Origin: Kordia sp.
GTDB lineage: Bacteria; Bacteroidota; Bacteroidia; Flavobacteriales; Flavobacteriaceae
DNA: 24,000 nucleotides
Assembly (NCBI RefSeq): GCF_022447245.1
Contig: NZ_JAKVBC010000021.1
Span: 42,737 to 66,736, forward strand
Direction of reading: 5' to 3'
Part shown: positions 1 to 24,000 of the stretch, piece by piece
Layout: each line of letters starts with the position of its first letter
Numbering within the stretch: position 1 is the stretch's first letter
Notes under the pieces: model-generated
The model's input: the letters and a program-made list of their open reading frames with translations, nothing else
Told to the model about the DNA's origin: nothing
Databases searched by the model: none
Position numbers and translations under genes: made by a program

Positions 1-55
1 CATTCCAGCAAGTAGCTTCTAAGTCAACGATGATTATATTTTTTGTGTGATTCAT
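1..55 (-). CDS. DEDDh-type 3'-5' exonuclease paralog, N-terminal fragment only (gene continues past the left edge)
   Basis: Minus-strand ATG at 55..53 reads MNHTKNIIIVDLEATCWN, the same N-terminal motif as ORF 9522..10073 (MKTTNKILVVDLEATCWE). Nt 5..25 are identical to 10023..10043. Confidence 0.6.
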   Translation of the reverse strand, partial: MNHTKNIIIVDLEATCWN

Positions 56-65
56 TTTTAGTTTT

Positions 66-779
66 TTATTCAGATTCTAACACATTTTTTTGTGGAACAT
101 GTTCATCTACTATATGACGAATCATATTGCACCAGGCTTTTGAATTGTCTAAAATCCAGGCATCCGAACTGATAGCAATGTGCCCGCTTTCGGCAATGTA
201 TTTATCTGGATTGTTTTCTAAGATAATTTCCCAATGGTAGTTGTGTTCTTCTGTGAATTCTCGTAACATGGTTTTTAGTCGTCCACTATTGGAAACAGGT
301 TTGTCAAAGATCCAAGTGGCTTTTTTGACTTTGTTTTCTTGAAGAAAGTTTGCAATGAGTTGAATAGCTTCTGGTGTTTGTTTTACTTTTTTATAGGTTC
401 CGTGTACGCTTGATAAATCGCGGTAACAACCATCTAAACCTTTGAATAGATATGCGCCAGATAATGCACTTTCTAACATAATTAATACATTAAAACCATC
501 TAGATAGACTTCCTTTTCTGTCAATTGATTTGGTAATAGGCAAGTTGCAGCTCGTTTTTCAAGTTTGTGAGCAGCTTCACTCATTCCTTGTACAGCACGT
601 TGTTGACGATTGTTAAGTTTGTAACGATTTCCTACCAATGCCACAGACGATTTTTCAGAGAATCCTCTACTCAATAAATACGATATATCTTTGATAGCTT
701 CTCGCATTTTTGATTGCATGTTTGGATCGCCAAATAAACGATCGTCGCTTCCTTCTTTTCCTCTGCTTCTTGTTGCCAT
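66..779 (-). CDS. DUF434-type protein with C-terminal PIN/NYN-like (DUF5616-like) module; predicted RNA-binding or ribonuclease, function unknown
   Basis: 237-aa ORF. The N-terminal block REAIKDISYLLSRGFSEKSSVALVGNRYKLNNRQ fits my recollection of the DUF434 signature. The C-terminal half (YLDGFNVLIMLESAL..DGCYRD) resembles the nuclease-like module that usually follows it. Its stop lies 10 nt before the exonuclease-fragment ATG, so the two are probably co-transcribed. Confidence 0.55.
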   Translation of the reverse strand: MATRSRGKEGSDDRLFGDPNMQSKMREAIKDISYLLSRGFSEKSSVALVGNRYKLNNRQQRAVQGMSEAAHKLEKRAATCLLPNQLTEKEVYLDGFNVLIMLESALSGAYLFKGLDGCYRDLSSVHGTYKKVKQTPEAIQLIANFLQENKVKKATWIFDKPVSNSGRLKTMLREFTEEHNYHWEIILENNPDKYIAESGHIAISSDAWILDNSKAWCNMIRHIVDEHVPQKNVLESE

Positions 780-1131
780 GAGATTCGTTTGTTTTGCTTT
801 TAATAGAGTAATTGAATATTCTTTTTATCTTTTGTATTCCGAACTACAATTTTCGGTTCTTCTTTTCGTTTTCTTTGCTTACCCAAAGAAAGAAACAAAA
901 GAAAGGGAACTTTTCCAGAGGTATTTTTAGTTTTTCTTTTTTGGAAAAACTAAAACCGTATGAATTTTTCTAAATTTTAGTTCACTATGCTCTATTTTCA
1001 GTTATGGAGTTAATGAATTAACATTTCTCCAAGGCTTCGAAAATTTTTAACGAAAAATTCCTACTATACTGCAGAAAAGCAAAGTTTCAAACCAAATTTT
1101 TAATATTAAACTAAGCTAATTATTAAAAATG

Positions 1132-1884
1132 TTAGTTTCTAGTATTTTCTACTTTTACACAACTCTTTACAATGGTTTCTATTATTCTTTTCGGATCGCA
1201 AGCATACACGCCTGAACTCCAAACAGGATTTGCTTCAATGAGCGCCCAACCTTTGTTTGAAATGTAGCCAACATCAATGACAACTGCTTCAGGCAATTCT
1301 ATGGTTTTGTCAGCTAGGAATTCATCTAGAAAAGAAAACATTGCTGCTTCTTCATTTTTCAATATGCAATCTTTCAATTGAATTTCTCCATTATAGATAT
1401 AAGTTGACCAAGTTTGGACTTTTCTTTGAATGATAAAACAGCGAACTTCAATTGCCCAACTTACGACATCGGAAACGAAGACTTCTATGTTTTTATCAAT
1501 CGTACTGTAACCCTGGATTTCTTCTACGGAAGTGTACACACCTGCAGGGAAAAACTTGAAATCAACAGGTTTTATAAACTTGTTTTGAACGTTTTCAATA
1601 TTGCCAAAACGATTGTACTGAATAGTACGCAGTGTATATTTTAAAGGAACACTTGCCAACCAATCATCTGTAGGTTTTAGGAGTTTTAAATTGCATTGTT
1701 CTGCAACAATTGTGGTGAATAAATCTTCTCCATAAACCGCAATCACATTTTGTCGATATTCCTGAGGAACATTCCAACTTCCAAATCGCATCGCAGTAAA
1801 TTCTGTGTCAATCGTTGCCTGATTGATAATCATAGAATCTTCTGAGAAGTTTGGTGACAGTACGATGATTTTTTGTGTGTTCAT
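1132..1884 (-). CDS. small ATP-grasp enzyme, R2K-clade (DUF4343-like)
   Basis: 250-aa ORF with ATP-grasp-like blocks FIKPVDFKFFPAGVY, EVRCFIIQRKV and VIDVGYISNKGWALIEANPVWSSGVY (E-x-N metal/ATP site). It shares an ATGA start/stop overlap with the upstream gene. Confidence 0.6.
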   Translation of the reverse strand: MNTQKIIVLSPNFSEDSMIINQATIDTEFTAMRFGSWNVPQEYRQNVIAVYGEDLFTTIVAEQCNLKLLKPTDDWLASVPLKYTLRTIQYNRFGNIENVQNKFIKPVDFKFFPAGVYTSVEEIQGYSTIDKNIEVFVSDVVSWAIEVRCFIIQRKVQTWSTYIYNGEIQLKDCILKNEEAAMFSFLDEFLADKTIELPEAVVIDVGYISNKGWALIEANPVWSSGVYACDPKRIIETIVKSCVKVENTRN

Positions 1885-2552
1885 GATTTCTTTCTATTCT
1901 TTACCATCATTATAAATAGTTCTAAATGCTTTTGCAATGCTTCCGAATCTGCTTCTTTTCGCAATAGATAGTGTTCCAATTCAGGAAAGGTTTTAATGAT
2001 TGCTTCTTTGGTATATAATTCAACATCCGCAAATAAAGCAATCGTCATTCCCAACTGAAATGCAAAGGTTTTATACACTTCTATGACGGAACCGTTTTTG
2101 CCAAAATCTGTATAGTTTTTGAGTTCAATCGTATCTAACAATTCTATTTGCATGTTCACATCTGCACGCAATGCTGCTTTTGCTTGTATACGTAAGTCAG
2201 TTCTTGTAAAATGTCCTACCAAGGTTCGAGCACATCGTACAATACGCGATTCTAAAATTCTAGGAACGGTACGTTGTATATGATTTTGATAGACTTGCTC
2301 ATGTAAATCATAGGTTGTAAAAAGTGCATTGTTCAGCTCGTCAGCACTACCTTTGAAGTTTTGAACGACAATTCCGTTTTTTACAATTGCTAAGTTCGCA
2401 TTCACAGGTTTTGTAGTGTTGAAAATCGTTTGTGCTGTATACATTTTTACAACCTCATGATTTTTTTTGGTATCATTCAAACTATCTACAAAAAAACATA
2501 CATCGAGATCTTCTGAGTTTTTTGAGCCGAATATTTGATATGAAGGTTTCAT
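1881..2552 (-). CDS. predicted Pol-beta-fold nucleotidyltransferase
   Basis: 223-aa ORF. N-terminal FGSKNSEDLDVCFFV fits the G-S...D-x-D nucleotidyltransferase signature, followed by a helical C-terminal region. It is packed between the Pnkp and ATP-grasp genes (9-nt gap and 4-nt overlap). Confidence 0.45.
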   Translation of the reverse strand: MKPSYQIFGSKNSEDLDVCFFVDSLNDTKKNHEVVKMYTAQTIFNTTKPVNANLAIVKNGIVVQNFKGSADELNNALFTTYDLHEQVYQNHIQRTVPRILESRIVRCARTLVGHFTRTDLRIQAKAALRADVNMQIELLDTIELKNYTDFGKNGSVIEVYKTFAFQLGMTIALFADVELYTKEAIIKTFPELEHYLLRKEADSEALQKHLELFIMMVKNRKKS

Positions 2553-2561
2553 CCTGTTAGT

Positions 2562-3443
2562 TTAAAAGTTTCCGTAGAAGACTTGAAAGCATGGAAGTTG
2601 TAGTTTTTGCCTCCATAAATCCACTACTTGGTTTCTATCGTCTAATACGAACTCGATGTAATAATTGTTTTCAATATTGTTTGTAAATAATTCTTCTTTG
2701 ATGATGGAATCTTTTCGATTGTCTTTCGCTTTTCGCATCCACAATGCGTCGTATTCTACCTCATATTTTTCTAACCAACGCTCTGTTTCTGGTTGATACG
2801 TTCCATCTCTGCCAGATAGTAACAAGATTTTAAATCCTAAGTTTTTATAGTTTTTAACTAAGTTCACAATTGGAATGTTTGGCAAATCTTGTTCACATTT
2901 TTTGCCTTCAAATGGACTTCTGTTATTGATTAAAGATAGCGTTCCATCTAAATCGCAAATAATTGCTTTTGGTAGTGAAGCATCTTGGACTCTCACTTCA
3001 TTTTTTAATCTCTTTTCACCTTTTAGTTGCTTATGCATTTTAAGGATGACTTCTCTTCCGACGGGATTTTCGCGTTTTGAATCTCTTAGAATCGCTTCAT
3101 TGACATCAATCTCCATAATTTTCTCTTCTACTTTCACCTGATGTCCTGTTTCTGCTCGGTAATCAGCAGCAATTTGCTGAATACGTTCTAGGTTCGATTT
3201 ATCAAGATTTGTATCGTCAACAATGACATGTTTTCCATGAATTAGCGCTTCTTTGATTAGGAAATCGCGTGTGCTTTTGATGAATTTTTCATTTCCTTTT
3301 GAGAAATGTCCGTTATCCAGCATAGCGCGTAAACTATCGCGATTGATACGTTTATACATTCCTGGGTTTTCTGAAACGAGTTTCTTTGCGTATGTTGATT
3401 TTCCTGAAGCAGGAATTCCTTTTAGTATGATTATCTTTTTCAT
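2562..3443 (-). CDS. pnkp: bifunctional polynucleotide 5'-kinase / 3'-phosphatase (T4 Pnkp-like)
   Basis: N-terminal P-loop GIPASGKST is followed by HAD phosphatase motifs CDLDGTL, LLSGR and LDDR. The order is colinear with phage T4 Pnkp as I recall it (MKKIILTIGCPGSGKST ... DVDGTL ... DDR). I prefer ATG 3443 (MKKIIILKG) to the ORF-track start at 3482. Confidence 0.85.
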   Translation of the reverse strand: MKKIIILKGIPASGKSTYAKKLVSENPGMYKRINRDSLRAMLDNGHFSKGNEKFIKSTRDFLIKEALIHGKHVIVDDTNLDKSNLERIQQIAADYRAETGHQVKVEEKIMEIDVNEAILRDSKRENPVGREVILKMHKQLKGEKRLKNEVRVQDASLPKAIICDLDGTLSLINNRSPFEGKKCEQDLPNIPIVNLVKNYKNLGFKILLLSGRDGTYQPETERWLEKYEVEYDALWMRKAKDNRKDSIIKEELFTNNIENNYYIEFVLDDRNQVVDLWRQKLQLPCFQVFYGNF

Positions 3444-3450
3444 TTTTTCT

Positions 3451-4479
3451 CTAATTAAATTCGTTTGAATACGCTTTTTCAAATGTTGGACGAATGTATC
3501 TCCAAATAATTTGATCGTATTTTTTGTTGTTTTTCATCGCAAATAAAATTGCTGGATATTGAAAGGTTTTAAAGTACGCTGCGGTTTCTCTATCGGTTGC
3601 CAATTCTTTGTACGCTGCTTTTGCGATGTTTTCAATGTTTGTGAAATTAGCTCGTAATTCCGCTTCTACTTTTCGTACCCACGTATAAAATTCGTCTGGT
3701 ACATTTTCAATCCATTGCGTCAAAGTTCCTTTTGTTTTTAAGGTTTCCCAAATAGTTAATGAAGAAACTTGCGTTACAATTTTATGCAATTCAATATAAT
3801 CTTCAAACTTGATCTTTACTCGAAAACCGTTTTCAAACTGAATAACAAATCCTTCTTGATTTTTCCAGTTTAACGCTTTTAATTCTAATAAAGAAGAAAA
3901 GTTATAACGTGTTGGTAATGGAAATCCAATGTCTTGTAATGCTTCATTTTTTCCAGTAGCTGTATCTACGATGGCTAATAAAACCAATTTTTCTTCGGTA
4001 CCGTAATCTACGATAATTCTGTTTTCTGGGTAAATAATTTCAAAAACATAGGTTTTACTTCTATCCAATTTCTCAAAAGTATTGGCATATATTTCATGCA
4101 ATAACTTCGTTGCTTTTAGGGCTTGTTTGCTTGTAAACGAACCTCTAGTTGCTATATATGGCGTATTTTTTAACCAGTATAAAATACCCAATGAACCATC
4201 CATTTTTTCAAATACGTTAAATGGTACGTTTGGCAATTTATCGTATCCAATTTCTTCTACATTGAAGAACTTTTGAATAGGATTTGCTACAATATTATAG
4301 TCTTCATCCAAGATTAATCCTCTGCATTGCAAGGTTTCTTTGGTCCAATATTGATCATATTGCGCAGCTTGCGTATAGTTATATATCCAAAGATTTGCGT
4401 TTGGATGCTTACAGTTATGAATGTAACCATCAGTCATTGCTTGTTTCAATTTTTCGATATGTACTACACTTGTGTTCAT
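3451..4479 (-). CDS. ATP-dependent RNA ligase, Rnl1 (T4 gp63-like) family
   Basis: 342-aa ORF with nucleotidyltransferase motif I K-x-D-G in FEKMDGSLG. Blocks CRGLILD, KFFNVEE, FEIIYPENRIIV and EGFVIQF.NGFRVKIK are colinear with recalled T4 Rnl1 blocks (ECRGIMFE, EKFFNL, TKEDGSL, FEFVAPTNRIV, EGYVAV..GSHFKIK). Confidence 0.8.
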   Translation of the reverse strand: MNTSVVHIEKLKQAMTDGYIHNCKHPNANLWIYNYTQAAQYDQYWTKETLQCRGLILDEDYNIVANPIQKFFNVEEIGYDKLPNVPFNVFEKMDGSLGILYWLKNTPYIATRGSFTSKQALKATKLLHEIYANTFEKLDRSKTYVFEIIYPENRIIVDYGTEEKLVLLAIVDTATGKNEALQDIGFPLPTRYNFSSLLELKALNWKNQEGFVIQFENGFRVKIKFEDYIELHKIVTQVSSLTIWETLKTKGTLTQWIENVPDEFYTWVRKVEAELRANFTNIENIAKAAYKELATDRETAAYFKTFQYPAILFAMKNNKKYDQIIWRYIRPTFEKAYSNEFN

Positions 4480-4518
4480 GGTATTATTTTTAATTACATG
4501 ACAAATATTTTACAGAAG

Positions 4519-4537
4519 TACGCATTTATTTTGCGTA
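4519..4537. promoter_or_regulatory. operator copy A: TACGCAT-TTATT-TTGCGTA
   Basis: 19-bp inverted repeat 40 nt upstream of the ligase start, in the divergent gap to the rhodanese gene. The 18-nt left flank (4501..4518) matches the flank of copy B at 14 of 18 positions. Confidence 0.6.
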
Positions 4538-4639
4538 GTAAAATAGAACGTGTTTTTCCCTCATTCATACAGGTAGTTTACTCATTGTGTATTTTGTAAT
4601 GTATTCGGAATGATTAGTTTAATTTCAAAATTAGATCGT

Positions 4640-5254
4640 ATGAAACTTAGAGTTTTTATTTTTTTAGTGATGGTTGTTTTCTGTAGTATTATCGCACAAG
4701 AATTGCAAACACCAGATGATCCTTTGGAACGTATTGAACGTTTTACACAAGTATTTAATGCTTCTAAAGAAGGTGATCCTATGGTTAGTTTTAGAGATTA
4801 TAGGAATCTAATGAATGTAGTTGAAAAGCATCGCGAAGCACGTTTGGTAGATTTAGAAACGTTTGTGAGTATGAGCCAGCAAGAAGATGTTATTATTTTA
4901 GATGCAAGAGCCGAAGATTTGTATAAAAGCAGTCATATAAAAGGCGCCGTGAATTTACCTTTTACAAAGTTTACACAGCAGAATTTGATGCGTGTGATAC
5001 CGAATCCAGAAACTAAAATCTTGATTTATTGCAATAATAATATTCAAAATGATCCGATCAATTTTGCGTTAAAGACTGCAATACCTGCAAATAATCAACC
5101 GTTGATGTTAGCGTTGAATATTCCAACATATATCAATTTATATGGTTATGGCTATAAAAATGTATACGAATTGAATGATGTGATAGATGTGTTAGTCTCA
5201 AGAATGGATACTTCGTATATTCAGTTTGAAGGTACTAGTGTTCCTGAAAAGTAG
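4640..5254 (+). CDS. secreted rhodanese-like domain protein
   Basis: Signal-peptide-like MKLRVFIFLVMVVFCSIIAQ, then rhodanese blocks VIILDARAEDLYKSSHIKGAVNLP and KILIYCNNN (candidate active-site Cys). The ORF-track start 4610 is an alternative. Confidence 0.65.
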   Translation: MKLRVFIFLVMVVFCSIIAQELQTPDDPLERIERFTQVFNASKEGDPMVSFRDYRNLMNVVEKHREARLVDLETFVSMSQQEDVIILDARAEDLYKSSHIKGAVNLPFTKFTQQNLMRVIPNPETKILIYCNNNIQNDPINFALKTAIPANNQPLMLALNIPTYINLYGYGYKNVYELNDVIDVLVSRMDTSYIQFEGTSVPEK

Positions 5255-5365
5255 TGTTTGATTGTCGCGTAAGCGGTTGAGTGGTTTGTTTGAGCTCCTT
5301 TTAAAGAAGTTAAAAGAGCAAGTAACGAAGACGCGACCACGCCCTAAAGCGTGGATACGCCAAAA

Positions 5366-7219
5366 TTATTTTGATTGTTTAAAAGGTTTTAAGAAACTAT
5401 CTTTTTCTAGGTTTTCCAACGAAAAATCAAAGTCAGCTTGTTCCTTATTCGTAACAATTTCTGCACCTAACATTTGTACAATTTTGTTAAATGATAATGG
5501 TTTGCTCCATTGTTGGTACAATGCTTTTGTGGCTAAATTTGAGATTTCTGAGTTTCCAGAAACTCTTGCATTACCAGCACCAAAGTTTAATAATACAAAG
5601 CATTGTTTATCTTCCTCTGGAATCATCATTCCTAAAATGGTTTGCCATTGTACCGAAGCACATTTCACTTCTGCAAACAAATTATTTGGATTCATCATAT
5701 AGTTGTAATTGATGGAATCTCCTTTACCAATAATGATTTTATAATTGCAAGTTGCACTTCCAGAAAATACATTGTTGTTAATTAATGTAGGCATTTTTAA
5801 ACCTTGATTTGCGTATAAATATTCTGCCGCACCATTTGGCGCATCGGTCATATCACCTGAATACATTAAGTTTCCTTTTTGTTGGTTGTAGGTTGCGTTC
5901 CAACCAATTTTACCACCAATATTTAAACCAGATAGGTCTAAATCATGTGCACCCCATGCATTTTCCCAATATATACCAACGGCTAATTTTTTACCGTAAA
6001 AACGCGTACCAGTTGGAATGTTACCAACATACATTTTTTCAGAAGTTGGCAATGCATATGTTACATCTTCTGGTAAGAAAATTTTCTTGTCAGATAAATC
6101 AAAACGTTGCTTTATATATCTTAATATAAACGCATAGTTTTTTTCATAAATTTCTCCTTCATGCGTATACAATTTCTGCTTTGCTTTTTGCAACGTTGCA
6201 TTGTTTCCTAAGCAAGTAACAGTAATGGTATTTGATTTTACCCACGATTTACCATTACGAATTCTGTATAAAAAGGCATCTTGACCATTCATTCTACTGT
6301 AGCAAGCCGATAAAGCTTTGAATAAGGCAAATGGTGTTGCATTGTCTAACCAACGATTATCATTTGCGGTTAGTAACATATTTGTTACATTGTTCAATGA
6401 GTTTGAAACAAATGGTTTGTGATACTTTTTTGAAAGCTTACTAATCTTGTTAATTGTTTTTGGAGCTTTCGTTTTATATGCTAGGAACAATGGTTTGAAA
6501 CGATTGAAGATTTCAGCCAATTTTTCCAAACCAAATTTGTTAAATGCTTGTGTTGGATTATACGAACTGTTTTTAATCAATTCGATTAATTCATCATTTT
6601 TAATTAACAAAGTTGTGTCCGTACTTCTGTAGATGATGTATCTGAAAAACTCTACAGCATCTTTTGGATAAATGTTATAATACTCTGCTAACTTTATAAT
6701 AGCTTCTTTGTTTTTGATGTTTTCGTTACCAGTAAACTTGTATTTTAATTCATCTGCCAAGATTGAGATCAGGTCATCAATAGTTTCAAAAGTCAATGCT
6801 ATACCAGATTGTAACAAAGACAAGGATTTTTCTTGCATTTCTGCAACTGTATATGCTTTAATGACTTTGTATGATAATTTGATATTAGGAATGTTTAATA
6901 TTTCAGACGGAATGTAAATTTCGCTTTGGAAATTACTTCCATATGTAGAAATATAATGCATTATTTGTTCTGTTAATAATTTGCTACGAGAGCTATTCTT
7001 AATAGTACTCCATGACTTATGGAAGGTTTTGTTTAGATCATTACCGTTTAACTTCTCTTTCTTGTAATACTGGATGATTCTTTTCTTAGCCCAGAGCGCT
7101 TTTTCCTCAATAATATATCCTTCATCTGTAATGAATGGTTTGTTTTCTGAGCTTTTTCCAAAAATACTTAACGTTTTTTCTTTGGCGATAACAGCGTTAA
7201 ATAATTTTAATGTTTTCAT
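5366..7219 (-). CDS. 617-aa protein: long mainly helical N-terminal region of unknown family plus TerD-like C-terminal domain
   Basis: The long ORF is certainly coding. The C-terminal segment AHDLDLSGLNIGGKIGWNATYNQQKGNLMYSGDMTDAPNGAAEYLY parallels the TerD pattern (DLDxSxxxL..GKV..FYN..HSGDNxTGEG). I could not assign the N-terminal ~400 aa by eye. Confidence 0.5.
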   Translation of the reverse strand: MKTLKLFNAVIAKEKTLSIFGKSSENKPFITDEGYIIEEKALWAKKRIIQYYKKEKLNGNDLNKTFHKSWSTIKNSSRSKLLTEQIMHYISTYGSNFQSEIYIPSEILNIPNIKLSYKVIKAYTVAEMQEKSLSLLQSGIALTFETIDDLISILADELKYKFTGNENIKNKEAIIKLAEYYNIYPKDAVEFFRYIIYRSTDTTLLIKNDELIELIKNSSYNPTQAFNKFGLEKLAEIFNRFKPLFLAYKTKAPKTINKISKLSKKYHKPFVSNSLNNVTNMLLTANDNRWLDNATPFALFKALSACYSRMNGQDAFLYRIRNGKSWVKSNTITVTCLGNNATLQKAKQKLYTHEGEIYEKNYAFILRYIKQRFDLSDKKIFLPEDVTYALPTSEKMYVGNIPTGTRFYGKKLAVGIYWENAWGAHDLDLSGLNIGGKIGWNATYNQQKGNLMYSGDMTDAPNGAAEYLYANQGLKMPTLINNNVFSGSATCNYKIIIGKGDSINYNYMMNPNNLFAEVKCASVQWQTILGMMIPEEDKQCFVLLNFGAGNARVSGNSEISNLATKALYQQWSKPLSFNKIVQMLGAEIVTNKEQADFDFSLENLEKDSFLKPFKQSK

Positions 7220-7301
7220 TTTCTTTATTGTGATTTAAAATAATAAGTGAGGTGTATGCTTTCTTTGAATGAATGTGTAATAGGAACACCTTTTACCTAT
7301 T

Positions 7302-7337
7302 TAAAAAGACGAAGAGTACTATATCCACTATACTCTT
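7302..7337 (-). terminator. intrinsic-terminator-like hairpin inside the leader of the 617-aa gene
   Basis: Minus strand reads AAGAGUA-uaguggauauag-UACUCUU followed by cgUCUUUUU. The stem is 7 bp, and the hairpin lies ~85 nt upstream of the start codon at 7219. Confidence 0.45.
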
Positions 7338-7361
7338 TCGAGCACTGGAGTCGAACCAGTT

Positions 7362-7444
7362 TATAGGAACTCTTTGTGTCATTTTTTGAAAACTAACGGA
7401 AAGTAGGATCTTGGAAAAATAATAGGAACTTTCTGTGTCAGTTT
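7362..7444. repeat. two 24-nt direct repeats, 20/24 identical
   Basis: 7362..7385 is tataggaactctttgtgtcatttt and 7421..7444 is aataggaactttctgtgtcagttt. A third ATAGGAAC core lies at 7280..7287. Confidence 0.7.
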
Positions 7445-7529
7445 GTCTTTATATTTTATTTCTAAATGTGTTTAGATCGTATGTCGTATGTACTTTATTA
7501 CTAACGACAGTACAAATGTTTTATAGAGA

Positions 7530-7548
7530 TACGCAATTATTTTGCGTA
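7530..7548. promoter_or_regulatory. operator copy B: TACGCAA-TTATT-TTGCGTA (perfect palindrome)
   Basis: 19-bp perfect inverted repeat upstream of the leader and the 617-aa gene. Its flank ACAAATGTTTTATAGAGA is shared with copy A. Confidence 0.6.
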
Positions 7549-7590
7549 GTTTTAGAGAAGAAATTTTTTTCAAATGTAGTATGTTGATAT

Positions 7591-7898
7591 TCAGTATGTT
7601 TTGGGGAAGAAATATGTAAAAAAAGCGAGCCGAAGTTCGCTAAAAGTTAATCCTGAATTTAACAAAACATGTGGAAATACTGAATTACAATTTAAGTGAC
7701 AAGATCCTTCGCGACTTGCGCAAATATTTGTTAAACAACGATCAGTTATCCCAACAGGACACTGATTATTACAAGATGTTGCTGTAACACAACCAATAAC
7801 TTCTGAAATATTGATTGCTCCACCACTTAAATTCAATTTGCTTAAAGATTATATTGATTTTTGTTGAGACTCAAGTTTTTAAGATTTCTTTTCTTCAT
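7591..7898 (-). pseudogene. frameshifted paralog of the GG-leader Cys-rich peptide
   Basis: Leader MKKRNLKNLSLNKNQYNL (7898..7845) stops at TAA 7844..7842. The rest of the leader and the core (SLSKLNLSGG-AINISEVIGCVTATSCNNQCPVGITDRCLTNICASREGSCHLNC..) lie in the -1 frame from 7848. The two frames overlap stop-free only at 7845..7848. The core frame also reads through its own terminator hairpin. Confidence 0.6.
7617..7641 (-). terminator. intrinsic terminator (UUCG-loop hairpin + U7)
   Basis: Minus strand reads AGCGAAC-UUCG-GCUCGCU (one A.C mismatch) followed by UUUUUUU. It is near-identical to the terminator at 8003..8034. Confidence 0.6.
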
Positions 7899-8002
7899 AA
7901 TACATGATTTTAAAATTGATAATGAATTAAAAGTAACGGATAGTCGAATCTCATAAAACAAACAGCTATCGCAATTTAGTGAATTATAGTAATCTTTAAA
8001 CA

Positions 8003-8034
8003 GTAGAAAAGAAAAGCGAACCGAAGTTCGCTTT
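8003..8034 (-). terminator. intrinsic terminator (UUCG-loop hairpin + U-tract)
   Basis: Minus strand reads AAAGCGAAC-UUCG-GUUCGCUUU followed by UCUUUUC. It begins 8 nt after the stop of ORF 8042..8260. Confidence 0.75.
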
Positions 8035-8041
8035 ATATTTA

Positions 8042-8260
8042 TTAAACTCTTGGTTTGCTGATACATTCTCCTGGTCCGCATTTTGTATGATATTGACATG
8101 TGTGACATTGAGTAGGCATTGTTGCAGGCGGACACGTAAATGTATGGCAAGATGCAATGCAAGAGTTATCGAAGCTTTCATTTCCTCCGAATATAGAAGT
8201 AGATAAATCAGAAATTGATTTTTTGTTTAGGCTTAATGATTTTAAATTTTTTTTCTTCAT
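8042..8260 (-). CDS. double-glycine-leader, Cys-rich bacteriocin/RiPP-precursor-like peptide (72 aa)
   Basis: Leader MKKKNLKSLSLNKKSISDLSTSIFGG is followed by a 46-aa core with 7 Cys (NESFDNSCIASCHTFTCPPATMPTQCHTCQYHTKCGPGECISKPRV). The gene has its own strong terminator. Confidence 0.7.
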   Translation of the reverse strand: MKKKNLKSLSLNKKSISDLSTSIFGGNESFDNSCIASCHTFTCPPATMPTQCHTCQYHTKCGPGECISKPRV

Positions 8261-8376
8261 GAGATGAATTTTAACGATTAATAATGTTCAAATCAATAGA
8301 GAAAAAGAATCTAAAACAATTTATGTAAGTCGTAATTGTAAAAATACGAGTAGTTAAATTTTATAAGAAATAATGT

Positions 8377-8673
8377 CTATGACATTGGTAATATTTCTAT
8401 TACTTTGCCATATACATTTTTTGTCCATCCGTTAATTCTTCCGTGATTGTTTCCGATTAACAATCCGCGTCTTTCGTTTTTTCCTTTTACTAAATGCGTG
8501 AATACATTTCCGCGTACTTTACAAAAGACGATATCACCAACTTCGCAATCTTCCCAAGAAATAGGTTGCAACTTTACAGATTGCTTTGATTTTAAAAGTG
8601 GCAACATAGAATTACCAGGTTCTTTTGAAATGATGGTTTCTCCATCGAGTAGTTTTTGAATTTTCCAATTCAT
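8377..8673 (-). CDS. stand-alone minimal S24/S26-type Ser-Lys peptidase domain (98 aa)
   Basis: GNSMLPLL matches the G-D/N-S-M-x-P nucleophile motif of the LexA/UmuD/signal-peptidase clan. A candidate general-base Lys lies in THLVKGK. No DNA-binding or membrane segment is present. Confidence 0.6.
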   Translation of the reverse strand: MNWKIQKLLDGETIISKEPGNSMLPLLKSKQSVKLQPISWEDCEVGDIVFCKVRGNVFTHLVKGKNERRGLLIGNNHGRINGWTKNVYGKVIEILPMS

Positions 8674-8760
8674 AATATTAGTTTTTTAAAAGTTATATGT
8701 GCCATTATTGACACACATATCTTTTTGAAAACTTTTTTCAAAAGTGTTTCAATGAACTTT

Positions 8761-8775
8761 TCTCGATAATCGAGA
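8761..8775. promoter_or_regulatory. perfect 15-bp palindrome TCTCGAT-A-ATCGAGA (second motif class, copy 1)
   Basis: The core CTCGATAATCGAG is identical to 10211..10223. With flanks, 8762..8790 matches 10211..10239 at 26 of 29 nt. Confidence 0.55.
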
Positions 8776-8843
8776 TTTATATATTTTGAGCTTGCTTAAA
8801 TGTATGAACATACATTTTTTGCACATAACTCGTTGGCTTACTT

Positions 8844-9500
8844 TTAAATATTTGCAATTTTAGTGAAGAACTGCGCAATCTTTTTACGTAGTGAAGTTTT
8901 TTCTTGAATTATTGGTTTTTGTACTATTTCTTTAACTAGAATCTTTTCTGGTTCACCAAAGACAATTACTTTTTTAGAAGAATATGAAGTGCATGCTTCT
9001 AGTTTTGTTAGAATATTAAGTGCAAGATTTCGAATTTCAGGGTTTATTATTGCTGTGTCTTCTAAAAAAGGATTTTGAAACATAACATTCAAATCATAAT
9101 AATAATCACGAAATTTATAAGATATGTTGTACGTTTCATCTGGATTAAAGTCAAACTCTTTAATCATTTTGCCAAGAATTGAATATAGAGTATTTACATT
9201 TTTAGTTTGTAAAATTTTGATACATGATTGCTCTAAGATGAAGACTTTTATAAAGTCATCACCATATTGAATACGAGATTCCTGTTCAAGTTCTGATAAA
9301 CAGCTTTCTGATCGATAATTGATGGTAAGTATTGTGTAGAAAAATGAATTTTTTTCTAGGTTGTTTAAGATGTTTTCACAACCATAGAGAAATTCTTCAA
9401 ATCCAGAAATGGATTGTTTGCCAACTAAGGTATTATATATCTCTAATTGTAAAGTTTCCATGTTATAATGGTTAAAAAACGAGCAAAAACAATTAGCCAT
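8844..9500 (-). CDS. hypothetical protein, no recognisable motif
   Basis: Long ORF directly downstream of the exonuclease gene. The first ATG is at 9500, with an alternative at 9461 (METLQLEIYN); the ORF-track start 9512 is a TTG. Operator copy D lies inside its last codons. Confidence 0.5.
   Translation of the reverse strand: MANCFCSFFNHYNMETLQLEIYNTLVGKQSISGFEEFLYGCENILNNLEKNSFFYTILTINYRSESCLSELEQESRIQYGDDFIKVFILEQSCIKILQTKNVNTLYSILGKMIKEFDFNPDETYNISYKFRDYYYDLNVMFQNPFLEDTAIINPEIRNLALNILTKLEACTSYSSKKVIVFGEPEKILVKEIVQKPIIQEKTSLRKKIAQFFTKIANI
8872..8890. promoter_or_regulatory. operator copy D: TGCGCAA-TCTTT-TTACGTA
   Basis: Same TRCGYAA-N5-TTRCGYA architecture and same TCTTT spacer as copy C. 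It lies ~200 nt upstream of the S24 peptidase start and overlaps the 3' end of ORF 8844..9500. Confidence 0.45.
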
Positions 9501-9521
9501 TAGGCTAATCAAAAACTCATC

Positions 9522-10073
9522 TTACTGATTGTTTAAACACCAATGTAAGATTTTTGCGGTGTTGTTGGCATCATCTACACCTCGGTGATGTCTTCCTTCT
9601 AAAGGAATTCGGAGTTGTTTTAATGCTCTGGCCATTCCAATGCCATGTCGCATACTGTTGCAATGTCTAAACTCTTCTTTGACGTTGATATGTTGATCTC
9701 CAGAAGGGAAATCGACATATTTTTTTCTGCATTCTTCCAGCATTTTGCTACGATCATACGCACCGTAACTTGCCCAAGTATATGCTGAAGCATCATACTC
9801 GTCAAAGAGTATATCAATCGCATCTTCAAAAGAAACGCCTTCTTGCGCTACCATTTCTGGCGTGATTGATGTCAGTTCTGTGCAAAATCGACTGATTTTG
9901 GAATGTTCAGGAATTACGAGAATTCCTTGCCGTTTGGAAATTTCCCCAGAAAGAACATCCAATTCGCAAATACCAGTTTCGATAATCTCACTTTGATTTC
10001 GTTGGTATTCACCATCTTGTTCCCAGCAAGTAGCTTCTAAGTCTACTACTAGAATTTTGTTTGTTGTTTTCAT
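9522..10073 (-). CDS. DEDDh 3'-5' exonuclease (ERI-1/KapD-like)
   Basis: Exo I motif VVDLEATCWE, mid-protein acidic motifs, and C-terminal HRGVDDANNTAKIL (H-x4-D of the DEDDh subgroup). Confidence 0.8.
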   Translation of the reverse strand: MKTTNKILVVDLEATCWEQDGEYQRNQSEIIETGICELDVLSGEISKRQGILVIPEHSKISRFCTELTSITPEMVAQEGVSFEDAIDILFDEYDASAYTWASYGAYDRSKMLEECRKKYVDFPSGDQHINVKEEFRHCNSMRHGIGMARALKQLRIPLEGRHHRGVDDANNTAKILHWCLNNQ

Positions 10074-10167
10074 CTTAAAAACTGTTTTTTTAATAATTAA
10101 TTTTTGTTGACAGATGAAAGCCGACGCACAATTATGTTAAGAACTTGTGCAAAGAATATAATTTATG

Positions 10168-10186
10168 TACGCAATCTTTTTACGCA
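10168..10186. promoter_or_regulatory. operator copy C: TACGCAA-TCTTT-TTACGCA
   Basis: Lies in the divergent gap between the exonuclease gene (start 10073) and the WYL regulator gene (start 10280). This position is typical of an autoregulated divergent promoter. Confidence 0.55.
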
Positions 10187-10210
10187 CTTTAGAATTTTTT
10201 ACTATTTTCA

Positions 10211-10223
10211 CTCGATAATCGAG
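10211..10223. promoter_or_regulatory. palindrome CTCGAT-A-ATCGAG (second motif class, copy 2)
   Basis: 13-nt perfect palindrome identical to 8762..8774, located between operator C and the WYL gene start. Confidence 0.5.
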
Positions 10224-10279
10224 ATGTAGATATGTTGAGTCTTATTTCGAAATGGATGATTTTAACTTATACTATACGC

Positions 10280-11293
10280 ATGGCAATTAATAAAAACGCA
10301 CTGATTCGATATAAAACGATAGACAAATGTTTGCAAAATCATTATCGTCAATGGACCTTAAATGATTTGATTGAAGCTTGCTCAGACGCTTTACACGAAT
10401 ATGAAGGTCGTGAAGTAAATGTAAGTAAACGAACCGTTCAACTCGATATTCAAATGATGCGTAGTGATAAATTGGGTTACAACGCGCCCATTGTGGTATA
10501 CGATCGTAAGTATTATAAATATGAAGATGAAGAGTATTCCATCACAGATATTCCATTGACAGAAAACGATATGAATGTATTGTCTGAAACTGTAGAAATG
10601 TTGAAGCAATTCAAAGATTTCTCGTTATTCTCAGAATTAGGTGGCATTATACAGCGTTTGGAAGATAAGGTATATACGGAAAAAACACATCAAGCTGCGA
10701 TTATTCATTTAGATAAAAATGAAAATTTAAAAGGATTGCAACACTTGGATTTGTTGTATCAGGCGATTTTAAAAAAAATTGTGTTACGATTAACGTATCG
10801 TTCGTTTAAGGCACGTGCCGCCTCCGAAATTATTTTCCATCCATTCATTCTAAAAGAATACAACAATCGTTGGTTTTTGATTGGAGTCATAGGCAATAAG
10901 CAACAGATTACCACTTTTGCTTTAGACCGAATTATCAATGTCGATTACGATTTAGATATTCCATACAGAAATGAAGCGTTTAATGGAGATGAGTATTATA
11001 AAAATACCATTGGAGTTACGGTTTTAGATCAAAAACACATTCAACGTATTGTGCTTAAAATAGACAAAAGCAACGCGCCGTATGTAACTACGAAGCCTTT
11101 TCATACTACGCAGGAAATTATTTCGGTACACGAAGATGGAAGTATTACAGTGCTATTACAAGTACATATTAATTTTGAATTGGAACGTTTGATTCTTGGT
11201 TTTGGTGATTCTATTGAAGTGATTGAGCCGACATTGTTACGCAAACGCATTCGAAAAAAGTTAGAAGCGGCAGTCAGTAAGTATACAGAGTAA
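10280..11293 (+). CDS. WYL-domain transcriptional regulator (HTH + WYL + C-terminal extension)
   Basis: N-terminal wHTH-like NKNALIRYKTIDKCLQNHYRQWTLNDLIEACS...VSKRTVQLDIQMMRS, then a central WYL-type block FHPFILKEYNNRWFLIGV. The preferred start is MAINKNAL at 10280; the ORF-track start is 10232. Confidence 0.8.
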   Translation: MAINKNALIRYKTIDKCLQNHYRQWTLNDLIEACSDALHEYEGREVNVSKRTVQLDIQMMRSDKLGYNAPIVVYDRKYYKYEDEEYSITDIPLTENDMNVLSETVEMLKQFKDFSLFSELGGIIQRLEDKVYTEKTHQAAIIHLDKNENLKGLQHLDLLYQAILKKIVLRLTYRSFKARAASEIIFHPFILKEYNNRWFLIGVIGNKQQITTFALDRIINVDYDLDIPYRNEAFNGDEYYKNTIGVTVLDQKHIQRIVLKIDKSNAPYVTTKPFHTTQEIISVHEDGSITVLLQVHINFELERLILGFGDSIEVIEPTLLRKRIRKKLEAAVSKYTE

Positions 11294-11334
11294 TTTTATC
11301 TTTACATGATCTTTTAATCCATCAAATTCGCTAC

Positions 11335-13587
11335 ATGAAATTAAGATACTTTTTAGCATTATTTTTGTTAAGTTTTCAATTTGTTTTTTCGCAATCTGCC
11401 GCCATTACTATTGATGGTAATTTTGACGATTGGCATGAAGGTTTAACGACCTATACTGACACCTACGAGAATATTTCTGGAATTGATTTGTTAGAAATTC
11501 AAGTGACGAATGATGACGAGTTTTTGTTTATTAGAATTAAAGCCAATCAAGAATTTGATATTACGGATGACGATACGATTCTGCAAGAATTAGGATTGTT
11601 TATTGATGCAGATAATGATGCCAATACAGGTTTTGATATTCAACAAGATTATGGTTCGGAATTAGGATTACTGTTTACGCGTTTGTATGCACATTATAAT
11701 GTAACGCCCTATTCGCAAGTGAGTATGTCCGATTTAAAGGTAAGAATAGCGCCAACAGTAACTTCCGATGAGTTTGAAATTGCGATTGGTCGTCATGTAC
11801 TTCCTGACGGAATCAATCCATTATTTTCTTCGGCTACGATTAAAATATTAGTCAAAAACGATGACAATTTTGACAGAATTCCTAATATAGGAGATGTGTT
11901 TACGTATACATTTGATGAAACTCCAGTGCAAGCATATACACCAATAGATATCAATAAAGGTACTGCCGAACATATTAGAATTGTAGCGTATAATACCTTA
12001 TTAAATGGTTTGTTAGATACGGATCGTTTGGATGATTTTGAGCGAATTATAAAGTCATTAAATCCAGATATTATAGGATTTGTAGAAAGTTATAATACTT
12101 CCGAAGCCTATGTAAAAGGACTCTTTGATACATGGTTACCTTTAGGAACGGTTGATGGTTGGTATGTGGAACAGCATGGAGGAGAAGTCACGGTTTCTCG
12201 TTGGGAAATCACGCAGCAATGGAGTCATTTAACACGCCAATTTCCTGTATTGATCGATCTTCCTGATGAAACATATCACACAGATTTATTATTTACCAAT
12301 GCACATTTGAGTTGTTGTGGCGCCGATACATCTCGACAAGATCAAGTAGATCAATATGCTGCTTTTATTTTAGATGCGAAAACCTCAGGTGGATTGGTGG
12401 ATCTTCCAGAAAATACACCTTTTGTGTACGGTGGCGATTTAAATTTGGTAGGTTTATCACAGCAATTAGAGACTTTAAGAACAGGAGACATTCAAGATAC
12501 AGTAACGTATGGACAAGGCGGATTTTTAGATTGGGATGATACCGAAGTTAAAGAAGAAAATTGTTTGCAAGCGGATGTGCGAATGAATTATACCTGGCGC
12601 TCAGATTCACAAGTATTTCCTCCAGGGAAACTTGACTTTATTTTGTTTTCAGATTTTACGCTAGAAGCCGAAAAGTCTTTTGTGTTACAAACAGAATTGA
12701 TGTCTACAGGAAGATTGACTAACTATAATTTACAACAAAATGATACAGGAACTGCTTCTGATCATTTTCCAGTAGTGACTGATTTTTCGATTAAAACTGC
12801 TAGGGTTTCACCAATCGTGTATTTACAAGGAGCAGGAATTAATCCGTATGAAGGAGAAGAACATTTAATGCGTGACGATTTGCGTCGTAATAATCTATTA
12901 CCAACTACATCACCATATCAAGATGCATTGACTTGTGAAGCGACTGTTTTTGATACAACACTAAGTCAAGAGCACAATGATATTGTGGATTGGGTATATT
13001 TAGAATTACGTGATCCTGTGAATACTGCTCAAATTAAATATGGACGTTCTGCTTTATTACAACGTGATGGAGATATAGTAGATCTTGATGGAGTAACGAC
13101 AGCCGTAAAACTAAATGTACCGCCAGCAGATTATTATGTAGCTGTTCGTCATAGAAATCACTTAGGTGTCATGACAGTAGGAGAAATAGAATTGTCAGAT
13201 GCTATTGTATCGATCAACTTTGCGTTAGATTCTAATCTGATTAGTTATGGAAGCAACCCGCAAACACAATTTGGCCATACTTCAGGCTATTTTGGAATGT
13301 GGGCAGGAAATGTAAGTGCTAATGATGTAATTCAATATACAGGAACAAGTCCTGATGCGCCTGCTATTTTAAGTGAAGTACTTAATGATCCAGCGAACTT
13401 TTTAAACTTTCCAACCTTTACAATTTCAGAATATAATGTGCATGATGTTAATTTGGATGGAAACGTACAATACGCAGGAACTACACCAGATACGACGTTT
13501 ATTTTACAGAATGTATTGGCGCATCCAGGGAATTTCTTAAACTTTAGTACATATCAAATTCAAGAACAATTGCCAGAGCATGAATAG
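11335..13587 (+). CDS. secreted multidomain endonuclease/exonuclease/phosphatase (EEP) family protein
   Basis: Signal peptide MKLRYFLALFLLSFQFVFSQ. EEP blocks IRIVAYNTL, DIIGFVES, TNAHLS, YGGDLNLV and SDHFPVVTDF. The C-terminal region carries DVNLDGNVQY dockerin/calcium-binding-like repeats. Confidence 0.7.
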   Translation: MKLRYFLALFLLSFQFVFSQSAAITIDGNFDDWHEGLTTYTDTYENISGIDLLEIQVTNDDEFLFIRIKANQEFDITDDDTILQELGLFIDADNDANTGFDIQQDYGSELGLLFTRLYAHYNVTPYSQVSMSDLKVRIAPTVTSDEFEIAIGRHVLPDGINPLFSSATIKILVKNDDNFDRIPNIGDVFTYTFDETPVQAYTPIDINKGTAEHIRIVAYNTLLNGLLDTDRLDDFERIIKSLNPDIIGFVESYNTSEAYVKGLFDTWLPLGTVDGWYVEQHGGEVTVSRWEITQQWSHLTRQFPVLIDLPDETYHTDLLFTNAHLSCCGADTSRQDQVDQYAAFILDAKTSGGLVDLPENTPFVYGGDLNLVGLSQQLETLRTGDIQDTVTYGQGGFLDWDDTEVKEENCLQADVRMNYTWRSDSQVFPPGKLDFILFSDFTLEAEKSFVLQTELMSTGRLTNYNLQQNDTGTASDHFPVVTDFSIKTARVSPIVYLQGAGINPYEGEEHLMRDDLRRNNLLPTTSPYQDALTCEATVFDTTLSQEHNDIVDWVYLELRDPVNTAQIKYGRSALLQRDGDIVDLDGVTTAVKLNVPPADYYVAVRHRNHLGVMTVGEIELSDAIVSINFALDSNLISYGSNPQTQFGHTSGYFGMWAGNVSANDVIQYTGTSPDAPAILSEVLNDPANFLNFPTFTISEYNVHDVNLDGNVQYAGTTPDTTFILQNVLAHPGNFLNFSTYQIQEQLPEHE

Positions 13588-13595
13588 GGAATACG

Positions 13596-15587
13596 TTATT
13601 TTTCAATGAGTAACATCATGATGTGTGCAGCGCTCCAACTAAAGTTTTTGGCATTTAATCCTTTGCCTGTAAGCGGATGGTAATTTTCTCTGATAGGAAA
13701 ACCTTTTTCCAAAAGACCTTCACAACCTGCCAAAATCTGTAAACTAGCTTTGTCTGCTTCTGCTGTGAAACCATAATTGAGCAATCCTTTGACGCCAAAA
13801 TACGCTTGATCTAACCAATTTGGTCCACGCCAGTATCCTTTGAGAGGATTGAATTTTGGATGATCAGCACTCATGGTTTGAAACGGAACTTTTGTAAAAA
13901 ACTTGGCAGAATTCATCATGTTATTTTTAACACCGTCAGCTTGTACTTGCGTTGCAACTTTTGCCCATAATGGAGTCCAACCTTCAGAACCTTCACCTTT
14001 TATAAAAGTAGTTCCTTCAAGGTTTGTATCGTAAAACCACTGATCTGTAGCATCGTAAAATTGTTGTTGAATACGTTTTTTTAAAGCTTCTGCTTCTGTG
14101 GAAAACTTCTCAGCATCTTTATGATTTTCAATGGCATTTGCTAGCTCGGCTAAGAATAGTTTTTCAGCATATAAATATGCGTTTAAGTCTACAGATTCTT
14201 AATCGAGCGAATACGCACCTTCTACATTTTCTAAAATTTTGGAGTTGTCAAAACGAATGGCATTGTCCATTCCGCTTTCCCATTTGGCGGCAATCAAAGA
14301 ACCGTCAGTAGAACCATATTCACACAAGTCATCTTGGTCATGATCACGTTTTGCATACCACCAATAATGATACTTTTTAAGTTTTGGATACATATACTTT
14401 ACAAAGTCAATATCCTTGTCTTTTTCATACACTTTAGAAACTGCCCAAGCAGATAATGGCGGTTTGGTGTCTCTATAATTATGAGCTTCAATCGTAGTAT
14501 CGCGATAAACGCAATCGGCTACAAAACCATCAGGTTCTTGAAAAACAAACATCAACTTGATTTGCTCTTTTGCCAATTCTACATCAAAATAGGAAAGTCC
14601 CACCGCATGTTTCCATGAATCCCAAGACCAAAAACCATTAAACCATTTGTAATGATAACTTGGAAATAAACCTTCGTGCTTAATTTCTCCAGCAGGAATA
14701 CGCCAATTATTTTGTAAAGTCAAGATAGTTTTGGCAAGTAACGATGTGTATTTTTCTTCTGAAAATAGTTCCTTTTTTAACGTTTGAAGCTTGGTAAGTT
14801 GTTTATTTTTTTCAGATAGACGTTGTTTTACGATACTGTCAAAATTCACAGTTTGAATCAATGCTTGTTCATCCTCCCAAGAGTATTCTGGAAAGATAAA
14901 CGTTTGTGCGCAGATAAAACTTTTTTGCTCATTTGGCTGTAAATCTATGTCTTTAAAATAAGTTGTATATGTTGTACTGTCAATAGTTACAGAAGAAACA
15001 TCATTTAAAAATTGAATATATCCTTTAGCAGTTGTTTTATTAGAATTGACTTCAATACGGTTTCCTTTTTTAGAAAAGTGAATTCCATTATCAAACAGCT
15101 TTCCACTTAGTTGAGGTGTTATTGTTTGATCAGTATCAGACGTATTTGTGATGTTGTTTTTAATTAAAACAGTATGACCTGATAGATATACGAGTTGTTG
15201 TGATAAAGTAATTCCTTCGGACTTAAAGTTTTGTTCTAAATGACTAAGGTAACTTACAGAATTTGCAGGTTCCCACGAGTGATCTTTTAGGGTAAAATTT
15301 GCCAAAGATGTTCCTGCCCAAACACCGTTTTGTTCAGTCATTAAAAAAGGTCCAGAAAAACCTGAAACTGAAATTGTATCTGAGAGCGAATAAGCAAACC
15401 ATGCACCTTGATCAGAGAACATTAATCCAGATTTGTCAAATGCATGATCTGGAGTAATTGAAAAGTCTAGAATATTAGCACTGGCTTTATAATAACTGTG
15501 GTTATTAATGGTTTTAACAGGAGTTGGATTTGACTCACAACTTGCCAATATCACTATGAAGCATATAAAAACAACCTTTCTTAACAT
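13596..15587 (-). pseudogene. (alpha/alpha)6-barrel glycoside hydrolase, GH63/GH37 (YgjK/trehalase-like), interrupted by one in-frame TAA
   Basis: ORFs 14199..15587 and 13596..13919 are in the same frame. The sequence between them translates cleanly (..YSLD*ESVDLNAYLYAEKLFLAELANAIENHKDAEKF..WTPLWAKVATQ..). The only defect is TAA at 14201..14199. Also present are a lipoprotein signal MLRKVVFICFIVILASC and the motifs FWSWDSWKH and SWSAAHIMMLL. Confidence 0.75.
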
Positions 15588-15588
15588 C

Positions 15589-16916
15589 TTATTTTACTAT
15601 AGGATATAATGTTGTTTCTTCCCCGAGCCACTCTTGCAATTTGGCATAAATTTTTTCTTGATCTTCTTTTGAAAAATCTTTGATGCGTGTACCGTGATGT
15701 CCGCCATCAAGTACCATCATTAACGCATCTACATTTGACTTTGGAGTAGGTGCACACGCGCCCCATGGATCATAAGCACCGTAAATGTATAGTATTTTAT
15801 CACCTTTATTTTCGATATACTTTCTAACTTTTTGGATGTACTTTGGATTGTGTGTAAGATCTACATTACTAGGAGCAAAACGTTTATTAGTGGAGTTTTT
15901 TACAACGTTTAATAAATCTTTTACAGGCTCTAAATCGAAACCATAATACCCCAGTTCTTTTATGTGTTGATAAAAAGAAGGTAAGTAATATTCAAACGTG
16001 GCATCACTATAAAAACTAACACCTACAATTGAGTTTACATAATCAAATAATTCTTTTGCAGAAGCATTTTCGGCAGGAATATCTTCACATTTTCCGCCCC
16101 ATTGCCAAAATGAAAACGGGAATTCTAATATCGCATATTCCAACGCTTCTTCATGCGGAACTTTTGTAAATTTCATACTTTTAGCAGTAGCATGATTTTT
16201 CATTACGGTTAAAACAGCTGCTTTATTTTTTAAGATTGCTCTTTGATACTTCCTAATTGCTGAGCGACATTCATCTGTTCCAACTGAGTTAATTAAATCG
16301 TTGGTACGTTGATCTTCTAAACCATCAATTACAGGCGCCACATACGGAACCGCTACATCTACATCTTTTGGGTACTTACTTCTATAAATCAATGTCGTTT
16401 CTCCACCTTTACTAATTCCAGAAGACAACCATTTTCCTTTGTAAATAGCTTTCATTTTGCTAACAATAGTATGATAATCTTCAATGGCATTGTCATTAGT
16501 CAAATATTCCCATGGAAGTGGATTTGGACGCGATTTTCCATACATTCTGTATTCTACAATAATTTGATTTCCTTTTAATACTTTGCTCAACTCAGAAGTT
16601 CGATTGTATGAAGCATAGCCATCCGTAATTAAAACGGTTGGTTTGTCATACGACGCATGCGAAACATACATGTAGTGCTTAAAAGTCCCTTTGGAAGGAT
16701 TTTTAGGATCTAAAGGCTGATCCATGACTATTTGATATGCCTCTGTAAAGTGATCTCCAGTTTTTATAGTATCAATACATCAATACTTGCATTTGGAAAT
16801 AATTGAGTCAGCTGTCCTTTAAATGGCAAAGACGAGTCTACTACTGGTATTGTTTTGCAAGAATGAACTGTTGTAATAAATAAAACTATGGCGAGTACGC
16901 GGTAGATGGATTTCAT
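15589..16916 (-). pseudogene. S28/S37-type alpha/beta-hydrolase serine peptidase, frameshifted by an 8-bp tandem duplication
   Basis: The 378-aa ORF has the nucleophile elbow GISKGG. The signal-peptide exon-like piece MKSIYRVLAIVLFITTVHSC..NASIDVLIL* (16916..16773) is in another frame. Deleting one copy of ATCAATAC joins them as ..PNASIDTIKTGDHFTEAYQIVMDQPLDP.., giving 440 codons in total. Confidence 0.75.
16771..16786. repeat. 8-bp perfect tandem duplication ATCAATAC x2
   Basis: 16771..16778 equals 16779..16786. This is the lesion causing the frameshift in the peptidase gene. Confidence 0.9.
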
Positions 16917-17035
16917 ACGGTTTAAAAATTTATGCCTAAATATAACCGTTATTTTAAACTCTCAATAATACTATATTACTAAGAATCGGTGAAATATTAA
17001 TGTAGTACTACGTTTTTAGAAAACGGCATCAATAA

Positions 17036-17072
17036 AAAACGCTTACTATTCCATAAAAACAGCAAGCGTTTT
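17036..17072 (-). terminator. terminator-like hairpin after the third GG-leader peptide
   Basis: Minus strand reads AAAACGCUU-(19-nt loop)-AAGCGUUUU followed by UUAUU. The long loop lowers confidence. Confidence 0.4.
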
Positions 17073-17091
17073 GAATTAAAACGAATAGAAA

Positions 17092-17304
17092 TTATCGATT
17101 TTGAGTATTACAACCGTCTTCAGTTTTACAGAAGTCTTGTTCTGTACAAGGTATCTGAATAGAAGTGCATGGGCCACCAACAGAACCAGGACAAGGACCA
17201 CCAAATAAAGTTCCTGCAACTCTTCCTCCTTGTGTTTTTTGCTTATAAAAATTAGAGATGACTTTTTTGTTAAGCGTTAAACTTTGCAATTGCTTTTTTT
17301 TCAT
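17092..17304 (-). CDS. double-glycine-leader Cys-rich peptide (70 aa), third family member
   Basis: Leader MKKKQLQSLTLNKKVISNFYKQKTQGGRVAGTLFGG parallels the ..SIFGG of ORF 8042..8260. The core PCPGSVGGPCTSIQIPCTEQDFCKTEDGCNTQNR has 5 Cys. Confidence 0.65.
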   Translation of the reverse strand: MKKKQLQSLTLNKKVISNFYKQKTQGGRVAGTLFGGPCPGSVGGPCTSIQIPCTEQDFCKTEDGCNTQNR

Positions 17305-17514
17305 GATATATTTTTTAAAGTTATACCTTAAAGTTAAGAGATTTTTAGCTGCTGTTTTTTGGATAGTAGTCGTGATTTATAAATTACAGACACTGGTTGA
17401 AAAATTAGGTTTCATCAAGAAACATTTTGATACTTTATTAGCCAATTTAGATACTATATTAATGGATGTTAAAGGAATGCATTGAAATAAACTACGGAAG
17501 TTGTATTTTTAAGA

Positions 17515-18474
17515 ATGAGCGTTATGATTCAGATAGATAAAACCTTTATTGAAGAACAAACAGATTTTACAGGACTCGTTGCTGAAATACACAAAGCATT
17601 TTATGAAAATCAAATGATTGTTCCGAAACGACATCATCACGATTTTCCGAATTCTGTTGCCACAAATGATACAACTATGTTGCTAATGCCTGCTTGGAAT
17701 ACAGGCAAAAGTGCTGGCGTGAAAATAGTAACTGTGAATCCAGAAAATGATCAATATCAATTGCCTTCTATTCAAGGAACGTATCTGTATTTGGATGCTA
17801 ATACAGGTGTTATGAAAGCCATTATGGAAGCCAAAAGCTTAACTGTAAAACGAACTGCTGCGACTTCTGCATTGGCATCGTCTTTTTTATCTAGAGAAGA
17901 TTCAAATTCACTATTGATGATTGGCACAGGAGCTTTGGCAACAAATCTTATTGAAGCACATGCCGCAGTAAGACCTATAGAAAAGGTATACGTTTGGGGA
18001 AGAAATTACGAGAAAGCAGTTGCCATTTGTGAAGCATTACAAGATAAAAAGTATCAAGTTACAGCAATAGAAAGCATTTCCGAAAAAGTTTCAGAAGTGG
18101 ATATCATTTCTTGTGCAACCTTATCTAAAACACCATTAGTATTAGGCCATTATTTAAAAGCAGGTCAACATATAGACTTGGTCGGAGCGTATAAACCAGA
18201 CATGCGTGAATCTGATGATGCAGCCATAATAAAAGCAAGTGTTTTTTTAGATACCTATCAAAGTGGCTTGCATGAAAGTGGCGATATTGCAATTCCATTA
18301 AGTTCAGGACTGCTTTATAAAGAAGCCATCAAAGCAGATTTGTTTGAACTTTGCTCAGCTACAAAAAAAGGAAGAACTTCCCATTCAGAAATTACATTAT
18401 TTAAATCTGTTGGTCATGCTATGGAAGATTTAGCCGCTGCCGATTATTATTATAAAAAATATACAAATGCCTAA
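17515..18474 (+). CDS. ornithine cyclodeaminase/mu-crystallin family oxidoreductase, probable delta1-pyrroline-2-carboxylate reductase
   Basis: Rossmann block LLMIGTGALATNLIEAH and overall OCD-family layout. It overlaps the downstream proline-racemase-family gene by 8 nt, suggesting translational coupling. Confidence 0.7.
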   Translation: MSVMIQIDKTFIEEQTDFTGLVAEIHKAFYENQMIVPKRHHHDFPNSVATNDTTMLLMPAWNTGKSAGVKIVTVNPENDQYQLPSIQGTYLYLDANTGVMKAIMEAKSLTVKRTAATSALASSFLSREDSNSLLMIGTGALATNLIEAHAAVRPIEKVYVWGRNYEKAVAICEALQDKKYQVTAIESISEKVSEVDIISCATLSKTPLVLGHYLKAGQHIDLVGAYKPDMRESDDAAIIKASVFLDTYQSGLHESGDIAIPLSSGLLYKEAIKADLFELCSATKKGRTSHSEITLFKSVGHAMEDLAAADYYYKKYTNA

Positions 18475-19537
18475 AACGACGTATCAAAACATTCTAGCCA
18501 ATACAACCTTTACACCACCGAAAGAATGGTTGCAAATCCGTACCATCGATATGCATACTGGCGGAGAACCTTTACGAGTGATCCTTGATGGTTTCCCTGA
18601 GTTAAAAGGAAATAATGTATTAGCATATCGCAACTATTGTAAAGAAAACTATGATGAGTTACGTACAGCTTTGATGTTTGAACCAAGAGGACACGCAGAT
18701 ATGTATGGTTGTATTTTAGTGCCTCCTAATGATGACGAAGGAGATTTCGGAATCTTATTTTTACACAACGAAGGATATTCCACCATGTGTGGGCATGCCA
18801 TTATAGCGATTTCTACTTTGGCTATGGAAATGAATTGGATTGAAGTTAAGGAAGGAGATAATGTCTTAAAAATTGATGCGCCTTGCGGTAGAATTACCTC
18901 TTTTACCAATGTTCAAAACGGAAAAGTAACTGGCGTTCGATTTCATTGTGTGCCAAGCTTTGCGGTTGGACTCGATAGAAAAGTTACTGTTGAAGGATTG
19001 GGAGAAGTAACGTATGACTTAGCTTATGGTGGTGCATTTTATGCCTATGTAGATATGGCAAAGAATAATTTTTCATTTGATTTAACTGCAAATTCATATC
19101 GTGAGTTAATTGCTAAAGGCATGGATATAAAGCATGCAGTAATGAAGAATGATCAAGAGATTTTACATCCTTTTGAAGAAGATTTGAGTTTTTTGTACGG
19201 AACCATTTTCGTAGACAATACGCCGCAAAATTCTGGAAACGATAGTAGAAATGTATGTGTTTTTGCCGAAGGAGAAGTCGATCGATGTCCTACAGGTTCA
19301 GGAGTTTCTGGACGCATGGCAATTCATTATAAAAGACAAGAAATAGATACAGAATCCATTATGACTATTGAAAGTATCACAGATTCTGTGTTCAAAGGTT
19401 CTGTGGTTTCAGAAATTGATTATGGACCACATCAAGCGGTAATTCCTCAAGTAGAAGGAACGGCAAATATTACAGGAATGCAAACATTTGTCATAGATCC
19501 AAATGATCCAATTAAAAACGGTTTTATTTTACGATAA
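18467..19537 (+). CDS. proline racemase family enzyme, Cys/Thr type: probable trans-3-hydroxy-L-proline dehydratase
   Basis: MHTGGEPLRV N-terminal signature. The first catalytic Cys is in STMCGHAI. The second catalytic position is Thr (DRCPTGSG, versus DRSPCGTG in racemases and epimerases). Confidence 0.7.
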   Translation: MPKTTYQNILANTTFTPPKEWLQIRTIDMHTGGEPLRVILDGFPELKGNNVLAYRNYCKENYDELRTALMFEPRGHADMYGCILVPPNDDEGDFGILFLHNEGYSTMCGHAIIAISTLAMEMNWIEVKEGDNVLKIDAPCGRITSFTNVQNGKVTGVRFHCVPSFAVGLDRKVTVEGLGEVTYDLAYGGAFYAYVDMAKNNFSFDLTANSYRELIAKGMDIKHAVMKNDQEILHPFEEDLSFLYGTIFVDNTPQNSGNDSRNVCVFAEGEVDRCPTGSGVSGRMAIHYKRQEIDTESIMTIESITDSVFKGSVVSEIDYGPHQAVIPQVEGTANITGMQTFVIDPNDPIKNGFILR

Positions 19538-21322
19538 ACTAATTGCTTTACATTTATCTGCTAACCAATTGTGTTCTTCTGCAGTTAAATGTGGTGTTAA
19601 TTCTTGTAATACAAACGCATGATACGTATTTAACCATTGAACTTCTTCTTTTGTTAGAGAATCTATATTGATTAAAGTAGTGTCTACATAACACAATGTA
19701 AGCGGTTCAAAGCCAAGGAATGTTCCAAAATCTGTTGTTTGTGTGACTTTGGAAAGCACAATATTTTCAATTCTAATTCCAAATTCATCTGTAACATAAT
19801 AGCCAGGTTCTATCGTGGTCAATTGATTAGGTAGATGCACTGTGCTTCCTCGAGAAGTTGTAGTGCTAGTCGCAAAACCTTGTGCAGGTTCATGAACCAT
19901 TCCGTAGCTACCAATGCCATGTCCAGTACCATGTGGATAATTCATACCATGTTTCCATAAATGCATTCGTGCAAAAGCATCAATCTGTACACCTGTAGTG
20001 CCTAGCGGAAATTGTAATTGTTCTAAAGAGATATATCCTTTCAATACAGCGGTATATGCCATTTTAATTGTATCTGAAGGAGTTCCGCCAAGCCAAATTG
20101 TTCGGGTAATATCTGTTGTGCCATCTTTATATTGCCCGCCACTATCAATTAGTAAAATACCTTCATTTTGTACCAAAGCAGCACCTTCTTTTGTCGCTGA
20201 ATAATGAATGATAGCACCATTTCCTTTATAACCCACAATAGGAGCAAAGGAGTTTCCTGTATAATGTGCTTGTTGTTGTCTAAAATGTGTTAGCTTTTCT
20301 CCAATTTCGTATTCGGAAATACTTCTTTTCTCAACTTCTTTTTCGAGCCAAATAAAAAACTTAGTAAGCGCAATACCATCTTTCAATATACATTTTTTAG
20401 CACCTTCAATTTCAACAGAATTCTTTATGGCTTTTAGTTGTTGCGCAATAGAATTCTGAAAAATAAAACGTTCAGCGATCGCATTAAAAATGGCGTAGTT
20501 TAAAGAAGCATCATCTGTGATTACTTTTTGATTAGCTGTTAATGCAGGTAAGTGTTCTAAAACAGTATCATACGCATAGATTTCTATCTGTAATTCAGAT
20601 GCTTGTTGAAGTAACTCTTCTGAAAAACGTTCTTTATAACAAAATAAAATAGTTTTATCTATGTCAACCAAAGCATACGCAGTGACCAAAGGTGTAAAGT
20701 CTACATCATTAGATCGAATATTAAACAACCATGCAATTTCATCTAGCGAAGAGAAAAAATAAAAACCAGCCTTTTGACGTTGAATTTCATTTTTGACTTT
20801 TGACAACTTTGAAGCGGTAGTTTCTCCCGTAAATACTACTAAATGTTCTTCAATTGGTTGCGAAGGCATACTAGGTCTGTCTTTCCATATGGTATCCACA
20901 ATTGTAGCTTCATGTTGTAGTTGAATATTTTTTGGAGTTGCAAACTCTTGTAAATAGTCAACTTGTGCTTTGGAGAATTGTCGAAAATCAATTCCAATAA
21001 CTGTATTATTTTCTAATGTTTCACAAAGCCACGGAATATGTTCAGGTGCATGCGGAATCGTTTGCTTATATAAAGTAACTTCTGAATTCGCACATTCTTC
21101 TTCAACCTGTAAAAAATAGCGAGAATCCGTCCACAAAGCAGCTTTATCCTGTGTAATTACTAGTGTTCCAGCTGAACCTGTAAACCCTGAAAAATAAGCG
21201 CGAACTTTCCAATGATCGGCTACATATTCAGATTGATGCGGATCTGAGGAAGGAATAATATAGGCATCTATGTTTTGCGCAAGCATTTCTTTTCGCAATG
21301 CTTGTAGTCTTTCTGTAATCAT
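19529..21322 (-). CDS. M24B Xaa-Pro aminopeptidase (aminopeptidase P family, long form)
   Basis: 597 aa with creatinase-like N-terminal domains and the metal-site blocks LIDSGGQY, DITRT, HGTGHGIGSYGMVHE and TIEPGYY. Confidence 0.85.
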   Translation of the reverse strand: MITERLQALRKEMLAQNIDAYIIPSSDPHQSEYVADHWKVRAYFSGFTGSAGTLVITQDKAALWTDSRYFLQVEEECANSEVTLYKQTIPHAPEHIPWLCETLENNTVIGIDFRQFSKAQVDYLQEFATPKNIQLQHEATIVDTIWKDRPSMPSQPIEEHLVVFTGETTASKLSKVKNEIQRQKAGFYFFSSLDEIAWLFNIRSNDVDFTPLVTAYALVDIDKTILFCYKERFSEELLQQASELQIEIYAYDTVLEHLPALTANQKVITDDASLNYAIFNAIAERFIFQNSIAQQLKAIKNSVEIEGAKKCILKDGIALTKFFIWLEKEVEKRSISEYEIGEKLTHFRQQQAHYTGNSFAPIVGYKGNGAIIHYSATKEGAALVQNEGILLIDSGGQYKDGTTDITRTIWLGGTPSDTIKMAYTAVLKGYISLEQLQFPLGTTGVQIDAFARMHLWKHGMNYPHGTGHGIGSYGMVHEPAQGFATSTTTSRGSTVHLPNQLTTIEPGYYVTDEFGIRIENIVLSKVTQTTDFGTFLGFEPLTLCYVDTTLINIDSLTKEEVQWLNTYHAFVLQELTPHLTAEEHNWLADKCKAISLS

Positions 21323-21340
21323 TACTATTTGTTTAGTACT

Positions 21341-22102
21341 TTATGAATTCAACCAATTTTTTACGTCACTTGCTTTGGCTTTACTTGCCACAATTCGCTC
21401 TGGAGAAGGCGGATTTACATTGACAATTAATTTTCCGTTAAAGTAAAACTTTACATTGGCGACAGCAGTTTTATTGATAATAAATTGTCGATTCACACGG
21501 TGGAATTCAGCAGGATTGAGTTCTAACTCAATATCTTCTAATTTTTTGGTGATCATATAGGATTGATTCGTATGCGTAACGGCTTTTACGATACCTGTAT
21601 CTATGTAAAAATATGCGATGTCTCCTGTTTTTACAGGAATCAATTCATCTCGTTTTTGAACCAAATACGTTGTTTTATAGGCTTTACTCTTTGATTGTAA
21701 CAATTCTAACATACCTTGTATTTGATTGTTTACAGGCGGCGTTAAGGTTGCATTATTCTTAAACTTATTGATGGCTTCTGAGAGTTCTTCCTCATTCAAA
21801 GGTTTTAAAAGGTAGTCTACACTATTTACTTTGAAAGCTTTTATGGCATATTGATCGTATGCAGTTGTAAAAATAATTGGTGTAGTTATTTTTACTTGTT
21901 CGAATATTTCAAAAGAAATTCCATCTGCCAAATGAATGTCCATAAAAACCAATTCAGCTTCTGTTGGTTTTGAAAAATAGGCAACAGCAGTAGTGACAGA
22001 ATCTAATACGTTTAGGACTTCAATATCAGCATCTATTTTTTGTAATAAATAGATAAGATTTTCGCTTGCAGCTATTTCGTCTTCTACAATAACAACCTTC
22101 AT
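21341..22102 (-). CDS. LytTR-family response regulator
   Basis: Receiver domain (KVVIVEDE, FMDIHLADG, LLKP) plus a C-terminal LytTR DNA-binding domain (FHRVNRQFIINK). Confidence 0.85.
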   Translation of the reverse strand: MKVVIVEDEIAASENLIYLLQKIDADIEVLNVLDSVTTAVAYFSKPTEAELVFMDIHLADGISFEIFEQVKITTPIIFTTAYDQYAIKAFKVNSVDYLLKPLNEEELSEAINKFKNNATLTPPVNNQIQGMLELLQSKSKAYKTTYLVQKRDELIPVKTGDIAYFYIDTGIVKAVTHTNQSYMITKKLEDIELELNPAEFHRVNRQFIINKTAVANVKFYFNGKLIVNVNPPSPERIVASKAKASDVKNWLNS

Positions 22103-22108
22103 GTTAAA

Positions 22109-23176
22109 TTAGTTTATAGGTAATTTTACTTTAAAAATGCCATCAGTATCACTGATGCTAATATGCTTTTGTTTTAAAAGTAAATAACGTTTGTTAATAT
22201 TAGCTAATCCTTGTCCTGTACTATCTACAAAGGTAGCACGTGATTTTATGGCGTTTTCAACAACTAGATAGTTATTTTCAACATACAATTTGACTAATAA
22301 AGGATTGCTTCCAGATATTTCATTGTGTTTCACGGCATTTTCAACAAGTAGTTGTAAAGCTAAGGCAGGAATTTTTTCATAATATAAGCTGTCGTCAATA
22401 TTGATTTCAATATCAAAGCGATCGCGATATCTAGTTTTGATTAAATATACGTAGGTTTTCAAAAACTTCAGTTCTTCACGAAGTGTCACAAAATCTTCTT
22501 GTCCACTTTGTAGTATGTACCGGTACATGAATGACAATTTGTTTACAAAATTGGTCGCTTCTTTATTATCGCGAATCAAAGAATTCAAGGAATTTAAAGA
22601 ATTGAACAAGAAATGCGGATTGATTTGATTCCGTAATGCAGACAGTTCATTTTGCAGATTTTGTCGTTGTAGCATTTCTTTTTCAGCTATATCTGCTTGA
22701 TGAATGATTTGAAATTGCAGAATGCGAGCAGTGAAAATAGCAATTACTTGAACCATGAAATACACAAAGTAGAGCAACCCTTTATCGGAATAATTCATTA
22801 CTTCGCCAGCAATTACTTCATGTACATATATTAATAAGAATACAGTTGTGAAAAATAGTATGGTGTTTAATATACTTGTAATCACACTTCTTTTATAAAT
22901 GTTAAGGTGGCTGTACAGTAATTTCCAATTTGTATTCAATTGTAACACTCCCCAGGAAAATAGAAAAAGAAAGGTTATGCGAATAATTACATCCTTTACA
23001 GAAGCATGCGTAAATGATTCCGCCAAACCTTCGAGAATATTATACAGTTGTAGTACTCTAGGCAAATTCACCAATACGGTGATAAGTAATGCAATTCTAA
23101 GTAATGCAGACTGTTTTATATTTTTATATTCCAATCGTTTGCGTTTTTTTGATATGTAATGCACGGTTTTGTACAA
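22109..23176 (-). CDS. membrane sensor histidine kinase (LytS/YehU-type His_kinase domain)
   Basis: N-terminal hydrophobic segments, then the H-box NPHFLFNSLNSLNSLI and the ATPase blocks LLVENAVKHN and GQGLANINKRY. A 6-nt gap separates it from the regulator gene. Confidence 0.85.
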   Translation of the reverse strand: MYKTVHYISKKRKRLEYKNIKQSALLRIALLITVLVNLPRVLQLYNILEGLAESFTHASVKDVIIRITFLFLFSWGVLQLNTNWKLLYSHLNIYKRSVITSILNTILFFTTVFLLIYVHEVIAGEVMNYSDKGLLYFVYFMVQVIAIFTARILQFQIIHQADIAEKEMLQRQNLQNELSALRNQINPHFLFNSLNSLNSLIRDNKEATNFVNKLSFMYRYILQSGQEDFVTLREELKFLKTYVYLIKTRYRDRFDIEINIDDSLYYEKIPALALQLLVENAVKHNEISGSNPLLVKLYVENNYLVVENAIKSRATFVDSTGQGLANINKRYLLLKQKHISISDTDGIFKVKLPIN

Positions 23177-23519
23177 AGTTATGGGATTTAATGATGAAAT
23201 GAGTCTAATTTTTTAAGTGATTTTCAAAAAGTGAAAGTGACCGATATTTGTCAAAATTCAGCCACTTTCTCAATCAAATCAAAAAACAATCACTTTACGA
23301 ACTCTTTGAGTACTTTTTTGGAAAAATCTTTTGAGCTATCCCCAAATGTTTCAGGGTTTTTAATTTTTATATTGATTACAGCTGCCAATTTTTCATTTGC
23401 TTCTTGTTTTCAATCTTAGATTATGATTTCTAAAATGTACTTCTTGCTTTGAAAGGGTTCTGTAATTACAGATGCTGAGTTTACATAATTGGTGCTTTAA
23501 AATCTGTAGAATCCTTTTT

Positions 23520-23924
23520 TTATTGTGAGTGTTGGCATATTTTATCAATGACTTGACTTTTCGAAGTGGTTATATCTTTCATTTCTTTTGGGACTATAAT
23601 TATATTGAAATCCACTCCATCAGTTTGTAATTGATTTTTAAATATTTTGATTTCCTGTTGATTCAGTTTACTGTAAGTATCAATCTTTGGAAAAAATAAA
23701 GCTTTTTGTTGCTTCTATATTGTTTTTTATGAGATTTTAAGAGGCTTGTTTCAACTTGAATTCAAGTAGATGCATCACTATTTTCATTAATGTAAAAAAA
23801 TATTCTTTTCTTTAATATCCTCAGTTTTTTAGTCTTTCCACGAGTTCATAACTTGTAATCAGATGCAATTTACCATCAGTAAACCAATGCATATAATTCC
23901 GAGTATTTTGGTAGTATTCTTCAT
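23520..23924 (-). pseudogene. possible decayed lipoprotein gene
   Basis: A 21-codon lipoprotein-signal-like ORF (MKNTTKILGIICIGLLMVNCI, 23924..23862) ends in TGA. A ~64-codon stop-free stretch with no start codon lies in another frame at 23714..23523 (..FFPKIDTYSKLNQQEIKIFKNQLQTDGVDFNIIIVPKEMKD..). No intact long ORF exists in ~800 nt. Confidence 0.3.
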
Positions 23925-24000
23925 TGTGTGTGTATTTTAGATATTTAGATATAATTTTTTAATTGTTGTCTAACTTCTCATCGCTTTACCTGCTTGGTTA

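What the first reader, a model, noticed from the sequence alone, without database searches (positions are those of the whole stretch)
1..11293. WYL-linked 11-kb island assembling a full RNA end-healing/sealing toolkit with non-canonical accessories
Seen in sequence: minus-strand genes 1..10073 and the divergent WYL regulator form one compact block. It holds a T4-type Rnl1 ligase and Pnkp kinase-phosphatase, the pair phage T4 uses to reverse anticodon-nuclease damage to tRNA. These are tightly coupled to a Pol-beta-fold nucleotidyltransferase and an R2K-type ATP-grasp. The block also holds a 617-aa TerD-like protein behind a structured leader or sRNA with a tRNA T-arm mimic, a DUF434/PIN-like protein and two DEDDh exonuclease paralogs. 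Established knowledge: the comparative-genomics 'syntax' of RNA-repair systems is ligase + nucleotidyltransferase + end-modifying kinase/phosphatase + scaffold protein with a cognate ncRNA (Burroughs and Aravind 2016). Inference: this locus is a variant of that syntax. Its scaffold is neither Ro/TROVE nor SPFH/band-7, it adds ATP-grasp, DUF434 and exonuclease functions, and it is under WYL control. I do not know of an experimentally described system with this composition.
Basis: partly seen in the sequence, partly recalled or inferred. Interest (0 to 1): 0.85.

Follow-up and report, generated by a model that had tools for sequence, protein, structure and literature searches.

The report
WYL-controlled RNA-repair island with new RNA partner
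This stretch of a Kordia-like marine flavobacterium holds a co-regulated set of genes for mending cut RNA (probably tRNA), and one uncharacterised 617-aa protein in it is always preceded by a previously undescribed structured RNA, some copies of which mimic tRNA, so the pair may be a new counterpart of the Ro protein and its Y RNA.

Summary
The block holds a T4-type Rnl1 ligase, a Pnkp kinase-phosphatase, a Pol-beta-fold nucleotidyltransferase of an unnamed family, an R2K ATP-grasp, a DUF434/NYN nuclease, one DEDDh exonuclease and a divergent HTH-WYL-WCX regulator. Two sub-claims fail. The 222-aa ORF is not a DEDDh paralog. 'TerD-like' for the 617-aa protein could not be confirmed.

1. A 19-bp palindrome (TACGCAA-N5-TTGCGTA) sits in front of four transcription units in the window. 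It recurs about 45 nt upstream of rnl1 across Kordia, Tenacibaculum, Flavobacterium, Saprospirales and Chitinophagia. This defines a WYL regulon.
2. The 'T-arm leader' is an array of three copies of a new covarying RNA module (P1, AAA/C loop, P2, GUUCCUAU...AUAC). It was found only in front of homologs of the 617-aa protein, including one in the tRNA cluster of cyanophage S-CRM01. Some copies carry a tRNA-like body in either of two circular permutations.
3. In sister islands the same slot holds Ro/TROVE or a RING protein instead.

The island is a new variant of the known RNA-repair 'syntax'. The protein-RNA pair may be a new Ro/Y-RNA-like particle. No function was tested.

The parts
66..779 (-). 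DUF434 + DUF5616 protein (COG2454; helical N-domain plus NYN/PIN-like nuclease domain), 237 aa
   Evidence: PF18481 E 2e-54 and PF04256 E 1.2e-14. The family is classified as NYN-type PIN-like in PMC5499597. Present in 23 of 48 large NT223-anchored loci.
1132..1884 (-). R2K-clade ATP-grasp, 250 aa; 4-nt overlap with the NTase gene
   Evidence: PF18299 E 2.6e-27, PF14243 E 2e-20, phrog_7313 E 8e-25. An R2K gene also follows an RlaP NTase in Chryseobacterium islands.
1881..2552 (-). 223-aa Pol-beta-fold nucleotidyltransferase of an unnamed family (NT223)
   Evidence: No Pfam, NCBIfam or PHROG hit. Invariant G9 S10 D15 D17. AF2 pLDDT 94.8. Foldseek top hits are ANT(3'')(9)/AadA and Hailong HalB, prob 0.95-0.99 for the best, E 2e-3 and weaker. 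No hhalign match to RlaP.
2562..3482 (-). Pnkp: 5'-kinase plus HAD 3'-phosphatase, 306 aa (probable true start at M14, near position 3443)
   Evidence: PF25109 E 5e-50, PF13671 E 5e-15, phrog_505 E 6e-89. 4XRP Pnkp1 E 2e-61 and 1LTQ T4 Pnkp E 1e-41, with P-loop and DxDGT aligned.
3451..4479 (-). T4-type RNA ligase 1 (Rnl1), 342 aa
   Evidence: PF09511 E 1e-16, TIGR02308 E 4e-20, phrog_562 E 1.5e-66. 2C5U E 2.4e-16 with KxDG and KIK aligned.
4519..4537 (.). Operator-like palindrome O1 (TACGCATTTATTTTGCGTA), 40 nt upstream of the rnl1 ATG
   Evidence: The same motif lies about 45 nt upstream of rnl1 in most Bacteroidota loci.
5366..7219 (-). 617-aa protein of a large uncharacterised family (P617); candidate RNA-binding scaffold
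   Evidence: No Pfam, NCBIfam, PHROG, PADLOC or PDB hit. The family has 1469 clusters at 50% identity. It occurs in RtcB/WYL/RlaP/R2K islands and in the cyanophage S-CRM01 tRNA cluster.
7243..7300 (-). RNA module M3. This is the most conserved subtype, always the last one, ending about 23 nt before the ATG.
   Evidence: CM R1 58.2 bits, E 6e-15. Covariation.
7307..7383 (-). RNA module M2 with a tRNA-like insert: T-arm hairpin, GNRA-capped hairpin and a GG-containing D-loop-like stretch
   Evidence: CM R1 27.1 bits, E 1e-5, and not in the training set. RNAalifold on 7 homologs shows compensatory pairs in the T-arm and in P1/P2.
7392..7442 (-). RNA module M1
   Evidence: CM R1 47.6 bits, E 9e-12.
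7530..7548 (.). Operator-like palindrome O2 (perfect TACGCAA-N5-TTGCGTA), followed by an AAnATTTG -7-like box; start of the module array/P617 unit
   Evidence: The 21-nt core is 100% identical in Flavobacterium loci.
8377..8673 (-). 98-aa S24/LexA-peptidase-like small protein
   Evidence: GNSMLP motif. Weak TIGR02228 hit. The homolog in L068 carries PF00717 (weak). Present in 14 of 48 large loci.
8872..8890 (.). Operator-like palindrome O3, upstream of the S24-like gene and inside the 3' end of the 222-aa ORF
   Evidence: Equivalent sites lie 117-118 nt upstream of the gene in L002 and L003.
8844..9512 (-). 222-aa ORF of unknown function, 9 nt downstream of the DEDDh gene; not a DEDDh
   Evidence: A homolog was found only in Kordia L002 and the sister contig L077.
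9522..10073 (-). DEDDh 3'-5' exonuclease (KapD-like), 183 aa
   Evidence: PF00929 E 9e-15, NF005838 KapD E 1e-21, PADLOC DEDDh E 1e-12. It sits next to NT223-Rnl1-Pnkp in L026 and L055.
10168..10186 (.). Operator-like palindrome O4 in the divergent DEDDh/WYL promoter region
   Evidence: The same arrangement occurs in L003, L026 and L055.
10232..11293 (+). HTH-WYL-WCX transcription regulator, 353 aa (true start probably M17)
   Evidence: PF13280 E 2e-13, PF25583 E 2e-15, PADLOC WYL E 1e-27. 59-64% identical in most Tenacibaculum and Flavobacterium loci, where NT223 is only about 40-55% identical.

Best explanation
The window holds most of a WYL-governed RNA (most likely tRNA) damage-response regulon of a Kordia-like flavobacterium.

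Regulation. An HTH-WYL-WCX regulator is proposed to bind a 19-bp palindrome, T[A/G]CGCAA-N5-TTGCG[T/C]A. The palindrome overlaps the promoters of four units:
1. rnl1-pnkp-NTase-R2K, possibly with the DUF434/NYN nuclease.
2. The RNA-module array plus the 617-aa protein.
3. An S24-like small protein.
4. DEDDh plus the 222-aa ORF, divergent from the regulator's own gene.
A nucleic-acid or nucleotide signal bound by the WYL domain would switch the regulon.

Repair. Pnkp converts 2',3'-cyclic-phosphate/5'-OH ends into 3'-OH/5'-phosphate ends. The DEDDh exonuclease and the NTase trim and refill 3' ends. Rnl1 seals.

The RNA-protein pair. The 617-aa protein is proposed to bind the conserved helix (P1, AAA/C loop, P2, GUUCCUAU...AUAC loop) of the RNAs transcribed just upstream of it. 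One of these RNAs presents a tRNA-elbow mimic. The result would be a Ro/Y-RNA-like particle that acts as a scaffold or decoy for tRNA-directed enzymes. The last module, next to the start codon, probably serves for autoregulation.

Shown: gene identities, catalytic motifs, conservation of the neighbourhood, the shared palindrome and its positions, RNA covariation, and the exclusive co-occurrence of the RNA with the protein.
Inferred: who binds the palindrome, repression versus activation, the inducing signal, protein-RNA binding, and the substrates.
For: Enzyme identities and motifs.

Neighbourhood:
- 67 loci were anchored on NT223.
- Of 48 loci of 15 kb or more, 40 have Rnl1, 40 Pnkp, 34 WYL, 24 RlaP, 23 DUF434, 20 Hen1 plus Rnl, 14 the S24-like protein and 6 DEDDh.

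Palindrome:
- Four sites in the window, all in promoter regions (1.23 expected at <=3 mismatches).
- Six sites in the sister contig L077, against 0.06 expected.
- 184 sites in 2.09 Mb of loci, against 8.8 in shuffles. All 37 WYL-positive genome loci have at least one.
- It lies 29-48 nt upstream of the rnl1 ATG in most loci, typically 45-46 nt. It is absent from the non-Bacteroidota NT223 loci except two weak matches in L058.

RNA:
- 197 of 247 GTTCCT[AG] sites have a complementary P2 strand, with 42 distinct P2 pair combinations.
- On 62 modules, 94.3% of cells are paired against 70% in shuffles. There are 202 double-change cells against 67. In the independently tested P1 helix all 6 pairs show compensatory changes.
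- The covariance model hits only three sites in the window.
- It hits only the 3 P617-containing loci among 67 (1.13 Mb).
- In P617-anchored loci, 193 of 196 hits lie on the same strand as, and just upstream of, the P617 gene.
- Four modules flank the S-CRM01 homolog, which is 32% identical.

tRNA mimicry:
- Type A: T-arm plus GNRA hairpin, with covariation.
- Type B: a full cloverleaf scoring 50-54 bits against Rfam tRNA, with a 47-nt module replacing the anticodon loop.

tRNA link: 175 tRNA genes in 819 kb around P617 genes, with arrays of 10-21 in 10 loci.

Scaffold slot: TROVE (7 loci), P617 (3) and the RING protein (22) never occur together in 44 islands. L026 and L055 read WYL-TROVE-...-S24-DEDDh-NT223-Rnl1-Pnkp.

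Precedent: the rsr-yrlBA-rtcBA operon is induced by tRNA fragments through RtcR (PMC7790460).
Against: - Nothing here was measured: no expression, binding or repair data.
- The fold of the 617-aa protein is unresolved (pLDDT 64.9, no fold or profile match). No RNA-binding domain is recognised in it.
- The modules could act only in cis.
- The NTase has Asn, not Asp/Glu, at the invariant positions on the strand where the third catalytic carboxylate is expected (N51, N53). It may not be a conventional polymerase.
- R2K enzymes are predicted to be protein-peptide ligases (PMC4431377). Their role here is unexplained.
- WYL regulators with this architecture are, to my knowledge (from memory, not checked here), known to respond to ssDNA or DNA damage. 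The S24-like protein, and TatD, GIY-YIG and RNase H-like genes in related islands, would also fit a DNA-damage response.
- TROVE and P617 do co-occur in 3 P617-anchored loci.
- The rhodanese and peptide genes inside the block show that it is not purely a repair unit.
Confidence: 0.72

Rival explanations
1. The module array is only a cis-acting 5' leader of the 617-aa gene, either an autoregulatory protein-binding site or a sensor of a tRNA-related signal. It is not a set of stable trans-acting RNAs, and there is no Ro/Y-like particle.
For: All modules lie on the same strand directly upstream of the gene. No terminator separates them from the ORF in the window. The last module has its own highly conserved subtype at a fixed distance: its GTTCCTA lies about 55-70 nt from the ATG.
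Against: Copy number varies from 2 to 6. One copy lies downstream of the phage gene. In Chryseobacterium the array lies between rtcB and the gene. Type-B copies are complete tRNA-like cloverleaves with open acceptor stems, which is the shape that RNase P and RNase Z excise (inference). This reading is not exclusive of the best explanation.
Confidence: 0.3
2. The island is a damage-and-repair conflict (toxin/antidote or abortive-infection) system. The DUF434/NYN nuclease and perhaps the DEDDh exonuclease are the effectors that cut RNA, and the ligase set restores self RNA.
For: The block contains a predicted NYN/PIN-like nuclease. PMC5499597 cites a proposal that RNA ligases neutralise linked nucleases in some operons. 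WYL regulators control several defence systems (PADLOC WYL models).
Against: No protein matches a known defence system in PADLOC apart from the generic WYL and DEDDh models. DUF434 is present in only 23 of 48 large islands, whereas Rnl1 and Pnkp are in 40. DUF434 has no operator of its own in the window.
Confidence: 0.15
3. The regulon is primarily a DNA-damage response. The WYL regulator senses ssDNA, and Pnkp, the exonuclease and the ligase process DNA ends.
For: The regulator has the HTH-WYL-WCX architecture, and its best solved relatives are WYL/DeoR-type regulators. A LexA-like S24 peptidase domain protein is a regulon member. TatD, GIY-YIG and RNase H-like genes occur in related islands. 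The Salmonella RNA-repair operon is itself induced by DNA damage (PMC7790460).
Against: The conserved enzymes are RNA-specific families: Rnl1, RtcB, RlaP, Thg1, Hen1 and TROVE. tRNA-like RNAs and tRNA arrays accompany the islands. A DNA-damage trigger would still be compatible with RNA repair as the output.
Confidence: 0.15
4. The block is a chance juxtaposition or a decayed prophage/mobile-element cargo region with no common function.
For: Rnl1, Pnkp and R2K have phage relatives (PHROGs). Unrelated genes (rhodanese, peptide genes) are interspersed. Composition varies between genera.
Against: The neighbourhood is conserved across several orders of Bacteroidota. The shared palindrome is about 20-fold above chance and stands at fixed distances from start codons. 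No phage structural genes are present.
Confidence: 0.03

Closest known systems
Phage T4 Rnl1 + Pnkp tRNA heal-and-seal pathway
   Same: Both enzymes are present as adjacent genes. The ligase KxDG and KIK motifs, the kinase P-loop and the phosphatase DxDGT align.
   Different: The genes are chromosomal and under a WYL regulator. They are accompanied by an NTase, an R2K ATP-grasp, nucleases and an RNA-protein pair. No cognate anticodon nuclease was identified.
[quoted passage not shown] 2015, PMC4411300)
   Same: The Pnkp here is closest to Pnkp1 (4XRP, E 2e-61). Flavobacterium and Taibaiella versions of the same regulon carry Hen1_N and PNKP_ligase genes next to Pnkp.
   Different: The window has no Hen1 and no Pnkp-type Rnl; the ligase is Rnl1-type. 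The paper reported the system in 10 species with hen1 unlinked. Here the genes sit in a regulated island.
Salmonella rsr-yrlBA-rtcBA operon with RtcR (Ro60 + tRNA-like YrlA + RtcB, induced by tRNA fragments; PMC7790460, PMC4201824)
   Same: A ligand-sensing regulator, an RNA ligase, a large scaffold-like protein, and an adjacent ncRNA in which a protein-binding helix replaces one arm of a tRNA-like body. RtcB replaces Rnl1 in many P617 islands.
   Different: The regulator is HTH-WYL-WCX with a palindromic site, not a sigma-54 CARF activator. The protein shows no similarity to TROVE. The RNA helix motif differs, and no Rfam Y RNA model matches.
RNA-repair 'syntax' and RlaP NTases (Burroughs and Aravind 2016, as summarised in PMC7824862 and PMC12776372)
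   Same: Ligase + NTase + kinase/phosphatase + scaffold + ncRNA. Canonical RlaP genes (PF10127, E 7e-68 and 1e-27) lie just past the window's left edge in the sister contig.
   Different: The NTase coupled to Rnl1/Pnkp is not RlaP by HMM or hhalign. I could not read the 2016 paper, so I cannot exclude that some of these components are mentioned there.
WYL-domain transcription regulators of the HTH-WYL-WCX type (PafBC, DriD, BrxR, CapW; named from my own knowledge)
   Same: The domain architecture, a palindromic site at promoters, and divergent autoregulated gene placement.
   Different: The regulated genes are RNA-repair genes. The ligand is unknown. Sequence similarity to solved WYL proteins is weak (E about 1e-5, C-terminal half only).

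Membership tests
T4 Rnl1 RNA ligase family (PF09511 / TIGR02308) | Nucleotidyltransferase motif I KxDG (adenylylated lysine) and motif V lysines | tested here: met
   EKMDGSL aligns with T4 TKEDGSL, and FRVKIKFED with HFKIKSD. PF09511 scores 61.7 bits against a cut-off of 28.3.
T4 Rnl1 RNA ligase family (PF09511 / TIGR02308) | Equivalog-level similarity to T4 RnlA, including its C-terminal tRNA-specificity domain | tested here: not met
   TIGR02308 scores 72 bits against a cut-off of 242. The alignment covers only residues 30-240.
Pnkp (T4 Pnkp / bacterial Pnkp1) | N-terminal P-loop 5'-kinase plus C-terminal DxDxT HAD 3'-phosphatase in one chain | tested here: met
   GIPASGKST and CDLDGTL are aligned over the full length with 4XRP (E 2e-61) and 1LTQ (E 1e-41). 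PF25109 scores 169.7 bits.
Pnkp1-Rnl-Hen1 complex | Presence of the Pnkp-type ligase (PF16542) and Hen1 methyltransferase partners | tested here: not met
   Neither is in the window. Both are present in 20 of 48 related islands.
Pol-beta nucleotidyltransferase superfamily (for the 223-aa protein) | hG[GS]...DxD motif on a Pol-beta fold | tested here: met
   Invariant G9 S10 D15 D17. High-confidence model. The top 22 Foldseek hits are NTases, at weak E-values of 2e-3 to 2e-2.
Pol-beta nucleotidyltransferase superfamily (for the 223-aa protein) | Third catalytic carboxylate on the following strand | tested here: inconclusive
   The invariant residues on strand 50-58 are N51 and N53, not D/E. Coordinates were not inspected.
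RlaP (PF10127) | Match to the family profile | tested here: not met
   No Pfam hit at E<=0.01. hhalign against an RlaP from the same island gives probability 0.1.
R2K ATP-grasp clade | Match to the R2K_2/R2K_3 profiles above cut-off | tested here: met
   95.9 and 74 bits against cut-offs of 26. Catalytic residues were not checked individually.
TerD family (for the 617-aa protein) | Match to the TerD profile or fold | tested here: not met
   No PF02342 hit at E<=10 on the C-terminal part. No hit in 10 diverse members. No PDB sequence hit. The AF2 model is poor in this region, with per-10-residue pLDDT means of 27-58 over residues 411-560. Only a DLDLS...SGD motif resemblance remains, recalled from memory.
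Ro60/TROVE - Y RNA particle | TROVE domain protein | tested here: not met
   No PF05731 hit. hhalign of the family against a TROVE protein from a related island gives probability 0.1.
Ro60/TROVE - Y RNA particle | Adjacent ncRNA with a conserved protein-binding helix joined to a tRNA-like domain | tested here: met
   The module helix covaries. tRNA-like bodies occur in two permutations. This is an analogy only: the helix sequence differs and no Rfam Y RNA model matches.
Ro60/TROVE - Y RNA particle | Physical binding of protein and RNA | not testable with these tools
   Only co-occurrence is shown.
DEDDh exonucleases | RNase_T/DnaQ-like profile match | tested here: met
   The 183-aa protein matches PF00929 at 56 bits and KapD at E 1e-21. 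The 222-aa ORF has no match and no similarity to the 183-aa protein.
HTH-WYL-WCX regulators | WYL and WCX domains after an N-terminal DNA-binding region | tested here: met
   PF13280 at 50.7 bits and PF25583 at 57.4 bits. The HTH is not detected by Pfam and is inferred from the PADLOC model spanning residues 60-334.
HTH-WYL-WCX regulators | Binding to the proposed operator and response to a ligand | not testable with these tools
   The evidence is indirect: the palindrome co-occurs with the regulator gene in 37 of 37 genome loci.
COG2454 (DUF434 + NYN/PIN-like) | DUF434 helical domain followed by the DUF5616 nuclease-like domain | tested here: met
   Both profiles score above cut-off. Classification per PMC5499597.

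The most novel reading that the evidence does not exclude
The 617-aa protein family has at least 1469 clusters at 50% identity and no Pfam model. Together with the GUUCCUAU-module RNAs it may form a new, widespread ribonucleoprotein class that plays the role of Ro60/Y RNA. In this reading a conserved helix tethers the protein to a tRNA-shaped body, built in two circular permutations. The particle would work on, or protect, tRNA during tRNA-targeting attack. It would be used both by Bacteroidota under a WYL regulon that senses RNA damage and by cyanophages inside their tRNA clusters.
Probability: 0.45. Interest if true: 0.9.

Novelty: new variant of a known kind. Interest (0 to 1): 0.8.

Why it matters
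Bacterial RNA repair has been studied mainly through the Rtc/RtcR, Pnkp-Hen1 and T4 systems. How repair is switched on, and what Ro-like scaffolds and their RNAs do, remain open questions.

This island offers a second, independent design: a WYL regulator with a sharply defined 19-bp site and a modular gene set, in easily grown Flavobacteriia (Kordia, Flavobacterium, Chryseobacterium, Tenacibaculum). That makes the regulatory signal directly testable.

It also brings to light three things:
- a large protein family without any annotation;
- an RNA motif absent from Rfam 15 whose link to that protein holds from flavobacteria to a cyanophage;
- tRNA look-alikes in which the anticodon arm is replaced by the motif.

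If the pair forms a particle, it would show that the 'protein ring plus tRNA-like RNA' solution arose more than once. It would also give a handle on how cells and phages shield or recycle tRNA under anticodon-nuclease attack.

Tried and rejected
- TROVE homology: rejected by hhalign.
- RlaP membership of the 223-aa NTase: rejected.
- Second DEDDh: rejected.
- Known RNA families. The Rfam gathering scan of the window found nothing. A permissive scan of 7100-8900 gave only noise. In related loci only tRNA and tmRNA matched.
- ARAGORN misses the tRNA-like elements.
- Known defence systems: PADLOC gave only the generic WYL and DEDDh models.
- The core GAAGTTCCTAT resembles the FLP/FRT arm (my own recollection). 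I set this aside because there is no inverted arm and the flanks covary as RNA helices.
- Literature. I found no paper linking WYL regulators to RNA-repair operons, R2K to RNA repair, or the motif sequence to anything relevant. Burroughs and Aravind 2016 is not held.
- tblastn found the window's R2K only in Kordia among NT223-anchored loci. R2K is therefore not a general member of the Rnl1/Pnkp operon.

Full report
**What is in the window**

ORF listing and profile searches give this map for 1-11293:

| Coordinates | Strand | Product |
|---|---|---|
| 66-779 | - | DUF434 + DUF5616 (NYN/PIN-like) |
| 1132-1884 | - | R2K ATP-grasp |
| 1881-2552 | - | 223-aa protein with no family hit |
| 2562-3482 | - | Pnkp (kinase + HAD phosphatase) |
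| 3451-4479 | - | Rnl1 |
| 4610-5254 | + | rhodanese with a signal peptide |
| 5366-7219 | - | 617-aa protein with no family hit |
| 8377-8673 | - | 98-aa S24-peptidase-like protein |
| 8844-9512 | - | 222-aa ORF with no hit |
| 9522-10073 | - | DEDDh exonuclease (KapD-like) |
| 10232-11293 | + | HTH-WYL-WCX regulator |

The closest named relatives of the proteins are Kordia species, at 75-86% identity. A metagenome contig, L077, is 98% identical over the 617-aa protein.

**Check of the enzymes**

- Rnl1 aligns with T4 Rnl1 (2C5U, E 2.4e-16). This includes the adenylylation motif (EKMDGSL against TKEDGSL) and the KIK motif.
- Pnkp aligns over its full length with Pnkp1 of the Capnocytophaga gingivalis Pnkp1-Rnl-Hen1 complex (4XRP, E 2e-61) and with T4 Pnkp (1LTQ, E 1e-41). 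The P-loop and DLDGT are in place.
- The 223-aa protein has 110 homologs, none with a Pfam domain. G9, S10, D15 and D17 are invariant. Its model is confident (pLDDT 94.8). The top 22 PDB matches are all Pol-beta-fold nucleotidyltransferases with a helical C-domain (ANT/AadA and Hailong HalB), with probability 0.95-0.99 for the best but E-values of only 2e-3 to 2e-2.
- It is not an RlaP by HMM or hhalign. The residues where a third carboxylate is expected are invariant asparagines.
- The 222-aa ORF has no similarity to the DEDDh protein, so there is one DEDDh, not two.

**Conservation of the neighbourhood**

Anchoring on the 223-aa NTase returned 67 genome loci. Most are from Flavobacteriia, Saprospirales, Chitinophagia and Cytophagia. 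A few are from cyanobacteria, Armatimonas, Eubacteriales and one archaeon.

tblastn with the window's proteins and with proteins from related loci gave these counts for the 48 loci of 15 kb or more:

| Component | Loci (of 48) |
|---|---|
| Rnl1 | 40 |
| Pnkp | 40 |
| WYL regulator | 34 |
| RlaP | 24 |
| TatD | 24 |
| DUF434 | 23 |
| RING-domain 746-aa protein | 22 |
| Hen1 | 20 |
| Pnkp-type ligase | 20 |
| S24-like protein | 14 |
| TROVE | 7 |
| DEDDh | 6 |
| 617-aa protein | 3 |
| R2K (window type) | 2 |

- The WYL regulator is 59-64% identical in most Tenacibaculum and Flavobacterium loci, where the NTase is only about 40-55% identical.
- A Flavobacterium example reads: WYL | 746-aa, 180-aa, 256-aa, NTase, Rnl1, Hen1_N, PNKP_ligase, Pnkp, S24, TatD.
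- The non-Bacteroidota loci have the NTase alone.
- The block is therefore one member of a conserved but modular island family. The exact gene set of the window is specific to Kordia.

**A shared operator-like palindrome**

A blastn comparison of the non-coding stretch upstream of the 617-aa gene turned up a 21-nt core that is 100% identical in Flavobacterium loci. It contains the palindrome TACGCAA-N5-TTGCGTA.

In the window it occurs four times (1.23 expected at <=3 mismatches):
- 4519-4537, 40 nt upstream of the rnl1 ATG;
- 7530-7548, in front of the 617-aa unit;
- 8872-8890, in front of the S24-like gene;
- 10168-10186, in the divergent DEDDh/WYL region.

Further counts:
- L077 has six sites, against 0.06 expected.
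- Over all loci there are 184 sites in 2.09 Mb, against 8.8 in shuffles. All 37 WYL-positive genome loci have at least one.
- In most Bacteroidota loci one site lies 29-48 nt upstream of the rnl1 start, typically 45-46 nt. The non-Bacteroidota loci have none, apart from two weak matches in L058.
- In Chryseobacterium and Winogradskyella the motif precedes rtcB, RlaP and TROVE genes.
- In the window the site is followed within about 10 nt by an AAnATTTG box that resembles the Bacteroidetes -7 element. This promoter consensus is from my own knowledge.

The site therefore overlaps the promoter. Whether the regulator represses or activates cannot be decided from sequence. That the WYL protein is the binder is an inference from co-occurrence.

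**The island is cut by the window edge**

In L077 the sequence past the DUF434 gene carries two more palindromes. Behind them are a DUF5677-like gene, a canonical RlaP (PF10127, E 7e-68), a 304-aa gene, a second RlaP-like gene (E 1e-27) and a 235-aa gene.

**The 617-aa protein**

- It belongs to a large family. More than 2350 close homologs are 66-86% identical across Flavobacteriaceae and Weeksellaceae. There are 1469 clusters at 50% identity with E<=1e-3.
- No Pfam domain was found in it or in ten diverse members. There is no PDB sequence relative.
- The model has mean pLDDT 64.9. It is confident only in a helical middle part, and it gives no fold match.
- 'TerD-like' thus rests only on a DLDLS...SGD motif resemblance.
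- The Flavobacterium 746-aa protein in the equivalent position shows weak similarity in that same stretch (E 0.05 for a single comparison). It matches the MXAN_6230/SCO0854 RING family below cut-off.

Its neighbourhoods are consistently RNA-repair islands:
- Chryseobacterium: WYL, HopJ | RtcB, gap, the protein, then RlaP, R2K, kinase, Thg1 and, in one variant, TROVE.
- Winogradskyella: a 21-tRNA array, an RNase H-like gene, two R2K genes, a 2-kb gap, the protein, RtcB, GIY-YIG and DUF434.
- Of 30 metagenome loci of 12 kb or more: 17 have RtcB, 16 the WYL regulator, 14 RlaP and 7 R2K.

**The RNA in front of it**

The 1.1-kb gap at 7220-8376 is not one leader. Reading the minus strand, it contains, in order:
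- a 72-aa GG-leader Cys-rich peptide gene (8260-8042; weak lanthipeptide-leader hit) with a terminator hairpin (8034-8013);
- a disrupted second copy (7897-7591) with a terminator (7641-7624);
- palindrome O2;
- a 200-nt array of three copies of one RNA module.

The module has this layout:
- P1, 4-6 bp;
- an asymmetric loop, AAA on the 5' side and C on the 3' side;
- P2, 5 bp plus a U-A pair;
- a loop that starts GUUCCUAU and ends (A)UAC;
- a variable insert in between.

Evidence that the module is real:
- Upstream of 80-odd homologs of the protein, GTTCCTA occurs 2-6 times.
- 197 of 247 sites have a perfectly complementary P2 strand preceded by TA within 130 nt. My estimate of the chance rate is about 8%. 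There are 42 different P2 pair combinations.
- On 62 aligned modules, 94.3% of cells are paired against 70% in shuffles. There are 202 double-change cells against 67. The covariation score is 0.79 against 0.32, and 0 of 500 shuffles reach it.
- Slid controls reach at most 55% paired.
- P1 was not used to pick the modules. It is 89.5% paired, with compensatory changes in all six pairs.
- RNAalifold predicts the same structure.

Specificity, tested with a covariance model:
- It finds exactly three sites in the window: 7442-7392, 7383-7307 and 7300-7243. The middle one was not in the training set.
- In 1.13 Mb of NTase-anchored loci it finds hits only in the three loci that encode the protein.
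- In 0.83 Mb of protein-anchored loci it finds 196 hits. Of these, 193 lie on the gene's strand just upstream of it.
- The protein has a 32%-identical homolog (g174) in the middle of the tRNA cluster of cyanophage S-CRM01. There the model finds three modules upstream and one directly downstream.
- No Rfam 15 family matches.

**tRNA mimicry**

Its insert reads:
- a T-arm hairpin (5-bp stem, loop TTCGACT);
- a 4-bp hairpin with a GNRA loop;
- a GUGG-containing stretch that resembles a D-loop.

Seven homologous modules keep this arrangement, with compensatory changes in the T-arm stem. The order T-arm, capped stem, D-like element is what one gets by entering a tRNA through its anticodon stem. This is an inference.

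In many other loci the reverse permutation occurs. There a complete cloverleaf has an open acceptor stem, a D-arm and a T-arm. It scores 50-54 bits on the Rfam tRNA model. A 40-47-nt insert replaces the anticodon loop, and that insert is the module closed at its P1 end. ARAGORN does not call these.

Both permutations give the same object: a tRNA-shaped body whose anticodon arm is the module helix. This is the design of bacterial YrlA RNAs bound by Ro60 (PMC4201824).

Real tRNA genes are also enriched around the protein. There are 175 in 819 kb, and arrays of 10-21 in ten loci.

**Scaffold slot**

Among 44 islands with Rnl1, Pnkp and the NTase, TROVE (7), the 617-aa protein (3) and the RING protein (22) never occur together. 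Saprospirales and Taibaiella islands read WYL, TROVE..., S24, DEDDh, NTase, Rnl1, Pnkp. This is the window's gene set with Ro in place of the 617-aa protein. The exclusion is not absolute: three protein-anchored loci have both. hhalign finds no relation between the two proteins.

**Interpretation**

The best reading is a WYL-governed RNA-damage regulon whose output is healing, trimming, refilling and sealing of broken RNA, most likely tRNA. A candidate Ro/Y-like particle is formed by the 617-aa protein and its module RNAs.

The closest worked-out parallel is the Salmonella rsr-yrlBA-rtcBA operon. There RtcR senses tRNA fragments, and the tRNA-like YrlA was suggested to act as a decoy for an anticodon nuclease (PMC7790460).

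The last module (M3) has its own conserved subtype at a fixed distance from the start codon. I read it as an autoregulatory site. This is an inference.

Open points:
- the fold of the 617-aa protein;
- the ligand of the WYL domain;
- repression versus activation;
- the chemistry of the Asn-bearing NTase;
- the role of R2K, which is predicted in the literature to be a protein-peptide ligase (PMC4431377);
- whether DNA damage is the trigger.

**Novelty**

The parts list follows the published 'syntax'. Pnkp1, Rnl1, RlaP, TROVE and Hen1 are known.

In the literature I could search, and in Pfam, NCBIfam, PHROGs, PADLOC and Rfam, I found none of the following:
- the WYL palindrome regulon;
- the 223-aa NTase family;
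- the 617-aa family;
- the RNA module with its two tRNA-like permutations.

The key 2016 survey could not be read, so prior mention cannot be excluded.

I rate the island as a new variant of a known kind. The protein-RNA pair is the most novel element.

Noticed in passing
window 8042-8260(-) and 7591-7897(-): Two small genes for GG-leader, Cys-rich peptides (leader MKKKNLKSLSLNKKSISDL...GG). The first is intact at 72 aa. The second is broken by a stop in the leader. Each is followed by a near-identical terminator hairpin (8034-8013, 7641-7624). They look like RiPP/bacteriocin precursors inserted between two units of the regulon. There is a weak class I lanthipeptide leader hit (E 0.005).
   Followed up: partly
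window 8762-8774 and 10211-10223: A second perfect palindrome, CTCGATAATCGAG, occurs twice (0.01 expected). One copy is in the 5' region of the S24-like gene and one is just upstream of the WYL gene start. Among the fetched loci it is found only in Kordia relatives (L002, L003, L077). It may be the site of a second regulator or an RNA hairpin.
   Followed up: partly
window 4610-5254(+): A secreted rhodanese-domain protein is encoded divergently from rnl1 and shares the intergenic region that holds palindrome O1. It is conserved at this spot only in Kordia (L002, L003). Whether it belongs to the regulon is unknown.
   Followed up: no
L077 17232-21770 (sequence just left of window position 1): The island continues beyond the window. 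There are two more palindromes, a DUF5677-like gene, two RlaP-family NTases (PF10127 E 7e-68 and 1e-27) and three unknown genes.
   Followed up: yes
L073 1761-3837; L008 20-1724; also L082, L092, L116, L148, L153 and phage locus L154: Arrays of 10-24 tRNA genes covering most amino acids lie next to homologs of the 617-aa protein, both in bacterial islands and in cyanophage S-CRM01. The window itself has no tRNA gene.
   Followed up: partly
L068 6385-8625 (Flavobacterium reichenbachii) and 21 other loci: In Flavobacterium islands the position of the 617-aa protein is taken by a 746-aa protein. It has a prokaryotic RING finger and matches the MXAN_6230/SCO0854 family (E 6e-35, below cut-off). 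It is weakly similar to the 617-aa protein in the DLDLS...SGD stretch. No module RNA precedes it.
   Followed up: partly
window 13596-13919(-) and 14199-15587(-): A glycoside hydrolase of the MGH1-like/GH63 type appears split into two ORFs. The 462-aa ORF matches profile positions 4-131 and the 107-aa ORF matches 264-356, with a 280-nt gap between them. This suggests a disrupted gene.
   Followed up: no
window 11335-13587(+): A 750-aa secreted endonuclease/exonuclease/phosphatase-family protein lies directly downstream of the WYL gene on the same strand. It is conserved there only in Kordia and is probably unrelated to the regulon.
   Followed up: no
window 7243-7442(-) and related loci: The module core (G)AAGTTCCTAT resembles the arm of the yeast FLP/FRT site (my own recollection). 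I take this as coincidence, because there is no inverted arm and the flanks covary as RNA.
   Followed up: partly
L066 14244-14474; L048 14839-15062; L014 19059-19632: TROVE-containing islands carry small groups of 2-3 tRNA genes. In L066 the group ends 22 nt before a palindrome site. No Y RNA family was detected by Rfam in these islands.
   Followed up: no

Follow-up and report, generated by a model that had tools for sequence, protein, structure and literature searches.

DriD of Caulobacter crescentus is a 327-aa wHTH-3HB-WYL-WCX activator of DNA-damage genes (didA, recA, recJ, and bapE). Its box, ATACGAC-N7-GTCGTAT, has been solved experimentally (PMC10853764). DriD target promoters have no −35 element; the DriD sites cover that position instead, with a constant spacing to the −10 element, and the driD promoter is itself bidirectional, with a site through which the operon on the divergent side is activated (PMC13004042). 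PafBC, a DNA-damage activator of Actinobacteria, also has a wHTH-WYL-WCX architecture and stands in for the −35 element; however, it is a heterodimer or fusion protein, uses a non-palindromic −26 element, and needs RNA polymerase to bind DNA (PMC10853764, PMC13004042). BrxR and CapW, in contrast, are wHTH-WYL-WCX repressors of about 270-290 aa that act on palindromic operators in the promoters of variable adjacent cargo (BREX or CBASS), and ssDNA releases CapW (PMC11662680).

In Salmonella and E. coli, the rsr-yrlBA-rtcBA locus encodes RtcB, Ro60, and tRNA-like Y RNAs co-transcribed with the repair genes, and a dedicated nucleic-acid-sensing regulator, RtcR, is encoded alongside (PMC7790460, PMC4201824). 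RtcR is a CARF-AAA+ sigma-54 enhancer-binding protein. Based on gene neighbourhoods, WYL factors have been suggested to replace CARF factors at RNA-repair systems, as put in a passage of PMC9503650 that cites Burroughs and Aravind 2016. Here, we analyzed a Kordia sp. locus that encodes a WYL regulator; "the window" denotes the whole 24,000-nucleotide stretch analyzed.

Results

Four palindromes and the transcription units they precede

The preliminary description had reported four 19-bp palindromes beginning at 4519, 7530, 8872, and 10168, and both their coordinates and their sequences were reproduced:

4519..4537 (23-mer, 4517-4539), minus strand: operator A, ACTACGCAAAATAAATGCGTACT in the direction of its target
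7530..7548, minus strand: operator B, TACGCAAAATAATTGCGTA in the direction of its target; perfect match to the core consensus
8872..8890, minus strand: operator D, TACGTAAAAAGATTGCGCA in the direction of its target; within the 3′ end of the ORF at 8844-9512
10168..10186, no strand assigned: operator C, between the divergent exonuclease (ATG 10073, minus strand) and WYL (ATG 10280, plus strand) genes

Conservation runs 2 bp past each end of the 19-bp pattern, which is the core of a full 23-bp motif, ACTACGCAA-N5-TTGCGTAGT. The two spacer classes described earlier, TTATT in A and B and TCTTT in C and D, were also found. Two points needed amendment: site A departs from the originally proposed consensus at position 7 (TACGCAT), and site D, although correctly placed, does not occupy a clean intergenic gap but the last codons of a 222-aa ORF. 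The pattern had been judged rare by chance, and shuffling the window 100 times with its dinucleotides preserved gave no match. Its reported absence from the right-hand 13 kb held even when up to three mismatches were allowed. The operator D 19-mer is identical in two Kordia relatives (L001 and L003), and L001-L003, like most of the orthologous loci, have a counterpart of operator C. Small inserted repeats (CTCGATAATCGAG), different in sequence from the operators, adjoin sites C and D.

The genes downstream of the sites are as follows:

66..4479, minus strand: unit A, a probable operon of co-oriented overlapping or adjacent ORFs (Pfam)
3451-4479, minus strand: Rnl1-type RNA ligase, unit A (Pfam)
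2562-3482, minus strand: Pnkp kinase/phosphatase, unit A (Pfam)
1881-2552, minus strand: 223-aa protein, unit A, no family match
1132-1884, minus strand: R2K ATP-grasp protein, unit A (Pfam)
5366..7219, minus strand: P617, a 617-aa conserved hypothetical protein downstream of site B
7591..8673, minus strand: unit D, an S24/S26-like protein followed by two peptide genes
8377-8673, minus strand: 98-aa S24/S26-like protein with a GNSMLP motif, unit D
8042-8260 and about 7591-7898, minus strand: two double-glycine-leader Cys-rich peptide genes, unit D, the latter apparently frameshifted
8844..10073, minus strand: unit C, exonuclease plus 222-aa protein
9522-10073, minus strand: DEDDh/RNase T-type exonuclease, unit C (domain search)
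8844-9512, minus strand: 222-aa protein, unit C, no assigned function

The distance from operator A to the downstream Rnl ATG (4479) is 40 nt. The DUF434/DUF5616 gene at 66-779, beyond a 350-bp gap, may be part of unit A too. The 223-aa protein, earlier labelled an NTase, gave zero matches in Pfam, NCBIfam, and PADLOC. P617 matched no known domain or fold, and a TROVE domain was absent; its orthologues were found in RtcB/PrfH/RlaP/WYL islands. Both peptide genes of unit D end in the hairpin AGCGARCCGAAGTTCGCT, and the peptides showed a weak lanthipeptide-leader match below the cutoff. Apart from generic CRISPR-associated WYL and DEDDh models, PADLOC gave no meaningful defence-system match for those cargo proteins that were searched.

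Position of the palindrome in the promoters

The −7 box of Bacteroidetes sigma-A promoters occupies −12 to −5 (PMC9723704). Of 155 sites, 147 had the TTTG of this box ending 17-18 nt downstream of the 19-mer, and all four window sites conform. By this spacing, the operator covers about −40 to −22, the region in which a −33 element would be expected. The boxes in the window are:

4502..4509, minus strand: −7 box of promoter A, AATATTTG; G 17 nt past the operator; predicted TSS about 4497
7513..7520, minus strand: −7 box of promoter B, AACATTTG; predicted TSS about 7508
8855..8862, minus strand: −7 box of promoter D, TAAAATTG; G 17 nt past the operator
10150..10157, minus strand: −7 box of the exonuclease promoter (site C), ATTCTTTG; G 18 nt past the operator

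The 18-nt flank shared by A and B, for which 14 identical positions had been counted, gave the same figure and corresponds to the promoter −7 box. No TTG was present at the canonical spacing in the operator/promoter consensus, and the target promoters are without a −33 element. Their −7 boxes are also sub-consensus; the first T matched the consensus in only 10%, and the commonest form was AATCTTTG. The regulator's own promoter, in contrast, carried a perfect TAnnTTTG in 28 of 32 boxes, and this consensus promoter is set 6 bp further from the divergent site.

The putative leader RNA downstream of site B

Between promoter B and P617 lies a further feature, predicted to be transcribed:

7220..7508, minus strand: leader or non-coding RNA

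It holds three GUUCCUAU modules (plus-strand ATAGGAAC at 7280, 7363, and 7422), each forming a bulged helix. In the middle one, a tRNA-like T-arm (7344-7360) forms the cap, and a hairpin and U-run follow (about 7303-7340). This repeated module was restricted to leaders of P617, and in one related locus (L065), there is a full tRNA-like RNA whose anticodon arm contains an insert of roughly 50 nt. Like YrlA-type Y RNAs, the site-B leader and the leaders of its relatives join bulged helices with tRNA-like T- and D-arm elements. Unlike them, the window leader had no match in Rfam, even at E up to 10, or in ARAGORN, and the neighbouring P617 is not a TROVE/Ro60 protein. Related loci do hold Ro60 and tRNA-like RNAs.

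Conservation across Bacteroidota

Next, we compared the window with 80 loci picked only for an orthologous WYL gene (81 in total). The pattern occurred 158 times, always on the regulator's divergent (cargo) side and in 153 cases between genes, with no occurrence on the other ~690 kb; Markov simulations of the same loci gave 0-2 strict matches. When sites with 0-2 mismatches were counted, 153 lay on the cargo side versus 0 on the other side. The sites adjoined the WYL gene in 79 of the 81 loci. In 64 of the 81, the transcription unit of the regulator itself has the motif in its promoter, as exemplified by site C. The motif-bearing taxa were Kordia, Aquimarina, Flavobacterium, Fluviicola, Saprospiraceae, Chitinophagales, and Flammeovirga; Chryseobacterium islands had degenerate sites only. 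At orthologous promoters, 9 of the 11 Rnl genes had the motif 36-40 nt ahead of their ATG, and P617 orthologues of other genera (L004, L205, and L206) likewise have an operator in front of them. For the S24-like and exonuclease orthologues outside Kordia, no strict site was found nearby. Thus, within these loci, conservation at orthologous promoters and positional bias, both proposed as checks in the preliminary description, were observed; further sites may lie elsewhere on the chromosome.

The first gene downstream was RtcB at 52 sites, a 747-aa RING protein at 23, Rnl at 9, Ro60 at 8, SPFH and RlaP at 5 each, the exonuclease and Hen1 at 4 each, and others; PrfH is also found inside these islands. 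When contigs were retrieved by the 23-mer alone, 68 of 122 had a WYL orthologue or RNA-repair genes beside the site. As judged from gene content, the genes downstream of the sites form an RNA-repair regulon of RtcB, Rnl/Pnkp, Hen1, Ro60, RlaP, PrfH, and tRNA-like RNAs. The earlier idea of a shared regulon was retained, but not that of a generic island, as its content is RNA repair.

The WYL regulator

The gene divergent from unit C encodes the regulator:

10280..11293, plus strand: wHTH-(helical linker)-WYL-WCX regulator, 337 aa (domain search and predicted fold)

The most probable start codon is the ATG at 10280 (MAINKNALIRY...), as all orthologues share this start. In the 353-aa ORF, the WYL domain (PF13280, E 1.8e-13) covered residues 171-237 and the C-terminal WCX dimerisation domain (PF25583, E 1.8e-15) residues 271-347. 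The N-terminal part alone had no sequence-level match; however, an AF2 model predicted three helices and a beta wing, i.e., a wHTH, at residues 2-81 (pLDDT 82-91). Linker helices, which may correspond to the three-helix bundle of DriD, were predicted at 95-109, 114-136, and 153-164, where pLDDT was only 27-38. The protein is 60-94% identical across Bacteroidota, with the N-terminal DNA-binding region as its most invariant part, and it is the sole DNA-binding protein common to the orthologous loci, whose cargo varies.

Foldseek aligned the model over its full length to DriD, PafBC, CapW, and BrxR. The best PDB relatives were DriD by sequence and DriD or PafBC by predicted fold, although the model is of low confidence (overall pLDDT 64, linker below 40), so that the ranking of DriD over CapW is soft.

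Discussion

Judged from sequence and model, the best analogue appears to be DriD, not BrxR or CapW. The two regulators are alike in domain order and size (337 versus 327 aa), and their sites share a geometry: TACGCA-N7-TGCGTA here and TACGAC-N7-GTCGTA in DriD both have CG steps 13 bp apart, the frame TACG-N11-CGTA, and an AT-rich centre (PMC10853764). In both, the site covers the −35-equivalent and keeps a constant spacing to the −10-equivalent, the −35/−33 element is absent in targets, and a copy in the regulator's bidirectional promoter faces the divergent operon. They differ in that identity is about 17-20% and detectable by sequence only over WYL-WCX, the half-site is CGCAA instead of CGAC, the host promoter is a Bacteroidetes sigma-A type with a −7 TAnnTTTG, and the regulon is RNA repair instead of DNA-damage genes. 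PafBC is the second-best structural match, but the symmetric 23-bp palindrome suggests a homodimer, unlike PafBC. The earlier statement that PafBC, BrxR, and CapW bind palindromes holds for BrxR and CapW, whereas PafBC binds none (PMC10853764). BrxR and CapW share the variable-cargo-island logic, although they match the regulator more weakly and their cargo is not RNA repair. Taken together with its related loci, the island resembles the RtcR operon in functional content (RtcB, Ro60, and tRNA-like RNAs) and in its dedicated regulator, here with a putative nucleic-acid-sensing role. However, it has a WYL factor at sigma-A promoters and an Rnl-Pnkp 5′-P ligase pathway; the window encodes neither RtcB nor a CARF-AAA+ RtcR, and its promoters carry sigma-A-type −7 boxes instead.

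We conclude that the four palindromes are very probably operators of the adjacent WYL regulator that wire an RNA-repair regulon, probably through DriD-like activation. The assignment of the motif to this protein, made in the preliminary description, gains support by sequence and analogy from its orthologue loci, the site in its own promoter, the DriD-box geometry, and a paralogue. Whether the same protein at the same sites could instead be a repressor of the BrxR/CapW type, blocking RNA polymerase at −40 to −22 until a damage signal releases it, deserves consideration, and we regard this as a possible but clearly less likely mode. CapW and BrxR are themselves repressors on promoter palindromes and appeared in the fold search with E values from 2e-7 to 1e-5, the operator extends over the core of the promoter, and Aravind-lab surveys treat conflict-system WYL factors as negative regulators (PMC9503650). 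Nevertheless, DriD and PafBC outscored them, and the 337-aa length matches DriD, as may the helical linker, predicted at low model confidence. Moreover, the target promoters are sub-consensus at the first T of the −7 box and lack a −33 element while the regulator's own promoter is consensus, which favours activation. The spacing was constant within 1 bp over 147 promoters of unrelated genes; steric block needs no such constancy, and it fits stereospecific contact with RNA polymerase. Therefore, we favour DriD-like ligand-dependent activation over repression as the most likely mode.

It is improbable that the palindrome is bound mainly by another factor, with the neighbouring WYL gene as a passenger. 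One candidate is a 31%-identical paralogous WYL protein, whose recognition helix is likewise VSKRTVQLD and whose own divergent promoter contains the 23-mer, so that cross-binding is possible; in metagenome contigs, the same 23-mer also precedes recA and a gyrB-like gene. However, the paralogue's sites have a different spacer class (ATACA or ATCCA), the sites studied here keep to the cargo side of the orthologous WYL gene and recur in its own promoter, and the invariant N-terminal region of the WYL protein parallels the invariant operator. Even less probable is that the palindromes are not protein operators but repeats of the transposon-end or MITE-like kind, or hairpins in RNA (for example, terminators or processing sites). 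In metagenome contigs (L086, L184, and L188), transposase genes of the IS1595 family do have near-identical 23-mers as flanks, and the small inserts beside C and D might suggest mobility, but no transposase adjoins the sites in the window, and the operators are kept where the inserts are missing. The position relative to promoters of many genes is fixed phylum-wide, and the palindromes lie upstream of the −7 box and are thus not transcribed from the promoters they accompany.

Under the preferred reading, the regulator would bind each palindrome as a dimer, with the 19-mer replacing the −33 element of a sigma-A promoter. A nucleic-acid damage signal would bind the WYL domain, after which the dimer would bring RNA polymerase to promoters that are weak by themselves. 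The copy in the divergent promoter would act for the cargo side. The signal may plausibly be damaged or cleaved RNA, with ssDNA as another candidate; to our knowledge, the characterised relatives all sense ssDNA, not RNA. A link between WYL factors and RNA repair had been predicted earlier, but the operator, regulon, and promoter architecture appear to be undescribed in the literature searched. In Kordia, the sites would wire four units, namely Rnl-Pnkp-ATP-grasp, the Y-RNA-like leader with P617, the S24-like protein with Cys-rich peptides, and the exonuclease with the 222-aa protein, as a local version of a Bacteroidota-wide RNA-repair regulon.

The four palindromes and gene content of the island

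The pattern TRCGYAW-N5-TTRCGYA matched the window only at 4519, 7530, 8872 and 10168 (candidate operator sites A, B, D and C, respectively) and gave no match in 100 dinucleotide-preserving shuffles of the window, in agreement with the preliminary description, which expected the pattern far less than once by chance. Allowing up to three mismatches to TACGCAA-N5-TTGCGTA yielded no extra site, so the right-hand 13 kb is indeed empty. The site sequences, the two spacer classes and the flank shared by A and B (14/18 identical) were also reproduced. The consensus TRCGYAA-N5-TTRCGYA had to be relaxed at one position; all four sites were recovered, and site A carries T at position 7. Each site lies 5′ of a transcription unit as proposed, with the qualification that site D is located inside the final codons of the 222-aa ORF (8844–9512). 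The units are as follows.

Behind site A, minus strand: Rnl1-type RNA ligase (Rnl), Pnkp kinase-phosphatase, 223-aa protein, R2K ATP-grasp protein and, possibly in the same unit, DUF434/DUF5616 protein
Behind site B, minus strand: 311-nt leader, then the 617-aa protein P617 (5366–7219)
Behind site D, minus strand: 98-aa S24-like protein, then two small Cys-rich peptide genes
Behind site C, minus strand: DEDDh exonuclease and the 222-aa protein
10280–11293, plus strand: regulator with WYL and WCX domains

The start of the regulator gene is most likely at 10280 (MAINKNALIRY), which matches its orthologues. To the right of the island, we found unrelated housekeeping genes (glycosidase, peptidases, proline metabolism, LytTR two-component system). 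The 223-aa protein, earlier called an NTase, showed neither similarity to RlaP nor any family match, and the 98-aa "S24" and 222-aa proteins likewise matched no family. P617 had no match in Pfam, NCBIfam or PADLOC; its AF2 model was poor (pLDDT 60), and Foldseek against the PDB returned nothing below E 0.3. An initial idea that P617 is a divergent Ro60/TROVE protein was rejected.

Several additional features were observed in the window. The two peptide genes downstream of the S24-like gene (8042–8260 and about 7591–7898, minus strand) encode double-glycine-leader, cysteine-rich peptides laid out as MKKKNLKSLSLNKKSISDLSTSIFGG plus a Cys-rich core, with the hairpin AGCGARCCGAAGTTCGCT 3′ of each gene; the second is apparently frameshifted between leader and core, and a lanthipeptide leader model matched weakly, below threshold. 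Two neighbouring minus-strand ORFs correspond to a single MGH1-like glycoside hydrolase, 13596–13919 matching its C-terminal and 14199–15587 its N-terminal part; the gene looks split or frameshifted. An inserted repeat of roughly 65–100 bp is present in two copies, one between operator D and the S24-like gene (about 8758–8862) and the other between operator C and the WYL start codon (about 10211–10277); both open with the 13-bp palindrome CTCGATAATCGAG and have a ~33-bp flank in common. Since these insertions are missing from close Kordia relatives (the former from the related locus L003, the latter from L001–L003), CTCGATAATCGAG was rejected as a second operator, and the repeats may be MITE-like.

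Conservation of the palindrome around regulator orthologues

Genomic loci around 80 regulator orthologues were fetched with 10 kb on each side, and the counts below refer to them together with the window. Conservation of the regulator across Bacteroidota is unusually high (60–94% identity), and its N-terminal DNA-binding part is nearly invariant among orthologues. TRCGYA-N7-TRCGYA occurred 158 times, confirming that the motif is retained at orthologous promoters, and its position was strictly biased: all 158 copies were on the divergent side upstream of the regulator (the cargo side; 690 kb), versus none on the other side (694 kb). Almost all were intergenic (153/158, 81 loci). At 0–2 mismatches to the core, 153 cargo-side versus no other-side sites were counted, and a background emerged only at three mismatches (53 versus 14). 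Simulating the loci with a first-order Markov model produced 0–2 strict matches. The aligned sites form a 23-bp palindrome, ACTACGCAA-N5-TTGCGTAGT, whose spacer is asymmetric: in the orientation of the target gene its 5′ side is A-rich, also for targets on the opposite strand. The conserved palindrome is tied to this regulator in position and side.

In 64 of the 81 loci, the transcription unit that contains the regulator also has a site in its promoter. The regulator comes directly after this site in 40 of them; in the other 24, mostly from Flavobacterium, a 204-aa gene comes first, starting about 36 nt after the site, and the regulator follows it. The 204-aa protein (L052:9229–9843, a related locus, and 23 others, mostly Flavobacterium) is conserved, co-directional and encoded immediately upstream of the WYL gene; it has no Pfam domain and may be a partner or co-sensor.

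Genes downstream of the palindrome

The genes behind the operators are RNA-repair in nature.

First gene downstream of the operator, with number of sites
RtcB, 52
747-aa prokaryotic-RING protein (~500-nt leader), 23
Rnl, 9
Ro60 (TROVE + vWA), 8
SPFH protein (600–900-nt leaders), 5
RlaP, 5
Exonuclease, 4
Hen1, 4
S24-like protein, 3

PrfH, the release-factor partner of RtcB, was also found within the islands. In 9 of 11 Rnl orthologues (49–85% identity), the site is 36–40 nt ahead of the ATG, and in both P617 genes of the first locus set it is ahead of the leader. P617 orthologues of Winogradskyella and Tenacibaculum are likewise preceded by the site, inside RtcB/PrfH/R2K/DUF434 islands; in Chryseobacterium, the site is present only in degenerate form. 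Within Kordia, sites C and D are kept, and strict sites near S24-like or exonuclease orthologues of other genera were not found. Cargo varies even between close Kordia relatives, as the nearest has RtcB and the window has none. The island therefore varies its cargo and keeps its regulator and operator constant.

The 747-aa RING protein (L031:1587–3830, a related locus, and 20 others), the second most frequent first gene after the sites, showed a sub-threshold match to the MXAN_6230/SCO0854 RING family. Its ~500-nt leader is always present and contains one or two tRNA-like elements. Separately, the orphan Rfam motif Flavo-1 RNA (RF01705; 43.8 bits, gathering score 42) was detected at L078:4520–4620 (minus strand), next to the Rnl operon of a WYL/RNA-repair island.

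Search from the motif outwards

The 23-mer alone was then scanned against metagenome contigs and a viral collection, giving 120 and 2 contigs, respectively. In 68 of these 122 contigs, the motif adjoins a WYL orthologue (52 contigs) and/or RNA-repair-type genes, despite many contigs being short; its neighbours include RtcB, the 747-aa RING protein, Rnl, Pnkp, Hen1, Ro60, RlaP and SPFH proteins. Among the remaining 54 contigs, 21 had matches inside ORFs, mostly in GC-rich contigs, which were taken as chance given the size of the collection. The two viral matches, in-ORF on GC-rich contigs, were likewise attributed to chance.

The motif was also present upstream of recA in two metagenome contigs and of a gyrB-like gene in one, and three copies belong to a WYL paralogue (31% identical; same recognition helix, VSKRTVQLD), where they occupy the divergent promoter. 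Since the motif occurs in these contexts and beside IS1595 transposase genes, it is not exclusive to the RNA-repair regulon; its dominant context is this regulator with RNA-repair genes.

The paralogous WYL-WCX genes (L099:113–1111, L128:6808–7806 and L173:1750–2751 on motif-bearing contigs) lie next to a gene for a 143–148-aa protein, and their palindrome is the same 23-bp element with the spacer ATACA or ATCCA. In the recA and gyrB-like cases (L174:1368, L185:2045 and L098:1486), the palindrome is 120–140 nt before recA and 20 nt before the gyrB-like gene. The paralogue and these sites may belong to a DriD-like DNA-damage regulon in Bacteroidota. At the IS1595-family transposase genes (L086:4397, L184:1366, L188:27 and 1082), the flanking sequence is ACTACGCAATGTATTTGCGYAGT, a match to the operator consensus; L188 has it at both ends.

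Integration of the palindrome into promoters

Reading toward the downstream gene, TTTG ends 17 or 18 nt past the 19-mer in 147 of 155 sites, including all four in the window (A, AATATTTG; B, AACATTTG; D, TAAAATTG; C, ATTCTTTG). The flavobacterial σA −7 box, TAnnTTTG, spans −12 to −5 (PMC9723704). Thus, the 19-mer covers about −40 to −22, the position of the would-be −33 element, and no TTG was found at the canonical distance in the aligned sites. The palindrome is integrated into σA promoters in a fixed manner. The −7 boxes of the targets are systematically sub-consensus, with the first T in only 10% and AATCTTTG as the commonest form. On the regulator side, a perfect TAnnTTTG ends 23 nt from the proximal site in 28 of 32 cases.

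Leader RNAs and tRNA-like elements

Long leaders behind the operators are rich in tRNA-like T-arms, at roughly 30 times background density. One leader, from the related locus L065, was scored as a tRNA whose anticodon arm holds an insert of ~50 nt, which resembles the layout of YrlA. P617 leaders (window 7220–7508, minus strand, and those of orthologues in five genera) consist of repeated modules, GAC-ACA-[xxxxGU]-UCCUAU...[ACxxxx]-C-GUY, and the P617 leader, with three or more such bulged-helix repeats, is a modular structured RNA. A perfectly complementary partner was present in 16 of 20 modules, always followed by C, while non-cognate module strands pair in 15% of comparisons. A-U to G-C exchanges were observed at all four variable pairs, compensatory between modules and genera. 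GTTCCTAT was found to be specific to P617 leaders. In one module, a tRNA-like T-arm forms the cap (window 7344–7360), and relatives hold a full tRNA-like element. The minimum free energy fold of the leader had z = −3.3 and did not recover the tRNA-like element; Rfam (gathering threshold and E up to 10) and ARAGORN reported no RNA in the leader or the rest of the island. The leader RNA may be a Y-RNA-like partner of P617. Further P617 leaders are at L004:8174–8419, L203:5628–6000, L205:4075–6000 and L206:5565–6000.

Arrays of 3–18 tRNA genes were seen in the islands of about 17 related loci (including L006, L007, L008, L010, L014, L021, L029, L031, L034, L044 and L048) and not in the window. 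The cargo side carried 144 tRNA genes (143 on the cargo strand), versus 10 on the other side; the commonest array tRNAs were Leu(tag), Ser(gct), Gln, Cys, Pro, Tyr, His, Phe and Asp. Most arrays lack a strict operator directly before them, and they are reported as an association only; the array tRNAs may be spares against tRNA-cleaving toxins.

Family and probable mode of action of the regulator

In sequence, the regulator is closest, among proteins of solved structure, to DriD, both its C-domain and the full-length protein (E about 2e-5), and next to PafC. The AF2 model was only moderately confident (pLDDT 64 overall, 82–91 for the wHTH and <40 for the helical linker), and Foldseek placed DriD and PafBC (2e-11 to 2e-10) ahead of CapW (2e-7) and BrxR (1e-6), which assigns the regulator to its family. 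Its N-terminal 131 aa, searched alone, had no relevant match among PDB sequences, and base-reading residues were not alignable with Arg37/Arg41 of DriD. PafBC, previously offered as an analogue that binds palindromes, must be withdrawn in this role, as it binds none. The consensus site of the DriD homodimer is ATACGAC-N7-GTCGTAT and is AT-rich in its centre (PMC10853764). The core found here, TACGCA-N7-TGCGTA, is equally long, and its CG dinucleotides are likewise 13 bp apart. According to cryo-EM work, DriD sites cover the −35 position and keep a fixed distance to the −10 element, target promoters are devoid of a −35 element, and the orientation of the complex on the bidirectional driD promoter is the one that activates the divergent operon (PMC13004042). 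Each of these features has a counterpart in the promoter geometry observed here.

Strong indications suggest that the regulator binds the palindrome as a dimer: no other DNA-binding protein is constant across the loci, the DNA-binding domain of the regulator varies as little as the operator does, and a paralogue whose recognition helix is the same also comes with this palindrome. Given binding, a DriD-like activator is moderately favored over a repressor, since the target promoters are weak compared to the consensus promoter of the regulator itself, the spacing is invariant, and DriD and PafBC are the closer relatives. The ligand could, speculatively, be damaged RNA, in view of the regulon content and by analogy with RtcR, which senses tRNA fragments (PMC7790460). 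Caution is advised on this point because the nucleic-acid-sensing WYL transcription factors characterized so far all bind ssDNA (PMC9186387, PMC11804915, PMC11662680).

We tentatively propose, with more doubt than confidence, a phylum-wide "RNA-damage SOS response" of Bacteroidota with this regulator as its master switch, in which broken RNA would be sensed and mobile, variable repair modules would be activated in a DriD-like manner. The signal would be, for example, tRNA halves or 2′,3′-cyclic-phosphate ends instead of ssDNA. The modules would include inducible spare tRNA arrays in relatives and, in the window, a new ribonucleoprotein made of P617 and its modular GUUCCUAU/tRNA-like RNA.

Significance

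According to gene-neighbourhood work of the Aravind group, WYL-domain factors reportedly occur beside RNA-repair systems. PMC9503650, citing a 2016 survey, also states that CARF and WYL factors may sense cyclic-phosphate-ended RNAs and regulate RNA-repair pathways. Thus, the link between WYL and RNA repair had been predicted before, and what is new here is a putative DriD-type regulator–operator pair wired to it. The operator, its promoter architecture and the Bacteroidota regulon were undescribed in the literature searched, where absence is not proof, and a flavobacterial transcriptome atlas mentions neither operator nor regulon. Bacteroidota apparently lack the RtcR/σ54 switch that governs RNA repair in enterobacteria, and the control of RtcB, Rnl/Pnkp, Hen1, Ro60 and PrfH in this phylum was undescribed in the same literature.

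The operator is a precise, testable cis-element, and the definition of the regulon is transferable across the phylum. The operator also points to uncharacterised regulon members that are candidates for a role in RNA repair or RNA surveillance, among them P617 and its modular RNA, the RING protein of 747 aa and the 204-aa partner gene. The promoters provide a second, independent case of the unusual DriD architecture, under a different σA promoter grammar. Every characterized WYL factor that we know of senses ssDNA or c-di-GMP, and this regulon is a natural setting in which to ask whether RNA damage, too, can be sensed by a WYL domain.

Follow-up and report, generated by a model that had tools for sequence, protein, structure and literature searches.

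A two-domain protein family with a divergent TerD fold, encoded beside its own small structured RNAs in Kordia and in phages

The P0001 locus

The window analysed here, a stretch of 24,000 nucleotides from a Kordia genome, holds on its minus strand a gene for a 617-aa protein (P0001), preceded by an array of small RNA modules and accompanied by genes of RNA repair. Its features are as follows.

66-2552, minus strand, after Pnkp: 223-aa unknown protein, R2K ATP-grasp, DUF434/DUF5616 protein (Pfam and NCBIfam)
2562-3482, minus strand: Pnkp kinase-phosphatase (Pfam and NCBIfam)
3451-4479, minus strand: Rnl1-type RNA ligase (Pfam and NCBIfam)
5366-7219, minus strand: P0001 gene, stop codon included (ATG-to-stop ORF and translation)
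5369-5551, minus strand: C-terminal helical tail, aa 557-617 (alignments and model)
5552-6091, minus strand: divergent TerD-fold beta-sandwich, aa 377-556 (Foldseek and hhalign)
6092-7219, minus strand: N-terminal domain, aa 1-376 (alignments A1 and A3 and AlphaFold2 model)
7242-7301, minus strand: RNA module copy 3, the one closest to the start codon, GGUAAAAGGUGU followed by UCCUAU...ACACCUCACU (pattern scan)
7303-7380, minus strand: RNA module copy 2, GACACAAAGAGU followed by UCCUAU...ACUCUUCGUC (pattern scan, fold)
7390-7444, minus strand: RNA module copy 1, plain hairpin form, GACACAGAAAGU followed by UCCUAU...ACUUUCCGUU (pattern scan)
7530-7548, no strand assigned: 19-bp palindrome TACGCAATTATTTTGCGTA, preceding both the RNA array and the P0001 gene
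9522-10073, minus strand: RNase T/KapD-like exonuclease (Pfam)
10232-11293, plus strand: WYL-WCX regulator (Pfam)

The first-pass annotation of this DNA had placed the gene exactly, as an ATG-to-stop frame of 617 codons that we assign to the minus strand (no strand had been given), and the strong conservation of this frame across relatives identifies it as a real gene. The operator copy credited to it is likewise present: the palindrome TACGCAATTATTTTGCGTA occurs four times in the window (at 7530, 4519, 8872 and 10168) against 0.08 expected, and is likely the operator of the neighbouring WYL-WCX regulator. Similar palindromes precede RNA units beside a distant paralog (locus L019).

A large phage family with two domains

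Relatives of P0001 number 1,781 among 90% clusters, and grouping at 50% identity still leaves no fewer than 1,359 clusters; most come from phages, and almost all are full length, at about 600 aa. The family is uncharacterised: neither P0001 nor 47 further members matched Pfam, NCBIfam, PHROG or PADLOC, searches of P0001 against PDB sequences with phmmer and with a profile gave no match, and literature searches found no published description. TerD and TROVE are mentioned, each separately, in a jumbo-phage survey, and the RNAs covered in a 2026 tRNA-mimic preprint differ from those associated with P0001. Many environmental phages carry a member, frequently within their tRNA gene sets. The two-domain build also recurs at full length in uncharacterised phage proteins of 680-750 aa (Siphoviridae sp. 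ctFn287 A0A8S5LVH0, Campylobacter virus IBB35 H6SUA9, Lactobacillus phage LpeD A0A291I9M6; Foldseek E 9e-22 to 4e-15, with profiles in agreement) and in Bacteroidota paralogs L005-L008, all of which are longer than P0001 and some of which carry a zinc-ribbon insert.

The AlphaFold2 model (pLDDT 87.2, pTM 0.87) predicts that P0001 is one compact unit in which a new N-terminal domain packs against a divergent TerD beta-sandwich. Modelled by itself, the N-domain falls to a pLDDT of 68 and loses confidence at residues 59-114 and 284-376, which suggests that it packs against the C-domain; no fold was read from this isolated model, whose matches were generic helical ones only (14-3-3, TetR, TPR; E >= 0.49).

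The C-terminal ~180 aa are a divergent TerD-fold domain, as had been suspected from the motif HDLDLSGL..GKIGW..YSGDMTDAPNG, which lies at residues 425-463. Alignment by hhalign of the C-domain (165 sequences) with 21 Bacteroidota TerD proteins gave a probability of 90.4% and E 1.4e-6 over 138 columns spanning TerD positions 4-189, against 0.1% for the N-domain as control; a shallower profile test gave 41%. In BFVD, TerD-like proteins were matched by Foldseek with a probability of 1.0, an rmsd of 4.0-4.1 A over ~180 columns and a target-length TM score of 0.52-0.59, and the PDB search matched the P0001 model to 9a6r_B (E 6e-5), which we take to be a TerD protein; the solved TerD structures 2KXT and 3IBZ were absent from the best 50 PDB matches. 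Invariant positions of the sandwich are G415, W418, D426, D428, G439, W440, S454-G455-D456, G463-A464 and E466, among which D426, D428, D456 and E466 align to TerD motifs; the G-x-x-W, D-L-D-x-S and S/T-G-D motifs align between the families.

Beyond the sandwich that it shares with the TerD family (PF02342; Klebsiella TerD 2KXT/2KXV, Streptomyces 3IBZ), P0001 differs in several respects. Its TerD domain is below the Pfam threshold, with no PF02342 match in P0001, in its C-terminal 219 aa (E <= 10) or in any of 47 family members, and it is flanked in the same chain by the new domain of 376 aa and by a helical tail. Of the acidic GDGDDE run of TerD one conserved Glu is left, so that the calcium motif is only partly kept, which we count against the protein-RNA particle proposed below. 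The tail, helical in the model at 558-571 and 577-583, ends in a conserved (I/F)D(L/F)S...L.KD(T/S)...(L/F) motif in which L599, S600, K606 and D607 are near-invariant.

The N-domain, for its part, could not be placed in known families, as the first-pass annotation had found: it gave no Pfam, NCBIfam or PDB profile match, and the best Foldseek hit in the PDB reached E 0.49 at a probability of at most 0.13. The description of this region as helical holds only in part, since the model predicts an alpha/beta fold plus helices, and this prediction also speaks against a helical-repeat ring like that of Ro60. Foldseek recognised no RNA-binding fold, a second point against a particle. Many of the invariant residues are polar or basic (H67 K68 S69 W70, Q85, H88 Y89, E106, N170, E172, R193, R240, K242, N257, H267, R309, R321); H67-K68-S69, H88, E106, N170/E172, R193, R240/K242, H267 and R321, together with E394, are of the active-site type and would suit an enzyme (see "tRNA-like variants of the module").

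A conserved RNA module upstream of the gene

The long structured leader of the first-pass annotation is there, at 7242-7444 just upstream of the gene, and consists of three conserved module copies rather than one leader. Each module starts from a basal stem, above which three nucleotides (A-N-A) bulge out across from one C; a 6-bp purine-rich helix ending in G-U follows, with a junction UCCUAU...U that holds an insert varying from a short loop through a T-arm to an entire tRNA-like domain. Copy 1 folds at -10.4 kcal/mol (z -3.3). Copy 2 carries a T-arm-like hairpin (ACUGG-UUCGACU-CCAGU), is followed by a run of five U, and has counterparts with a T-arm insert in L015, in phage contig L009 and in S-CRM01. 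Copy 3 (-9.8 kcal/mol, z -2.7) has its 3' end 26 nt before the ATG and an equivalent at the same place in the orthologous loci L015, L003, L104, L105 and L106. A search of all 5.24 Mb of the genome for the strict module gave only these three sites and one chance-like match, with two matches in a shuffled genome, and scans of the window with Rfam (YrlA, RF02553, included) and ARAGORN returned nothing.

Loci of the family, gathered by genome search and phage-clade alignment, have the module almost throughout. At least one perfect same-strand copy is found in 76 of 80 IMG/VR viral loci, and the module is present in 8/8 bacterial loci checked and in 3/3 isolated phages. The viral loci hold 191 copies on the strand of the gene, against one on the opposite strand and two in shuffles, and 172 of the 191 are no more than 500 nt upstream of it. 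The RNA module shows covariation: in the basal stem, base pairs 4 and 5, left out of module detection, are paired in 97% and 81% of 222 modules (about 50% when slid), and there are 54 distinct helix sequences. A U precedes the 3' strand in 221 of the 222, though it was never required. The module takes two topologies, being either a hairpin or closed at its basal end inside the anticodon loop of tRNA-like genes, and the helix itself is therefore the conserved unit.

The placement of these copies raises the question of whether they act only in cis, as a protein-binding operator, attenuator or riboswitch in the leader of a TerD-type stress or phage-exclusion protein that has no RNA job and forms no free RNP. 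The last module ends a median of 26 nt before the start codon (85 loci), beside the ribosome-binding site, a tight spacing that fits a purely cis-regulatory leader equally well; 138 of the 191 viral modules fall within 250 nt of the start, an attenuator-like T run follows 46 of the 222, and the Kordia genome has modules nowhere else. Such a leader would not be expected to occur in two to six tandem copies per locus, to bear inserts that include T-arms and complete tRNA-like domains scoring as tRNA or YrlA, or to place its variable insert where a ligand pocket would be expected. Nor are there canonical ter genes near the P0001 gene, the real ter cluster lying on another contig. Copies detached from the gene occur in the cyanophages S-CRM01 and S-CBWM1 (in the latter 2.5 kb upstream, inside a tRNA array) and in Phass-1 (a six-copy array 1.3 kb downstream), and the positions in S-CBWM1 and Phass-1 argue for free RNAs. 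We consider a leader-only role improbable.

tRNA-like variants of the module

The element in S-CRM01 matches Rfam YrlA over its full length at 35.9 bits (E 1.5e-5; the gathering score is 69 bits); the score in L015 is 25.6 bits. Both are below the gathering score. The tRNA-like parts in phages are circularly permuted, as in YrlA. Where the module interrupts the anticodon loop of tRNA-like genes, P0001 could be envisioned as an enzyme (nuclease, end-processing or modifying) acting on module RNAs or tRNAs, the modules being substrates, guides or recognition handles rather than stable partners. In one version, the module would be an intron-like insert that P0001 cuts out and RtcB or Rnl1/Pnkp reseals, these two known tRNA-sealing routes being among the neighbours of the family, and by our reading its removal from the L015 gene at 11640-11750 would leave CUUUUAU, a normal Lys(UUU) loop. 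The other three such genes (L015 no. 1, L016 and L037) would keep no normal anticodon loop, and with one success in four the splicing idea is retained only as a minor part of the enzyme alternative. Most modules have a short loop only and no tRNA body (median insert 26 nt), the permuted phage forms could not become tRNA, and Foldseek found no likeness to a known nuclease or transferase fold. Despite the active-site-type residues of the N-domain, an enzyme of this kind seems to us unlikely, if the most credible of the alternatives considered.

Neighbourhoods and paralogs

The only near-universal partner of the P0001 family is the RNA module. Of the two neighbours that the first-pass annotation proposed to check in orthologs, the upstream RNA is near-constant; the Rnl1/Pnkp operon is not, and RtcB or no repair gene is found in its place at other loci. 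RNase T/KapD-like and WYL partners recur beside orthologs, the neighbours at bacterial loci being RtcB in four, RNase T in three and WYL in four, with Rnl1 plus Pnkp here. Most phage loci and the bacterial locus L107 have no RNA-repair gene nearby, which again counts against a particle concerned with repair. A role as scaffold of the repair system, suggested in the first-pass annotation, is likewise not evident from these neighbourhoods, most family members occurring in phages that lack repair genes. Each of the three isolated phages has the gene among its tRNA genes or next to them, and tRNAs are present within 3 kb of it in 23 of 80 viral loci.

Paralogs give a mixed picture. The distant 746-aa paralog at L019 lies in a Pnkp/Hen1-Rnl1-WYL island and has an RNA array of its own, which differs from that of P0001, contains tRNA look-alikes and bears the motif GGUCAA-N7-UUACUUC; the more distant L017 and L018 have no obvious upstream RNA array, a further point against the particle.

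Comparison with Ro60/Y RNA and other systems

Ro60 (Rsr) and its Y RNAs (YrlA/YrlB) are known from the Salmonella rsr-yrlBA-rtcBA operon and from Deinococcus (PMC4201824, PMC7790460). The first-pass annotation had likened P0001 to such a system, and the part of this analogy that concerns RNA holds: P0001 loci have conserved structured RNAs next to the gene, built on a common helix and including a tRNA-like form. In both systems the protein gene has one or more small structured RNA genes next to it; the RNAs combine a conserved helix bearing an internal loop or bulge with a variable part that can mimic tRNA (T-arm, closed acceptor stem, D-arm); genes of RNA repair, RtcB ligase among them, adjoin, and phages carry examples. 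Each protein also joins a large RNA-facing domain, putative in P0001, to a smaller domain of a metal-binding family.

The proteins themselves are not homologous. P0001 has neither a TROVE ring nor a vWA domain; its RNA helix motif (ANA/C loop, GU/UCCUAU...U) is unlike that of Y RNA and absent from Rfam; control is by WYL rather than RtcR; and a module copy lies on the gene's own leader. A true TROVE/Ro60 gene lies 21 kb from the P0001 gene in the same genome, so P0001 is not just a substitute for Ro60; a search around that gene gave no YrlA at E <= 0.01.

Could P0001 nonetheless be a diverged Ro60/TROVE protein, or else an ordinary tellurite-resistance TerD protein? The context resembles rsr-yrlBA-rtcBA operons, one partner RNA scores weakly as YrlA, and the C-domain is TerD-like. 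The Pfam TROVE model (PF05731), which finds the true Kordia gene, has no match in P0001 or 46 relatives, the 47 members also lack a vWA match by Pfam, and Foldseek searches of the PDB, run with the full model and with the N-domain, matched no Ro60 chain; with fold and profile tests both contradicting it, homology to Ro60 is rejected. Canonical TerD proteins, for their part, are single-domain, of ~190 aa, and in ter clusters such as the one Kordia has elsewhere, and PF02342 does not score P0001. Either identity is extremely improbable.

Translational operators bound by their own gene product, such as those of T4 RegA, gp32 and gp43 and the leaders of ribosomal-protein genes, offer a second point of reference. 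Like the module, they are structured RNA sites just upstream of a ribosome-binding site; the module differs in that it is also repeated in tandem, embedded in tRNA-like RNAs and present at a distance from the gene.

A candidate protein-RNA particle

We favour, with moderate confidence, the explanation that the P0001 gene is the protein half of a protein-RNA pair, from which we infer binding, self-regulation and a role in tRNA or RNA damage control. P0001 is almost always encoded beside its own small structured RNAs, some of them tRNA mimics, and it therefore probably forms a particle analogous to Ro60/Y RNA, assembled from unrelated parts, that serves in the control of tRNA or RNA damage. P0001 would bind the module much as Ro60 binds the conserved stem of Y RNAs, while the variable or tRNA-like part could engage tRNA-handling enzymes, anticodon nucleases or damaged tRNAs. 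The module copy ~26 nt before the start codon may let P0001 limit its own translation, and the TerD domain could serve for docking or for sensing a metal or ligand. In Bacteroidota, the WYL regulator would switch the pair on together with RNA ligases (here Rnl1 and Pnkp); in phages, where the pair sits with phage tRNA genes, it probably helps to keep tRNAs usable during infection.

A wider proposal, to which we give about even chances, is that these loci encode a separate, convergently evolved class of RNP that is common across tailed phages and has a scattered distribution in Bacteroidota. Its protein, combining TerD with a new domain for RNA binding (or catalysis), would be loaded with tRNA-mimic and hairpin RNAs and would protect, decoy or repair tRNAs in phage-host conflict, with TerD coupling this activity to a calcium or nucleotide-like signal.

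Outlook

If the pairing of gene and module reflects binding, P0001 and its RNAs would have reached the Ro60/Y-RNA design a second time from an unrelated protein, and particles with tRNA mimics, encoded next to RNA ligases, would then have more than one origin. Binding would also provide a first function for a very large orphan family and a role for the TerD fold outside tellurite-resistance loci. With one protein, an RNA motif of ~50 nt that has clear mutational targets, and a leader that is a built-in reporter, the pair may offer a simple test system for tRNA guarding against anticodon nucleases in phages and bacteria.

Gene and island

The gene at 5366-7219 has exactly the coordinates given in the first-pass annotation; it is an ATG-to-stop reading frame on the minus strand encoding a 617-aa protein (P0001), and the TerD-like motif quoted in that annotation falls at residues 425-463. 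It is part of an accessory island.

Features of the island
1881-2552, minus: 223-aa protein without family match, in the Rnl1/Pnkp run
After the 223-aa protein gene, minus: R2K ATP-grasp, DUF434/DUF5616 protein (Pfam/NCBIfam)
2562-3482, minus (strand of the P0001 gene, 3' of it): Pnkp kinase/HAD phosphatase (Pfam/NCBIfam)
3451-4479, minus (same strand and side): Rnl1-type RNA ligase (Pfam/NCBIfam)
4519-4537, 7530-7548, 8872-8890, 10168-10186: 19-bp palindrome TRCGYAA-N5-TTRCGYA, four copies in the window versus 0.08 expected

A plus-strand rhodanese gene separates the P0001 gene from the Rnl1/Pnkp run. On the 5' side lie a 400-nt noncoding stretch, a pair of genes for small Cys-rich peptides, two unknown ORFs and, farther out, an RNase T/KapD-like exonuclease followed by a divergent WYL-WCX regulator (10232-11293). 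One palindrome copy precedes each transcription unit, and the copy at 7530-7548 corresponds to the separate operator copy that had been claimed for the P0001 gene; the palindrome is likely the operator of the WYL-WCX regulator.

The Cys-rich peptide genes (7591-8260, minus strand) share the leader MKK(K/R)NLK.LSLNK, of the double-glycine bacteriocin/RiPP precursor type, and a GC-hairpin terminator stands after each of them (8013-8034 and 7624-7641); the second (start near 7896) meets a stop after 18 codons, with its Cys-rich part continuing in another frame. Elsewhere in the window, a minus-strand GH63/MGH1-like glycoside hydrolase gene (13596-15587) is probably broken, since the middle of the domain is absent between the ORFs of 462 aa and 107 aa into which it appears to be split.

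A divergent TerD domain and its N-terminal partner

P0001 has no sequence match in libraries of known families or solved structures; 47 diverse relatives, each scanned separately, match no known family, and a profile of relatives matches no PDB sequence. An AlphaFold2 model built on a 120-sequence alignment (pLDDT 87.2, pTM 0.87) has four parts.

Regions of the P0001 model (AlphaFold2)
aa 1-330: N-domain, alpha/beta-plus-helical
aa 335-354: disordered loop, an insertion in P0001 per the alignment
about aa 377-556: beta-sandwich
C-terminal end: short helical tail

A Foldseek search of the PDB returned a single significant match, over the sandwich, to 9a6r_B (E 6e-5, TM 0.50 by target), which we take to be the B. 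subtilis TerD-family protein YceC/SCP2. Among viral models, the hits on the sandwich are TerD-like proteins of a single domain (probability 1.0, rmsd about 4 A), and phage proteins of 680-750 aa and unknown function match P0001 over its full length (E 9e-22 to 4e-15). With hhalign, the C-domain scored 41% against the four TerD paralogs of this genome, and a broader C-domain alignment scored 90.4% against 21 Bacteroidota TerD proteins (E 1.4e-6, 138 columns), with the G-x-x-W, DLDxS, and SGD motifs aligned; the N-domain, as control, scored 0.1%. Because fold match and profile comparison agree, the C-terminus can be assigned as a divergent TerD domain, in line with the original reading. Within it D426, D428, D456, and E466 are invariant, but it lacks TerD's acidic GDGDDE run.

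For the N-domain no relative could be detected (best PDB fold match E 0.49 by Foldseek), and no similarity to Ro60/TROVE was found in it. It had been described as helical and unplaceable; the second part stands, and the first holds only in part. Modeled alone, the N-domain loses confidence in regions 59-114 and 284-376, which thus appear to lean on the TerD domain; the modeling suggests that the two domains form a single unit. That P0001 is itself a true Ro60, or an ordinary TerD protein, we consider extremely improbable. Both occur elsewhere in the genome: a canonical ter cluster (contig C5, 78.3-81.5 kb; four tandem TerD paralogs, then a TerY-like vWA gene) is unlinked to the island, and a true TROVE/Ro60 gene (540-aa ORF; contig C14, 25.3-26.9 kb) shares its contig with the P0001 gene, which it precedes by about 21 kb, so that Ro60 and a TerD-type protein coexist here. 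No YrlA was found near the TROVE gene at E<=0.01.

A family of cells and phages

The family is large, and its conservation extends from end to end of the protein: searches returned 1,781 matches among 90% clusters, and clustering at 50% identity gives at least 1,359 clusters, almost all of about 600 aa. Close relatives occur in Kordia (83%) and in Chryseobacterium, Tenacibaculum, and Winogradskyella (66-73%). A full-length ortholog is present in only 3 of 400 sampled other Bacteroidota genomes; in cells the gene is accessory, with a patchy distribution.

A second clade, at 33-38% identity, resides in phage genomes, among them metagenomic contigs (82 and 155 kb) that also carry PolB, RecA, dUTPase, and similar genes, and 142 IMG/VR stretches. 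Three isolated phages contribute members to this clade, each annotated as hypothetical: S-CRM01 (g174) and S-CBWM1 (gp22), both Synechococcus phages, and the gut phage Phass-1. Neither the family nor its RNA motif was found described in Pfam, NCBIfam, Rfam, or the literature searched.

The RNA module

GTTCCTAT occurs three times in the 400 nt upstream of the P0001 gene, which also contain a T-arm-like GGTTCGACTCC. The structured leader proposed in the first-pass annotation is borne out as structured RNA, each copy folding as predicted; its form is three module copies. Orthologous loci have the same elements at higher copy number, some including tRNA genes (scoring 55.7 and 48.6 bits with Rfam's tRNA model) with a 40-55-nt anticodon-loop insert containing the motif, and phage loci have them ahead of the P0001-family gene. 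The common module reads 5'-stem-A-N-A-(6 bp, ending GU)-UCCUAU...insert...U-(6 bp)-C-stem-3', its insert (11 to 107 nt, median 26) being a simple loop, a T-arm (as in window copy 2), or an entire tRNA-like domain in permuted form. One S-CRM01 element (L012:6622-6736) aligns end-to-end with Rfam YrlA at 35.9 bits (E 1.5e-5), under the 69-bit threshold. Bacteroidota tRNA-like genes and one phage locus (L037) have the reversed connection, with the basal stem closed and the helix open towards the tRNA body; since the module occurs in both connections, the conserved unit is the helix itself rather than a particular hairpin.

A simple pairing pattern was scanned over 80 viral loci, bacterial loci, isolated phages, and shuffled controls. 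At least one perfect same-strand copy was present in 76 of the 80 viral loci (one of the four others ends 65 nt upstream of the gene), and copies occur in 8/8 bacterial loci and in 3/3 isolated phages. Viral same-strand modules numbered 191; the opposite strand had 1, and shuffled sequence gave 2. Across the 5.24-Mb genome, the strict pattern found only the three sites 5' of the P0001 gene and one weak match (shuffled genome, 2). Features left out of the detection pattern were examined in 222 modules: basal pair 4 is formed in 97% and basal pair 5 in 81% (about 50% with a slid partner), the 6-bp helix takes 54 distinct sequences and the basal stem 52, and U precedes the 3' strand in 221. These detection-independent features confirm that the structure is real.

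Two or three copies lie upstream of the gene in most of the 93 loci; 172 of the 191 viral modules lie within 500 nt upstream of the start, and the distance from the end of the last copy to the start codon has a median of 26 nt (quartiles 21-44), which places that copy beside the ribosome-binding site. Other copies stand apart from the gene: inside a tRNA array 2.5 kb upstream of it in S-CBWM1, directly downstream of it in S-CRM01, and 1.3 kb downstream in Phass-1 (L014, 10990-11450), as six tandem copies of a UCCUUU variant. That the module is purely a cis-regulatory leader seems to us quite improbable. Near the Phass-1 array are tRNA genes and an NAD-salvage cluster (nicotinamidase, PRPP synthase, NamPT).

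Neighbors of family members

Bacterial orthologs neighbor RtcB (4 loci), RNase T (3), WYL-WCX (4), RF-1-like (2), and DUF434/DUF5616 (2) genes, with Rnl1 and Pnkp in this window; one locus has none of these. In two flavobacterial loci, RtcB and the ortholog flank an RF-1-like gene with a peptide-release-factor domain (L105, 5990-6697; L106, 6313-7005), an arrangement that recalls the RtcB-PrfH pairs of ribosome rescue.

A distant 746-aa paralog (E 2e-6) with a zinc-ribbon insert holds the equivalent position in another flavobacterial island (L019, 8391-11500) containing Pnkp/Hen1, Rnl1, TatD, WYL, and two tandem copies of the 223-aa protein (41% and 30% identity). An RNA array of its own precedes it, made up of two tRNA look-alikes that carry inserts and of hairpins that have in common GGTCAA-N7-TTACTTC, a motif different from the P0001-linked module; a WYL-type palindrome similar to that of the window precedes each RNA unit.

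In S-CRM01 and S-CBWM1 the gene sits inside tRNA arrays, and in Phass-1 a tRNA gene lies about 400 nt upstream, with a tRNA cluster about 6 kb away. Among the 80 viral loci, 23 have tRNA genes within 3 kb, and 2 have an adjoining Rnl1 or RtcB-like gene. The protein might instead be an enzyme acting on module RNAs or on tRNAs, a reading we consider unlikely.

A putative ribonucleoprotein

We favor, as the probable reading by analogy, a ribonucleoprotein in which a P0001-type protein would recognize the module RNA. Ro60 and Y RNAs follow the same logic, one conserved helix serving the protein while a variable or tRNA-like portion serves other players. The Ro/Y-RNA analogy first drawn from sequence fits a putative recognition of the module, the gene's near-constant companion. 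Of the two companions that the first-pass annotation proposed to check in orthologs, Rnl1/Pnkp operons and a conserved upstream RNA, only the RNA is near-universal. Against the ribonucleoprotein stand an N-domain without a recognizable RNA-binding fold (Foldseek), the absence of repair genes near most phage copies, and the nearby TROVE gene. The pair would be a Ro/Y-RNA-like design from non-homologous parts.

A module copy on the gene's own leader could provide feedback. In YrlA, an RNA analogous to the module RNAs, the domain resembling a tRNA has been suggested as a possible competitive inhibitor of an anticodon nuclease (Hughes et al., PMC7790460); applied here, that idea would explain why phages keep the pair among their tRNA genes.

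What the first reader, a model, noticed from the sequence alone, without database searches (positions are those of the whole stretch)
7280..7548. Structured leader or sRNA with a canonical tRNA T-arm mimic, direct repeats and its own terminator
The 370-nt gap has no credible ORF. On the minus strand, downstream of operator B, there are two 24-nt direct repeats (20/24 identical, 59 nt apart). A perfect T-arm follows (ACUGG-UUCGACU-CCAGU, 7360..7344). Next comes a 7-bp hairpin with a D-loop-like UAGUGGAUA loop, then a U-tract (7337..7302), ~85 nt before the start codon. There are three readings. (1) It is a Y-RNA/YrlA-like tRNA-mimicking ncRNA partnering the adjacent protein; bacterial Y RNAs are known to carry tRNA-like domains and to be encoded beside repair genes. 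(2) It is a terminator/antiterminator leader sensing a tRNA-binding factor. (3) It is a relic of a tRNA gene 3' end (T-arm + 7 nt + terminator) left as an old integration scar. Upstream sequence does not fold into acceptor, D or anticodon arms, so it is not a tRNA gene.
Basis: partly seen in the sequence, partly recalled or inferred. Interest (0 to 1): 0.7.

Follow-up and report, generated by a model that had tools for sequence, protein, structure and literature searches.

The report
New tRNA-mimicking RNA module array
The gap upstream of the 617-aa gene holds three tandem copies of an uncatalogued structured RNA module, one of which displays a miniature tRNA "elbow"; the same module always travels with this unannotated protein family in bacterial RNA-repair gene clusters and inside phage tRNA gene arrays.

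Summary

Each module has the same parts:
- an outer helix;
- an A-N-A / C internal loop;
- a 5-bp purine-rich inner helix closed by an invariant G-C pair;
- a loop that opens with invariant UUCCUAU and ends in UA.

M2's loop holds the T-arm, then a GNRA-capped 4-bp stem, then a GG strand. This T-arm, capped "acceptor" stem, D-like order is the one seen in YrlA Y RNAs.

A covariance model finds only these three copies in the window. It finds 235 copies directly upstream of orthologues of the 617-aa gene in 80 Flavobacteriia/Bacteroidota loci. It finds 175 more flanking 30-70 % identical homologues on viral contigs, including the cyanophage S-CRM01 tRNA array.

Covariation is strong. The "terminator" hairpin is not conserved. 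There is no Rfam, Pfam, PHROGs or PADLOC entry.

Best reading: these are the cognate RNAs of a new helical + TerD-like protein in a WYL-regulated RNA-repair regulon. They are analogous to Ro60/Y RNA but not homologous to it.

The parts
7530..7548 (.). It is the presumed start of the transcription unit.
   Evidence: Exact palindrome. There are 4 copies in the window (4519-4537, 7530-7548, 8872-8890, 10168-10186). The same palindrome lies upstream of the RNA array or of rtcB in 38 related loci. A WYL/WCX regulator is encoded divergently in 61 of 80 loci. Its function as an operator is inferred.
7391..7443 (-). Module M1. Outer helix ACUGAC 7442-7437 / GUUAGU 7397-7392. Internal loop ACA 7436-7434 opposite bulged C 7398. 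Inner helix GAAAG 7433-7429 / CUUUC 7403-7399. Loop UUCCUAU 7428-7422 ... UA 7405-7404, with a 15-nt unstructured insert.
   Evidence: R1 covariance model, 55.8 bits, E 3e-11. Alignment A3 covariation.
7304..7384 (-). Module M2 (tRNA-elbow module). Outer helix AAUGAC 7383-7378 / GUCUUU 7310-7305. Internal loop ACA 7377-7375 opposite bulged C 7311. Inner helix AAGAG 7374-7370 / CUCUU 7316-7312. Loop UUCCUAU 7369-7363 ... UA 7318-7317.
   Evidence: R1, 47.4 bits, E 3e-9. Alignment A4 of 19 orthologous copies: 96.7 % of cells paired and 10 of 20 pairs with compensatory changes. RNAalifold independently recovers the outer, inner and T stems.
7344..7360 (-). T-arm mimic inside M2: stem ACUGG/CCAGU, loop UUCGACU.
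   Evidence: 3 of 5 stem pairs covary (AU/GC/UA; CG/AU/UA; UA/CG). GG..CC and the loop UUCGAnU are invariant in 19 copies. The pattern is expected 0.03 times in the window.
7332..7343 (-). 4-bp stem capped by a GNRA tetraloop (GCUC-GAAA-GAGU), directly 3' of the T-arm. It occupies the place of the tRNA acceptor stem.
   Evidence: 98.4 % paired. UA<->CG compensatory change (GCUC/GAGY <-> ACCC/GGGU). Loops are GAAA, GCAA or GUAA. In cyanophage S-CRM01 the equivalent stems are 5 bp and 9 bp, the latter UUCG-capped.
7319..7331 (-). D-loop-like single strand AUAGUGGAUAUAG with a nearly invariant GG.
   Evidence: GG is conserved in 17-18 of 19 copies. A role as G18/G19 mimic pairing with the T-loop is inferred from tRNA/YrlA architecture.
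7242..7301 (-). Module M3. Outer helix AUAGGU 7300-7295 / ACUUAU 7248-7243. Internal loop AAA 7294-7292 opposite bulged C 7249. Inner helix AGGUG 7291-7287 / CACCU 7254-7250. Loop UUCCUAU 7286-7280 ... UA 7256-7255. It ends 23 nt before the ATG.
   Evidence: R1, 56 bits, E 3e-11. RNAalifold on the 86 nt upstream of the ATG in 29 loci, chosen by position only, predicts exactly this fold. In most of the 80 loci the last module ends 10-20 nt before the ATG.
5366..7219 (-). Partner gene 'P617' (617 aa): a basic all-alpha N-domain (residues 1-372, pI 9.6) and a TerD-like beta-sandwich C-domain (about residues 375-550, pI 5.5).
   Evidence: No Pfam, NCBIfam, PHROGs or PADLOC family and no PDB sequence match. 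1359 clusters at 50 % identity. AF2 pLDDT 88.7. Foldseek match to TerD 2kxt, E 3.7e-5. Full-length uncharacterised phage relatives. The start codon is conserved. pI values.

Best explanation
The 7242-7443 stretch (minus strand) is the 5' leader of the 617-aa gene (P617). It encodes three tandem copies of a conserved, previously uncatalogued structured RNA module.

Each module folds on its own into a stem-loop. Its constant 'base' is an outer helix, an A-N-A / C internal loop, a 5-bp inner helix closed by G-C and U-A, and the flanking UCCUAU...U. This base is the recognition site. The loop carries a variable 'display' insert. In M2 the insert is a miniature tRNA elbow: T-arm, GNRA-capped acceptor-like stem and a GG strand.

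Shown here: the fold, its covariation, and its strict linkage to the P617 family from Flavobacteriia to cyanophages.

Inferred:
1. The basic helical domain of P617 binds the constant base, giving small RNPs analogous to Ro60-Y RNA/YrlA particles of RNA-repair operons.
2. The modules are cut out of the transcript. In relatives this would follow from RNase P/Z processing of the flanking tRNAs or tRNA-like genes.
3. M3, which ends about 23 nt before the AUG, also lets P617 repress its own translation.
4. The unit is switched on with the Rnl1-PNKP repair genes by release of the WYL-domain regulator from the shared palindromic operator.
5. The tRNA-like inserts recruit, or act as decoys for, tRNA-recognising enzymes during tRNA damage and repair.
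For: Structure.
- Seed alignment A3 (110 modules): 96.4 % of cells paired, 9 of 11 pairs with compensatory changes, covariation score 0.73 against 0.31 for shuffles and at most 0.19 for slid controls.
- Independent set A5 (150 modules from viral contigs, none in the seed): 94.3 % paired and 11 of 11 pairs compensatory. The unpaired A8, A10, UUCCUA, UA and bulged C are 95-100 % conserved.
- The M2 helices are supported in A4. M3 is recovered by RNAalifold from sequences chosen by position only.

Specificity.
- In the window, the 3 modules score 47-56 bits and the next best hit 13 bits.
- In 1.05 Mb around 80 orthologues there are 235 hits. All are on the gene strand and within about 410 nt upstream of the start.
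- In 0.58 Mb around 80 viral-contig homologues (30-70 % identical) there are 175 hits. All are on the gene strand and nearly all lie within about 800 nt upstream of, or shortly downstream of, the gene (three lie about 1.5 kb upstream).
- Modules also occur beside the homologues in S-CRM01, S-CBWM1 and Phass-1.

Reverse test.
- A DNA pattern for the module gave 62 viral matches. Of these, 38 had perfect inner pairing, and 23 of the 38 lay next to a P617 homologue.
- A control pattern shifted by one N gave 29 matches, none with perfect pairing.

The base works regardless of connectivity.
- 52 tRNA-like genes (RF00005, 49-57 bits) carry a circularly permuted copy in place of the anticodon loop.

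Stand-alone RNAs.
- Modules without an adjacent P617 sit in tRNA-sized slots of phage tRNA arrays, 4-10 nt from neighbouring tRNAs.
- Some lie downstream of the gene.

tRNA mimicry.
- S-CRM01 has a module holding a complete permuted tRNA-like domain. It draws a sub-threshold Rfam YrlA hit of 35.9 bits.
- Anticodon-stem-loop-like hairpins occur in 32 of 238 inserts against 3.9 +/- 2.0 in shuffles.

Context.
- The window encodes Rnl1, PNKP, an R2K ATP-grasp protein, an RNase T-like exonuclease and a WYL regulator.
- Other genera encode RtcB, RlaP and AAA_13.
- The operator occurs 4 times in the window.
- The P617 N-domain has pI 9.6.
Against: - No experiment or transcript data: expression, RNA ends and protein binding are all inferred from co-occurrence.
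- P617 has no recognised RNA-binding domain, and its N-domain fold has no characterised relative.
- The window lacks the flanking tRNAs or tRNA-like gene that would explain how the modules are excised.
- Constant placement next to the start codon would also fit a purely cis-regulatory role.
- Some modules (about 8 of 38) have no P617 homologue within the stored flank, so another partner cannot be excluded.
- M2's D-arm is reduced to a single strand, so elbow formation is unproven.
- A5 was aligned to the model, which biases pair counts towards the structure.
Confidence: 0.62

Rival explanations
1. Purely cis-acting operator. The modules are binding sites in the mRNA leader through which P617 (or another factor) controls P617 translation, like the thrS operator that mimics the tRNA-Thr anticodon arm. 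They have no role as free RNAs.
For: - The last module ends 10-20 nt before the ATG in most of the 80 loci, and equally close in phage homologues.
- All Flavobacteriia copies are in the leader.
- The M3 sequence is almost invariant.
Against: - Modules also lie downstream of the gene, and kilobases away inside phage tRNA arrays in tRNA-sized slots.
- There are 1-8 copies per locus with diverse tRNA-like inserts.
- Permuted copies sit inside tRNA-like genes with intact acceptor stems, which RNase P/Z should release.
Confidence: 0.2
2. Processing or stability punctuation of tRNA-array transcripts. The module would be a recognition or folding element for a host or phage RNase or chaperone, and P617 is merely a frequent neighbour.
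For: - Modules sit between tRNAs with 4-10-nt spacers.
- About 8 well-formed modules have no P617 homologue within the stored flank.
Against: - In Kordia, Chryseobacterium and many other genomes there is no tRNA array, yet the modules persist exactly upstream of P617.
- Linkage survives down to 30 % protein identity.
- 14 invariant unpaired or closing nucleotides argue for a specific partner.
Confidence: 0.1
3. Terminator/antiterminator leader that senses a tRNA-binding factor.
For: - In Kordia a 7-bp hairpin followed by UUUUU can be drawn at 7337-7304.
- 76 % of cells can pair in orthologues.
Against: - The hairpin shows 0 compensatory changes and no more pairing than shuffles. Where the inner helix covaries (9 sequences), the alternative partner does not follow.
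- The U-run is absent in other genera.
- The terminator scan does not call it.
- No T-box or other riboswitch hit.
Confidence: 0.03
4. Self-cleaving or otherwise catalytic small RNA repeated in tandem.
For: - About 14 invariant nucleotides are clustered at a junction.
- Copies are tandem and next to tRNAs and RNA ligases.
Against: - No match to any Rfam ribozyme family.
- The core does not resemble the hammerhead, twister, pistol or hatchet consensus (from my own knowledge).
- No evidence of cleavage.
Confidence: 0.03
5. Relic of a tRNA gene 3' end left by an integration event.
For: A perfect T-arm with no complete tRNA around it.
Against: - The T-arm is followed by a capped 4-bp stem, not a 7-nt acceptor strand.
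- It covaries, and it is kept inside the same module at the same position in at least 15 genomes of several genera and in cyanophage S-CRM01.
- The window has no tRNA, no integrase and no duplicated att sequence.
Confidence: 0.01

Closest known systems
Ro60 (Rsr) - Y RNA / YrlA ribonucleoproteins of bacterial RNA-repair operons (rsr-yrlBA-rtcBA; Rfam RF02553; PMC4201824, PMC7790460)
   Same: - ncRNAs encoded next to, and co-transcribed with, their partner protein in an RNA-repair cluster with RtcB or another ligase.
- Several RNAs per locus.
- A stem formed by the 5' and 3' ends carries the conserved site, and the loop carries a tRNA-like domain in the order T-arm, capped acceptor-like stem, D-arm.
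- Also found in phages.
- S-CRM01 and L217 copies draw sub-threshold YrlA hits.
   Different: - The partner is a helical + TerD-like protein with no TROVE/vWA domain.
- The conserved site is A-N-A/C plus G-UUCCUAU...UA-C, not GNCGAAN0-1G.
- Most copies have no tRNA-like insert at all.
- Copies form tandem arrays that abut the start codon.
- The window copy gives no RF02553 hit.
Long tRNA gene arrays co-regulated with rtcB under translational stress (Anabaena trn operon / TrcR regulon; PMC8421152, PMC10272220) and phage tRNA arrays
   Same: - A repressor-controlled regulon linking tRNA arrays, an RNA ligase and ATP-grasp (RimK/R2K-type) enzymes.
- The arrays are horizontally mobile, and decoy or 'sponge' roles have been proposed for array RNAs.
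- Many relatives of this locus carry 14-30 tRNA genes, with modules interspersed among them.
   Different: - Those studies describe neither a non-tRNA module nor the P617 family.
- The regulator here is WYL/WCX, not the RHH protein TrcR.
- The window itself has no tRNA genes.
Autoregulatory mRNA leaders that mimic the protein's RNA substrate (E. coli thrS operator, ribosomal-protein leaders); from my own knowledge
   Same: A structured element that resembles part of a tRNA lies immediately upstream of the start codon of a gene for a presumed RNA-binding protein.
   Different: - The natural substrate of P617 is unknown.
- The modules also occur away from the gene and in multiple copies.
SPFH/Band-7-associated 'novel tRNA-like molecule' predicted by Burroughs & Aravind 2016 (NAR 44:8525). 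Recalled from the abstract only; the paper was not held, so I could not check it.
   Same: A predicted scaffold protein plus a cognate tRNA-like ncRNA within RNA-repair systems.
   Different: - P617 has no Band-7/SPFH domain (Pfam scans).
- Whether that tRNA-like RNA resembles the tRNA-like genes seen here could not be tested.

Membership tests
YrlA / bacterial Y RNA (RF02553) | Encoded beside a Ro60/Rsr (TROVE-domain) gene | tested here: not met
   P617 and 37 diverse relatives have no TROVE hit at E <= 0.1. No TROVE protein was found among the 20 window ORFs scanned. The fold is all-alpha plus TerD-like.
YrlA / bacterial Y RNA (RF02553) | Ro60-binding stem with GNCGAAN0-1G on the 5' strand (PMC4201824) | tested here: not met
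   The 5' strands read (outer helix)-A-N-A-RRRNG-UUCCUAU in all 260 aligned copies. The only CGAAAG in M2 is the GNRA hairpin inside the insert.
YrlA / bacterial Y RNA (RF02553) | tRNA-like domain in the order T-arm, capped acceptor-like stem, D-arm, enclosed by the terminal stem | tested here: met
   In M2 the T-arm and capped stem are supported by covariation, while the D-arm is reduced to a GG strand. The full version, with D-arm GCUC-AGUUGGUA-GAGC, is in S-CRM01 at L083 6612-6735.
YrlA / bacterial Y RNA (RF02553) | Reaches the Rfam gathering score (69 bits) | tested here: not met
   No hit in window 7150-7700 at E <= 10. Related phage modules score 28-36 bits.
tRNA gene (RF00005 / ARAGORN) | Cloverleaf with acceptor, D, anticodon and T arms | tested here: not met
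   0 tRNAs in the window by ARAGORN and Rfam. Relatives in other genera do carry tRNA-like genes scoring 49-57 bits with a 37-49-nt insert in the anticodon loop.
Intrinsic terminator / attenuator leader | Conserved G+C-rich hairpin followed by a U-tract | tested here: not met
   Not called by the terminator scan. The hairpin shows 0 compensatory changes and pairing equal to shuffles. The U-tract is absent in orthologues.
tRNA-gene integration scar (att site) | Duplicated tRNA 3' segment with an intact tRNA and an integrase nearby | tested here: not met
   No tRNA and no integrase among the scanned ORFs. The element is conserved in place across genera and in phages.
Other curated RNA families (T-box RF00230, Pedo-repair RF01715, ribozymes, all of Rfam 15) | Match to the family covariance model | tested here: not met
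   No relevant hit at the gathering score in the window, at E <= 10 in the region, or in related loci.
Module family defined here (UUCCUAU-loop module) | Outer helix, A-N-A / C internal loop, 5-bp inner helix closed by G-C, loop opening UUCCUAU and ending UA, on the strand of and adjacent to a P617-family gene or inside a tRNA array | tested here: met
   All three window copies score 47-56 bits with model R1. Pairing, invariant nucleotides and linkage are confirmed in independent loci.

The most novel reading that the evidence does not exclude
P617 and its modules form a previously unrecognised class of ribonucleoprotein. It is encoded in phage tRNA arrays and in bacterial RNA-repair islands. 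A constant protein-binding junction displays interchangeable pieces of tRNA: the elbow, an anticodon stem-loop (most often a Lys-UUU-like CUUUUAA loop), or a whole tRNA body. The particles would act as decoys or sensors for tRNA-targeting nucleases, or as platforms that bring repair enzymes (RtcB, or Rnl1-PNKP, and RlaP) to damaged tRNAs.
Probability: 0.3. Interest if true: 0.9.

Novelty: new variant of a known kind. Interest (0 to 1): 0.8.

Why it matters
This would add a second, unrelated protein-RNA pair to the only well-studied example of a scaffold protein plus tRNA-mimicking ncRNA in RNA repair, Ro60/Y RNA.

It gives a first functional handle on a large protein family (about 1,360 clusters at 50 % identity) that is absent from Pfam, NCBIfam, PHROGs and PADLOC.

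It identifies non-tRNA genes hidden in phage and bacterial tRNA arrays. Some of these are currently annotated as hypothetical CDSs or pseudo-tRNAs.

Two open questions become directly testable: what tRNA arrays and RNA-repair islands do during tRNA-targeted conflict, and why tRNA mimicry recurs there. The RNA motif is small, strongly covarying and abundant, so it could be added to Rfam at once.

Tried and rejected
- ARAGORN and Rfam (gathering and E <= 10) on the window found no tRNA, YrlA, T-box, Pedo-repair or ribozyme.
- An exact-sequence look-up of P617 found nothing on record.
- AF2 with a shallow 12-sequence alignment gave a poor model (pLDDT 54.8). It was replaced by a 38-sequence alignment (pLDDT 88.7).
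- A second word-indexed protein search with the profile returned only close relatives.
- The terminator hairpin was tested and rejected.
- The integration-scar and pseudo-tRNA readings were rejected on conservation.
- The tRNA-like genes were considered as intron-containing tRNAs (BHB-like splicing by RtcB). No anticodon loop remains after removing the insert, and the same motif occurs without exons, so this was not pursued.
- K-turn and hammerhead cores were considered and do not fit the conserved nucleotides (by inspection).
- The first viral DNA pattern had one N too many. It was kept as a negative control.
- Literature searches found no description of the motif or the protein. Burroughs & Aravind 2016 and the 2020 Ro60 review were not held.
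Full report
**1. What is in the sequence**

I read the region on the minus strand.
- The core GTTCCTAT occurs three times, all in this gap, against 0.52 expected.
- The T-arm ACUGG-UUCGACU-CCAGU (7360-7344) is exact. GGTTCRANTCC is expected 0.03 times per window.
- ARAGORN and Rfam find no tRNA or any other family.
- The leader as a whole folds much better than shuffles (z = -4.65).

**2. The repeats are halves of a module**

The 617-aa protein (P617) is 65-83 % identical across Kordia, Aquimarina, Winogradskyella, Tenacibaculum and Chryseobacterium. So the window comes from a Kordia-like flavobacterium.

I fetched 80 orthologous loci. Printing their upstream regions showed that each "repeat" has a complementary partner downstream. 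The unit reads:

5'-[outer helix]-A-N-A-[5-bp inner helix RRRNG]-UUCCUAU-(variable insert)-UA-[inner helix 3' strand]-C-[outer helix 3' strand].

The window holds three such modules: M1 (7443-7391), M2 (7384-7304) and M3 (7301-7242).

Covariation in the seed alignment:
- A MAFFT alignment of 110 modules (A3) gives 96.4 % paired cells.
- 9 of 11 pairs carry compensatory changes.
- The covariation score is 0.73, against 0.31 in shuffles and at most 0.19 when partners are slid.
- These modules were collected with a pairing-aware rule, so I checked the result in other ways (next three blocks).

Check by position-only selection:
- RNAalifold on the 86 nt upstream of the ATG in 29 loci, chosen by position only, predicts exactly the M3 fold.

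Check by model search:
- A covariance model (R1) finds only the three modules in the window (47-56 bits; next best 13 bits).
- In 1.05 Mb around the orthologues it finds 235 hits. All are on the gene strand and within about 410 nt upstream of the start.

Check on loci never used for the seed:
- Around 80 homologues of 30-70 % identity on IMG/VR viral contigs, R1 finds 175 hits. All are on the gene strand, and nearly all lie within about 800 nt upstream of the gene or shortly downstream of it; three lie about 1.5 kb upstream.
- In that set 94.3 % of cells pair and all 11 pairs show compensatory changes.
- The unpaired A8, A10, UUCCUA, UA and bulged C are 95-100 % conserved.

**3. M2 and the T-arm**

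In 19 orthologous copies (A4) four helices hold, with 96.7 % of cells paired and 10 of 20 pairs compensatory. RNAalifold recovers the outer, inner and T stems without guidance.

The parts of the insert, in order:
- The T-stem covaries at three of five pairs, while GG/CC and the loop UUCGAnU stay invariant.
- Directly after it comes a 4-bp stem capped by GAAA, GCAA or GUAA, with GCUC/GAGY changing to ACCC/GGGU.
- Then comes a strand with a nearly invariant GG.

This T-arm, capped acceptor-like stem, D-like order is the topology described for YrlA (PMC4201824).

It shows no compensatory change and pairs no better than shuffles. Its U-run is absent in other genera. It is therefore a Kordia coincidence, not a terminator.

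**4. Relatives extend the picture**

*tRNA-like genes.* Many Flavobacteriia carry, upstream of the modules, a tRNA-like gene that ARAGORN misses. Rfam scores it as tRNA at 49-57 bits with a 37-49-nt insert in the anticodon loop. The insert is a circularly permuted module, UUA-CUUUU-C-GC(loop)GGC-ANA-AAAAG-UUCCUNU, in 52 elements. The conserved junction therefore works regardless of how the strands are connected. That is the behaviour expected of a protein-binding or tertiary motif.

*Named phages.* P617 homologues occur in T4-like cyanophages S-CRM01 and S-CBWM1 and in gut phage Phass-1.
- In S-CRM01 the gene (g174) sits in the middle of the tRNA array, with five modules just upstream and one just after the stop codon.
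- One S-CRM01 module holds a complete permuted tRNA-like domain: T-arm, 9-bp UUCG-capped acceptor stem and D-arm. Another is an elbow module like M2. The complete one draws a sub-threshold Rfam YrlA hit of 35.9 bits against a gathering score of 69.
- S-CBWM1 and Phass-1 also carry modules.

*Reverse test.* A DNA pattern search for the module in viral contigs gave 62 matches. Of these, 38 had perfect inner pairing, and 23 of the 38 lay beside a P617 homologue. A control pattern shifted by one N gave 29 matches, none of them paired.

*Modules without an adjacent P617.* These lie inside large phage tRNA arrays, on the tRNA strand, in tRNA-sized slots 4-10 nt from their neighbours. Processing of the flanking tRNAs would release them as small RNAs.

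*Insert content.* Across 238 distinct inserts, hairpins with a 7-nt Y-U-NNN-R-N loop are 8-fold enriched over shuffles (32 observed against 3.9 +/- 2.0 expected). CUUUUAA, which resembles the Lys-UUU anticodon loop, is the commonest.

**5. The partner and the neighbourhood**

*P617.*
- It has no Pfam, NCBIfam, PHROGs or PADLOC family and no PDB sequence match.
- The family nevertheless has about 1,360 clusters at 50 % identity.
- AF2 with 38 sequences gives pLDDT 88.7: an all-alpha N-domain (pI 9.6) and a beta-sandwich C-domain (pI 5.5).
- The C-domain matches TerD (2kxt, E 3.7e-5).
- Full-length structural relatives are uncharacterised phage proteins.

*Window neighbours.* The window also encodes a T4 Rnl1-type RNA ligase, PNKP, an R2K ATP-grasp protein, DUF434/DUF5616, an RNase T-like exonuclease and a WYL/WCX regulator.

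*Other genera.* The cluster reads WYL | RtcB | tRNA-like gene + modules | P617 | RlaP | R2K ATP-grasp | AAA_13.

*Regulation.*
- The palindrome occurs four times in the window, in front of the Rnl1-PNKP operon, the module array, a small-gene operon and the RNase T/WYL divergent pair.
- It also occurs upstream of rtcB or the array in 38 loci.
- The WYL gene is present in 61 of 80 loci.

This is an RNA-repair / translational-stress regulon. It parallels rsr-yrlBA-rtcBA in Salmonella (PMC7790460) and the TrcR-controlled tRNA-array/rtcB regulon of Anabaena (PMC8421152, PMC10272220).

**6. Mechanism**

Shown: a conserved, covarying RNA module, strictly linked to one protein family and often carrying tRNA-like inserts.

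Inferred:
- P617 binds the constant junction.
- The modules become small RNPs that present tRNA parts to tRNA-recognising enzymes or nucleases.
- M3, next to the AUG, gives feedback control of P617 translation.
- The unit is induced together with the repair enzymes.

A cis-only role, a processing-signal role and a catalytic role remain as rivals. The terminator and scar readings are rejected.

**7. Novelty**

The concept of a scaffold protein plus a cognate tRNA-mimicking ncRNA in RNA repair is known. This RNA motif and this protein family are not in Rfam 15, Pfam, or the literature I could search. I could not read Burroughs & Aravind 2016. From memory of its abstract, it predicts a different tRNA-like RNA, one associated with SPFH/Band-7 proteins.

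Noticed in passing
window 4519-4537, 7530-7548, 8872-8890, 10168-10186: Four copies of the palindrome TACGCAAnnnnnTTGCGYA lie in front of the Rnl1-PNKP operon, the module array/P617, a small-gene operon, and the RNase T / WYL divergent promoter. They probably mark the regulon of the WYL/WCX regulator at 10232-11293.
   Followed up: partly
L004 5675-5787, L031 5674-5792, L015 5692-5800, L057 2968-3066 and about 50 other loci: tRNA-like genes (RF00005, 49-57 bits; missed by ARAGORN) whose anticodon loop is replaced by a circularly permuted copy of the module. They lie between rtcB or the operator and the P617 gene. The window lacks one.
   Followed up: partly
L203, L204, L217, L222, L243, L211 (IMG/VR contigs); L252 444-502 (S-CBWM1): Modules occupy tRNA-sized slots inside phage tRNA arrays of 10-30 genes. 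Some enclose a complete tRNA-like sequence.
   Followed up: partly
L253 5986-6453 (Phage Phass-1, OQ749652): Five tandem modules overlap an annotated 'hypothetical protein' CDS (5995-6294), which is probably a mis-annotation.
   Followed up: no
window 7300-7296 vs 7284-7280 (and 7367-7363, 7426-7422): The invariant 5' strand of M3's outer helix (AUAGG) is the exact complement of the invariant loop CCUAU. The conserved G.U pair in the outer helix fits a dual-pairing or switch role. Not tested.
   Followed up: no
238 distinct module inserts from alignments A3 and A5: Anticodon-stem-loop-like hairpins (at least 4 bp, 7-nt loop YUNNNRN) occur in 32 inserts against 3.9 +/- 2.0 in shuffles. The commonest loops are CUUUUAA (Lys-UUU-like), then CUUGAAA, UUUGGAU, UUCGAGU (a T-loop), CUGUUAA and CUGUCAC.
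   Followed up: partly
L007 7881-7957 (-): A Flavo-1 RNA (RF01705, 50.5 bits, above the gathering score) lies immediately downstream of the P617 gene on the opposite strand.
   Followed up: no
window 7591-7836 (-) and 7641-7624 (-): The only terminator-like site in the region lies inside the 81-aa ORF, so the 3' end of that ORF (or the ORF itself) is doubtful.
   Followed up: no
window 13596-13919 and 14199-15587 (-): A GH63 / MGH1-like glycoside hydrolase is split into two ORFs that cover different parts of the Pfam model. It is probably a disrupted gene.
   Followed up: no
L015 10471-12723; window 66-779 and L008 10313-11020: Other recurrent cluster members are an AAA_13 ATPase (750 aa) in Chryseobacterium and a DUF434+DUF5616 protein in Kordia and Winogradskyella. 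Their roles in the repair cluster are unknown.
   Followed up: no
window 7549-7564 and 7598-7613: A 16-nt direct repeat (GTTTTAGAGAAGAAAT / GTTTTGGGGAAGAAAT, 49 nt apart) lies beside the operator, one copy abutting it and the other 49 nt further out. Its meaning is unknown.
   Followed up: no
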